From assembly GCF_004010195.1 (NCBI RefSeq), contig NC_057752.1:9631350-9695349 (forward strand): DNA of 64,000 nt, written 5' to 3'. Below the pieces are notes generated by a model. It worked only from the letters and a program-made list of their open reading frames with translations. It did not search any database and was not told the origin of the DNA. Source of the DNA: Chiloscyllium plagiosum (lineage: Eukaryota). The translations under genes and the position numbers were made by a program. This document shows, piece by piece, positions 1 to 64,000 of the stretch (position 1 is the first letter of the stretch; the number at the start of each line of letters is the position of its first letter).

Positions 1-722
1 ACTGGGACAGCACTACTATTATAGGACAAGCCAAACAGAGAACAGCCAGGGAATTCCTAGAGGCATGGCACTCATCCACAGATTCAATCAATAAGCACAT
101 CAACCTGGACCCAATATACCGGCCACTGCAGCGGACAGCTGGAACTGACAACCGGAAGCGGCAGATTCAAACCACTACAAATGCCGGAGGAAAGATCACA
201 GAAGTGCTTCACAGCAGGATGTCACTGAGGATGTCACCTAGACAGGGGACGAAATGTCTGCAACACAAATTCATAGGACAAACAGGAAGACAGCTAACGA
301 TCCGTATCCATGAACACCAACTAGCCACGAAATGACACGACCAGCTATCCTTAGTAGCCACACACGCAGATGACAAGCAACATGAGTTCGACTGGGACAA
401 CACTACTATTATAGGACAAGCCAAACAGAGGACAGCCAGGGAATTTCTAAAGACATGGCACTCATCCACTGATTCAATCAATAAGCACGTCGACCTGGAC
501 CCAATATACCGGCCACTGCAGCGGACAGCTGGAACTGACAACCGGAAGCGGCAGATTCAAACCACTACAAATGCCGGAGGAAACATCACAGAAGCGCTTC
601 ACAGGAGGCTCCCAAGCACTGAGGATGTCACCTAGACAGGGGACGAAACGTCGGCAACACAAATTCCCAGCTCGGCGAACAGAACCACAACAATGAGCAC
701 CCGAGCTACAAATCTTCACAAA
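1..722 (+). mobile_element. Penelope-like retroelement 3' end in partial tandem (two copies, 1-271 and 272-722), GIY-YIG remnant
   Basis: From about 273 it translates IGQTGRQLTIRIHEHQLATK*HDQLSLVATH...FDWDNTTIIGQ, a GIY-YIG endonuclease pattern with a stop. Bases 1-270 are a direct repeat of 391-665. Confidence 0.85.
616..655 (+). ncRNA. Minimal type I hammerhead ribozyme motif (second copy at 222-261)
   Basis: GCA-CUGAGGA-U-GUCACCU/AGAC/AGGGGAC-GAAA-CG-UC-GGC. Confidence 0.65.
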
Positions 723-863
723 CGTTGTCTTCAAAATTATGAGAGGATAAATACTGATACTTTGATTTGCTGGCTGAATGATTCAACATTTTCTACCACA
801 AACCACTACTCAAGCAGAGCCTTTGCTTTTCTTTTAACGTTCTACAGATTAATAATTACTCAC

Positions 864-926
864 CTTACTGAGTTTCTCGATTTGACGATTTAATTCAGCA
901 ATGCTGGCAGAAGGATGATCATCCAT
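864..926 (-). CDS. BAZ2A: Exon (MDDHPSASIAELNRQIEKLSK), 63 nt, phase 0-0
   Basis: SI.EL.RQIEKLSK matches BAZ2. Acceptor cccttcttag, donor AG|GTGAGT. Confidence 0.92.
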
Positions 927-1237
927 CTAAGAAGGGCAGTTGAGAGGCATATATTAACAGCGAGAACTAACAGATACACCGTCTTATTCATTGTTTTAGA
1001 CTCAATTCTTTTGCTGCAGTTTTTTATTCTTAGTTTTCTGACCTATCATTCTCTGCACCACAAACCTCAAGCAAGCTGCTTGTGAACTGACCGTGAAAAA
1101 GTGCTTATCAATTCGGATGAAATTTATAACATCATTCCCACGGCTCAGTAGGATGGCTGGTGTGTGTATAATGAAAAAATATTGCTGAGACGCATTTGGA
1201 GGCTTCCTTACAAGATTCAGCTCAAAGCAATGTTCAG

Positions 1238-1675
1238 ATAGTGTAGACAGAGCTTTACCCTGTGCTGTCCCTGAGAGTGTTTGATGGGGACGGTGTAGAG
1301 GGATCTTTATTCTGTATCTAACCCTGTCCTGGGAGTGTTTGATGGGGACAGTGTAGAGGGAGCTTTACTCTGTATCTAACCCCGTGCTGTCCCTGTCTCT
1401 GGGAGTGTTTGAGGGGGGGACGGTGTAGAGGGTGCTTTACTCTGTATCTAACCCTGTGCGGTCCCTGTACTGGGAATGTTTGGGGGGAGGGGAGAAAACA
1501 GTGTAGAGGTAGCTTTACTCTGTATCTAACCTTTTGCTGTCGCTGTCGTGGGAGTGTTTGAGGGGGACAGTGTAGGGAGAGCTTTACTCTGTATCTAACC
1601 TCATACTGTTCATATCCAGGGAGTGTTTGATGGACACTGCATAGAGAAAGATTTACTGTGTGTCTCACCCTGTGC
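1238..1675. repeat. Minisatellite, about 6-7 units of 55-75 bp
   Basis: Unit GTGTAGAGGGAGCTTTACTCTGTATCTAACCCCGTGCTGTCCCTGTCCTGGGAGTGTTTGATGGGGACA. Confidence 0.92.
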
Positions 1676-1908
1676 ATCAAATATTTTCCAGAGTGATCTG
1701 CAGAGAAGGGTGTTTTCAGGGGTTGGTGGTAGAGTGACTTCAGTTCACTTTTGTATACCTGACAGTACCAATCACAGACAGCCGCTAGAGGAAGTGTTCC
1801 TATCTTTGCTGCATCAGCTAGGGAAGGGATATTGCATAAAAAGGAAACTAGACAAACGGAAAAGGAATAATTGGTGGTTTAAGGAAACAGCCTAAAATAT
1901 AATTTAAC

Positions 1909-2101
1909 CTTAATCATTCCATCAATCTTTCTTTCTGATGATTTATCTTTTGTTTCCTCCTTCACACTCTCCTCGGCCCTTGTGCTTGCTGCTATACTGT
2001 TGTGGCCTTCTTCAGAACAGAGGCCTTGCTTTCGCCTCTTGCTGTCCACAATGCTATCGGCCTCCTGAATTCCTTTCTTCTTTGCCAGAGCTCTCTTTAA
2101 C
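1909..2101 (-). CDS. BAZ2A: Exon (LKRALAKKKG...ERKIDGMIK), 193 nt, phase 2-0
   Basis: Continues LRR|LK..LAK. Acceptor ttctcctggtag. The donor AG|GTTAAA is weak, so the 3' boundary is less certain. Confidence 0.8.
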
Positions 2102-2349
2102 CTACCAGGAGAAATGAACAATTTTTTTTTAAAAAAGGCCTTTCACCTCAGTTTGTGTCCTGTTAACGATATGCAGGGAATCAGAGCCCAGAGCTTGGTG
2201 GTTGTCTGTAATGCAGTGTGGCAAGAATAAGACAAGATCTTCACTTGTGGCAAGGCTGACAAACAAAACAATTCGCTGCATGCAAGTAACTTGAAATAAC
2301 GCCAACCTACCAGTTTCTCCCTGTCAGGAATCTGCCGCAAGGGAAGGCA

Positions 2350-2685
2350 GGGGTGCAACAGTAACGTAGGTGGATGAGCAAACCCAGGCCAATGCTCTGG
2401 GGACAGAGGTTCGAATCCCACTATAGCAGATGGTGGAATTTGAATTTTTTTTAAAAACTGAAATAAAGAGCTTGCCTAATTTGCAATCTTGTTGATTTGT
2501 CTTAAAAAACCCACCTTGTTCACTGTGCCCTTTAAATAAGGAAATTTGCCATCCCCACTTGGCCTGGCCTACGGATGACCAGCAATGTGTCTGACTCTTA
2601 ACTGCCCTTTGGGAAATTAGGGATGGACAAAAAAATGCTGCTCTGGCCAGTGATGCTTACATCCCGTGAACAAATAAAAAAAAAC
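2350..2685 (+). mobile_element. tRNA-derived SINE, family not determined
   Basis: GGTTCGAATCCC B-box, a tail shared with the LINE-type 3' ends in this window, and an A-rich end. Confidence 0.5.
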
Positions 2686-2758
2686 ATTTTTGCACTACAG
2701 CAAGGAAGCTACCAGAATAAACCAATTGTGGGCTTAGGTTGGGGGTGGCGCGAATCAT

Positions 2759-2786
2759 ACATATATATATATATATGATTCGCGCC

Positions 2787-2818
<32 letters not shown>

Positions 2819-2824
2819 NNNNNN

Positions 2825-2903
<79 letters not shown>
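2759..2903. repeat. (TA)n/(CA)n microsatellite with a 6-N gap
   Basis: Seen directly. Confidence 0.97.
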
Positions 2904-2907
<4 letters not shown>

Positions 2908-3330
2908 GGGTAATGTCTCTGCCCTAACCTAGTGGCTGCTGAGGCCAATTGTCATCAGCTCCCCCTGCCCTGCTGAGATCTGCCAACCCAGGCCTGCGAT
3001 TGAACCAGAAACCTTTTGGTGTCTATGGCTCTGCAATGCTTCAGGCAACACATGACCCAGCAGGAGAACGGAGATGGTGATTTGTGACATTGTGAGAATT
3101 CTGGATTGGAGGAGACACTGAGCTTATGGAAAAAAGCTTAATTAACAGCTAGTCCTGCTGCAACACTTGGTTAATGAGTGTGTACAAAAGAAAGTATATA
3201 TGAGTTCAGAACTGTCACACATACCGAGGAAATGAGCATTTGATGATGATTCATAGCTTGAAAAATGGTCAGAGTAAGAAGGCACCAGAGTACGATCTAG
3301 GTTCACATGCACAATTCAGCACTCTGTTAA

Positions 3331-3626
3331 TCATAGAATCCCTACAGTGTGGAAACAGGCCCTTCGGCCCAACAAGCCCATACCAACCTACTCTACATTT
3401 ACTCCTAACTAACACATCCCTGAACACTACGGGGCAATTTATCATGACCAGTTCACTTAACCTGCACATCTTTGGATTGTGGGAGGAAACCAGAGCACCC
3501 GGTTGAAAAAAAAGCAGACACAGGGAGAATGTGCAAACTCTACACAGGCAGTTGCCCAAGGCTGGAATCGAACCCAGGACCCTGGTGCTGTGAGGCAGCA
3601 GTGCTAACCACTGAGCCACCGTGCCC
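3331..3626 (-). mobile_element. HE1-type V-SINE (tRNA-derived)
   Basis: tRNA-like head with A/B boxes, V-core GTTTGCACATTCTCCC, CR1-like tail GGGCCTGTTTCCACACTGTAGGGA. Confidence 0.85.
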
Positions 3627-3980
3627 ACACCCTCAATCTTAAGTTGCCTCAATCTTAATGGTGCCACATTGGAAGAGGTACTCAACACCAGAATGTTTCT
3701 CGTACCAAAGGCTTCGGAGGCAGATTATAATTAAAAACCAAGGTCCAGTTATCGCAGCCTCCTTGTCACACATGGTCTTGACCAGCTCAGACACCAGACT
3801 GCATGTCACTCATTCATTTGCTGTTGTTATCACAGTTTCAGTGTTGCATTGGGACAAACAGGAAAGAGAATATGAATTAGCATACTTTGTTTTGAGAAGG
3901 AATCCCTGAGGTCCAGATCCACTCATTATGATAAAACCTTTTTTGGTGCTTCTAAAGGGACTGGAAATGGAATACCTTAC

Positions 3981-4055
3981 CTCCTCAGTTTGCCATCCAC
4001 GATCCACTTGTTCTTCCGAATGTTGGCACGATGATCTATGTTTTTATCTATTTCC
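3981..4055 (-). CDS. BAZ2A: Exon (EIDKNIDHRANIRKNKWIVDGKLR), 75 nt, phase 2-2
   Basis: EIDK...RKNKWIV.G.LR matches BAZ2. Donor AG|GTAAGG. Confidence 0.93.
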
Positions 4056-4486
4056 CTGCACAGATCAAATCAAGAGCCACGCTTTAATATCATCGCTTTC
4101 TTCATGCTTTGCATATTGTCTTTAGATTCTTTTTCTCAATTATCTAGTTCCTTCTTCCAGGTTCTCCATTCCGATTAGCTGTTTTGAGAGCAGCCATTGC
4201 AGCTATGAGGAGTTTGGCTCAGGCCGGTTTCTCCTCCAATAGGCTCCTAACCCAACTTACAAAGCAGAAGAATAAGGGCTCACACTCACTCAAGTTAGGC
4301 ACCAATTTCAACCGTGTTGGAACTAGCCCAGAGACAAAATGCAAAATCAATTCAGTCACTGGAGCCTGGACACTATGAAGGGACAGCTCCAGAAGAGACA
4401 CCTGAACTGTTCTGGTAATTCACACCAGAGCCAGCAAGAGAGAAAGTGACAAAGATCTGCTAACTCAGTACAGACTATGAAATGAC

Positions 4487-4570
4487 TTCGAGAAGGGCTC
4501 ATGCCCGAAACGTCGATTCTCCTGCTCCTTTCCTTGGACCTGCTGCGCTTTTCCAGCAACACATTTTCAG
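4487..4570 (+). mobile_element. Short Penelope terminal-repeat insertion
   Basis: Contains gggctcatgcccgaaacgtcgatt. 12-bp TSD CTATGAAATGAC at 4475-4486 and 4571-4582. Confidence 0.75.
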
Positions 4571-4681
4571 CTATGAAATGACCTCTCCCTTTTTCAAAAA
4601 TGTGTCAGCGGAGCCAGTATTAACTACAATCAATGGCTGGCTCTTCTGCAAGTTAAGCAAGTACCACGTTTTGCCTCCTAC

Positions 4682-4896
4682 CTTATCACTATGCTGCTCC
4701 CCAGCAGCTCATTGACGAGGAAGGCTAGCACTGCTGCCTTTTTCTCAGAGCAGTGTGCCTGGAATGATTTGCTTTTCAGCCCTTCACAAAGCTCTGTTTC
4801 AGCACCGTAAGACTCCAGGAAAATCCGCAGCACTTCTGACACATTATCCCGGTTGATTCCAATATCACAGATTCGCTGCCCAAGAAATGTTGCTGA
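4682..4896 (-). CDS. BAZ2A: Post-DDT/WHIM1 exon (SATFLGQR...KKAAVLAFLVNELLGSSIVI), 215 nt, phase 0-2
   Basis: RDNVSE.L and K.A.LAFLVNEL motifs of BAZ2. Acceptor ttttccag, donor AG|GTAGGA. Confidence 0.95.
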
Positions 4897-4994
4897 CTGG
4901 AAAAGTGAAGGATTTGATTGATGACACACCATATATGGGAAAGCTACATATACAACATGTAAAATATAAAGCTTGCTTCAGCTCAATATGCAGG

Positions 4995-5730
4995 ACTATA
5001 GATCTTGGAATAGTATAGCACAGGAACAGGCCCTTCAGCCCACCATGTCTGTGCCAAACATGATGCCATTCTAAACTAATCCCATCTGCCTGCACATGGT
5101 CCGTATCCTTGACCGTTCATTTGTCTGTCTAAATGCCTCTTAAATGTTGCCGTCATATCTGCTTCTCCCACCTCCTTTGGCAATACTTTCCAAGCACCTA
5201 CCCACCCTCCTTTTAAAAAGACTCTGACTTACCCATCTTATCCATACCTCTCAATTTTATATGCTTCTATCAGCTCAACCCCTACCCTCCTAAACTCGAG
5301 TCAAAACAATTTTTGAAAAGCCTTTCACCTCAGTTTGTGTCCTGTTAACAATATGCAGGGCATCAGAGCCCAGTGCTTAATGGACTCAGGGACTTGCATC
5401 CACCCCAAGATCCGTTCTTGTATCAATGCCACTACAGGTCCTGCCACTTGCTGTATATTTTACTCTTGCATTTAGCGCCCCCAAAAATGTCTCACCAACT
5501 CCATCTTTCTCTGCCCAACTTTCCAACTGATCTGTATGCTGCTGTATCCTTCGACAACCTTCCTCACTATCCGCAACTGTTGTCCATGTTGACAACATCC
5601 ACTGCCCTGCTCTCATCAATCAACTTTGTCACTTCTTTAAAAAAAACTCAATGAAATTTGAGACAAGACCTTCCCCCTTACATGCTGACTATCCCATACA
5701 AGTCCATTCCTTTCCAATAATAGAATCTTG
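4995..5730 (-). mobile_element. Degenerate CR1 LINE fragments
   Basis: CR1 3'-end sequence at 5000-5280; ORF 5386..5619 DSEEGCRRIQQ..DQLESWAEK. Confidence 0.7.
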
Positions 5731-5807
5731 TTATACTGTAAGGGATTACACAGGAGATAACATATATGGTGAAGTCTTAATGCACAATAAACAATGCTCA
5801 AAAGGTT

Positions 5808-5912
5808 GAAGGAGGAGACGAAGAAGGAGGAGACGGAGGAAACGACGGAGGAGGAGACGACGACGACGGAGTGTGTGTGTGTGTGTGTGTCTGTCTGTCT
5901 CTCTCTCTCTCT
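5808..5912. repeat. Compound (GGA/CGA)n-(GT)n-(CT)n simple repeat
   Basis: Seen directly. Confidence 0.9.
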
Positions 5913-6460
5913 CGGTGGTGGGGGCGGGGGGGGTAACTGGGATTTCTAGGACCATAGCAGGTCACAGAGCGAACAGCTAAGATTACAAATTTCTTAATTA
6001 GAAGGAAGACTCTTTGCCAATTCACCCTACCAAGGCCCTTGCTTATTTAAAAACCTCAATAAACTCTCCTCTTAGACTTCTCTGCTTCAGTGTAAATCAG
6101 ATTCTCAAATTTCTCTGTATAACTACAGTTGCCAACTTTCGCATCATCCTGATGAACCTATGTTGTCCACCCTGTGTGGCTCTAATGTCTGCGGCTCTCA
6201 AAACCTAGCTGTCACTGAACACGGTCTTCTACTAATGTATTACATTTTTGGCTTTGTGCTTTTCTATAGGTCTTCACTGAATTTATAAAAGCTGAAATGC
6301 TACCGTATTTACAGCTTTACCTTTCTACACTTCCAGAATATTATATATCGGAATCCCTTACCACTGTGTATTCCCCATTCAAAATGTATTGTTTCACACT
6401 TCTCTATATAAAAAAAATGTTCGTCAACCAAAACATTTGTTATATGTTCGCCCATTCTGT

Positions 6461-6776
6461 TTTAGATTAGATTCCCTACAGTGTGGAAACAGGCCCTTCG
6501 GCCCAACAAGCCCACACCGACCCTCCGAAGAGTAACCCGCCCAACCCCATTTCCCTCTGACAAACGCACCTAACACTCTGGGCAATTTAGCACGGCCAAT
6601 TCACCTGATCTGCACATCTTTGGACTGTGGGAGGAAACTGGAGCACCCGGAGGAAACCCACGCAGACACGGGGAGAATGTGCAAACTCCACAGACAGTCG
6701 CCCAAGGCTGGAATTGAACCTGGGACCCTGGTGCTGTGAGGCAGCAGTGTTAACCACTGAGCCATCATGCCACCCC
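6461..6776 (-). mobile_element. HE1-type V-SINE
   Basis: Full head, core and (TCTAA)n tail. Confidence 0.88.
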
Positions 6777-7196
6777 ACGGTGTATGGTGTATGTCTTGGA
6801 TGGTGTATTCCATCACACTCCTGACTTGTGCCTTTGTAGATAGTGGACAGGCTTTGGGGAGTGAGGTGGTGAAGGACTTATTGCAGGGTGTGTCACCTCA
6901 GACTTGCTCTTTTAGCCACTGTATTTATATGGCTAGTCCAGTTCAATTTCTGGTCAATGGTAGCTCTCAGGATATTGATAGTGAGGGAAAATCAGTAACA
7001 GAGTGATGGCTGGATTCTCTCTTGTTTGAGATGGTTATTTCCTAGTACTTGCAGGGTGTGAATTTTACTAGCCACTTATCAGCCCAAGCATGGATATTTT
7101 CCAACTCTTGATGCATTTGAACATGGACTGCTTCAATATCTGAGGAGATGTCAATGGTGCTGAACATTGTGCAATCAACAGTGAACATCCCCACTT

Positions 7197-8010
7197 AGAG
7201 TCATAGAGATGTACAGCACAGAAACAGACCCTTCAGTCCAACCCGTCCATACCAACCAGATATCCCAACTCAATCTAGTCCCACTCCATACCAACCAGAT
7301 ATCCCAACCCAATCTAGTCCCACCTGCCAGCACCCGGCCCATATCCCTCCAAACCCTTCCTATTCATATACCCATCCAAATGCCTTTTAAATGTTGCAAT
7401 TATACCAGCCTCCACCACTTCCTCTGGCAGCTCATTCCATACATGTACCACCCTCTGCATGAAAACATTGTCCCTTAAGTCTCTTTTATATCTTTCCCCT
7501 CTCACCCTAAACTTATGCCCTCTAGTTCTGGACTCCCCCACCCCAGGGAAAAGATTTTGTCTCTTTACCCTATCCATGCCCCTCATAATTTTGTAAACCT
7601 CGAAATTGTCACCCCTCAGCCTCCGACGCTCCAGGGAAAACAGCCCCAGCCTGTTCAGCCTCTCCCTGTAGGTCAAACCCTCCAACCCTGGAAACATCCT
7701 TGAAAATCTTTTCTGAACCCTTTCAAGTTTCACAACATCTTTCCGATAGGAAGGAGACCAGAATTGCATGCAATATTCCAATAGTAGCCTAACCAATGTC
7801 CTATACAGCCACAACATGACCTCTTAACTCCTATACGCAATACTCTGACCAATAAAGGAAAGCATACCAAACGCCTTCTTCACTATCCTATCTACCTGCG
7901 ACTCCACTTTCAAGGAGCTATGAACCTGCACTCCAATGTCTCTTTGTTCAGCAACATTCCCCAGGACCTTACCATTAAGTGTATAAGTCCTGCTAAGATT
8001 TGCTTTCCCA
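7197..8010 (-). mobile_element. CR1 LINE 3' fragment
   Basis: 167-aa ORF 7314..7817 matches the CR1 ORF2 C-terminus; (TCTATGAC)-type tail. Confidence 0.92.
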
Positions 8011-8290
8011 AACTGTTCTGACCTTATAACAGAGGGTAGGTCATTGATGAAGCAAGTGAAGATGGTTTAACACCTACCTAATGCCCACCACGTTAATAAA
8101 ATTGAACAGAGCTGATATATAATTAACACTGAGCTTTGTGGGTACAGTATGTCCAACCCATTTCCAACTGGAGCAACACTTATTGACCCTAACTCTCATT
8201 TCTGTACCCATCAGCCAACTTTCTCTCTGTGCTGCTACATTTGGTTTGGTTGGAGAATTTGGAACACAGTCACTTGTTCAGTCTCCATAC

Positions 8291-8545
8291 CTGGTATTTA
8301 TGTGGCAATCCTGGATCGAGCACTGCAATCTGGAGTAATCGAATGAGCAGATCCTGGATATCAGCCATATTGTCTCCAACATTCAGCAGCCCTTCCTGGA
8401 GTGTATTCAAGCTGGGCACATCCCTGCTGGGGTCGAAGCCGAGCACCTTGCCATAGTTGTGCAAAAACTCAATGACTATGAGACAGTTAGAAAAGGCACA
8501 GCCAGAAAGCACCAGGCCTGGAATGGGGACAAACTCCGGCAAAGG
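8291..8545 (-). CDS. BAZ2A: DDT-domain exon (PLPEFVPIPGL...EFLHNYGKVLGFDP...DPGLPHKYQ), 255 nt, phase 0-0
   Basis: Clear BAZ2 DDT sequence. Acceptor tttcttccag, donor AG|GTATGG. Confidence 0.96.
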
Positions 8546-9573
8546 CTGGAAGAAAAATGGAGGACTATCTATGAATATGGCAGAATTGCATACCCAGGTA
8601 ACCACACCATCTCCATTATTATTGCATGGAGTAACAGTAAACCTACAGAAATATCTAAAGCAAAGTTAAACAGCTCCTTCAATATTTGACACCACCACAA
8701 CTCTAAATTCACTAGCTCCTTATCTCCCTTCCTTATCTGAGGGTACTGACTCACTGGGTTAAAGTGTTATGGTTAGGGTTCCCAATCCTGGATTAATTCC
8801 TGGAGACACCAGGATGCTTCATTTTCATTTCACATCCATCCAGAGTTGGCAATACCTCTGGTATCTCAGCCAAGAAACCATTCTCCAAGAAGCCTCAAAA
8901 GTGAGTAGGTCATAGAACTCTCAACAATGAGCATACCACAGTCAAGAGCAATAGCAGAGAAAGCCACATTTTGTCTGCACATGCAGACATTCTAGTATTG
9001 CGTAAATGAGTAATGATCATCGCATCTCTGAGCTTTTCCGCTCCTAACCTCAGGAATGTTGAGCTTGCTTGTATCGCCCCAGATCAGCCAGTTCAGTCAC
9101 TAAACGGTGCAACAGCAAACAGCACCAACCAGAAACGGTGCCAGGTTTGAATCCTGTTTTGTGGCCAGATCACTGGTTTCACCCAAAGTACTAGTTCAGG
9201 TACATTGGGCACTACAATGATCACTTGGATTAGGTTATGGAACAATCAGTCAGGGTTCCCAGTCCTCAGTCCTGACTGACTCTCAGCAGGCATGGTGTGT
9301 AGAACAGAATCAGGTTCAGATGACCAATATTGTTGAATGGCCTAGTGACACTTGCTTTCTAAGCTTCCAGACGATGTGCAAACACTTAAATGATGTACTA
9401 ATTTCATTCACTAAGTCTGACAGTCATAAACATTTTCTGATAATAAAATTGAGGGAAAATAATGAATGCTTGGACTCAAAGGAGTAATCACTGTTTTACA
9501 TAGCATGTACTATATGAGCCTGACCTTTTCCTTTCGCAGTTGGCTCTAGGTTTGGTGTCAGGTAGAGGTTTAC

Positions 9574-9747
9574 CTTGTGATCAGTTAAATACAGGTCTTC
9601 GATGGGTTTCTTCATCTCCTGCCCGAGCTGCAGCTTCTGCTGTTTCCCTTTCAGTTTCTGCTGCTTCCTCTTTTGCTTGTCCTTCTGATCCTTTCTCAAC
9701 CTTTGGGCTTTCTGCAGCTTCTGCTCTGGTTCAAGTTGAGACTGTCC
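9574..9747 (-). CDS. BAZ2A: Coiled-coil exon (GQSQLEPEQK...EMKKPIEDLYLTDHK), 174 nt, phase 0-0
   Basis: EMKKP.ED..L.DH motif that precedes the DDT domain in BAZ2 proteins. Donor AG|GTAAAC. Confidence 0.9.
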
Positions 9748-10149
9748 CTGTTATACAGGGATGAAAAAACAGCATTAGAGATTCACTACATCTTTTCCTT
9801 GACAATTGACTCTTGCTGTTGACTCTAGTTGACTCTTGCTGACACACATGCACACTTGCTGTCCGCTCTTCCTGTGTGAATCCAGGCACATGCTAGTGGT
9901 CTATTTGACTCGAGAGGCTTAACCCAATCTTGAACCAAGGATTTAACCTCGAACCTTCAGATCTATATGGCTGCTACATGCTGTGCTTACCAACTGAGCC
10001 ATTCAGGGAGTCAGACTGCAAATTCACCATCATCTGTCGAGAAGCCGGGAATCCCATAGGCATGATCAAATTAAATGGGAGAACCTGCCTGAAGGGCTGA
10101 ATGGTCTTCCTCTGTTCTTATGCCAGTGTTCTACTGGGCTCTGTAAACA

Positions 10150-10910
10150 TGGAGTCAAGATTAGAGTGGTGCTGGGAAAGCACAGTGGGTCAGGCAGCAT
10201 CCAAGGTGCAGGAAAATCGATATTTCAGGCTAAAGCCCTTCATCAGCAATGAGGCTGGNNNNNNNNNNNNNNNNNNNNNNNNNNNNNNNNNNNNNNNNNN
10301 NNNNNNNNNNNNNNNNNNNNNNNNNNNNNNNNNNNNNNNNNNNNNNNNNNNNNNNNNNNNNNNNNNNNNNNNNNNNNNNNNNNNNNNNNNNNNNNNNNNN
10401 NNNNNNNNNNNNNNNNNNNNNNNNNNNNNNNNNNNNNNNNNNNNNNNNNNNNNNNNNNNNNNNNNNNNNNNNNNNNNNNNNNNNNNNNNNNNNNNNNNNN
10501 NNNNNNNNNNNNNNNNNNNNNNNNNNNNNNNNNNNNNNNNNNNNNNNNNNNNNNNNNNNNNNNNNNNNNNNNNNNNNNNNNNNNNNNNNNNNNNNNNNNN
10601 NNNNNNNNNNNNNNNNNNNNNNNNNNNNNNNNNNNNNNNNNNNNNNNNNNNNNNNNNNNNNNNNNNNNNNNNNNNNNNNNNNNNNNNNNGTTAAGAGTGC
10701 AATAGGTGGATGGAGGTGGGGGTAAAGGTGTTAGATCAGAGGGGAGGGTGAAGCAGATAGGTGGGAAGGAAGATGGACAGGTCATGGGGGACGGTGCTGA
10801 GCTGGAAGGTTGGAACTGGGGTAAGGTGGGGGGAGGCAAAATGAGGAAACTGGTGAAGTCCACGTTGATGTCCTGGGGTTGAAGGGTTCCGAGATGGAAG
10901 AGGAAATTTT
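10150..10910 (-). mobile_element. Penelope-like 3' fragment spanning the assembly gap
   Basis: Right of the gap reads GTLQPQDINVDFTSF (GIY-YIG C-terminus). Left of the gap is the hammerhead-bearing terminal repeat (CTGATGAAGGGCTTTAGCCTGAAA on minus). Confidence 0.7.
10259..10689. other. Assembly gap (N run)
   Basis: Seen directly. Confidence 0.99.
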
Positions 10911-11928
10911 CCGGAGTTGTCCCAGCAAATACAACAGGATCAGCAAAGTAAAACCAACTGGCAATAAATTGTTACAGGGCCATGATTGTTAACAGTGAGA
11001 GAGGACAACTGAAATTACAGACAATACGCAGCACAGAAACTAACTACTCAATCCAACCAATCTCACCAAGACTCTTGGAGGTAGGGGTTGGGCTGGTTAC
11101 TGCTGGTTAGATACACTCTCTCGGTACTCAGTCATACAAAACATGACAGTACCACACTCAATCACTGGTTTGTGCTGAATTAACAAGCCTCAGCCTGACT
11201 GACCTTAGTATCGGGCACTAAAGCAAGAGAGAAACAGCTAAAGCTGTATCCCGATGCATTAGCCAGTCCATAGGTACAGAATAGACCTTTGAGGGAAGTG
11301 GTAGAGAACTGGTAGAACCTGTGGACATGTATCCCAGTAAGTCAGGCGTTTCAAGAATGGACAAAAAAAGGGCAAGCCTTACTTAAGCTGGATAGGTTCA
11401 AACAGCATCAGCTTACGATTGCATCCACTGTCAGAACCAGTGTCAATCAGAACTTGAGTGGGGAACAGACCAAACCAATGTACATTCTTCCTCTTTGCCT
11501 AGGATGTCAGAATCAGGCACTTAGCAACACAGGTTAGATGTAAATCCGAGTTTTCTCTGGACTGCCTTAGCCCCGATCCCAGAAAACAACCATATAGTAA
11601 CGTCAGCATGGCAATTTACCACACAAGCTGCTCTTGCAGCTTCTCGGACAAGGTTGGCCAATTAGTGTTAATTAGAAATGAATTCTGTTTTATTTCCAGC
11701 ACACTCAGGTCTCCAGGCAACTGGGTTGAAAACCCAGAGCAGTACATTTCATGTGGAAGTTGTAGCAGTTGTCAGACTGAGTGGCTTTACTTCCATCAGG
11801 TCAGGTTGCACTGAATTGTGCCAGCTGAATTCTTATATTACCAAAGGTTTTTCATTTCAAACACAAACAAAAATAGAAATTGCTCAAAAATCTCAGCAGA
11901 TCTGGCAACATCTGTGGAGAGAAATCAG

Positions 11929-11966
11929 AGTTAACGTTTCGGTTCCAGTGACCCTTCCTCAGAACT
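11929..11966 (-). ncRNA. Minimal type I hammerhead ribozyme motif with intact core and stem I
   Basis: AGUU-CUGAGGA-A-GGGUC/ACUG/GAACC-GAAA-CG-UU-AACU. Confidence 0.75.
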
Positions 11967-12475
11967 GATGGCAGCGAGGAAAATGTTGCCTTTTATGCTG
12001 AAGATAGGGCTGGGGGATGGCGCTAAGGGGTAAATGATGGGTGGAGATAGAGCCCAAAGAGAGAGAAGAACAATTGGGCAGACAAAGGAGTGGATAACAA
12101 TCAGGCTGGGAGGTTTAATAGCCGAAGGGCCTGTACTGCAACTTTCTATGTTCTATTAATGGGGACTATTAGTGGCTGACACTAGGTTGTGTGTAATAGC
12201 AGACCATGTGATAACAAGGCGTGGTGTGTAGGGGCTGGGGGAAGGACATGGGAGAAGGTGCCACAACCCCTAAAATTGCCAAACTCGATATTGACCCAGA
12301 AGGCTGGAGAGTTCCTAAGTGGAAAATGAGGTGCTGTTCTTCCAGCTTTCACTGAGCTTCACTGGAGCACTGCAGCAAGCCTGAGATAGAGATGTTAGTC
12401 AGGGAACAGGGTGGTGTGTTAAAGTGGCAGGCAACTGGAAGCTCAGGGTCTTTTTTGCAGGCAGAAGGTAGGTGT

Positions 12476-12772
12476 TTTAGACTAGATTACTTACAGTATG
12501 GCTCAACAAGTCCACACCGACCCTCCAAAGAGCAACCCACCCAGACCCATTCCCCTACATTTACCCCTTCACCTAACACGACAGGCAATTTAGCATGGCC
12601 AATTCACCTAACCTGCACATTTTTGGACTGTGGGAGGAAACCGGAGCACCCAGAGGAAACCCACGCAGACACAGAGAGAATGTGCAAACTCCACACAGAC
12701 AGTTGCCTGAGGCGGGAATTGAACCCAGGTCTCTGGCGCTGTGAGGCAGCAGTGCTAACCACCGTGCCGCCC
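12476..12772 (-). mobile_element. HE1-type V-SINE nested in the Penelope element
   Basis: Same head and core as the other copies; Penelope sequence resumes on both sides. Confidence 0.85.
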
Positions 12773-13536
12773 ATATTCTGTGAAGCCGTCACCCAGTCAG
12801 CATTTTGTCTCCCCAATTTACAGGAGACCACATTGTGAGCAGCAAACGCAGTAGACAAGATTGTGAGAAGTGCAGGTAAAGTGCTGTTTCACCTGGAAGG
12901 TATGTTTGGGGCCCTTGGATAGTGAGGATGGGCAGAGGAAAATGGGCAGGTTTACACCTTTGGCAGTTGTAGGAGAAGGTCCCGGGGGTGGGGGGGGGGG
13001 GGGGGGTGGGAGTTGGTGAAGGAGGAGTGGACCAGGCTGTCCCGGAGAGAACAGTCCTCACAGAAGGCTGACAAGAGAGAGGTGGGGAATATATGTGTCT
13101 GGTGGTGACATCTCATTGGCAGGAATGATGGCTAATGATCCTCTGGATGTGGATGCTAGTGGGATGGTAGGTAAGGACAAGGGGAACACTATCACTGTTG
13201 TAGGAGGGAAGAGATGGGGTGCAGGAGATGGGTTGGACACGGCTGAGGGCCCTGTCAATAACAGTGTTGGAGAAGCCTCGGTTCAGGAAGAAGGTGGACA
13301 TTTCAGAGGCTCCCTTGTCAAAATTGGCCTCGTCAGGGCAGATGCGATGGAGATGGAGGAACTGGGAGAGTGGAATAGAGTCTTTACAGGAAGCAGGGTG
13401 TGAGGCTGTACAGTCACGGTAACTGTGGGAGTCAGTGGTGGATATTGGTGGCCAGCCTATCCCCAGAAATAGAAACAGAGATGTCGAGGAAGGGAAGGGA
13501 GGAGTCAGGGATGGAATTTCAATTTTAATTTCAAAC

Positions 13537-13598
13537 CTTTTGCTTCAACTTATTCAGCAAGGCCTTCAGCTTCTGCTTCTCTTTTTCATTCAGAATAG
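13537..13598 (-). CDS. BAZ2A: Coiled-coil exon (AILNEKEKQKLKALLNKLKQK), 62 nt, phase 1-0
   Basis: Acceptor poly-T-ccag, donor AG|GTTTGA. Resembles the BAZ2A LNEEDKAK...MRQK segment. Confidence 0.85.
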
Positions 13599-13739
13599 CT
13601 GGAAAAAAAAAATATCAAAAAGAGAATTGCATTAATCAGCTTTCAAGTATACTGCATCCAATCTAACTGGAAAATGAAGGGAGTGGGAGAGTTGGGGGCT
13701 GGCATGGAATGGGTATAATGTGTTCAGCTACCTGTTTAT

Positions 13740-14013
13740 AGACTCTTAGAAAGAGGCTACTCAGCCCATCAAGTCTATACAGACTCTCCGAAGAGCATCG
13801 CACCCAGATCCAGACCCCCACTACACTATACTTGTAACCCTGCATTTCCCATGGCTGATCCACCTAGCCAACACATCTTTGAACTGTGGGAAGAAACCAG
13901 AGCGCACAGGAAGAATGTGCAAACTCCACACAGACAGCCGCCCAAGGCTGGAATCGAACCTGGGTCCCTGGTGCTGTGAGGCAGCAGTGCTAACCACTGA
14001 GCCACTGCGCTGC
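13740..14013 (-). mobile_element. HE1-type V-SINE, diverged
   Basis: Head and V-core recognisable, with internal deletions. Confidence 0.8.
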
Positions 14014-15539
14014 CATTCATCCACCTGCATGAATCCGATAGCAGGTGGCTGATCTGTTTTAGGCCCTTACTGTGCAGAATCTCTGATTCATGTGACAAAT
14101 GCCACTTTTTGATATGTGAGGGGTGGGGGAGGCGTAAGAGAGGTAGCTCTAGTTAAACTGTTACGGGTCAGCACCTCTCGCTGACTGAGGAGACTGGGCA
14201 TACAACCTCCTCTTTGGCTTCTAACAATGCCGTCCCGTGACCAGCCTTTAAAATGTGAGTGTGAGTGAGCTCCAACCAATGACACCTCCCTCTGGGCAAG
14301 CATGGGACCTTAATTGCCCTGCTCAGATAATAAGCAATCAGGAAGCATTCGAATGCAATAAAATGTGGGCAATCTTTCAGCAAAGTCAAACCAGAATTTA
14401 TAATCGCCTTAATTATAAGTAATCTGTTTCTTGGGCTTCCTTGTGAAATATGGAGCAAACTGTGGAAGGATCCATTACCAAGAATTCCCAAGGGAGGCTT
14501 TCAACACTCAATACAGTTTCAACCTTATCCTAGTACATGCGCAGAAACCTTGGAGAATCAGTCCTGTTATCATATTTTAAAGTGCCCGCTTGCTGGATGT
14601 TTATTGGTTTGCCTGCAAGATGACACATCACGTCAGAACATTGAGCACTATTGATGGGAACATTGTTATATCAGCTTCCTTACACGGTCAGCCGTGTATT
14701 TGAAGTGTGGAAAGTGACACCTGGCCTGTCTCGATAGGAGACACTGTACCTGGGCCATACTGTATATCTGGCAAAAACAACAGACACAATTGATCAGAAT
14801 CTTTTCCAACGTTAAGACTGAAAAAACATGCTTCTATTCACACAAATAAAAATTGCCTCACATTTAAGCTTTAAGTAAACATAAGTAGTTCTTAAATTAA
14901 AGGAACAGTTACAAATCTTATCAGTTGGACACCCAGTCAGGTCCTCATCTTTGCATCGGTTCCAAGGTTGAGCCATGTGGAAGGTGACGTCTCAGTGAAC
15001 AGCTTTCCTCCTCCCTCTCCCCTCCCCTGCATTCTCTACTGAAATCAATGGGCCGCAAAGATCACTGTGAACTAAGGCTGGGCAGCAAAGCATCCAGTTA
15101 CAGTCCCATCCAGGCTTACTATTGGTGCGAAATGGCAGCTCTGGTTAAGAAACCAGCAAAAATATTCTTTTCAAAACAAAAACGAGGCGAACAGCAGATT
15201 TCAACTGCATATTTGCTGACAGTTTGAGCTAACATTTAAATTACAAACAGAGGTAAGCCACTTCAGCCCTTCAAGCATGCTCTGCCTTCAGTAAGATCAT
15301 GGCTGATCCAATTCCTCCGCATTCCACCTACCCCCCCATTAATTTTTGCCCCCATGCTTAGCAAGAGTCTATCCACTTCTGTCTTACAAGATATTCAGAA
15401 TTCTGTTTCCACCACCTTTTGAGGGAGAGAAGTCCAAATACTCACAACCCTTTGTGATTAAATATTTCTCCTTATCAATGTCTTAAATGGGTGAACCCAC
15501 CCCCCCCCCCCAATATTTTTAAACAGTGACCTTTCAGAA

Positions 15540-15935
15540 CCTCGAGGCATCCCACAGCACTTTACAACAAGGTTTTTTTTGAAGTGTCCTTACTGCTGTA
15601 ACATTTAAAATGTGGCAGACATCCAAAAAGAAAATCTTCCACAAACAGCAATGCGATAATGCTCTAGTGGTGTGAATTGAGGGATAAATATTGGGCAGGA
15701 CACTGGGGAGAATTCCCCTGCTCTTCAACAAATAATTACACCAAATCTTCTTACATCCACCTAAGAGGATAGATAGCATCTTGATTTATCATCTGATCTG
15801 AAAGGTGGCGACTCAAACAGTGCAACACTGCCTCAGCACTGCACTGGGAGTATCAGCTTGGATTTTGTGTTCAACTCTCTGGAGTGGAATTTGAACCCAC
15901 AACCTTCAGCCTCAAAGGTGAGAGCAACCATTGAT
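15540..15935 (-). mobile_element. Deu-domain SINE (SacSINE1/AmnSINE1-like)
   Basis: Minus strand reads gggttcaaattccactccag...gctgatactcccagtgcagtgctgaggcagtgttgcactg, resembling the Deu core. Confidence 0.65.
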
Positions 15936-16009
15936 TTGCCAGTCACTTAATCAGGGAACAAGCTGAGCAAATGCAAACAGCCAACCCAAGCCTGTTGAAG
16001 TGTCAGCAA

Positions 16010-16390
16010 TGGCTTCATTGATAAAGCTCTTGCCTGAGTCACCAGGTTCTGGTTTCCAAGTACCAATCCACCCATAAAAACCCAGGCTGAAATGCCAGTG
16101 CAGTCTTGCACAGTCGCAGGTGGAGGCATCTGAATGATACATTGAACTGAGGCCCCAGCTGCCTACTCAGATCCCAAGACACTATTTCAAAGAAGAACGA
16201 AGGGGAATTGTTCCTAGTGTTCTGACCAATATTTTTCCCTCAACAAACATCACTGAAAACAAATTATTGCACTGCTGTTTGTGGGAGTTTGCTGTCACAT
16301 AGTCACTGTTGTAATGCAGGCAATCAGTTGAAAATATCCCATTGCTTGTGAAGTGCTTTGTAAAATGCTGTATAAGCATGAGTCATTTTT
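16010..16390 (+). mobile_element. Deu-domain SINE, diverged
   Basis: Homologous to 15540-15935 in opposite orientation. Confidence 0.6.
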
Positions 16391-17797
16391 TAATGTTTGT
16401 TTGTTTTATTGACAAGCACATCCCCAAGGACAACTCAAAGATCCTGAGGAGGTTTGACAGTATGGATGCAGAGAGGATGATTCCTCTTATGTTAGAATCG
16501 AGAACTTGAGGATACTGTTTAAAAATCAGGGGTTGCGCACTTCAAGCAGAGACGAGGTGAAATCTTTCTGATTTTGTTTTGTTTCTCTCAAAGAGTAGAG
16601 TCTTTGGAAACCTCTCCCTGAAAGGCGGTGGGAGGCGAGTCTGATTTCCTTTTGAGGGAGAGGTGCCTGCATTCTTGGTCAGCAAGAGGGTGAAAGGTCA
16701 TCAGGAATGTGAATTTAGGGTTACACAGCTCAGCAAAGATCTTATTAAATGTTGGTACAGGCTCGAGGAGCTGAACGGCCTACTCCAGCTCCTTGTTCAA
16801 ACGTTCATAGTTGGCAGGGAAGGACATTTAGCGATACTCTTGAATGGGGACTGGCTTGTGGTCCAGATACACATATTCTTTCAATCATTCAATGAATAAT
16901 CTGATATAGTATTGAACCAGGAAGCTTCAAGTCTTTGACCTATCCTGAGGATGGCAGCAACTCGCTCTGAGTTGGGGCTGGGAAAGAAAATCAGTCGGGG
17001 CCCTGGCACCCGATTGATGTTTGGTGCTTACCTATACCAATCGTTGCTATGCACGTGAAAGAACAGAGGTTGGTATCCCACCACCAAGTCATCCTTTGTT
17101 TACACATGCTCAGTACATGGGCTCTGACCTGCCAGCTCAGAGCCAGTCCCTAGAATGAGGAGACTCTCTGACACTCCTGTTTCTATCTGGCAGTCAATGA
17201 GCTCCAATCACTACAGCACATGTATCGAAGTTGGGCAATAAAGGAATCGAGCTGTGATTCACTGTCTATACTGAAATATGAAGAATGGCTGGAGAGTCAA
17301 TCGCAGCTTGAGAAGTGTACCCCGAAATGAGTCAAGCATCTTCAATAGAGAGAAAATAAAAAGGAGGGAATGGAAAGAAAAACTTGGGAGGGGGCTGGGA
17401 AGGAACAGAATCACAAAAGTGCAAAACATGCATTTTATATGGATTAATATACATGTCAAAATGAGATCTACAGAAAGAATTGTATTGCATTTAACAGACA
17501 CATTGCTACACCTGGGAGGACAAGGGCAGCGGATATATGGGAAGATCACCACCTGCACATTCCCCTCTGAGCCACGCACCACCCCGACTTGGTAATCTAT
17601 TGCTGTTCCTTCACTGTCGCTGGGTTAAAATCCCAGAACTCCTCCTCGAACAACACTGCAGGTGTATCTGCACCAAATGGACAGCAGGCAGCTCAGCACC
17701 ATACCTCCTCACAGGCAATAAATACTGGCTCAGCCAGTGGTGCCCCACACCCCTGTACAAAGTAATAAAGAAAAAGAATGAAATCAAGTTGTATCAC

Positions 17798-18008
17798 CTT
17801 GAGATTCGATTCTTTTCATGAGTTTGAACTCTGTCTTGTTGAGCAACGTCACAGTCTTGACCTTCGGTGGCCTTCCTTTGCCTCGCTTGACCTTTGGTGG
17901 TTTCTGGGCTCGTTGCTTGTTCGGATTCGGTGGCCGTCCCCGTCTGCCCATCATGGCTTTAATCCGTAAAGGGATTTCTTCCACAGTAAGCCTGCACCAC
18001 TGCTCACC
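17798..18008 (-). CDS. BAZ2A: TAM end plus two AT-hooks (GEQWCRLTVEEIP...GRRGRPP...KRGKGRPPKVK...IESQ), 211 nt, phase 0-1
   Basis: Two GRP AT-hook motifs. Acceptor atatttag, donor G|GTGATA. Confidence 0.93.
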
Positions 18009-18528
18009 CTAAATATATCAGACAAAAAAAAACCATCACTGCTTTAGATGGACACACGAAGGGACAAAACAGAGACTTTTGTCTGTGTGAGAAGTCCCAT
18101 ATAAATGCAACTCGTTAAATTGTTCCTTAAGATGTTTTCAGTAGTGGGAGATGCAGTACCAATGGGCTGGATAGGAGGTACTAGGGTATAGGATCATGCC
18201 AACTATTCCTTGCATGTTCTGTTCCCAGTCTTGACTATTGTCAGGAAAAAACAAATGTCAAGTGAAAGGTAAATGATTCAACAGGAGAGGGAGGACCAAG
18301 AGGTGAGTGAAGCACCTTGAAGTCTCCCAAGCAAAAGTAAAGACACATTCGCTGAATCATGGGTTGAGATGGCATTTTCACTCATAACACATTAAATGAC
18401 GTAGCAATTTCCTCTTTCTTCAAGAATCCTTGCTAATCTCAAATTTTGATTCAAATTGGAAGCAAGACACTAAGTGAAGCCAAATGAGATAAACAAATTT
18501 CTATTCAGGAACAGAAGCCTGTACAAAC

Positions 18529-18630
18529 CTCAGAGGAGTCCCGTGCTTCAAAAAAATCTCCCACATTCATCCTGGGACTGAAGCTGAAATGTTCCCGATT
18601 GACTTCAGTCACTGCATTTCGAACCAGGTA
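18529..18630 (-). CDS. BAZ2A: TAM/MBD exon 3 (YLVRNAVTEVNREHFSFSPRMNVGDFFEARDSSE), 102 nt, phase 0-0
   Basis: REHFSFSPRM.VGDFFE is BAZ2A-type. Acceptor tctttttccag, donor AG|GTTTGT. Confidence 0.95.
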
Positions 18631-19749
18631 CTGGAAAAAGAACAGAACTCATCTGTTTCCAACTGACAGTTCATTAACTCTATCCTAAAATGAAGGGTAA
18701 CTAGATAAATCTGAGAGGGTTAACTTTTTTTTTTTGAAACAGCCTTTTGCTGCTGCTCAATAACCATGCTGTTAGAATTTTCTTGGGAAAATAAGCACAA
18801 CATCCCTACTATCCGTACAGTGTCTAAACCCTCTGGAGCTTTAAAAGATCTTGTCGCATCATGATTTAAAGCAAGAAAGTCTGGTGATCTCACTGGGGAA
18901 GGTTGTCACCTCTGGAAAGAAATAGAAACATTTTTCCGTCACTAACAGGTTTTTATCACTCTCAATTAAAGCACATGATGGGGAAAAGCAGTCGCACAAC
19001 ATTGAACTTGTTAAAAGGACACCGTTAACTGTTAGCCACTGAATGAGAAAGCCTCTTGGGAAAGTTGGAAGCACCCCATTACTAACCCCACCCCCACCCC
19101 CCACAACCCTACGATGCTCACAGTGTTCACTCGAGGCCATAAGGAGCAACGAATACAGTGAAGATGAAAAGTCTGCAGTAGTTAGGCAATCCCACCTTCC
19201 AAGCTGAGGGAGCATAACATGGCCATGGTGAAAATATAAGAAGGTCCAATCCAGCTATTTTTGAGGACTTTGGAACAATCAAGCTCAGAGATCGGTCTCA
19301 GTCTGACTGCTAAAAATGTGGAGAACGAAACAAAAATAAGGTTGGGAACTAATTATTTGGGAAGCTTCTTATGAGAGCAGAATGATGTTCTCTGGAATGA
19401 AACTGCCTTTCAAAAAAAAAGCAACCCTCCTTGTTTGGGTCTGGTTACATGTGTGGTGATTGCTGTGTACTGCCTTCTCCAAATGGGCAGCATTCCTATC
19501 TAACCTACAGTGTGGGTTTTGGCAGGGATAACGTAGCTGCATGATCCTCTGTTACCCAGCGGACACAAACTTTCTGGCAGGAGCAACTGGATAATGATCA
19601 GGAGCATGAAGCTGAGCTGATCTCCCTCTCTCACCCAAAGGCACTGAAACCATTTGGAGCATCAAGATCCAATCAAGACACCTCTGACTGTTCGAAATTC
19701 CAGCAGAAACAGAGCTAGCTTGTCCAAACTTTCCCCATGGGATAGAACT

Positions 19750-20600
19750 AGTCATTCCAGATATTAGTCTGGTAACCTTCTCTGAAAAGCTTCCAATGCA
19801 TTTACATCCTTGCTTAAATAAATAAGGTGACCCAAACTATGCACAGTATTCCATATGCATTCTCAACAGTGTCCTGTAAAACAGCAGCATGATTTCCTTT
19901 TGTTTCAATTCCCTTTGTGATTAAATGACAGAGGTCTGTTACCTTTCCTAATTACTTGCTGTACCTGCAGACTAAGCTGTGATTCATGCACTGGGAAATC
20001 CAGATCCTTCTGTAACTCAGAGTTCTGCAACCTCTCACTATTTAGATGATGCAGTTCTTTTTTATTCTCCCTGTTAAACTGGGCAACTTCATATTTTCCT
20101 ATATTATACTCCATTTGCGTCATTTTTGCACAATTACTTCACCGACACATATCCTTCTGCAATGTCCTTATGTCCTCTTCACCACTTACCTACCAACCTT
20201 CCTATCTTTGTGACATCTGCAAATTTGGCAACCATACCTTCCAGCCCTTCATCCAAGTCATGTATATAAATTGTCAACAGTTGATGTCTCAGTTCTGATC
20301 CGTGTGGCATACCACATCTTGCCAACCTGAAAAAGACCCATTTATGCCTACTTTCTGCATCAAGTTAACCAACTAATCGTTAATCCATGCCAATATGCCA
20401 TTCCCACACTACAAGTTTTATTTCTGCAACAACCTTTGATGTGGCACTTTATCAAATCTCGAAAGGAAATCTAAATACAATACATCCACTGGTTTCCCTT
20501 TATTCATAGCACGTTACTCTTCTTAAAGAAATCCAATAGGTTGGGTCAAACATGCTTCCCCTTTCACAAAATCATGTCAACTCTGCCTGAGTACCTTGAA
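19750..20600 (-). mobile_element. Degenerate CR1 LINE RT fragment
   Basis: ORF 19905..20123 QMEYNIGKYEV...QKDL...VHESQ. Confidence 0.75.
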
Positions 20601-21180
20601 CTGGTCTAAGTGGCCTTTGGAACATTCAATTCTAGTCTATATGCAGTCCACTGACATGACTGACAGCAAGACTGGAAGAGATCTAGATGCATGTGAATGT
20701 CTTTACCACACACCAAAGAATTTCAAACTGGTAGAAAACAACTGTTCCAATACCTCACTGTGTAGCTCTGAGCCAAAAATGTGAAGCTAACTGATTTAAA
20801 ATCAACCACTGTTTCTGTTTCTGGTCACCAAACAGCAAGTCTGGCCTGTCAGCAGTCATCAGATGAGAAGTAAATTTGGGCTCAACGCGACGTAACCTCC
20901 TTCCCAGTTCCAAACGAGGTTCAAACAGTGCCACGGCACTCACTGTCTCAGCTCACAGGTGAACAATGGCACCGGGAAAGGGGTGAAGAGTGGCACTGGG
21001 AAAGGGTGAAAAGAGGGTGCCAACAGCAAGCCCACTTTCCAATCAGAAGTTAATGTCTTCCGGAGGGGAGGGATGTTATCCAGACAAAAATAAAAACCTT
21101 TATTACAGTATACCTCAAACTTATTATACACTGGAAAGCTACTCACATTGTGTAGTTATCGCTTTTTTTCTGGTAATTAC

Positions 21181-21289
21181 CTTAATAACTTCAGGGAACT
21201 GACGTAACCTCTTTCCACAGGGGGCGTAATATGTGGTTTCCCCATGCAGGCGGGTCCCAACAGTCCTGAGTCTGATCTCACGCCTCCAT
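21181..21289 (-). CDS. BAZ2A: TAM/MBD exon 2 (WRREIRLRTVGTRLHGETTYYAPCGKRLRQFPEVIK), 109 nt, phase 2-0
   Basis: MBD-like GW.RE...YY.PCGK motif. Acceptor gtttgtcag, donor AG|GTAATT. Confidence 0.95.
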
Positions 21290-22499
21290 CTGACAAACAC
21301 AATAACTTTATTATTTGGGATGCAAAAACCAAATGCAAATTTATTTTTAAAAAAGGCATCTATTTTTCTTTCCTCCTCTTTCAGTTAATGGTATGACTCT
21401 GAATCTTGAACTGAGGGGGGCTGGACAGACAGTTGAGACATTGAGTAAATTCTCTCGCGAGGTGATCGGATTGAAATATTGAAGTTTTGGAATGGGCTTG
21501 ACTGGAGAATCACTGAAAGGTTGGTTCCTCTTGGCTGCGGAATCTGGAATAAGGGGCCATTATTTAGGACTGAGAGGAAGAGAAATTTCTTCACTCAAAG
21601 GGTTGTGAATTTTTGGAATTTTCTACTCTGGAGAATAATAAATGCTCCATTATCATATTTAAGGATGAGATAAGACAGGTTTTTGATCTTGTTGGGAATC
21701 AAGAAACGCAGGGAATAGGTGGGGGAAGTGGAATTGAGACTGAAATTCAGCAATGATTTTATTCAACGTTGAATGGTAGAGCAGGCCATATGGTTTGCTC
21801 CTGCTCCTCTATTTTACAGGCTCGGACAGCTCAGGTAGGCCATTCGACCCATCATGTCTGTGTTGGCAGGTATTTTCCCTCTGTTTCTATTGGGAAATGC
21901 CTGGCCTTCACTCACAACCTCTTCAAGGCGGAGATTTGAAAAAGACACACCAGCACCAACCTCCAGAGCAACCATTTACACTGCAATAGCACCCCATCTG
22001 TGCAGAAAGAGCACTCTGAGCATTTCATAGAGCAGGGGGAAAAAAAAGCTGGACATTGGACAGAACCAGGTTAATTGAAGGGATATGCTTTTCAGGAGGC
22101 ATTTGAAAATAAGAGAGAGAGGTGGCAGGGCATGTTGTTCTCAATGATGAGGAGATAGTGCTTCAAAGAACAATCAGTAAAGTAAAATGTGAGCAGGAAA
22201 CTGGGGGAACAGTGGGTACACTTTGAAAAATTCATTTACGGGATGTGGACATCACTGACGAAGCCAGCATTTGTTGCCCATCCCTTAAGGTGGTAGTGAG
22301 ATGTCAGGGAGGGTGTTCCAGTGAAGGAATGGTGATATAGTTACAGGCCAAATGGTGTGGGGTTTGTGGGAACAAATGGATGGAGTAGATTACTGAGGTA
22401 GGTTGGGGTAAGGTCATGGGATAACTGCATGCACAAGTTGAGCGAGCATCTTAAAGTCAAAAGACCCTAGATTAGAGAGTCAGTGTAAATTAGCAAAGG

Positions 22500-24100
22500 C
22501 AGGAATTAGGGACTCCAGCAGTTTGTGCAGAGGGCTACAAGCTACAAAATTCTTATAGTTTATGAAGGGTCACAGAAGAGAAAAATGTTGAATCAATTCA
22601 GCTTATGCAGGACTTAATGTGGTTCAGGTGGTATGAGAATGCCTTAGGGCTGGAGAATGAGAGATGGGAGAACAGTATTAATGGCAGGAGACAAGGCATG
22701 GGAGAGGCACAGGAGTTTTGATGTAGTGACAATAGGGCAAAGGTAGGTTCGCGATGTTATCGAGCATGAGATTGAAGGACAAGAGAGGATTGAGGGAGAT
22801 AAAGAACTACATGGATAAGATGAATTTAATAAAGGCTGAGGTATATCGTAGGGAGGCAGACACTGAATATTGTAGTGGTAATAACGTGGGGGATAATGAC
22901 AGAGGTTAGAGTGAGATATATCAGAGAGTTCTTTTTCTGAGGTGATAGTTGAAGGAGTTTGGAAAATGCAGAGGTGTATTTAATATAAAAGACATGAGGA
23001 AATGATTGGAGTGTACAGTGTTGGTGATAGAACATCCTAAATGGCTCAAGGATACATGCTGATGGAATCAGTGTGCTGTAGCTGTCCAATGGGGACAGCG
23101 AGATTCAGGGATGAGGAAAACAAGCGTCAGATGAAGTGAGGAACGATGAGCTTAGGTCAATCTAAAATTGTTGAGAAGAAGGAGTTATTCAGTGTGAAGG
23201 CTGATGGCAGACAAGGGTATGGGGGGAGCGAACTCAGAGTTGGAGGTTGTTGTTGAGAATGTGTTGCTGGAAAAGCACAGCAGGAAAACCAATGTTTCGG
23301 GCTAGAGCCCTTCATCAGGAATCCGGTGATTTTCCTGCTCCTCAGAAGCTATCTGACCTGCTGTGCTTTTCCAGTAACACACTCTCAACTCTGATCTCCA
23401 GCATCTGCAGACTTCACTGTCTCCTCAGAGTGGGAGGTTCCTGAGGCATGTGACGGATAAGAAGAACCATGATGGAGAGGTGGACAGAGTGAAGTGTTTG
23501 AACATAAGGGAAACAGGAGAAAGGGGGAATAAGTATGACACTTCAACCACTGGTGATTTGGTGGAACATGGAACAGGAAGGAGTGGGCAGGTAGTGAATT
23601 GGGAGGATGTGAACTCACAAGAAGCAGGAATTTCTGAAGGCTGGTACAGAGAGGCAGGCCAGAGCTTTGGTAAGTGGGTAGTTGAGTGATGAGAGAAAGA
23701 GACAAAATATTGAGACTGGAGTGTGACTCAGAAGTGCAAAGAGGAAGAAGGAAGTTGGCAAAACGTTTGAGAGATTAATAAGGTACCGTGAGATAGCAAC
23801 ACAGCAGTTGAGTGGTGACTCAGGTACGTGTCAGTGTAGGTGTGGAGAAGGATACTCAGCCTTGGGCAGAGGGAAGCTGTTCTGTTCAAAGGTAGCATAA
23901 CGTGTGGGTCAAGAAACACCAGCAATAATGGTTACAAAACAATCAAAACATAGAGTTCCGGTTCGAGGAGTGGTGACAGATGGGAATGATGCTACAACTC
24001 AAACAGGAATTGAGTGAAGCCTCATGACAGGCTGGGGTAAGTTCGGAGACTGATTGGGAACAACTGCAAATGCCAAGGTTAACAAAGTTCAAAGTGAAGA
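22500..24100 (-). mobile_element. Probable highly decayed L2-like LINE
   Basis: Strongly purine-rich plus strand with faint RT-region similarity on minus; no intact motif. Confidence 0.35.
23249..23423. mobile_element. Short Penelope terminal-repeat insertion with inverted 5' part
   Basis: 16-bp TSD CTCAGAGT(T/G)GGAGGTT at 23233-23248 and 23424-23439. Inverted arms; hammerhead-like core on minus. Confidence 0.8.
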
Positions 24101-24419
24101 GTTTATACCAACCGTAAGAATAAGATCCCCATGGCTACAAAGTCCTTTGAATAGAGGCTTGAGAAAGACAAATGAAGTCCAGGGTCAGTCTGCCATTTAA
24201 TATTTGGGGGGTTGCCAAGCAATTGGGGGTGCCCTTAATTGGCCTAAAACATTGGAAGGTCCAGAATGACCTTGAGAGGTTGGACTGTGTGGAATTGACC
24301 AGAGGATTGGAAAGGGACAAGCCTCAATTCTGGTGTCAAAGGTCTGAGTGTGGCACTGGGACTTGCACAGACATTGGTTTGCAGTGGACAAGGTGAATCA
24401 GGACAGCAACACCAGCACC

Positions 24420-24690
24420 AGAAGGACAGCCGTGTCCCCTAATAGCACTAGGACAGCAGACATGCCCAGTAGTAGCACTAGGAGGACAGACATGCCCAGT
24501 AGTAGTACTAGGACAGCAAACATGCCCAGTAGTAGCACTAGGAGGACAGACATGCCCAGTAGTAGCACTAGGAGGACAGACATGCCCAGTACTAGTACTA
24601 GGTGGTCAGATATACCCAGATGTAGCACTAGGTGGTCAAATATGCCCAGTAGTAGTACTAGGTGGTCAGCCGTGCCCAGTAATAGCTGCA
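24420..24690. repeat. 27/30-bp minisatellite, about 9 units
   Basis: Unit (A)GGAGGACAGACATGCCCAGTAGTAGCACT. Confidence 0.92.
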
Positions 24691-27577
24691 TAACCAGGAA
24701 GCAGTTTTTCAGTACAGATTAATTGCATCCTCAAAGAGAACGATTTTCCCAATCTTTTAATTTCTGAGCTTCAGGCATTTGATGATAGGGTCGCTCACTG
24801 CCTTTGAAGCCACATCATCCATCGATATGGATGCTGAAAGATGCTGGAGAAAGAGGAACACCCTGAGGCAGCTACTACAACATTGAAACTGCTGCCAGGA
24901 AGGATTTCTGAGCTTGGTACACAGGAGCAGTGCGAGGAATGCCATCTCTGACAGCTAAACAGCAATGGGTTTTGGAAATCAATTCCAGAAGCTGTGTAGA
25001 GCATGCAAATCAGAAATGCCTCAGCAAAAATCTATATCTTCCTTCCACTGGAGGCAGCCTTATTCTATTAAAACATACCAGATGATCACCCACCCACCAT
25101 TGTCAAAACTGGCAAATATGTGCACTGTGAGATATTGAGACATATAGAGACATATAGACTAGGAAGGTCTCAGGGACGAGTCATGATCTATACTGAGTTA
25201 GCTGCCCTCAATCACGAGAATGATAGTGGTATCACAACTTGCCTCTGCACCAGACTGAGCACTGCAGTTACTCATTGCACCAGTGAGGTAGCCAGAGTAG
25301 GCCCGTTCTGAACCAGTGTTACAGGCGATGAGCTCTATTGCTAAAAACAGATGATCAGGAAAGGTCTGAAGTCAAAGGTACACTTGGGACTTGAACGGCC
25401 TGGCAGAGCAAAATAACGGAGTGCTTCACTGATTGACCAATTGAGAATCAGCATGTGTCGGGAAATAAAAGCAGAGAAACAACTTTATAAAAAGGGAGTG
25501 TTTTATTTTGAAATTAACTTACATACAAGTTATGGAACTCTGGAGAAAAAGGTGTGGCGCTTGGGACTTTCATCGGCATCAGTATGCGGATTGCAAGGTG
25601 GACCAGGACAGCAAGCCCAGCAGCAGAAGGACAGCCGTGCCCAGTAGTAGCACTCATCCCATCAGCTGGGATGCCAGAGGGAGACGGAGAAGCTACAGTC
25701 CAACAAAACAAGATCAGCGTGTGGACCGAAATGGAGCACTCTTGTCCTGTCATTCAGGAAAGCAATGGAACCACACAGCCGAATTCTGTCAGCTATCCCA
25801 ATAAAAGAAATCTGGGACATTCAGACCAAACAGAATCAAAGATCCAATGAATATGAACAGTTGAGAATCAAACTTCAATCACAAATGTTATGTATGCATG
25901 CAATCGTTTGCTTGAGAGTCAAAGAAGAAGTAGCTGATCTATTTGTTATCATCAGGAACATGAGCAGAAGGCAACAATAGAAGTTGTAATTCTGATGATC
26001 ACTGTGTGAGCTGTTACCAACGACCAGAAATGAAGTCAACTCTCTCGTCTGGATGAGTTGTCCCAAGTTCAATACCTCGATTGCGCTGTATTACCTGAAC
26101 TTAACCCAGGACCTAATAGGGAAGCTACCAACCAGTCTCAGCAGCCATGGAGGAGTCGAAAACATCAGCTCCTGCTTGAGTGCTGTCCAGTGAGCTCTGC
26201 TGGAACGTATAGATGGGTGTGCACTGTGAGAACGTGACTGGGCTCAGCTGTGAAGGGCCACTTGGTACAATCATCACACACAGTGTTGAGACCCAGGCGT
26301 GATGGATTGTCATTTGTGCAAGATACCAGGGGACTGGTGGTGCCCATGAGAAAACATATCTCAGCATGCATCAGCACTGATGGGAAAGCAGGAGAAAAAG
26401 AGAAAATAAACGCCTGGAGTAAAGTTTCCAAAACCTACAGGTGCGTCAGAGCAGGAGATGGATCAGCAGTTTTACATAGAGAATGAAGGAAGACAAAGGA
26501 CTGTGGGATCACCACTACTGTAGTATTCTCTTCAATTGGTCACCATGGCATTACTTTGGTAAAGAAACTGGCATCTTGACTGTAACTGTACCCTTTGGCT
26601 TTGCAACTAATATCACAGGGGGAGAAATTTCACAGAGTCAATGTGTTCATTTTAAATAAATGTCATAAAAGTAGCACAGACAGGAATTGCATGCAGTTGC
26701 TCCCCAATGGTATAAAAATTAGCGCAGAAAGGAAGTTTAGGACTTTGGATAATAATGCTTGCATTTATATAGCACCTTATCAAATCGCAACGGCTCGAAG
26801 TCTTTCACACAATGAATGATTTTCAAATGCGCGACAGTCCTTGTGCAGAACACAAGCAGATAAAAAGTTGCAGGTAGCAGTTCACAAAACTCTGGAAGGA
26901 AGCCCAGAAGAACAGGGGAGCCTTAAGTTACCTTAAGTTAATTGGTCCCCAGAATAAGAGAAACCGAATGTCAGCCACAGCCAGCAGATGAGGCATTTGA
27001 ATGCTAAGAAAGATCTGGGTACAAAAACTGACCATTCCCAATCTCACTGCAGACCTGTAATGCAGTGATTGCTCCAGTGCAGGAACAAAACCTTATTACA
27101 TTTGACCAGAAATACCTCAAAGGACCTTTGAGATTTGAGTGGCAACAGCGAGCCAATAATTATGTAGTCAGGGTAAGAAGATAGTTAAATCAATGTCCCA
27201 GATAATCAAGCCTAAGAATTTCCTGTGGTTTAATCAAACTCTTAGAATAGCAGTCAAGGCTTCCTCACAACAAAAAAGAAATACACAAGATAGACAGATT
27301 GGTTATAGAAAGAGCCACTAAAGATATTGAACATATATGTATTGAGTTGGAACAGTTACGAAAATGAGGAGGGGACCATGACATTTATAGTTGGGAATTC
27401 CAGTTGGTCCTGAAACTAACACTAGTTCGAGACAGCAATCCACGCAGTGATCAGATTTGCCCTTAACCAAGGAATGACTCTTATGCGAGTTGCTCTCAAT
27501 TGGGGCTCTCTGGACTTCTAGCAAATCTGTTACTGGCTCCTGTATTGATAGCCTTAATAAACATCAGAGAAAATTAC

Positions 27578-27638
27578 CCGTATTGCAGTGGAATGCGCAA
27601 TTCGCGTTCATCAGTTACTCTTCTACGTATGCATTCGC
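27578..27638 (-). CDS. BAZ2A: BAZ2 TAM/MBD exon 1 (GECIRRRVTDERELRIPLQYG), 61 nt, phase 1-2
   Basis: Acceptor ttttcttccccacag, donor GG|GTAATT. The peptide matches the start of the BAZ2-family TAM domain. Confidence 0.92.
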
Positions 27639-29552
27639 CTGTGGGGAAGAAAAGCAAGAGGACATTTTACTTCCACATACAAGCCTCTCTATTGCTAGCA
27701 CGTGGTGTTTATGACCCACCTTGCCAGAGTCCTAGCTATTTATGCATCACTCCAACATGCACCGCACTCACTAAATGTCACATTACAAGGTGGTGCCAAA
27801 AATTCTGAAAGGTTAATTATTTGTAAATTCCCTCCTTCTACCCCCAATTAGCATCTGTGGTATGCTGTCTGTTTTCTGTCTTGGCCTTTGGTACTTTACT
27901 ATTAATTCCCTCAGTAAGTAGTACATTAAATACACTAAATACTGACCTCCAGCAACTGGGCATGCATGCATCACATCCATCTCCCATTACTCTGCAGTTG
28001 GCCATTCAGGGGTGTGTAAGAGCAGTCCTGTGTGACTTCACAGCAGAACAATTGACACTAGGATGAAACCTGCCACCAGTTGCAGTCTGGTACATTGGTG
28101 CAATAGCAAGGCAGAGTGGCAGACTAAAAATATTTTTTTTATCTGCTATGCCACTCAGATTGCCCATTCCTAGAGCTCCACACTAGGAAGACATGAAGGT
28201 CATCTTCAAATCCACTGAAGGAATCAATGTCTTTATGTTAAAATAACTACATTAAAATGTGCTTATTAGCCATTGATAACAGGTAAGAGATACTCTAAGC
28301 GGATCTTAGCTACATATTAGATCCAAAGCCTACTTATGAGACCTTGCTGCAGAGGACGTTACCATTCTATCTACTCTCAGTAGTTCCCCATGTCCTCCCT
28401 GAGACCTGGTCAGAATGAACAGTGATCACCACATGTGGAAACCATTCAACTTGCAATGGTTGTTCTTTGGAGTAAAAATGAGATATAAGCACACAAACCT
28501 GTCGACACTTCCAAATGAAATTCCTTTAACTATTTCGACAAAGAAGGTTGCACCAAACTGGTTAATGTCTTTGTTCAAAAGGATCTCGCACCCCACATTC
28601 AATATCGCAAAAAAACAATTTCACTTTAGCTGGGTAAAATCTCTCAACTTCACGCTCTTAACTACCTCAATTCCACGAGAAGCTGAAGCTTGAAACACTT
28701 AGCGAAGTTGTTGGATTTTTCCCACTCTTGATTTCCTTGAAACAATCAATGTATGCTACTTCCTGACTGAATAAATTACCCCTGTTACTTCTCGCATACA
28801 CTTCTCCACTCTGCTAAATAAATATAAACTCCACAATATTAACCCAACGAATACAGTGACCCAGAGTCTTGACGGTAAACCTAGCCATTAAAAACCATAA
28901 GTATCTTATGAACGAGTGGTACAATTCTAGTCAAAGCCTGATGGTGTATTTGTAGGAGTCAGGATTTGCCTGGATCTTTAGGAAGTGCTAATCACTCCTT
29001 TTAAGGAGGTTTCTCCCCTTCTTCTTGGCTACTGTTGTGCCATATGTCACTCCTCGTTACTAGAGGCAAGATGTTCACTAAGGATGCTTGAGAGTTTCTC
29101 AGAATGACTCTTTCCTCCAAATCTTTCCACCATGCAAGGAAGCTCCCCTCCCTTTGCTACAATGAGAATAAGGGATTCAGCACAGAAAGTATACTAGGTG
29201 CAAATGGTTTCATTCAACTATTATGTGGTGCGGAAATATTGGAGCAGTGTAGCCACCTAGAATTTCATCAGGTAAGAAAAGGTCAATCTCAATCAACAAT
29301 TAGGGTTGTCAATGGTTCCAGGGTTGTCCTGGAGTCTCCAGGAATTGAAGACTAGTTTCCAGGACAATGCTGCGAGCATCGAGAGAACCAGGAAAACAGC
29401 CACTGGGCCACTGAAAACTTGCTTTCTTTTAGAAAAAGGTTCTTCAGGTACATTTGTTTTTTAGTTCTAACATCGTTAAATATGGTGAAAATGCTGTTTG
29501 GTTAATGGCAAAGAATCATGCAGTTAGCTAATGAAGAGAACAGTTGCTTTCC

Positions 29553-29660
29553 AATTAGATCAGATTCCCTATAGTGTGGAAACAGGCCCTTTGACCCGAC
29601 CAGGCCACACCACCCAAACCCATTTCCCTCTGACTAATACACCCAACACTATGGGCAATT
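29553..29660 (-). mobile_element. HE1-type SINE 3' fragment
   Basis: Tail sequence gattccctatagtgtggaaacaggccc, shared with the full copies. Confidence 0.65.
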
Positions 29661-30339
29661 GATATCGGGAAGCGAGGATGGACATGTTAGGCAGCCAGTG
29701 GCAGCGGGTATAGAGTGGGGTGATCGCACCCAGGCTGTCCTGTGGCAAAACCTTAAGGAATGTGTTTAGCTAGAGTTGGCAACTTTAGGGAAAGTCAGAG
29801 TGCTGCAAATTATTGCCCCCTCCCCCTAATAACTTGCTCACAATTAGGTCGAGAGTAAAAGGCTTAGGGATTTAGCAGTACTTTGCCTGCACGCTTCTTT
29901 GCCTGAGATATAACCAGGGCTCTGACAGCCCTGTGATTTCACGGCTGCAGAAAATGCCCGAGGATTTCTCTCCTCCCACTTTCTTCTAGTTGCAACTATA
30001 CTGAAACCAATGCCTGGCGGAGCAATACCAATACCTGGTGTTCGGAGTCAAAATGGCATCAAATAACTTTTGATATTCTAAACTCTCATTGATGTGGAGC
30101 TCAAGAATTTTCACTATTTCGCCACTTGTACTTCATTTACTGCCAAAGTGGGCAAGGTACAAAATACAGGACAGTTACGTAGTCCCAGTGATCCCAACTC
30201 ATTAAATGGCCGCTTTCGCAGAAGTCCAGCGAGCAGGTGAAGTGTTCAAAGTGTGACAAACACAGGGATTTTAAAAAAATGCAAATCAACGAGGATTGCA
30301 AAGAAAAGGAGAGTGAGAGATAGGAAGAGAGAAAGAAAT

Positions 30340-30790
30340 GATTTGCATTTAAATTGCGCCTTATCATGTCTCTTAGAAACTCAAGTTGCTTCACATATAA
30401 TGAATTACTTAAAGTGCAGTGACTGTTGCTTTGTCGTCAAACGCGGCAGCCATTTTTGCGCACAGTAAGCTCCCACAAACAACAGTGAAACAAATGAGCA
30501 GCTAATATTTTTTGGCGTAGCTGGTTGAAGGAGGAACATTGGCCAGGATACTGAGGAGAACTCCCCTGCTGTTCTTCCAATAGCGCTTTGGAATCTTTAA
30601 ACGATCACCAAAACAGGCAGACGGGCCTTGATTTCAGGTATCATCCGAAAGTCAACACCTCTGACAATGCAGCACTCCCTCAGTGATGTACTGGGAGAGT
30701 TAGTTTAGATTTTGGGCTCAAGTTGCTAGAGTGAAGCCTGAAACCACAACCCTTCTGCAAGAGTGCACTCAACTGAGTTACCAAATGAGC
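30340..30790 (-). mobile_element. Deu-domain SINE
   Basis: gacaatgcagcactccctcagtg...ctggga core, homologous to 15540-15935. Confidence 0.65.
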
Positions 30791-32084
30791 CATGCTGGCA
30801 CACAGATGACACCATTTAGAATTGTTACACCAGGTATTGGTTACCAGCTAAGCAGGGTGAACTGAGCAAGGTGTGAAATGCATGGGGATTATCTAACCCC
30901 CATTAATTTCAGCTCCTAATCAGCTGGCTTTGTAGCAGCCCTGAGCTCAGCCTCTTATCCTCTCTACTCTTAATGTCTAAAGTGGCAGCATTTTGCAATT
31001 TTACTTCTGGATGCAACGAACAGAGCCTCAAGATTAAATTGTCCAATTGAAGCAACGCAGCTCCTTGCTGGTTTAATGTGTGGGGTGGGGAGGAAGAGAG
31101 AGGGATGGGGCGTGGTTTGAGCTTTTGTCGCTGAGTGGAACACTGGGTAGTAACTGCAGCTGTCTATCAACGGGCTTTGAGCTCACCGGCACTTCAAACA
31201 AATGAATATTATTCAATCTTGTCACATCAAACTTTAAGATTGGGAAATAACAGCTTGAACATGCCTGAGCTCTGCACATCATATTGGAAAACACACTGTC
31301 GTAAATGCTACCACTTCAGTCAAAAAGCTAATGGCTTAGCCAGCTGCCAGTAGGCATCCTATTATTCTGTTTAGCCAGATGAGACTGGCTGGGTTTAAAG
31401 TGGCAGCTATAACTGTAAACAATTAACCAATACATGGGCTTTCAGAGGCTGAGCACAGCAAACTGCTTTTCAATCCCAAGCTTTCTATATACACACACAC
31501 ACAATAAATTACACTGCTCTCAAACAGTGGACAGACTTGCTGCTGCGTTCTCAAGCTGCACAATTTGGTTGGATTTGCCGCAGAATTGTGGGGCCCTTCA
31601 TGTATAATTTTGCCAGGAAGAGGAACTAGCTTAAAAAGCACAGCAAGGGCATCTCCCCCCGGTAGCCTCCTGTGTCAATGCACAGCTGAGCTCCACAGAC
31701 CAGAAAGGCCACTGGTCTGCGTGGGACGAGCTGATTTTAGCTAGGGCGAATGAAAGGGGTGTTATAATTGGCATCAGTGCCTCCTGGAAATGGAGGGAAA
31801 ATTTAGATGCAGAGTCAGCTCAAGACAATCTCGTACACCTCACGTAGCACTGATGACCAAAGCTCAGAAGCCAGTCACCTGCCTGCTGCACAGCACGAGG
31901 AGAGAAGCAACCCATTAGAGAGAGGGAGAAATCTCCGAAGAAGGAATGTAGCTACAAAATCAGTGCCGATTTCTGTAGCCTCTGCTCTACTCTGTTGCAA
32001 AATCATAGGTTCAGAGAGGCCTCCTTTTAACAAAAAAAAGGGTAGCATTTATATCTTGACAGAACTTGCTAAGTCATGACTCAC

Positions 32085-32336
32085 CTTTACTTGTGGCAGA
32101 GGATGATGGCGTCAGAGGTGTCAGTGGGACAGAATCCTTCTTTTCTTTCTTCACAGGGGTTTTGAAGAGTGTGGAGGATTCCAGAGAGCGGGCGCTGTTG
32201 CTTTCAGGAGCACCAGGGCCGTCAGCATCAGCATCAGACAGCGTGAGAGTTGACATGACCAGCTTCGAAAGGATTTTTACTGCTGCAGCATCAGGATCCT
32301 CACACTCATCGGTTTCACTGTCTGAGACAGTCAGAT
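32085..32336 (-). CDS. BAZ2A: BAZ2A linker exon (DLTVSDSETDECED...SSSATSK), 252 nt, phase 1-1
   Basis: Acceptor ttttgtacag, strong donor AG|GTGAGT, open acidic/Ser-rich frame. Confidence 0.78.
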
Positions 32337-34117
32337 CTGTACAAAATTTAAAAAAAGGAGCACCATTACATTTGGCATAAACAGCTTTTCACAGATGCAC
32401 AAGCCGATATCTCAAAGGGCATCAATACCATTTTTGCTCCAAAATAGAAAAATGAGTAACATTTGCTCAAGTTTTACCTACCTCCCCACCCCACGTCACC
32501 ACCCCCCTGCCCCAACCAGTAAAACAAGTGCTGACTCACAACTTGACAAAGACAAGGATTGGTTCAAGTTCAAATTTAATCTTGTAGCCTAAAGAATAAG
32601 TAGGTGTCTCCAAGCCAAAATACCTCCCTGGGCACTCTTTCCTTCAAAAGGATTTGTGAATATTCTTTGTTGCTGAATAATTAATCCAATTTGATATCCA
32701 ATATTACTAATACTGGGTGCTTTGTAATAGCAGCTGTGGTCACCATTTGGGAACCGATGTTTGTGGGTCATATTTTTCCTTCCGTTCTACTGGCTTTCAC
32801 CATCTCAATCTTATTTTGGCTGTTGACGAGGCAGGCAATACGGCGAAGAAGCTACAGTTGTACAAAGCCTTAATGTAGTAAAACCTTCCAGCCAAGGCAC
32901 TTTGCAAGAGCAAATTTAAGAGGGAGGCGTTCCATTTCTGAGCTCTTAATGGAAGGATATGACAAGAAATTGAGGAATCCAGCCCATGGTTATTTTGTCC
33001 TTTAATTTTCTCTTCTTTCATCACTCTAGCTGCTTTTCTCTATTTGCTGTTGAGAGGGTGGTGATGAGCTGCCTTCTTGAAGTGCTGAAGCCCATGTCCT
33101 ACTGGCTACTGCCTTCAGCTTCCATGTTGGAAGATACACTGAGTACACTTCAGTGGGGAACTTTAACACCCATCACCAAGAGTGGCTCAGTGGCATCACT
33201 ACTGCCTCAGCTGGCTTAGTCCTAAAGAACATAACAACTAGACTGCACCTGGGAGATGGTGAGGGAACCAACAGGAGGGAAAACCCAATTTGACATCCTC
33301 CTCACTCATCTACCTGTGGCAGATGCATTTGTCCAACACTATACTGGTAGGAGTGACCACTGCACAGTCCTGTGGTGACAAAACCCCAACGGAACACTTT
33401 CAATGTGTCGTGTGTTTAATAGGATAATATTCAGAAAAGATATAACAACTCAAGGCTGAGCATCTACGAGGTGCTGTGGGCCACCGACAGCAGAAATGTA
33501 TTCAACTGCAATCTGTAACCTCGTGGTCTGGCATTTTTCCCCGCTCTAGCGTTATCAAGTTAGGGGATCAGTTCTGATTCAATGAAGAATGCAGAAGATC
33601 ATGCCAGGAGCAGCACCAGGTACATGCTGGACCACAGAAGCAACATGAGACAGACATAAAGAAGCGATCCTAAAACAGTGGATCAGATCTAAGCTCTGCG
33701 GTTCTGCCACATGCAGTCCTTCATGGTGGTGGACAGTTAAACAACTCACTGGAGGAGGCCGCTCGAACATTTCCATCCTCGACAATGAGGGAGCTCAGCA
33801 CGTTAGTACAAAAGACAATGCTGAAGCATTTGCAAACCATCTTTAGCCAGACGTGACAAATGGATGATCCATTTCAGTCACTTCGTGAAGTTCTCAGTGT
33901 CTCAGGTGCCAGTCTTTAACCAATTTGATTCACTCCATGTGATATCAAAGAACAGCTGAAGGGACTGAATACTGCAAAGTCTATGGACCGTGACAGATTT
34001 CCAGACTTGTGCTCCAGGACTAGAAACAAGGCTAAAAAAGTTGAGAGACAGCTCAGAATAAGACAGAAGGCTGTGAATTTGCAAAGAAACATTTGTTATA
34101 TGCATTTGTTCGTTCAT

Positions 34118-34440
34118 TTTAGATTAGATTAGATTCCCTACAGTGTGGAAACAGGTCCTTCAGCCCAACCAGTCCACACTGACCCTCCGAAGAGTAACCC
34201 ACCCAGACCCACTTCCCTCTGACTAATGCATCTAACACTCTGGGCAATTTAGCATGGCCAATTCACCTGAGCTGCACATCTTTGGACTGTGGGAGGAAAC
34301 CGGAGCACCCGGAGGAAACCCACGCAGACACGGGGAGAATGTGCAAACTCCACACAGACAGTCGTCGAAGCCTGGAATCGAACCTGGGACCCTGGTGCTG
34401 TAAGGCAGCAGTGCTAAACACTGAGCCACCATGCCACCCC
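34118..34440 (-). mobile_element. HE1-type V-SINE
   Basis: Full length, highly similar to 6461-6776. Confidence 0.88.
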
Positions 34441-35224
34441 TTTTGTGGAGTTACGTTTTGACCAGAGCAGGGAAAAACAATGACCCCGGTACTTGAACTT
34501 GGAAAAAAAAGCAGAACAAATCCAACCCATTCAACACCACCACACAAGACTGCTCACAATCATCATCAAAGTGATGGAAGTTGTTGTCAATTGTGCTACC
34601 AAGAAACACTTCAACAATAATCTACTCATCAAACATACCAGTTTGGATTTGCCAAGCTGATGGGTTCCCAAGATCATTACAGTCTTGATCCAAACACGGA
34701 CAGAAGAGCTGAATTCCAGAGGTGAGGGGAGACTGCCTATCCTTGACATCAAGACAGCATTTGACAAAGTGTGGCAGGAAAAAGCTCTTGCAAAACTGGA
34801 GTCCATGGAAATCTGGGGGAAATTTCGCCACTGGTTGGAATCCTATCCAGAACAACAAAAAATGTTTGTGCATGTTGAAGGTCAAAGATTTCAGCCCAGG
34901 AGATCTCTGCAGGAGTTCCTCAGGGGAGTGTGCGAAGCCCGACAATCTTCAGCTGCTTCACCACTGACCTTTCCAGTCAGAAATGGGGATGTTCACCGAT
35001 GACTGCACAATATTCAGCACCATTTGCGACTCCTCAGATACTGGAGCAGTAATATCCAGGCTTGGCTGACAAATGGCAAGTTACATTCACACCACACAAG
35101 AGTCAAGTAATAACTATTTCCAGTAAGAGAGAATGTGACTGTTTATACCACTGCTGAATCCCCTACCATCCTGTCATTACCATTGACCAAAACCTGAACT
35201 GGACTGAACTGTATACATACAAGA

Positions 35225-35417
35225 GTCGAGAGAGTGGTGCTGGAAAAGCACAGCTGGTCAGGCAGCATCCAAGGAGCAGGAGAATCCATGTTTTGGGCAA
35301 AAGCCCTTCATCAGGAATGTCGATTCTCCTGCTCCTCGGATGCTGCCTGACCTGCTGTGCTTTTCCAGCACCACACGCTCTACTCTAATCTCCAGCATCT
35401 GCACTCCTCACTTTCGC
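35225..35417. mobile_element. Short Penelope terminal-repeat insertion forming a long inverted repeat
   Basis: 16-bp TSD CTGTATA(C/A)ATACAAGA at 35209-35224 and 35418-35433; inverted arms of about 55 bp. Confidence 0.8.
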
Positions 35418-35813
35418 CTGTATAAATACAAGACCAGGTCAGAATATAGGAATTCTATGATGAGTAATTCATCTCCTGACTTCCCAAAGCCTGTCCACCA
35501 TCTATATGATGCATCAGGAGTGTAATGGAATACTCCCTACTTGCCTGGATGGGTGCAGCTCCAACAACACTCAAGAAGCTCAACAACATCTAGAGGTAAG
35601 CAAGCTGCTTGGTTGACATCCCATCCACCAGCTTAACATTCACTCCCCACACCTAGAAGGACAAGGGCAGCAGAGACATGGCAACAGTACCCCCTGTGAG
35701 TACCCCTCCAAGCCACCCACCATCCTGACTTGAAAATATACTGCCGTTCCGTCATGTCACTGGGTCAAAATCCTGGAATTCTTTCCCTAACAGCATTGTG
35801 GGTCTACCTACAC

Positions 35814-36019
35814 CAAGCACCTTCCTAACCCTCCCCCCAGCCCCAGCCCCACCCCCCTATTTATCGCCCAGCTCCCTTGCCCCACCCCCACATTCCTGAT
35901 GAAGGGCTTATGCCCAAAACAGCGATTCTCCTGCTCCCTGGATGCTGCCTGAACTGCTGTGCTTTTCCAGCGCCACATTTTTCCACTCTGATCTCCAGCA
36001 TCTGCAGTCCTCACTTTCT
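35814..36019 (+). mobile_element. Short Penelope terminal-repeat insertion
   Basis: 11-bp TSD TCTACCTACAC at 35803-35813 and 36020-36030; decayed hammerhead attcctgatgaagggcttatgcccaaaa. Confidence 0.8.
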
Positions 36020-36039
36020 TCTACCTACACTGTATGGAT

Positions 36040-36427
36040 CTGGATGTAGGTTTGCTCGCTGAGCTGGAAGGTTCATTTTTAGATGTTTCGTCACCATACT
36101 AGGTAACATCTTCAGTGAGCCTCTGAATGAAGCATGACAGTCCAACCGGAATCCATCAACAAACAGATTGACTTGGATCCCTTTCACCACCCCCTGAGAA
36201 AAAGCACAGGAAATGACGTCACCACAGGAAATGACATCGCCAACCCGAGGAAACTCAAACATATAAATAGAAAGCAAGCTACACCACCAGTGCTTCATTC
36301 GGAGGCTCACTAAAGATGTTACCTAGTATGGTGACGAAACATCTGAAAAACGAACCTTCCAGCTCAGCGAGCAAACATACATCCAAAACCTCAACCTGAG
36401 CTACAAATCTTCTCAAAACTTGCTAAT
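36040..36427 (+). mobile_element. Penelope-like 3' fragment with inverted terminal repeat (related to the element at 1-722)
   Basis: 9-bp TSD TGTATGGAT at 36031-36039 and 36428-36436. About 36041-36134 is inverted against about 36291-36385. The end gagctacaaatcttc is shared with 703-717. Confidence 0.8.
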
Positions 36428-36530
36428 TGTATGGATTGCAGTGGATCGAGAAAGCAGCTCACCACCACCTCCTCCAGGACATTCAGGATGACCAAAAAAT
36501 GCTGGGCTCACCGACACTGGCACGGTGGCA

Positions 36531-36840
36531 AGGGCGGCACGGTGGCACAGTGGTTAGCACTGCTGCCGCACAGTGCCAGAGACCCAGGTTCAATTCTCGC
36601 CTCAGGCAATTGTCTGTGTGGAGTTTGCACATTCTCCCCGTGTCTGTGTGGGTTTCCTCTGGGTGCTCCGGTTTCCTCCCACAGCCCAAAGATGTGCAGG
36701 TTAGGTAAATTGGCCATGTTAAATTGCCCATAGTGTTAGGTAAGGGGTAAATGTAGGGGAATGGGTCTGGATGGGTTGCTCTTTGGAGGGTCGGTTGGGC
36801 CGAAGCACCTGTTTCCACACTGTAAGTAATCTAATCTAAA
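36531..36840 (+). mobile_element. HE1-type V-SINE
   Basis: GGGCGGCACGGTGGCACAGTGGTTAGC head, GGTTCAATTC B-box, core, TAATCTAATCTAA tail. Confidence 0.9.
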
Positions 36841-36876
36841 AAAAAACTCAAGAATTTTAAAAGGGAATCAGATTAC

Positions 36877-37086
36877 CTTTTCTTGGTGATGATGAACGTG
36901 GAGTCATCAGGAGGGAGGCTGAGGTCTGAGTTTCATTAAATGAAGATTTGAAAAGATTCAAACTTTCTAGAGAAGGAGCAAGTGTGGAGTCAGAGAGGGA
37001 GAAGGTGGAGACATCCTGCTTCAGCGACATTTTCACCTCTGCATCATGGCAGTCATTCAATTCATTATCTGACTCACCAGAGAGCC
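36877..37086 (-). CDS. BAZ2A: BAZ2A Ser-rich linker exon (GLSGESDNELND...SSSPRK), 210 nt, phase 1-1
   Basis: Acceptor ctaattctgcag with a branch-like ctaat, donor G|GTAATC, open frame. Confidence 0.72.
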
Positions 37087-38082
37087 CTGCAGAATTAGTG
37101 AATAAAGGAAATTATCATACAGTGAGCAAGTTAAGAAACCTCCACCACATTTAGACCAAGACATGACATCTTCAGATAGTCCAGGTAAGAGTCGACACTA
37201 CATTTTTTCAAGACATTCTTACATATTTTTAATTCACTAGTCGTGGAGCAGCATAGTCAGATGGCTGAGAACTAATCTCACATTCAGGGAAGGCATGAGA
37301 GATCAAGATAGGGCAAACAAATTCAGCATTCTCCTTTACCGTACCTCCATCCCCACTGCCAAACTACACCTAAAACGTTCTCATCCACTCCACAATTCCT
37401 TTTATTCCCTCCCTCTCTTCACCCTTCCTCTCCTGAATAGATTCCAGGAGTGTTGGTCGCACTGTCATCTCCTATCTAAGTGTCCTTTCTTCATGTACGA
37501 GTCTAGATCGAGACTATTTGATGTGGGAGCCATGACAGGTGAGCCTATCCTGTACTTGATATTTACCCATAGGTACTTTATATCAGCGAGATATGGAGGT
37601 GGAGAAGCATTGGGTAGTGATAAGGAACAGAAATCCACACTTCTAGCCCAAGAGCCCTGGATCCTAATTGTAGTGTTCTACCCAAGACTGGCTAAGGAAA
37701 TGAGATGAACCAAGACATTTCTAATCCTCATGGTCTGTATGGATCAGTAACACAGCGAACCACTGAAGTTGTTCTATTTACCATCTCTCAATGGCAACTG
37801 TGTGGTATGACAGAGAACAGAACAGGTTCACTACTAGGATTCTTCTCATGTAAGCTCACAATCCTTGACTATCGGTGGCGAAAGGCTCTGATGTTATGCT
37901 ACGTTGTGGGATGTTTACACCAATGCACACCTAACTGTCCAAACTAAGCAGGATGGAAATGCAATATTCTGGGTAAAATCACCATGGAAAAATGTACAGC
38001 AGTCAATGAGAATGAAGGAGGCACTGTGCTTTTCAGGAATTTCCAATTCGTTCTCATTAGAGTCATTGCCTTCAGACAATGG

Positions 38083-38575
38083 TATGAAACTTGAAAGGTG
38101 CATTAAAGATTTACAAGGATGTTGCCAGGGTGGGAGGGTTTGAGCTACAGGACTGTTGAATAGGCTGGGGCTGTTTTCCCTGGAGTGTCGGGGGCTGAGG
38201 GGTGTCCTTATAGAGGTTTATAAAATCATGAGGGGCATGGATAGGGTAAATAGACAAAGTCTTTTCCCTGGGGTAGGGGAGTCCAAAACTGCAGGGCATA
38301 GGTTTAGGGTGAGAGGGGAAAGATATAAAAGAGACCTAAGGGGTAACTTTTTCACACAGAGGGTGGTGTATGTACAGAATGAGCTGCCAGAGGAAGTAGT
38401 GGAGGCTGGTACAATTACAACATTTAAAAGGCATCTGGATGGGTATATGAATAGGAAGGGTTTCGAGGGGTATAGGCCACGTGCTGGCAAATGGGACTAG
38501 ATTAATTTAGGATATCTGGTCAGCATGGACAAGTTGGACCGAAGGCTCTGTTTCTGTGCTGTACAACTCTATAAC
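38083..38575 (+). mobile_element. CR1 LINE 3' fragment
   Basis: ORF 38156..38500 (LGLFSLE.R.LRG...RGNFFTQRVV). Confidence 0.92.
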
Positions 38576-38815
38576 TAATCACTAGACTCTGCAAATTATC
38601 AGAAAGGCTTTTGATTTGACATATGGAAAGGAATTCATAAAACTAGTACCCTTTTAACAAAGTGGCCAATTAAAAGGGAGCTGGGTCCAGTGACTCAGAG
38701 GGGAGATGTTTTAGCTGCTTACTACTGAGCCATTCAAACCTGAAAAGCTACAGTCTTAATGTACATTGTCAGAGCTCCTTGGAGTTCAGTTGCCATTTGC
38801 ACTGAGTTGGTTGCT

Positions 38816-38870
38816 GTTGTGGTTCTGTTCGCCGAGCTGGGAATTTGTGCTGCAGACATTTCGTCCCCTT
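38816..38870 (-). mobile_element. 55-bp Penelope 3'-terminal fragment
   Basis: Near-exact reverse complement of about 638-692. 11-bp TSD AGTTGGTTGCT at 38805-38815 and 38871-38881. Confidence 0.8.
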
Positions 38871-39410
38871 AGTTGGTTGCTTTTAGCTAGGGCAGCGATT
38901 TGGTCACTGTAATATTCTAGTACACCAGATTCGGATCGTGGTGGGGGAAATGTCTTTATTCCTGAGCACCACCCAGTGACCAATGACTGGGAAATGCTAC
39001 AATGAGTGGGATGTCAGAAGAGAGCAGAATGAGAGTTCACTGAAGTGCTCTGCACAGGTAAATGCCCAACACTCATAGTCAGCAGTCACACATGAAGAAT
39101 AGTCCAAGGTACCAAAGAGCAGTTGCGTCCTATACAGCCTTCCCACAACATAAATTCAGACCTTCCACGAGCCAAGAGTTAAAGAGGCTCATGGCCCTTT
39201 TCCTCCTACTGTAGGAAGCTGTCGGAGAAAAACTTTCATAATCGAGAGATCAGTAGTCAAATTTCGTTATTGGGCTTCAAAAGACAATAACAGAGGGAAT
39301 GCATTCAGTAAAATGTGAGGCTTCATTTCACTGAGAATTGAGCTCATACAAATCCACAACAGTGAATGCTGCCTCAGAGCCAAGTTATGTATTGTACAAG
39401 GTTTAATTAC

Positions 39411-39617
39411 CCATGAAATATGATGAGGTGTACGGCATCACTACAACTGAGGCCGGATCATGAGTAAATTCCTTGAGTGGAATGTTGAATGTGATAGAGT
39501 TTTCCAAAGAGTGATCACCGTCGCAGTCAAAGAGGGGATTGATAGAGATGTCTTGGTTCGCCGGCATTTTCGGTTCCTCCATCTTTGACTCGATGCCACC
39601 GGAGCTCCGCCTGGACT
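39411..39617 (-). CDS. BAZ2A: BAZ2A linker exon (ESRRSSGGIESK...SSYFM), 207 nt, phase 1-1
   Basis: Acceptor tgtctcttacag, donor G|GTAATT, open frame, phase fits neighbours. No recognisable domain, so support is structural only. Confidence 0.65.
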
Positions 39618-40019
39618 CTGTAAGAGACACAAACCTTCTCTAATTCTGTAGCATCCCATTTCTTTTAGTAACACACAGCATTAGACGCAAGTCATGGGCT
39701 GGCCTGGATGACACCTCACTTTGGGGAGAAGGGAAAAACCAAACCTTTCAAATAGTTCTCTTTAATTTAGGAAATTGAAAGGGTTCAAGGCAACTTACAG
39801 CACTGAAAAACAAAATCGCTTTACATGAAGTATTACCTTACAAATACTTAACACTGCCACTACTTTAACGGAGTGTTAATTTGATTAAAATAAGCATATT
39901 GCAAGCCGCTGTTAGTGTGACCTGCTTGTATCCCCCCAAGAGGGACGTGCACGTTTTGCCTCTTCTGTTCAATTAAAAACAGTATATTTCTTTTCAGCAT
40001 TTTTATTTCTTAACACCAT

Positions 40020-41230
40020 AAGAAATAGGTACAGGAGTCGGCACTCCATTGGTCACAGGCCTCCAGTCTGAAAAGCAACCCTCCACCACCACCCTCTGTC
40101 TTCTACCTTGGAGCCAGCTCTGTATCCAAATGGCTAGTTCTCCCTGTATTCCATGAGAGTTTGGCCCCTCGGACTTGCTGCACCATTCACCGGATCATGG
40201 CTGATCTGACATTCCTCACACCATTTTCCTGCCCCTTCCCTCGATTCCCTGACTGATCAAGATTCTATCTATCTCAGCCTTAAATGTACACAAGGGCTCT
40301 GCCTCCATAGCTGTCTGCAGCAAGGAGTTCAAAAGGCAGTCAACCCTCTGAGGAGAAATTCCTTCTCATCTCAGCCTTAAATCGGTGCCCCTTTGCTCTG
40401 AGAGTATACCTTGTAATCCTAGATCCTCCCATGAGGGGAAACATCCTTTCAGCATTTACCCTTAGGAATCCTGTATGCTTCAAAGAGATCACATCTCATT
40501 CTTCTAAACTCCAGTGAGTAGAGTCCCAACCTGTTTAACCTTTACTCATAGGATAATCCCTCCATCTCAGGGATCTTCCTAGTGAACCTTCTCTGAACTG
40601 CTCTCAATGAAATGATATCTTTCCTTCAATAAGTGAAACAAAAGTGCTCACAGTGCTCCAGATGTGGTCTCACCAGCACCTTGTGCAGTTGCAGTAAGAT
40701 TGCTCTACTCTTATACCCCAACCCCCTTGAAATAAGGGCTGACGTTCACAGAGCCTTCCTGAGTATGTGCTACTAGCTTTCTGTGTTATGTACACCACTA
40801 ACCCCAAGTACCTTTATGTAGCAACTTTCTGCAGTTTTTCTTCATTTAAACAATGTTCTTTAGTTTGTCCCTTCCGAAACGAACAACTTCACATTTTCCC
40901 ACATTATACTGCATCTGCCAACCTTTTGCCCACTTACTTAATCTATCTCTGTAAACGGTTGTGTTCGTCTTGCAACCTGCCTCTCCACCCATTTTTGTGT
41001 CATCTGCAAATCTGGCTACAGTACACTTGCTTCCCTCCTCCAAGTCATTCATACATATTGTAAACAGTTGTGCTCCCAGCACTGATCTCTGTGGAACCCC
41101 AATGATTATAGGTTATCCACCTCAATAAGAACCGCTTATCCCCACTTGCTGTTTCCTGCCCATTGACCAATTCTCTATCCATGCCAATATACTGCCTCTG
41201 ACACCATGGGCTCTTATCTTATGACTCCTC
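40020..41230 (-). mobile_element. CR1 LINE fragment (RT to 3' end)
   Basis: ORF 40846..41082 LGAQLFTICMNDL...FADDTK...YNVGKCEV. Confidence 0.85.
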
Positions 41231-42237
41231 AATGTTTTCCCAACATCAGCTACTCTCCAACCGCAGCCTTGAAGACACCGATTCTCACTCAAGTATTGGT
41301 TCATGGATAGAAACCACAGCAAAAAGCAGGCATTCGGGCTCACCATAGCTCTTCAACTGGTGCTTTCTACTCCAAATCTGGTTTCCTTGACCTATCCCCA
41401 CAGCTTCCTTTTCAAATATTGATCCAAATGCCTTTAAAATTATATTAGGGTGTGCGGTACTTCTATTAATCCTTAGGATCATTAGAAAATGAGCAAAGTT
41501 AGAAGACTTTTGCTACGTAGAGGGTTACCAGAACATGGAATGGTTTGCTACAAATGATGGCTCTAAATCCGGCCTTCCCAGTTTAATCCCAGTAAACCTA
41601 AAACTAATCATTTTATGGCTTATCCAGTTCTTATCCTTTCCCTTGATTCCCTGACTGATCAAGATTCTATCTCAGCCTTAAATATAAACAAGGGCTCTGC
41701 CCCCATAGCTCTCTGTGCAAGGGGTTCTAAAGGCAGTCCTTCTTTTCTGATTGGGACTGGAACGTACACCATCCTCAAATCCCTTGGTACAACTCATGTT
41801 TAGAAATGGCTTTGGAAGCTTGTGCTTCAATACCTCCTCCCTGATTTCCCTTCAGCTGGGTGACGGACTTTCCAGTTTTTAGTCCCATTTGTTTATGGTA
41901 TGTTGCTTTCATCGTTCAGATACAAGGATGAAGAGCATTGTTCAAATAAGTACTTTAACGCCTTCAGAAAGAGAGATGGTTGGGAGATTGAGGGTAAAGC
42001 TGTCCTTTCTGTTTTACAGGTGCTGATGAATCTTGTGGGGTATCTCCAGCAAACCCAGCTCGATGTTTATCAGACATGGGTGCAGTAGGCTAGTGCACTG
42101 CATGCAAAGACCAAAGTATCAAACCATTCATTTTTGTATATCCTGCCTGCTCCCTTTCCTTGCACAGTGCTCAAAATGAAGTCTGTGGCAAGAGCAGCCA
42201 TTGATTGCAAAGGATGCCTGTCATATACCAGGCTGGA

Positions 42238-42407
42238 CAGAGGTGGGTACTGCAGATGCTGGAGGTTAGAGTGGTGCTGGAAATGCAAGCAGGTCAGGCA
42301 GCATCCGAGGAGCAGGAAAATTGACGTTTCGGGCAAAAGCCCTTCATCAGGAATGAGCAAATTCCTGATGAAGGGCTTTTGCCCAAAAGATTTGATTTTC
42401 TTGCTCC
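42238..42407. mobile_element. Short Penelope terminal-repeat insertion with two opposed hammerhead motifs
   Basis: 17-bp TSD TCATATACC(A/T)GGCTGGA at 42221-42237 and 42408-42424; inverted repeat centred at about 42357. Confidence 0.82.
42319..42354 (-). ncRNA. Minimal type I hammerhead ribozyme motif with intact core
   Basis: AUUC-CUGAUGA-A-GGGC/UUUU/GCCC-GAAA-CG-UC-AAUU; stem I is weak. Confidence 0.65.
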
Positions 42408-45064
42408 TCATATACCTGGCTGGAGTCTTACAATTCCTCCTGAACCATGAAGGACATTTTGAGAACACAAAAGGGCATAACTGTCTTTTGAATTTTCTCC
42501 TTAAAATACTTTCTCCTTTCAGCAAAAACAGTCATGTCTGTTAATAACAGAACATGGAGTATTGCTGAGTATAATGCTTTTAATTAATATGTACTTCCTC
42601 CTATGTTAGAGTGTTCATTTATTTATTTCATCTCGTGACATTGCTCACCGCTAGGGCTGTGAGCTCAGTGCAGATGCTTGTTTACAAAACCTCCAAACTT
42701 ATGTTCACTACCATCTCGAAGGGTAAGAGCAGTAGATAGACCACCAAGCCAATCACATCTTGACTTGGAAATATATCGCCATTCCTCCAATGTCATTGGA
42801 TCAAAATCCTGGAACTCTCTTCCTCACACCATTGATGGTGTACCCACACCAAAAGGACTGCGGTGTTTCAAGACGACAGGTTACTACCACCTAGGAGTTA
42901 CTCCAGCATTTCTTATGTTTGTTTCTTGAACTGGCTTGTAACTTTCAGGATTCAGATCAATGGCTGGTGTTCCTGCTCTTGTTGAGTGCTTTGCATCCAT
43001 AACAAGGTGGCACCTATAACAAATACGGCAATTGTGGTGTGACAGTTAGATGCTTGCTGCAAGAATGTTGTCTTTGCCATTCTATTTGTATGAAATTTGA
43101 GTCAAAGAAATGCACACATGATATAGAAATGGATATTTTGACACTTGAAATGTGATGGACAATCACACACTGCACAAACTATTTTGACGAAGGCGATGAC
43201 ATGCTGTTTTATAAGGTGAAGAGAATTACACCTTGCAACGTGTAATATATTATTTTGCTAAATTGGAGCGGTATCCTGTTAAGGCCACAAAGTTTAATTC
43301 CTGTTCAGTAAGCAGGGTGAGGTCATATGGAGTTAAATTGCTTGGTGAGGGAAGTGTAACGATTGAGAGTTTTCACTTGCTGCTCAGAAGCTATGTGTGG
43401 TTTGAGTCTGTAACAAGTGACGTCTGCTTGTGTAAGCAAACCTACCATTCACATGAATTAATACAGATACAATATTTGGCATGTTACTGAGTATAACATC
43501 CCTGTGTTCATTATATATCCCCATTTTCTTATTATATATATTCACACACATGAACTTTCCTGTTCCATCTTCCAATCACCAATTCTTTCTTGAACATATT
43601 CATGGATATCCCTGAACTTCAGTATCTTCTCTTTGGACCCAGGCCCAGCCCACCCACTTGCAACTCAACTTAAGCAATGCATGCTGGGAAGTACGTATGT
43701 ATACTGTAGAAAATCTCAGTCTCTTGGCTTGCTGTCTTTTGTTTCAGCACGAGCAACAACATGGGAAAAAGAATGCTCCCAGACCACCCACACACACCAA
43801 GTGTTCCTGGATCTTATATTCACATTGCCAACAGGTCGGTTATTTCATGGTGTTCACTCACCAATGCAGTATGTTTTAAATGTGCATTCATTCGTTATCA
43901 TTTCATATGTTGCTGCCATTTCCCTTTTAAAAAATGAACATTGTCATCAAAATGGGTTGCAGTAAGAGTCCTTGGCCAAATCATCTTTAGTTGTTTCAAT
44001 GGTGAGTATCCCTCCAGAATAAGGACAGGTGTGGAGCTGAAAATTCCAGTCTTCAACTCCATTTTCCAACTCCACTAACAGAACACTTCACACCAGCCTG
44101 CAGTAGAATGTGGAAACCATCTAGGTCTAGGCTGACAAACGAGCTTTCCCTTCACTTTTCCTTTTAAAAGTGACACGGAAATTTGTCAGTCAGTACGACT
44201 TGTCAATAATTAAGAACAGGACTGAAATCAGACTCGTACTGGCAATCACCTTGCACTAATCAGGGCAAGTTAAAAGCTGTTCTGTTTTACAAGGATAAGA
44301 TGATTAGACCAGGTGAAAACAGTATGCCATTTCTCACCAAATCTCAGCGAATTGAAACATTGGGTGAAGTCTTGTTGAGGTATCAGGAGTCTCACCTGCC
44401 AGCTGTCCAGTTGGCAAGATACCCGCACTGCCTCCTTTTGAGAAGGTCCACACAGGGCAACTCCTCCCAGCCCTTCCTCCCCCTCGCCCTTTTAGCCAAC
44501 TGGTTCTATATTGTAGCTTGTAGCTCCTGCTCAATACATTATAGCATGGGCCACCGTCAATTGGCAAGCTCAATTGGACATTAATTTGTTTCTTAAATAT
44601 GGTGGCCGGGCTGCTCATTTCAGTGCCCACCGGCCTGTCGGATTGTGGGAGTGCACTTGGTGATGGGCAGTGGCCACCTGTAATATCTTATGTGCCCCAC
44701 CCCAGGTCAAAAACACCCTGGCGGAGGGCCTGAAGCTACAGCCCTGTCCTTTTCTTTGAAGTTTAACACAGACTGAGTACAAAACCGGAAGTCCCAATTT
44801 TCAGAGGAGTGAAACATTTGTGAAGCATTTAAACTTTCAGAATTCAACTCTCGACATGCTAATGAAAGAAAAGTAATATGTTAGATCATCACAAAATCCC
44901 ATTTTCTGTCTTAGTTTACAATTTCTGTTCTCCATAGATATGTATATTCATGAAGAGTAATTATTCTTGAGTTCCAATTTAAATGTAAGCACAGAGGATT
45001 TTACATCATTTATTTGTTCATGGAATGTGGGTATTACTGGCTAGAACAGTATTTATTGCTCGTA

Positions 45065-45690
45065 TGAACGGTAGGACTCTGGAAGTTACTGAAGATCAGA
45101 GGGACCTTGGTATGCATATCCAGCAATCCCTGAAGTTGGCAGGGCAGATTGATAAGGCGGTTAAGAAGGCAGAAGTGATACCTGCCTTTATTAGCCAAGG
45201 CATGGGATACACGAACAGGGAGGTTATGCTGAAACTGCACAAAACCCTCCAGCCAACTGCAGCACTGTGTGTAGTTGGTCACCACACTACAGGAAGGATG
45301 TTATTGCACTAAGGTGGGTGCAGAAGACATTTGCCAGAATGCTGCCTGGGCTGGATGGTCTAAGCAAGGAGGAAAGATTGGATAGGCTGGGATTGTTTTC
45401 CTTGGAACAGTGAACATTGGGAGGGGGCCTGATAGAGGTGTATAAGACTATGAGGGCATACATAGGGTGAATAGGAAGGCACTTTTCCCAGTCGTAAAGT
45501 GGTCAGTAACCAAGGGGCATAGATTCAAAGTAAAAGGTAGAAGGCGAAGAGCGGAGATGAGGAGAAATATTTTCACTCAGAGGGTGGTGGAACTCACAGT
45601 TTGAAAGGGGAGTGGAGTCAGGAATTCTCGTAACATTTAAGCAGTATGGAAATATTCACTTGTATTGCCATACCCTCCAAGGCCATGGGT
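45065..45690 (+). mobile_element. CR1 LINE 3' fragment
   Basis: QRDLGMHI..SLK.A.QIDKAVKKA...FIS pattern. Confidence 0.8.
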
Positions 45691-46489
45691 CAAAAGGCCG
45701 CCTCCTGCACTGTACACATCTACGAGTTATAAACTGGTCGAGCACAAAGCACCACATATTGTCCTGCCTGTCATCCTTGCCCCTGCCCACACTACTTAGC
45801 ATAACATGGCTGCCCTGAGTGCATTCTTGAAGTTGTACTGCACACACAGAGTGAGACATTCACTTGGAAAACTGGAATTCACTATCTAGGTGAGTACTAG
45901 AATCCTAAAAATAACACACACTCTGGAAATACTCATTGAGGTCCCCAGCCATGCAGAGAAGGGACAGGACTATTTGAGATCACATCATTGGAACCATTTC
46001 TAAGTTGCAATGGATAATTTCATGCATACATTATATTTTATTCAAATTCTAACTTGTCTGGAACTGAATGAAAAAAGGATATCTACTGAAAGGCAGTATA
46101 GAAAATCTTCTGAGCAATCTGATTAATGGGTTTTGCAAATTGAGGATTGGCAACAAAACTGAGTGGCTTAAAACAGGATTGCTGAAATATGCATCAAACA
46201 GTGCACTTTTTTAAAAAGGGATATATTGCCCTTTGCCCAATGGTCACTTGTGAAGTGTGACAGACATTTCTGAGCATGTTAGCCTGCAGAATATTTTGAA
46301 CTCTCCCAACAGAATTTCCACTGTGCCATTCACAGTGGGGTGAAGATTATGCCATAAGGAGCTGAGCATGAAATGTATTACTCTGCTCCAAAAATGCAGT
46401 GATGTGTGACTTAGTACACCCCAACAAGTTATATAAAAAAATAATTTCTGTTCCATCGCAACTAAAGGAAGATTGCATTTAGACATCAG

Positions 46490-49400
46490 TCATAGAGTTG
46501 TATAGCCTTTGGTCCAACTCATCCATGCCAACCAGATATCCTAAATTAATCTAGCCCCATTTGCCAGCATTTGGCCCACATCCCTCCAAACCTTTCCTAT
46601 TCATATATCTATCCAGATGCCTTTTAAATGTTGTAATTGTACCAGCCTCCACCACTTCCTCTGGCAGCTCATTCTATACACACACACACACCACCCTCTG
46701 TGTGAAAAAGTTGCCCGTCAGCTCCCTTTTAAATCTTTCCCCTCTCACCCTAAACGTATGCCCTGTAGTTTTGGACTCCACTACCCTAGGGAAGAGACCT
46801 TGGCTATTCACCCTATCCATGCCCCTCATGATTTTATAAACCTCTATAAGGTCACCCCTCAGCCTCCGACACTCCAGGGAAAACAGCCCCAGCCTATTCA
46901 GCCTCTCCCTATAGCTCCAATCCTCCAACCCTGGCAACATCCTTGTAAATCTTTTCTGAACCCTTTCAAGTTTCACAACATCCTTCCTATAGGAGGGAGA
47001 CTAGAACTGGATTCTGTATTCCAAAAGTGGCCTAACCAAAGTCCTGTACAGCCACAACATGACCTCCCAACTCCTATACTCAATACTCTGACCACTAAAG
47101 GCAAGTGTACCAAACGCCTTCTTCACTATCCTATCTATCTGTGACTCCATCCTCAAGGAGCTATGAACCCGCATCCTAAGGTCTCTTTGTTTGGTTACCC
47201 CCTCCCCCAAACCCTACCATTAAGTGTATAAGTCCTGCCATGATTTGCCTTTCCAAAATGCAGCACCTCACATTTATCTAAATTAACCTCCATCTGCCAC
47301 TCCTCAGCCTGTTGGCTCATCTGATAAAGATCCCATTGTACTCTGAGGTAACCTTCTTCGCTGTCCACTACACCTCCAATTTTGGTGTCATCTGCAAACT
47401 CACTAATTATACCTCCTATGTTCATATCCGGATCATTTATATAAATGATGAACAGCAGTGGACCCAGCATTGATCCTTGCGGCACTCCACTGGTCACAGG
47501 CCTTCAGTCTGAAAAATAAACCCTCCACCATCACCCTCTGTCTCCTACCTTCAAGCCAATTTTGTATCCAAATGGCTAGTTCTCCCTGTATTCCATGTGA
47601 TTTCACCTTGCTAACCAGTCTACCACGTGGACCCTTGTTGAACACCTTACTGAAGTCCAAATAGATCATGTCCACCGCTCTGCCTTCAATCTTTTTTTGT
47701 CACTTTCTCAAAAGACTCAATCAAATTCGCAAGACATGATTTCCCACCCACAAAGCCATATTGACTATTCCTAAGCAGTCCTTACCTCTCCAAGGACATG
47801 TAAATCCTGTCCCTCAGGATTTCCTCCAACAACTTGCCCACTACCGACGTCAGGCTTACCAGTCTATAGTTCCCTGGCTTTTCATTACTACCTTTCTTAA
47901 ACAGTGGCACCACGTTAGCCACCCTCCAGTCTTCCAGCACTTCACCTGTGACTATCAATGATACAAATATCCAGCAATCACTTCCCTAGCTTCCCACAGA
48001 GTTCGAGGGTACACCTGATCAGGTCCCAAGGATTTGTCACCTTTATCCCAGTACCTCCTCCTCTGTAATATGCACACTTTTTAAGATAATACTATTTATT
48101 TCTCCAAGTCCTCTCGCTTCCACATCCTTCTCTACAGTAAACACGGAGATGACATTCTCATTTAGTATTGCACCCATCTCCTGTGGTTCCACACATAGGC
48201 TGCATTGCTGATCTTTGAGGGGCCCTATTCTCTCCCTAGTTACCCTTTTGCCCTTAATGTATTTGTAGAATCTCTTTGGAGTCTCCTTAGCCCTATTTGC
48301 CAAAGCTATCTCATGTCCCCTTTTTGCCCTCCTGATTATACTCCAACTACCCTAATACCCCTCTAGAGATTCACTCGATCCCAGCTGTCTCTACCTACCT
48401 TTTTTTTCTTAACCAAAACCTCAATTTCTCTAGTCATCCAGCATTCGCAACACCTACCAGCCTTTCCCTTCACACTAATGGAACATACTGTCTCTGGATT
48501 CTCGTTATCTCATTTTAAAGACCTCCCACTTTCCAACTACCCCTTTACCTGTGAATAGCCCCTCTCAATCAACTTTTGAACGTTTCTGTTTAATACCATC
48601 AAAATTGACCTTACTCCAATTTAGAAATTCAACTTTTAGATCTGGTCTATCCTTTTCTATCACTATTTTAAAACTAATAGGATTATGATCACTGGCCCCA
48701 AAGTGCTCCTCCACTGACACCTCAGTCACCTGCCCTGCCTTATTTCCCAAGAGTAGATCAAGTTTTGCACCTTCTCTAGTAGGTACATCCACATACTGAA
48801 TCAGAAAATTGTCTTGTACACAATTAACAAATTCCTCTCCATCCAAGCCCTTAACACTATGGCAGTCCGAGTCTGTTTGGAAAATTAAAATCCCCTACCA
48901 TTACAACTCTATTATTCTTACAGATATCTGAGATCTCCTTAAAAATTTGCTTCTCAATTTCCTGTTGACTATTGGGGGGGCCTATAGTACAATCCCAATA
49001 AGGTGATCACTCTTTCTCATTTCTCAGTTCCACCCAAGTAACTTCAGAGGACATACACCCTGGAATATTCTCCCCTAAGTACAGCTGTAATGTTATCCCT
49101 AACCAAAAATGCCACTCCCGCCACCCCTGTCCCCCTATCTATCCTTCCTATAGCATCTATACCCTGGAACATTAAGCTGCCAGTCCTGCCCATCCCTGAG
49201 CCACAGGTCTGTGAAAGTCGTGATATCCCAGTCTTATATTCCCAACCATGCCCTGAGTTCATCTGCCTTACCCATCAGGCCTCTTGCATTGAAATAAATG
49301 CAGTTTAATTTATCAATCTTACCTTGTTCTCTGCCTTGCTCTTGCCTACCTTGATTATTTAACTTGCTCCTCTTCTCAACTGTACCAGTCTCAGACTGAT

Positions 49401-49985
49401 CTCTTTTCTCACTACTTCTTTGGGTCCCAGTGCCACCTCCCGCCCCCCTCAAACACACACACCCAATCTTACTGGTTTAAAGCCTCCTGAGTAGCACTGG
49501 CAAATCTCCCTGCCAGGATATTGATCCCCTTCCAATTCAGGTGCAGCCTGTCCTTATACAGATCACTTCTACCCGAGAAGAGATTCCAATGATCCAAGAA
49601 TGCCTGCCCCCTGCACCAGCTCCTCAGCCACACATTCATCTGCTCTATCCTCCTATTCCTACCCTTACTCGCTCATAGCACCGGGAGTAATCCAGATATT
49701 ACTATCCTGGAGGAACCTACTTTTTAACCTCCTACCTAGTCTCCTTTATTCTCCCTTCAGAACCTCATTCCCTTCCCTTTCTATGTCATTGGCACCAACA
49801 TGACCGCCTGCTGGTCCCTCTCCCCTCTGAGAATATTCTGCACCCTCTCCGAGACATCCTTGACCCTGGCACCGAGGAGGCAACCCACCATTCTGATGTC
49901 TTGCTGTTGGCTGCAGAAATGTCTGTGCCACTAACTAGAGAGGCCCCTATCACAATCGATCACTTGGAACCTGACGTACCCGTCA
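46490..49985 (-). mobile_element. Large degenerate CR1-clade LINE (SGNH-esterase ORF1 remnant, APE endonuclease, RT, 3' UTR)
   Basis: ORF fragments: GARVKDVSERVQ/HVGANDI (ORF1 esterase); CIYFNARGL, PTREGAKLDLLL and SDHN (endonuclease); YLDFSKVF, SGVPQGS.LGP and FADDTK (RT); LERVQKRFTRM...RGNFF-type C-terminus. Many frameshifts. Confidence 0.93.
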
Positions 49986-50040
49986 TTACAGTACAGACAG
50001 ACTAAAACTCACTTTACTTCTTTAAAAAGGTGACAGTCAT

Positions 50041-50272
50041 TTGAATAATGTAAGAGACTTAAATATACACTCTGGTTAGTTGTAGGTTAGATTAGTAGTT
50101 AGTTGAGTTTTGTTTTATTTTCTTTCTCGGTATTTTTTCTTTTGTTAAATTTTGGCTATTGTATATTTAAGATTTAATTGTATATCAATGTTTGTACTTG
50201 AGAGTTTTGTTTATTTTTGTAAACTTGTAAAAATGTTAAATTTCTAATAAAAATATCTATTAAAAAAAAAAT
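50041..50272 (+). mobile_element. Polyadenylated retroposed fragment (L1/Tx1-type 3' end)
   Basis: T-rich 3' UTR-like sequence, AATAAA, A-tail, and TSD GGTGACAGTCAT at 50029-50040 and 50273-50284. Confidence 0.7.
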
Positions 50273-50517
50273 GGTGACAGTCATCTGCATGTCAGCTTTT
50301 AAGGACAAGTCTGAAATCATACACATACTGGAAAACCATCTCAGATCAGAGCAAGTTGAAGGATGGTCTGTTTTAAAATGTTAAATTTCTAATAAAAATA
50401 TCTATTAAAAAAAAAGGTGACAGTCATCTGCATGTCAGCTGTTAAGGACAAGTCTGAAATCATACACATACTGGAAAACCATCTCAGATCAGAGCAAGTT
50501 GAAGGATGGTCTGTTTT
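50230..50517. repeat. Near-perfect tandem duplication of about 145 bp
   Basis: 50230-50374 versus 50375-50517. Confidence 0.9.
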
Positions 50518-50909
50518 ACAAGGATAAGGAGATTATACCAGGTGAAAAACAGTAAATTATTTCTCTTGAAATGCCATTGTTGGGTTCATGTGGCACAGCA
50601 GTAATACCACTGTCAGGAAGCCCAGGTTCAAGTCCCATCTGCTCCAGTGATGTATAGTAACATCGCTGAACAAAGTGATATGAACCTACCCGAAATGTCA
50701 TTGCCCTCCAAAGATCGCACACGATCTCTGAGGATTTGCAGCCTCTGCAGTCTTTTGCTTTTGTAGCAGTATTCTTCAGCTGAAGCTCCTTTTGAGATCA
50801 TAAAACCTATGTTTGTTGTTAATTAAACACTGGCAAGGGGCACAAGGAGATCAACCAAGAGTCTACGGGTATTCGGAGGCTTGAACTTTGCTTTGGAGTT
50901 TTCATGGGA

Positions 50910-51224
50910 TCCTACAGCGCAAACACAGGCCATTCAGCTCATCGAGGCTGCACTGATTCTCTGAAGAGCACCCCACCCAGACCCAATCCCACCCCCCCGC
51001 CCTGATAATCCCGCATTTCCCATGGCTAATCCACCTAAACTACACGTCCCTGGACACTGCAAGGCAATTTAGCATGACCAATCCACCATAACCTGCAGAT
51101 CTTTGGACTGTGGGAGGAAACCGGAGCACCCAGAGGATACCCATGCAGACACGGGGAGAATGTGCAAACTCCACACAGACAGTTACCAGAGGGTGGAATC
51201 GAACGCTGGTCCCTGGTGCTGTGA
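50910..51224 (-). mobile_element. HE1-type V-SINE, 5'-truncated
   Basis: V-core and tail present; A-box part of the head missing. Confidence 0.8.
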
Positions 51225-51631
51225 GTTAATTTATCCATTTAAGCATTACACAGACATTTGAAAATGAAACCTAAATTGCAAATTCATTTATAAGAACAAT
51301 GTCCTTCAGTTCTTACAAAATACAGCACAGAGGGTGCTATGTCACCCTTCTTTATCTCTCAATGACTGGCTACCTGGATCAGACACATGAGTCCCCATGT
51401 TTTTGCGGCAGAGAATTGAGTTTAACACATCAAATTTTCCAAACAGCCAGAAGGAGACATTCTCTAGGTATGAGCAGCCTTGTCTAAATGACTCAAATAT
51501 GAAAGAATACCGTCAAAAGTTCCTTCTAGTCTGCATGGCATAGTGCATTTCCCATCAAACACAACTGGGAGCAGATGAAGTCAATATGAAAGGGTTACTT
51601 TTGATTTTGCCCTGGGCTGTCCGTTCACAAT

Positions 51632-51960
51632 GGGGTGGCACGGTAGCTTAGTGGTTAGCAGTGCTGCCTCACAGTGCCACGGACCTGGGTTCGATTCCCC
51701 CCTCGGGTGACCGTCTGTGTGGAGTTTGCACATTCTCCCCCCTCCCCGTGCCTGCCTGGTTTGCTCTGGTTTCCTCCTACAGTCCAAAGATGTGCAGGTC
51801 AGGTGAATCAGCCATGCTAAACTGCCCATAGTGATAGGTGAATTAGTCAGGGGTAAATATAGGGTAGTGGAATGGGTCTGGGTGGATTACTCTTCGGAGG
51901 GTTGGTATGGACTTGTTGGGCCAAATGGCCTGTTTCCATACTGTAGGGAATCTAATCTAA
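51632..51960 (+). mobile_element. HE1-type V-SINE
   Basis: Head, core and AATCTAATCTAA tail. Confidence 0.88.
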
Positions 51961-52009
51961 TACAATGTCAAGTAATTTTCCTCTATTTTTACATCCATAT
52001 AAACTGTAC

Positions 52010-52600
52010 CTGACTCTTTATCCTCCAGCTCCACAACTTGTTCATAATCTTTGCTGCAGAAGAGGTCCAGGTCAGCATCCTCGAGGTCTACTATGTCTGG
52101 CTGAGAGTTACAGTGTTCATACTGGTGATCATAAGGATACGTGAAGGAGTGAACTTCTTCAGACATAGTCCTGGTGAGCTCATGGTTTGGGGAGAAAGAT
52201 GATGGCTCTTGCACCATATCAAAGTGAATTTTCGGAGTCGAACATAAGCTGTAAGGATCAAAATGCAAACCAGTAGAATTGTGAGTCCTGTCATCACACA
52301 GCTTCAGGTTTTTCGGCATTGCAGAAGGCTCAGTTGGGACTTCTTTAATAGCAGTTTCGAAAGGACCGTTTGACTGATGTTGACCTTGAGAAGGCAGCTG
52401 GGGCAGCATCACCTTTTCTTTGAGTTTGTCCACACTTGTAGACTGGTACTGTCCGCAGTCCCAGAAAAAGTCATACCCGCTCATTGAGTTAGGGTGGGAG
52501 TCTCTCATCACAAGGGATGAAGCGGCTGGAGCGAAGGCCTCTGATGTACTCGCTCCTGAGTCAACAGTTACACCATTAACGTTCAGTTCACCGTTCATAG
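52010..52600 (-). CDS. BAZ2A: BAZ2A exon (AMNGELNVNGVTV...ELEDKES), 591 nt, phase 1-1
   Basis: Lies within the 213-aa ORF 51957..52598. Acceptor ctctgtgtttcag, donor G|GTACAG. NGELNVNG matches the BAZ2A NGDVNVNG motif. Confidence 0.88.
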
Positions 52601-54597
52601 CTGAAACACAGAGAAAGAAAGTATATTATGAATTGAGAATGTGACATCCCTAACCTGTCAATGGACAGCACCAATGTGTCGTAATTATATAACATACACT
52701 ATAACGCACATTGGTTTTAATGGCAAGAATCAAAATTTACTTTCCTGCTTAACACCCAAATATAATTTTCAATTCCTGACCTGTTCAAATATAGGAACGA
52801 CTTTAAGTCAATTAAAACAAAGTTCACTTTTGCTTATGAAATCAGGAGTCAGAACCTGAAACAAATTAGCACTTGATCGGAATTCTCCCTCAACTCTCTA
52901 TGATTTCTAGTGATTTGGATGCAGGCAGCAGTTATCAACATTGACAGATTACAACAAAAATCCGCAATTGTGTAACAGATTTAAAAGGAATGTATACTGA
53001 GCTGTTCCACAGCAGAATAGTCAGAGTAAATTGGATGACAAGCCACTGAGGAGATATCAGGAGGGAAGGGTTTTAAGGCGACACCAGAAAGGGAGGTGGA
53101 GAGTCTGAGATATGTAGGGAGACAATTTCAGAGTATGGTACTGAAAAGCACAGCCATTAATGGCGGGGCAAGGGGGAAACGAGTGCACAAGTAGGCACAC
53201 AGCTGGTAGAATGGAAAATCCTGTGGTGTGAGGGGCACTGTAGTACTGCAGGAGGTTACAGAGATAGGGACAGGAAGGCCATGAAGGAATTCGAACACAA
53301 GGATGAAAATTTGGAACCTTCTCCACAGCCATATCATGGGGCTGACCTCAGGGGTGGGTGGGAAGGTGGTGGGCGGGGCACACACACTACTTATGCGTGC
53401 CCCTTTCTTCCACTGACAACACACCCAGCCCAGACATGGAAAATCCAACCCCCAGAGTTCAGAGGAGGATGGGAAAGGATTTGGGAGGTGAAAAAAACAA
53501 CAGAAATGTTGCAGTATATTGCAAGAACTTGGAATGGCCAGCACTTTAGTGAGAAAGGGGTCAAGGAGCAGAAATAAGATTGTTGCGTCCCACAGCAGGA
53601 GATATGTATCACCACAACAATCAATACCACACTCATCAGGCATGTTTTTAACAAATCTGTTATTCTCACTTCGTGATCACAGCAGTGACTCACTTTTCCA
53701 ACTTAAACCATTGAGGATTTATCTGCTCCCAGTGACTGTTCTTAAAGGGGAACCATCTGATAAGCTAATCTCATTTCCTTGCAAATGCACAGCATTTGTG
53801 ATGTAAACCATGTAGCAATACATTATCTTGTCAACTGCAGGAACCAGAGTGAAAATTAATTTTGTCAGTCGACTTTCCTGAAAAAAAACGTTACAAACCA
53901 ATTCTTATGAGAAAGGCATCTTTAACAGTGGAAGCTCCCCAGCTGCCCTGCCCTGTGTGCCCATGAACAGCAACTATGGTATGCTCAGATTTGCAAAGGC
54001 AGCTGAAAATTTCATTTCATTGTGCAGAAACCCGCCGTAAATGCTGTGACTGTGGATGTCATTCCTCTTTAGACTTTTCTTTTTCAAGAATGAGGAACCA
54101 GGAGGAAGAACTATTAACCTCAATTGGCTCTGCGTGTCTCGAAAAGGGCTGCAGATTGTTGAATCAGTTTGCTTTATTCTGTGCCCTCCTCATTTTCTAG
54201 TTGAGTGTGAGGGGAATGGAGCCTAAGATATACACCATTGAACATATTTGCACAAGACCCATATTCAAAAACATACTTGCAAACTGGCCCAATTTATACA
54301 TTACATTTCCTCAGTTTCCCCGTCCTCTCAGCATCTATCTTGTGCAGCTCTTCTCCTGCTATTGCTCCACAGTAGCTGGCAGAGAATACTTCATTCTGAG
54401 CAGATTCAAACTAATCTATTGCACCACTCAAGCCCCCTCCTATAAGCTGTTCTTTGCTTTTACCCATGCCCTCACGATGAAGACAGCAAGGAACCTCAAA
54501 TCAAGTCCATAAAAGCAGGAGAAACAGTGAAATTACCCACAGCACCCTGGGCTAGGGAGGAGGAAATTCTGCCCAAAATCCTATCAGTAGCCAGTAG

Positions 54598-54897
54598 ATA
54601 TATATATGTGTGTGTGTGTGTGTGAGAGTGTGTGTGTGTGTGTGTGAGAGTGTGAGTGTGAGTGTGTGAGAGTGTGTGTGTGTGAGAGAGTGTGTGAGTG
54701 AGTCTCTGGGAGACTGTTATTTGTGCTGAGTGTTTCCCTTCAGCTATATTTTTCTTAATTTGTAAAGTTATCTGTTGCTGGAGACATCTGGCAACCAGCG
54801 TGTTTTTTTTGTTCTATATATTGTGTGAGTGTGTGTGTGTGAGAGAGAGAGAGAGAGAATGTGTGCGCATGCGCGCGCATCTGTGTGTGAGAGAGAA
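54598..54897. repeat. (TA)/(TG)/(GA) microsatellite blocks
   Basis: Seen directly at 54598-54702 and 54822-54897. Confidence 0.9.
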
Positions 54898-55282
54898 AAA
54901 AAAGGAGAGATCCAAGGAACTGGAGGGCAGCCAGTGTGTGTTGAATCTATACCTTCAGCATTAAGCAACTCCTTCAGGTCTAGAAGGGAGCAAAACGAAA
55001 GGACAAACAATATCAAATTAAGCAAACTAATAAAACCTGATTGAAGTTAACCTTTAGCAGTAGAACTAATAATGTGTGTATATTGACTCAATTTCTGGTT
55101 TCATAATTGCTTAAAACTGAAGGAAGGATTGCAAGAAGCAAACTGATAAGGAGCTATCATGTGACAGAGCTTGGGCGGGGTTGGGAGCGGGGAGCTTTTT
55201 CCTAGCCCACTCTCTATAGGAGCTCCACACCAATGCTGTGCAGGGCATGAATGACAACTTCCAGCCCAGGCTCTGCCCTTAC

Positions 55283-55420
55283 CTCTGCCTAACTGTGTCG
55301 AGTTCACTGTGATCCCATTAGTGTGCAAGCTATCTTCCTGATAAGGTGAAGGCTTAAGGACTGAGGCAGCGGGTGTCAACATGCACCAGGCAGAATGGAG
55401 CTGATCATTGACCTCCACAT
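55283..55420 (-). CDS. BAZ2A: BAZ2A exon, N-terminal (xVEVNDQLHSAWCMLTPAASVLKPSPYQEDSLHTNGITVNSTQLGR), 138 nt, phase 1-1
   Basis: Acceptor ttttcaattttcag, donor G|GTAAGG. The peptide resembles the mammalian BAZ2A start (EMEANDH...PAASGLKPSP...LYTNG). Confidence 0.8.
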
Positions 55421-58400
55421 CTGAAAATTGAAAAAAGACCAAAATGGAGACTTCAGGTGCATCTGTACTACAGAGCGTATTTCCAAGTATCTGAGTGAAA
55501 AGAAAGGTTTCCCAGTCACATGTCCCCTTTCTGTCACATGATACTACCTCATGAATGGAGGGTAGCATGAATGACAGTCTGATGTCAGGGAGGTTCATGA
55601 TGTTCATTAATGATCTTTTACAGTGATTTTCCGAGGCATCGTTGAATCTCAAGGCACCGGTGACTGCAAACAACAAATGTCATGACCATCTTTCCTATGA
55701 ATATGACAACACCTGTGCAGCGGTTCAGAGAAGATTCACTCGGATGATTCCTGGGGTGAAGGGACTTGTCTTATGAGGAAAGGTTGAGCAGGTTGGGCCT
55801 CTACTCACTGGGAGTTTAGGAGATTAAGGGGTGATTGAAACGTAAGACTCTGAGGGAGCTGCACAAGATAGATGCTGAGAGGATGGAAAACTGAGGATCC
55901 CAAAGCAGAAAGTCAGCACCACTGAGAGGAGCAGCTGAGTTGAGAATTCTGAGGCAGTTAGTCAAGGACAGCGCTAAAGTAATTGTAGCTGATTAGAACT
56001 GGTTCTTGTTCTACATCAGAAGGAGTGTCTCTGGAAGTGGTTAAGGTATTTCATGTTCTTAAGTTTTAATATAGTGTACATATTAGTGGTAAAGTTTAAA
56101 AAGTATATAAAAGGCACCATAAGCAATGAATAATGTAATTATATAATTAAACTAATTTAGAATAGAGTTCTGGTGATGTGTCAAGGCTGCAGCATGTAGG
56201 AGCCCCTGGATGCCATTGTGATCCAGTCTGTGTGGATGAGAGTGGGAGTTGGAGGCTGGATATGCAAACTGACAATGGCACCGTGGTACAGGTGGGTGGA
56301 GTACTAACAAGTGCATTAGTAATAGTAGTGGGTGATAGTATAATGAGGGTGATGATCACCATTCTCTGCAGCAAAGAGCAAGAGTCCAGAAGGCCTGCTG
56401 ATTACCAGGGTTTGGGTCATCAGCTGAGGGCTGGAGAGGAACTTGTAGTGAGAGGGGGACAGTTTCAGAGGTCATGGCCCAACATTGGTAGAATTAGCAA
56501 AGGCATTCTGCACAGAGTGGATGTGGAGATAATCTCTAAATTAGAAAGCAGAACAAAGAGTATGGTTATAATCTCTGAATTAAATAACTGAGCCACCTGC
56601 ATCAATTGCTAATTTTAAATCGGAGACAGATAAATTTTTGCTAAGCAAAAGATATCAAGGGATATGGACCAAAGGCAGGTATATGGAGTTAGACCACAGA
56701 TCAGCCATGATCTCATTGAATGGCAGAACAGGCTAAAGGGGCTGAACGGCCTATTTCTGTTCATATGTTCCAAATCAGCACAGGGTACATAATGCTAGCG
56801 AGATGAATATGTGATTCAAAGACTGATGTGAAAGAAGTGGGTTTCAGTTTGTGGGCTCCTGGCACCAATACTGGGGAAAGCAGGGCTGTACCATTGGGTT
56901 AGTCTACACCTGAACTGTGCCAAGTCCAGAGTTCCTGTGAACTGTATAACTAGGGAGGTAGAAAGGGTTCTGAAATAAATGGTGGGGCAAGGGATCAAAT
57001 GTGGAAAGACATTGCATATCAAAGGTTAGAAACATGATAAGAGATGAAAATAGTAATACGGGAAGTAAAGGTCAGAAGATGGTAAGAAGGGACAAAGAGA
57101 AGAAAACCTAGGAATACACCAACAATCAAGATTAGATGTTATAAAGATAACAAAAAGTCAAAACTAAAGGCTCTGTATCGGAATACGCAACAGCATTCAT
57201 ATAAAATAAAGAAATGGAAGTAAATGTATACAATCTGATAGCTGTTATGAAGTTCTGGCTTCATGGTGACAAGAATTTGGTCCTGAATATTAAGGGGTGC
57301 ATGATATTCAATACAAAAAGGAAGTTAAGGAAAAGGAAGGGTAATGTTGTTAATCAATGATAGTATTAGTGCAATAGTTAGAGATGACATTGGTTCAGGA
57401 TATAGAAATGGCTGGGGCGGAGATGAGTCGTCGATGAAAGAAATCACTCATGGGAGTATACAGACCGTCAAACAGCAACCGCAATGTGGGATAAAGTATA
57501 CAAGAAGAAATATTCAACGCTGGTGATAATGGGATGACAATGATCATACATATAAGCTACACCTAAACTGGAACGATCAGGCTGGCAGTTGTAGCTTGGA
57601 GGAGAAGTTCGTAGAATGCTTTCGAGGTTTAGAGCAGCAGATTTTGGAACTGACCAGGGAGCAGGTTACACTAGACTTGGTAATGTGTAACATGACTCAG
57701 AGGAAAAGATTGGGGCTAAGACTCGTACTTTAAACCTAAATAAGGGCAACTATATGGGTGTGAGCTGAGCTAGCTGAAGTGAAGTGGCATACCAAGTTAC
57801 AAGACAGATCAATACAATGCAGGCATCAGTTAGCTCATTTGGCTGGATGGCTGTTTTACGATACAGAGCAGCATGGGTTTAATTCCCGCACTGGCTGAGG
57901 TTACCTTCTCAGCTTCTCCCCTTGCCTGAGGCCTGGTGAGTTGTCTCTCTCAAATGAGAGAGAACAGCCCTTTGGTCTGGGAGGACTATGGCAACTTTAT
58001 GTTACTATTCCTTCTATGAAGAAAAATTCTAAAGGGGAGACTCATTATCCATGGTTAACTAAAGAAGTTCAGGAAAGCATAAAACTTAAGAAAAGAAAAA
58101 TCATGTTTAACCAATTTATTGGAGCTCATTGAAGCAGAAAGCTTAAAACAACGAGAAGGAATAAATGGATCTTTTTTCCAAGTGGCAGGCAGTGGCTAGT
58201 GGGCTACTACAGGGGTCAGTACTTGGACTCCAGCTTTTCACAATATATATTAATGAGGGAACTCTCAGAGTTTGCAGGTGACACAAAGATGCCTGGGAGG
58301 ATGAGCTGTGAGGAGGATACAGAGAAGCTTAAGTGTGATCTCAACAAGTAAGTGGGCAAACATATTGCAGATGCAGTATAATCTGGATAAACGTGAGATT

Positions 58401-59176
58401 ACCAAGCAAAAACAGGAAGGCATATTATTCTTTGAATATTGACAGATTTGGAAAGGGGGAGGTGTAATAAGACCTGGGTATCCTCATACACCAGTTGCTC
58501 AAAGTAAGCATGCAGGTACAGTAGGTGGTAAAGAAGGTAAATGGCTTTCATAGCAAGAGGATTTGAGTGCAGGAACAGGAGTTGCTAGCTTTAATTGTAC
58601 AGGACCATGGTGAGACCACACCTGGGAGTATGTGTGCACAGTTTTGGTCTCCTTATCTGAGAGAGGATTTGCTGGCTATGGAGGAAGGCAAGGAACGTTT
58701 ACCAGACTGATTCCTGGGCTGCAGGAGTGATGCACAGGGAGTGTCTGGATCAGTTAGGACGGTATTCACTGGAGTTTCAAAGAATGTTGAGGGGGATCTT
58801 GTAGAATCCGATAAAATTCGAACAGGATTAGACAGGAGTGATGCAGGGAAGGATCTTCTTGATGGCTGGGAAGTCCAGAGCCAGAGGTTCATAGTCTAAG
58901 GATACAGGACAGGTCTTTTAGGACTGAGATGAGGAGAAATCTCTTCCCCAGAGAGGGGGGAGCCTGTGGAATTCTCTGCATAGAAAGCGGTTGAGGCCAA
59001 AACAGGTAAAACGTGTATTGGTCTTCTCAGGAGTGAGAATGGGGAGTTATGAGGAGATAATAAGGAAATGGGGAATGAAATGAACAAACATTTTGGTTCT
59101 GTCCTCACTATAGAGGATATAGAGGCTGTTCAGGCCAAAATATTGCATGTTTTCAAGAAGGAGACAGATATATTTA

Positions 59177-59497
59177 GTCATAGAGTCATAGAGATGTACA
59201 GCACGGAAACAGACCCTTCGGTCCAACCTGTCCATGCCGACCAGATATCCCAACCTAATCTAGTCCCACCTGCCAGGACCCGGCCCATATCCCTCCAAAC
59301 CCTTCCTATTCATATACCCATCCAGATGCCTTTTAAATATTGCAATTGTACCAGCCTCCACCACATCCTCTGGCTTTGCATTCCATACACGTACCACCCT
59401 CTGTGTGAAAACGTTGCCCCTTAGGTCTCTCTTATATCTTTCCCCTCTCACCCTAAATCTATGCCCTCTAGTTCTGGACTCCCCTACCCCAGGGAAA
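59177..59497 (-). mobile_element. Young CR1 LINE 3' fragment nested in an older opposite-strand CR1
   Basis: Near identical to 7197-7550; the older CR1 resumes at about 59500. Confidence 0.88.
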
Positions 59498-60849
59498 TCG
59501 CTTCAGGCTAAAGAGATCAAAGCATATGGGGAGAAAGCAGGAACAGGGCACTGTGTTGGATGATGAGTCATGATCACATTGAATGACAGAGCAGGCTCAA
59601 AAGGTCCAAACTGCCTACTCCTGCCTCTATATGCAATAGCCCTGTCAGTAATATACATAGAAGCCTGCAGACATACTTTCTGGAAGTCCAAATATAGTAT
59701 TTGATAAGGTGACGCATCAAAGGATATTACAAAAAAGCTCATGATATAGGGGCTGGCATATTAGCATGGAGGGAAGAAAACAGAGTGGATGCATAAATGG
59801 GTCTTTGATTGGCAGTAACAAGTGGAGGCCTGCAGGGGTCTGTGCTGCGCCAGTCTCAACTTTTTAAAATTGATATCAATGACTTGGATGAAGGGAGCGA
59901 AGACATGGTAGCTAAATTCACAGATGACACCAAGATAGTGAGGAAGGTATGTATGAAGAGAACATAAGGAAATCGCAGGTGGATACAGGTTGACTGAGTG
60001 GGCAAAGATCTGTCACATGGAATATAGTATGGGAGAATGTGAAGTTGTTCACTTTTGCAGGGAAGAATAAAATAAAAGCAGAGTGGTATTGAAATGGCAA
60101 ATGATTGCAGAATTCTGAGGTGCAGACGTATTGAGGTGTCTGGTGCATGAGTCACAAAAGGTCAGTACACAAGTACATCATATAATCAAGAAAGCTAATG
60201 GGATGCTAAGTCTTCTTACAAGAGAAACTGAATATAAAAATAAGGATGTAATGTAATGTTTCAGTTATACAAGGCAACAATGAGATGACATCTCGGATAT
60301 TCTGTGCAGCTCAGTTCCCCTTATTTCAGGAAGCATCTAAGTCCTGTGGGGGACAGTACAGTGCAGGGTTTACTGGATTGATCCCTGCAATAAGTGGGTT
60401 ATTCTATGAGGATGGTTGGACAGACTGCACTTGTTTCCCCTGGAGTTTAGAACAGTAAGAGCTGATTTGATTGGTGTGTATAAGACCCTGGTTAGTCTTA
60501 ACAGGGTGGACATGAAAATGATGTTCCTCTTGTGGGGCAGTCCGGAACAAGGGAGCTGTGATTTAAAATTAGAGGTCACCTTTCAGAGATGAGGAGAATC
60601 TTATTCTCTTCGAGGGCTGTGCAATTTGGAACTCTGCCTCAAAAAGTGGTCAAGTCAGGGTCATTGAATTTTTTTAAACACGGAAGTGGATAGATTCATG
60701 TTAGACAGAGGAATCATGGGTTATCAGGTGATGGGAACATGGGCTTCAGCAACAAACATGTCGGCCATGGTCTTATTGGATAACAGAACAGGCTTGAGGG
60801 GCTGAATGGTCTGCGTCTGGTCCTATTTCATATGTTGTATGTTTCCTCT

Positions 60850-61390
60850 TGATGGGGAACCTATTTTGGGCTCCCGGCAGCTTCTGCATGGACAAGGCAG
60901 TCCTCGCACTGACTCCTTGCTGCTGCAGCAGAGGGGAGTTTGGGGTCCTGGCAGTCTGTCTCCAATGCAGATTCACAGAGGCAGCAGCAGAGGCAAGGTT
61001 GGGCCCAGTACAAAACCTGGCAACGTTGGCAAGGTGGGCCCAAAGCGGACTCACGGTGACAGCGGAGTCAAATTGGGCTGGTGCATTACCCAGCAGCACC
61101 TGCATTGGCGAGGTCCAGCAAGGACTCAGTGGTGATGGTGTCAGTGGAGAGTGACTTTCATTCCAGCGGCAGTGATGGGGCCTGGTCACAAGCCCATGGC
61201 AGAACACTGAACAAGAAGGACTTTAAAAGTCGAACACTTTTTCTTTACTACTTTATTTTTCTGACTTTATAGTCTACATTTGGTCTACTTTTCTGTGTTT
61301 TAAGATGGCGCCAGAGAGTGGCGACACTATACATCACTCTTCACTTGTAACAAAATGTACGTGACAATAAATGAATCAAATCAAATCAAC
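60850..61390 (+). mobile_element. Unclassified short retroelement
   Basis: GC-richer body ending in GTGACAATAAA plus an (AAATC)n tail, sitting among CR1 pieces. Confidence 0.4.
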
Positions 61391-62489
61391 TAGGGGAAAA
61401 AGTTTCAGAACATAGGGTCTCTCATTTCAGATGGTGATAGAGCAGGATTTATTCCCTCAGAGAGTCATTAATCTTTGGAGTTCTCTACCTGAGGGAGAAG
61501 TGAGGTCTGGCACATGGAATGCATTCAAGGCGGAGTTAGACAGATCTTTGATCTACAAGGGAGTTAAGGGTTAGAGCCAACAGGAAGACCACAATCAGAT
61601 CAGTCCTGATTTTATTGAATTGAGGAGCAAATTCAAGCAACCAAATGGTCGATTCCTGCTCTGATGTCTTCTCTCTCTGGGGATTTTAGGGTAATCTTCC
61701 TCTATTTTCTCCTTTCCACCCCAGTTTCATATCCTGTGGTATGACCAATACATTAGGTGGAGCATCCTGGCTTTCAGGCTCCCTCAACTAAACAACAACC
61801 AAAACACACTGCCCCCTCAGTTTCTAACTGGTACTATTCAGCAAAATCTCATCACCACTCAAAACCCATGTCTCATTATTGAGTGTTGACTTTTTGGGGT
61901 GAATACGTTTGAAGACTCTTTGCAGACAGCATCCTCCTCCTAAACTCGAGCCACCTTGGTTTGTGCTCCCATCTCTGGCCAATATCGTCACTGGAGGTTC
62001 AGCACAACGTGGGTGATATCTTTGTGTCTGCTTCACCCGTGCAAAATCAAACCCCACAGTCCAGTTCTAGGTTCTGTCCGTGGATGGTACCTGAGAGGAT
62101 TTTTGAGTTGAATAGTACAATAAGGTTGGAGACCTGACAGTAAAAGGTGGGAGTGATTTGAGAGGATGACAAATTCGGAGCGGGATGGATCATCAATTAA
62201 AACATACTGGGTTAAATGGCACTTTTCCAAAAATGTTTTGCACCAGTACACCAAGTAACTTCAGTGACACTGCTGAGGACACATTTGAACTATCAAGTAA
62301 GAGCCTGATGCCTAAGGCAGTTAACTATTGTGCAACCTGACTGATACAGTTTGTCATTTGGTGAAGAATGGCAATCACTTAAGGCTGAGTGTTGAACTCA
62401 TGTAGGATTCCAACATTGCTACCAACCAGTGCCTGCAATCAACCCCTGCACCACCTCCAAACCTCAGTGCTACTCAAACCTGACAACGA

Positions 62490-62833
62490 AATTGAATTAG
62501 AATTAGAAGCCCTACAGTATGGAAACAGGCCCTTTGGCCCAACAAGTCCACACCAACTCTCCGAAGATAACCCATCCAGACCCATTGCCCTATTACTCTA
62601 CATTTCCCCCTAACCTACACATCCCTAAACACAATGGGCAATTTAGCATGGCCAATTCACCCAACCTGCACATCTTTTGGATTGTGGGAGGAAACTGGAG
62701 CACCCGGAGGAAACCAACGCAGACGTGGGGAGAATGTGCAAACTCCACACAGACAGTCACCCCGAGGCTGGAATTGAACCCTGGCCCCTGGCGCTGTGAG
62801 GCGCAGTGCTAACCACAGAGCCACCATGCTGCC
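62490..62833 (-). mobile_element. HE1-type V-SINE
   Basis: Head, core and tail. Confidence 0.85.
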
Positions 62834-64000
62834 ATTCCTAGGGGACACCTCATACCAATGTCACCAGTGCCAATTCAGTGGCATAAAAAGGGGGGGGCGG
62901 TTTAAATTGGCAGATTAACAGCCTCAGTTCCTTTCAGATGTTACAATCTCCCTTCTTTACTTAGTGACCAATACTGTACTTTGTTCTCACTGTCCCCCTC
63001 ACAGCATCTCCATTGTTATTGATTATATTTGTCTGTCAATAGATAATTCAACTTTCCCGTCCTAACGGACCAAATGCAAAGGGGATAAAGTGATGAATCA
63101 ATTATTTCCGAAGATCCACGTCAGAGCAAATGGAGACTCAGCCAGGGTCCCTGCTCCTGATCACAGGATGATATTCAAGGTAGAGGTACATCTGTGTGGC
63201 TTTTGGATCTTTGGTAACAACTTAGACCCTCCCCCCGAAAAGACCACTGGCACTTTTTGTTGAGGTTAACATGTAGTTGATGAATCAAAGGGTGACCAGT
63301 GCTGAGGGAACTATGCCCCCAAACAGACTCCAAGCCTCTGGGACAGGAAACAAGAGGAGGAGCAAAGTAACAAGAAAACCCTCCACCGACCTGTCTTTTC
63401 ATGCAGCTTAATAAGGGTAGTGATCACAATAGGGCCTCGGGTATTAATGCGATCATCATGCAGCAATGGGTTGTGAATAACTACAATTCACCAAGCCAAT
63501 TTCACACAGCTGGAAACACAGTATGTAATTTCCTAATCTATATTTTACCATAAATGATAATTACTCTACATAGTCTGTGGGAATCAAAAACTCCCAGAGC
63601 GATCACTAGCAAACTGACAGAACCACCAGTGTTTGCATGACTGGTTTGTCCCTTTCAAACACAAATATTTCCAATTATGCCTTAATATACCAGAACTATT
63701 CTGGGTTTCAAAGAATCTCACCTGGGATTTTCCTCAGGGGGCCAGGCATTCCTCGTTATTGAGGGCTTTAAAATATCCATTGTTGAGATATGGGCCTTGC
63801 TGGCAAGGCCAATATTTTTTGCTTGTCCTCCAACTGCCTTTAAGAAGGTGACATGAACCTGCCTGAATCCCTGCTGTCTATGCAGTGTAAGGGAGGAAGT
63901 TACAGGATTTTTTGACTCCGTAACAGAATTAGATTGCTATTTTTTTTCACTAAGTTGGGATGGTGTTGAGCAGTGGAAATTGCAGATAGCAGTGTTCCCA

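Follow-up and report, generated by a model that had tools for sequence, protein, structure and literature searches.

Hammerhead-bearing 3' ends of Penelope-like elements in a BAZ2A-like gene of Chiloscyllium plagiosum and the position of their 5' ends

Host gene and insertions in the window

The window (the whole stretch of 64,000 nucleotides that was analysed) contains a host gene on the minus strand and several fragments of Penelope-like elements (PLEs). Seven short insertions had been placed in BAZ2A introns in a preliminary description. A BAZ2A-like host gene is supported by the MBD/TAM exons (Pfam match to MBD, E-value 5e-13), by PDB matches (for one exon BAZ2B ranks ahead of BAZ2A, for the next BAZ2A comes top) and by a DDT exon. 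The insertion at 4487 is probably intronic as well, because the DDT exon at 8270-8665 is not the end of the protein. The features are given below; for arms and ends, position 0 is C3 of the hammerhead.

1..722, plus strand: family B (Poseidon-like), partial tandem of the 3' part of the element, with hammerhead cores at 225 and 619
4487..4570, plus strand: family A (Neptune-type), direct arm only, about +4 to +91, no tail, without CUGANGA; target-site duplication (TSD) 4475-4489 / 4571-4585
8270-8665, minus strand: DDT exon of the BAZ2A-like host gene
10152..10258, minus strand: family A 3' end interrupted by an assembly gap, absent from the earlier list
10690-10971, minus strand: endonuclease C-terminal remnant past the assembly gap, belonging with the family A end at 10152..10258
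11870..13544, minus strand: family C (second Neptune-type), long 5'-truncated fragment with an RT-thumb remnant (13113-13544) and an inserted SINE (12475-12771)
11937-11962, minus strand: hammerhead core of the preceding family C fragment, with a 4-bp stem I, a TATA-like motif at -35 and an Inr-like motif at -4
17787-18008, 18508-18648 and 21142-21384, minus strand: BAZ2A-like host exons with the MBD/TAM domain and AT hooks
23249..23423: family A two-arm insertion, inverted arm about +86 to -4 (minus strand) and tailed direct arm (about +27 to +123); TSD 16 bp, 1 mismatch
35225..35417: family A two-arm insertion, inverted arm 35225-35320 (+93 to -5) and direct arm +26 to +122 with tail, joined via 1-2 nt of microhomology; TSD 16 bp, 1 mismatch
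35814..36019, plus strand: family A direct unit, -82 to +125, including the tail and, upstream, the C-rich tract and a TATA-like motif; G12 of the hammerhead mutated; TSD 11 bp, exact
36040..36427: family B two-arm insertion, inverted arm 36040-36134 (to about -19) and a longer, tailed direct arm; TSD 9 bp exact, 11 bp with 1 mismatch
38816..38870, minus strand: family B direct-only fragment, about +19 to +73, without CUGANGA; TSD 11 bp, exact
42238..42407: family A two-arm insertion, tail arm 42238-42355 (minus strand, about -5 to +118) and short inverted arm 42358-42407 (+43 to -4); TSD 17 bp, 1 mismatch
51957-52625, minus strand: likely N-terminal exon of the host gene

All seven insertions and their TSDs are real: direct repeats of 11-17 bp with at most one mismatch were found at each interval (exact cores of 9-12 bp or more), and in the control for these intervals the same score was reached at 1 of 300 random places. 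The units are the 3'-terminal 55-390 bp of PLEs, bounded by TSDs and with an optional tail of about 30-35 nt; arms end near +92 (without tail) or +123 (with tail). Inverted ends, previously ascribed to the whole set, are present in four insertions (23249, 35225, 36040 and 42238) and absent from those at 4487, 35814 and 38816. Nor do the seven form one family, since self-comparison split them into two unlinked groups: five are Neptune-type 3' ends (family A), two belong to a Poseidon-like PLE (family B), and the GGGUC stem II variant is that of a third family. As elements they amount to common remains of PLEs, and nothing points to a role for the host gene.

Hammerhead motif and parent elements

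Part of the motif CUGANGA-N-stem II-GAAA-NN-UH was found in all seven insertions, although CUGANGA itself is missing at 4487 and 38816. The three stem II variants described before are present, and the conservation of structure that they had suggested exists across different PLE families and not within one new family. In agreement with the preliminary description, the insertions belong to Penelope-like elements that carry the published minimal type I hammerhead, with a bulged base after A9 and a palindromic ACGU stem III (PMC4209133). When a strict minimal-hammerhead descriptor was applied, none of the 12 cores listed in the window passed. Those nearest to intact (225 and 11937, both in long fragments outside the seven) each fail by one internal stem II mismatch. 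The same descriptor was passed by 12 cores in the other genome loci examined and by none in 60 shuffles of the window, and 22,887 exact intact cores of subfamily S1 were counted genome-wide; one natural intact S1 copy lies at L044:4831-4870. Covariation across families, including U3-A8, was also observed. A Rfam search of the window at E ≤ 1 returned no hammerhead and five microRNA-type chance matches, while minimum-energy folds of two natural copies, as monomer or dimer, gave no hammerhead fold, which is little informative because the stems are weak. Judged by sequence and pairing, the motif is a real minimal type I hammerhead.

The family A hammerhead directly follows a 1.4-kb RT, a Cys-linker and a GIY-YIG remnant at one locus of the genome (L046:6211-7630). 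The GIY-YIG match there has an E-value of 0.0017 and lies below the Pfam cut-off; RVT_1 on a related frame in locus L051 reached an E-value of 1e-6 and 29 bits against a cut-off of 29.6, and Pfam was blank for five short remnants. The related RT frame matched full-length RT/GIY-YIG proteins at 53 %. A Cys-rich linker (CxxCxxC remnant), which is a criterion for Neptune (PMC3846280), lies between RT and endonuclease in the translations of L046 and L034. By these sequence criteria family A is an endonuclease-positive PLE of the Neptune type; family C is placed in the same clade. A first look at the genome gave 71,530 candidates for the L046 RT piece; the one full-length candidate that was fetched was mostly gap, with an assembly gap covering its 5' end. 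Family B is provisionally placed in the Penelope/Poseidon clade, from endonuclease motifs in window positions 1-722 only.

Family A was represented by 18 copies in 195.6 kb, which extrapolates to about 3 × 10^5 genome-wide. Two arms were present in 12 of 32 unselected insertions, with the inverted arm coming from the same subfamily, and the two arms of an insertion are closer to each other (0.088) than arms taken from separate insertions (0.123; 36 pairs, permutation P 0.0002). Most insertions are dead tail-end copies of ordinary Penelope-like elements, and both the small self-cutting motif and the fold-back shape of such tail ends are already known. No paper describing these particular elements was found in the shark Neptune/Penelope literature; Repbase and Dfam, outside the search, probably contain such repeats.

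Position of the 5' ends and its possible origins

Ends were counted in 30 loci from a DNA search, one of which (L001) is the window itself. The loci had been chosen for likeness to 35225-35417, and therefore the central elements were omitted from all end counts. The count further excludes five family C clusters, two copies interrupted by a gap or by the edge of a stretch, and one of the two duplicated copies in L031; the jump-alignment parse was noisy, and arm ends were curated. Among the 31 arms that extend as far as the ribozyme's 5' edge, 21 end at -8 to -1 (rate ratio 18); in the position-picked subset alone it is 13 of 19. Genome-wide exact counts for S1, which assume a single upstream sequence and a single mutation rate, gave end rates per nucleotide of 0.064 (+1 to -4), 0.19 (-4 to -6), 0.078 (-6 to -11) and 0.010 (-11 to -19), that is, about 68 % ending within a 12-nt zone against about 1 % per nucleotide farther out. 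Family C piles up likewise (9 of 11 arms, read by eye), and no clear pile-up was seen among nine clusters of family B. A 3' splice site as the source of these ends was ruled out, as family A has no AG preceding -4. This pile-up at the 5' edge of the hammerhead is the one unexplained point, and no description of the like in PLEs was found in the literature.

Random 5' ends had been proposed as the mark of simple truncation, and the choice had been put as one between 5' truncation and a separate retrozyme-like family. That choice is too narrow: the ends are not random, yet the short copies are no separate lineage and form no tandems. The second option would have tandem hammerhead units cleave themselves, circularise and reinsert. 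In its favour, the hammerhead motif is genuine and covaries across families, intact S1 cores are numerous, and non-LTR retrozymes derive from PLE pLTRs and have been reported in one chondrichthyan (bioRxiv 10.64898/2026.07.22.740005). However, none of 16 tandem repeats in the window is a hammerhead tandem, and same-strand family A pairs within 1 kb were not seen in about 360 kb examined. Nor is there a boundary at the cleavage site, where four ends fall in +24 to +32 (0.011 per nt vs 0.007 around), and the 3' ends lie at the tail sites instead. The recurrent junction of 35225 keeps C17, and therefore the cDNA crossed the cut site. Such a mobile RNA family is thus very improbable.

The explanation to which we give slight preference is that the units arise as by-products when autonomous endonuclease-positive PLEs insert, with reverse transcription from the upstream pLTR running off the 5' end of the RNA. 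The active element would be a partial tandem transcribed from its upstream pLTR, and the transcript would have its first base at -4 to -10, just 5' of hammerhead stem I. By analogy with published PLE biochemistry, the GIY-YIG nuclease would make a staggered cut in the target, and one or both DNA ends would serve as primers for reverse transcription, which would begin at two internal sites close together (about +92 and +123) and give arms without or with the tail. If the upstream copy of this initiation site is the one primed, a cDNA of 95-130 nt would result that runs off the RNA 5' end, resembling a strong stop. Short microhomologies would link the cDNA ends either to the target or to one another. 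The template would be uncleaved RNA with the ribozyme merely carried along, and most copies, having no upstream TATA-like motif, would be dead on arrival. In published work, the tail results from two RT start sites, cutting and extension involve both strands, RNA that has not been cleaved serves as the chief template, and the point of initiation is slightly within the ORF's 5' portion (PMC11167929). A PLE transcription start lies within the pLTR (PMC2377424), and TATA plus Inr were reported in one pLTR (PMC3846280).

Eight of nine long family A copies have an Inr-like A at -4 or -6, as does one of two family C copies; Inr matches are easily obtained by chance in a pyrimidine-rich tract. A TATA-like motif at -35 to -39 was found in six of the nine and in both, respectively; that of family A is weak and lies 31-35 nt from the Inr. 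Inspection by eye of the small number of direct-only copies, too few to judge, showed no extra 5' G from a cap. Against the run-off explanation, the end zone is about 12 nt wide and not a single base, family B has no clear pile-up, and the Penelope transcript of D. virilis starts about 120 nt upstream of the hammerhead from a TATA-less internal promoter (PMC2377424, PMC4209133).

The broad end zone also fits a somewhat unlikely alternative, in which truncated ends of the same PLE origin, primed at the 3' pLTR, pile up where the hammerhead meets the C-rich tract, because the RT stalls there, a protein is bound or end-joining is biased. Many junctions contain 1-3 nt of microhomology or a few untemplated bases, one Adineta copy has a 5' junction made by microhomology (PMC3846280), and 5' truncation is the norm in PLEs (PMC8557442). 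However, the RT would meet the 3' strand of stem I first, so that little hammerhead structure should be left at -4. Family C has the same border though its upstream sequence is different, and the end rate falls about tenfold just past -11, while the C-rich tract is still being approached.

Short non-autonomous masters of a SINE-like kind, with their 5' end at the start site and an internal promoter of their own, could instead depend on the Neptune protein for copying in trans. They would account for the fixed 5' zone and the huge copy number. Among about 14 S1-type insertions sampled, one extends well upstream and none is linked to an ORF; the Penelope promoter is internal (PMC2377424), and pLTRs act in cis for trans mobilisation (PMC3846280). 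This origin is nevertheless doubtful. When a tree of 61 arms was drawn (at most 96 columns), short and long copies intermixed and a long-versus-short split was rejected by the AU test (p = 0.0007). Moreover, 12,307 exact S1 matches extend to -19, and the junctions differ among the 12 inverted insertions. A fold-back master for the 35225 form was rejected too: exact genome matches number 87 for its junction and 62,423 for the motif alone, and several subfamilies contain that junction, which therefore recurs and does not come from one master. As far as these alignments go, the short units have no lineage of their own apart from the autonomous copies.

PLE integration is still poorly understood. 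If the run-off explanation holds and the pile-up is the transcript start, it would offer a cheap genome-scale read-out of where PLE transcripts begin, of which template copy is primed and of how inverted arms arise, and the hammerhead would have been left uncut on integrating templates. A tentative extension, less likely than not, is that the short copies, in their hundreds of thousands, are a fossil map of the PLE transcript 5' end with the hammerhead right at the beginning of the RNA, that some units are perhaps hammerhead-headed SINEs with an internal promoter, and that tens of thousands of intact cores could pair in trans in pre-mRNAs.

Comparison with known systems

With endonuclease-positive PLEs (Neptune; Penelope/Poseidon) the insertions share 5' truncation, an inverted adjacent copy, a tail of 30-40 bp, TSDs, partial tandems and solo pLTRs (PMC8557442, PMC3846280, PMC8969392). 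They differ in the strong pile-up of 5' ends at the hammerhead 5' edge, in their very high copy number and in TSD length (9-17 bp here, 8-10 bp in Adineta PLEs). Minimal hammerheads of metazoan PLEs (PMC4209133) have the same unpaired base between 9 and 10.1, G10.1-C11.1, palindromic 15.2-16.2 without loop 3 and U3-A8 variant, and likewise occur mostly as single motifs, with close pairs on opposite strands. In family A, however, stem II is 4 bp long and stem I is weak (2 bp, a U-U mismatch, 1 bp), compared with 7-8 and 4-5 bp in the schistosome motifs, and S1 has at least 22,887 exact copies, compared with about 4,000 motifs in coelacanth and 9,000 in Xenopus (PMC4209133; search methods differ).

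Animal non-LTR retrozymes (bioRxiv 10.64898/2026.07.22.740005) are also non-coding, carry a type I hammerhead and are akin to PLE pLTRs, and dispersed monomers are reported there too. They are tandem hammerhead units by definition, whereas the units here are single or inverted and bounded by TSDs and PLE tails. The PAc Poseidon element of Anolis (PMC11167929) would share, under the run-off model, the two adjacent internal RT starts that give the tail, the extension of both strands and the uncleaved template; it belongs to another clade, and its ORF begins inside the hammerhead.

Insertions and families in the window

The target-site duplications reported in the preliminary description were confirmed: all seven intervals lie between direct repeats 11-17 bp long that differ by no more than one base, and repeats as good were found at 1 of 300 random places. 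When the window was compared with itself, the insertions, which had been described as one family, fell into two unlinked groups (families A and B), and the GGGUC variant of stem II represents a third (family C).

Repeats in the window
Family A, stem II GGGC/GCCC: 4487-4570, 23249-23423, 35225-35417, 35814-36019, 42238-42407; previously unlisted copy near 10160
Family B, stem II GUYACC: 36040-36427, 38816-38870; partial tandem at 1-722
Family C, stem II GGGUC variant: 11937
SINE-like repeat, 270-350 bp, ten copies: 3334-3625, 6431-6777, 12475-12771, 13749-14018, 29553-29663, 34087-34443, 36530-36858, 50911-51225, 51629-51979, 62488-62837
LINE 3' fragments: 7014-8015 (RT-tail frame 7314-7823), 38079-38576, 45287-45589, 46504-47260, 59181-59497

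We take the SINE-like repeat, one copy of which is inserted within a family C fragment, to be a common shark tRNA-derived SINE, and the LINE fragments to be of CR1 type. Family B is presumably Poseidon-like, judging from its motifs.

Inverted arms (opposite-strand copies of the 3' end of the Penelope-like element, PLE, joined to a direct arm) are present in four of the seven insertions, so that the claim of inverted ends fails for the other three. The motif CUGANGA-N-stem II-GAAA had been assigned to each insertion in whole or in part; CUGANGA is missing from two of seven, and no core in the window or in 60 shuffles of it passes the strict hammerhead descriptor, which 12 cores in the loci examined do pass. 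The three stem II variants were rightly described as one structure in different sequences, as the stems covary between families. Because of this covariation and a U3-A8 core, we regard the motif as a real minimal hammerhead at the family level, with decayed copies in the window. The U3-A8 core replaces C3-G8 in both arms of a family C subfamily at two other loci (L043:8547-8773 and L031:5865-6061) and is likewise reported in schistosome PLEs. A fourth hammerhead-like core, with a stem II of GGAG/CUCU type, passes the strict descriptor (L025:1905-1945) and likely belongs to another PLE family.

The 5' border of the arms

Base C3 in the hammerhead core was taken as position 0, which places the predicted cut between +27 and +28. 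The 32 unselected insertions, drawn from the window, the picked stretches and flanks, have 44 arms, whose ends were curated by hand, each being blurred by 1-3 nt of microhomology. Random 5' ends, named in the preliminary description as the mark of simple truncation, were not found: 21 of the 31 arms reaching -1 stop at -8 to -1 (13/19 in the picked stretches alone), and the end rate per nt was 0.127 there versus 0.007 at +1 to +40 and 0.003 at -9 to -130 (binomial P 1.6e-19).

Nested exact patterns of S1, one subfamily of family A, were matched genome-wide 68,850 (+1 to +19) and 39,563 (-4 to +19) times, and 53,979 (-4 to +12), 32,516 (-6 to +12), 17,387 (-11 to +12) and 12,307 (-19 to +12) times. 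After correction for mutation (0.957 retention per base) and assuming one upstream sequence for S1, about 68% of its arms end between +1 and -11, most densely from -4 to -6; past -11 the rate is about 1% per nt. The same border was read by eye in 9 of 11 family C arms, and the few family B copies seen show no clear pile-up. No clear excess was observed at the cut site (4 ends in +24 to +32), and C17 is retained in the recurrent junction. We consider the non-random boundary a solid, testable detail of the PLE mechanism. Neither the pile-up nor these shark elements were described in the largely open-access literature searched; Repbase and Dfam probably list the repeats, and the supplements of PMC4209133 may list shark motifs.

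In vitro work on an Anolis PLE showed that cleavage and extension take place on both strands, with uncleaved RNA as the main template. Reverse transcription begins there at a pair of neighbouring internal sites that define the tail and lie just behind the hammerhead, 111-118 nt into the ORF (PMC11167929). Penelope transcription begins within the upstream terminal repeat region, the pLTR (PMC2377424), and therefore the transcript also carries a priming site near its 5' end. We infer that priming at this site yields a short cDNA running off the RNA start, which would be at -4 to -10; priming from both DNA ends with microhomology joining would yield the inverted forms. The main rival explanation is that reverse transcriptase stalling or biased repair, not the RNA start, produces the pile-up at the same border. 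Of nine long copies of family A, eight have an Inr-like A at -4 or -6 and six a TATA-like motif at -35 to -39, the latter also present in 2/2 family C copies; these motifs lean weakly towards the putative start, such matches being easy in pyrimidine-rich DNA.

Origin of the short units

A tree of 61 direct arms does not set the ten long copies apart as a group (p-AU 0.0007; at most 96 columns). Two arms of one insertion differ by 0.088 versus 0.123 between insertions (36 pairs, P 0.0002), as expected if RNA of a single subfamily was the template for both when the insertion formed. Junctions differ among the 12 two-armed insertions of the 32 unselected; that of 35225 recurs in 18/29 query-selected loci, across subfamilies, but is matched exactly only 87 times genome-wide. 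No tandem array among the window repeats and the loci examined bears the hammerhead motif. The window arrays lie at 24414-24686, 1265-1669 and 50230-50518 (30 bp x 9, 58-78 bp and 143 bp x 2).

Therefore, neither a fold-back master nor a retrozyme (a tandem hammerhead-bearing mobile RNA) fits these data. The choice offered earlier was between extreme 5' truncations and a separate, retrozyme-like family; the intermixing of long and short copies speaks against the latter as well. We conclude that the insertions are real and do not represent a new family of mobile RNAs, being mostly ordinary PLE debris of three families. The young S1 subfamily may include a short SINE-like master, because no S1 copy in the sample was linked to an ORF. 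Chondrichthyan retrozyme families (bioRxiv 10.64898/2026.07.22.740005) may bear on the novelty of the shark elements.

Twenty position-picked stretches of contigs C1 and C2, with 195.6 kb of bases called, contained 18 family A insertions, or about 3 x 10^5 across the 3.56 Gb genome. An 18-base motif of the core is matched exactly 62,423 times in the genome, and exact matches to the intact core of S1 by itself number 22,887.

Host gene and relation to known elements

The window lies on contig C43, and its minus-strand exons encode an MBD/TAM and a DDT domain. The best match differs by exon; the gene is called BAZ2A-like because one exon is slightly closer to BAZ2B and the next to BAZ2A. Motif copies in its reading direction are all incomplete or mutated. 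By computed folding, each strand of the four inverted units gives a long hairpin (-78 to -188 kcal/mol); any effect on host pre-mRNA would be hypothetical. Within 35814-36427, a family A and a family B insertion are separated by 20 bp, and 35225-35417 is a mere 400 bp upstream of them, possibly a local clustering of PLE targets.

At one locus (L046), a 1.4 kb frame precedes the family A motif and retains an RT motif (YIDD), a CxxCxxC linker and what remains of a GIY-YIG domain. Full-length RT/GIY-YIG proteins share 53% identity with a related frame, and first-look candidates for such RT pieces number tens of thousands genome-wide; no full-length element was seen among the copies examined. Family A from +46 to +125 (e.g. 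35942-36019) has an open frame from an ATG at +46 through the tail, and also a branch-point-like CTGAC followed by TTTTCCAG; the stretch could mark where the ORF begins or, as in Penelope, where an intron ends. In addition, a three-part family A insertion (L041:1480-1714) repeats part of its target site within the insert, which suggests two rounds of priming.

The Cys linker marks the Neptune clade, and known PLE features include TSDs, solo pLTRs and a pLTR with both TATA and Inr motifs (PMC3846280). The arms end near +92, or near +123 when the optional 3' tail is present; 5' truncation, an inverted adjacent copy and a 30-40 bp tail at one end are reported for PLEs (PMC8557442), as are minimal hammerheads that have a bulged base and occur mostly singly, at times in pairs on opposite strands (PMC4209133). 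The shark units thus share the anatomy of published PLEs: truncation, inverted copy, tail, TSDs, solo pLTRs and minimal hammerheads.
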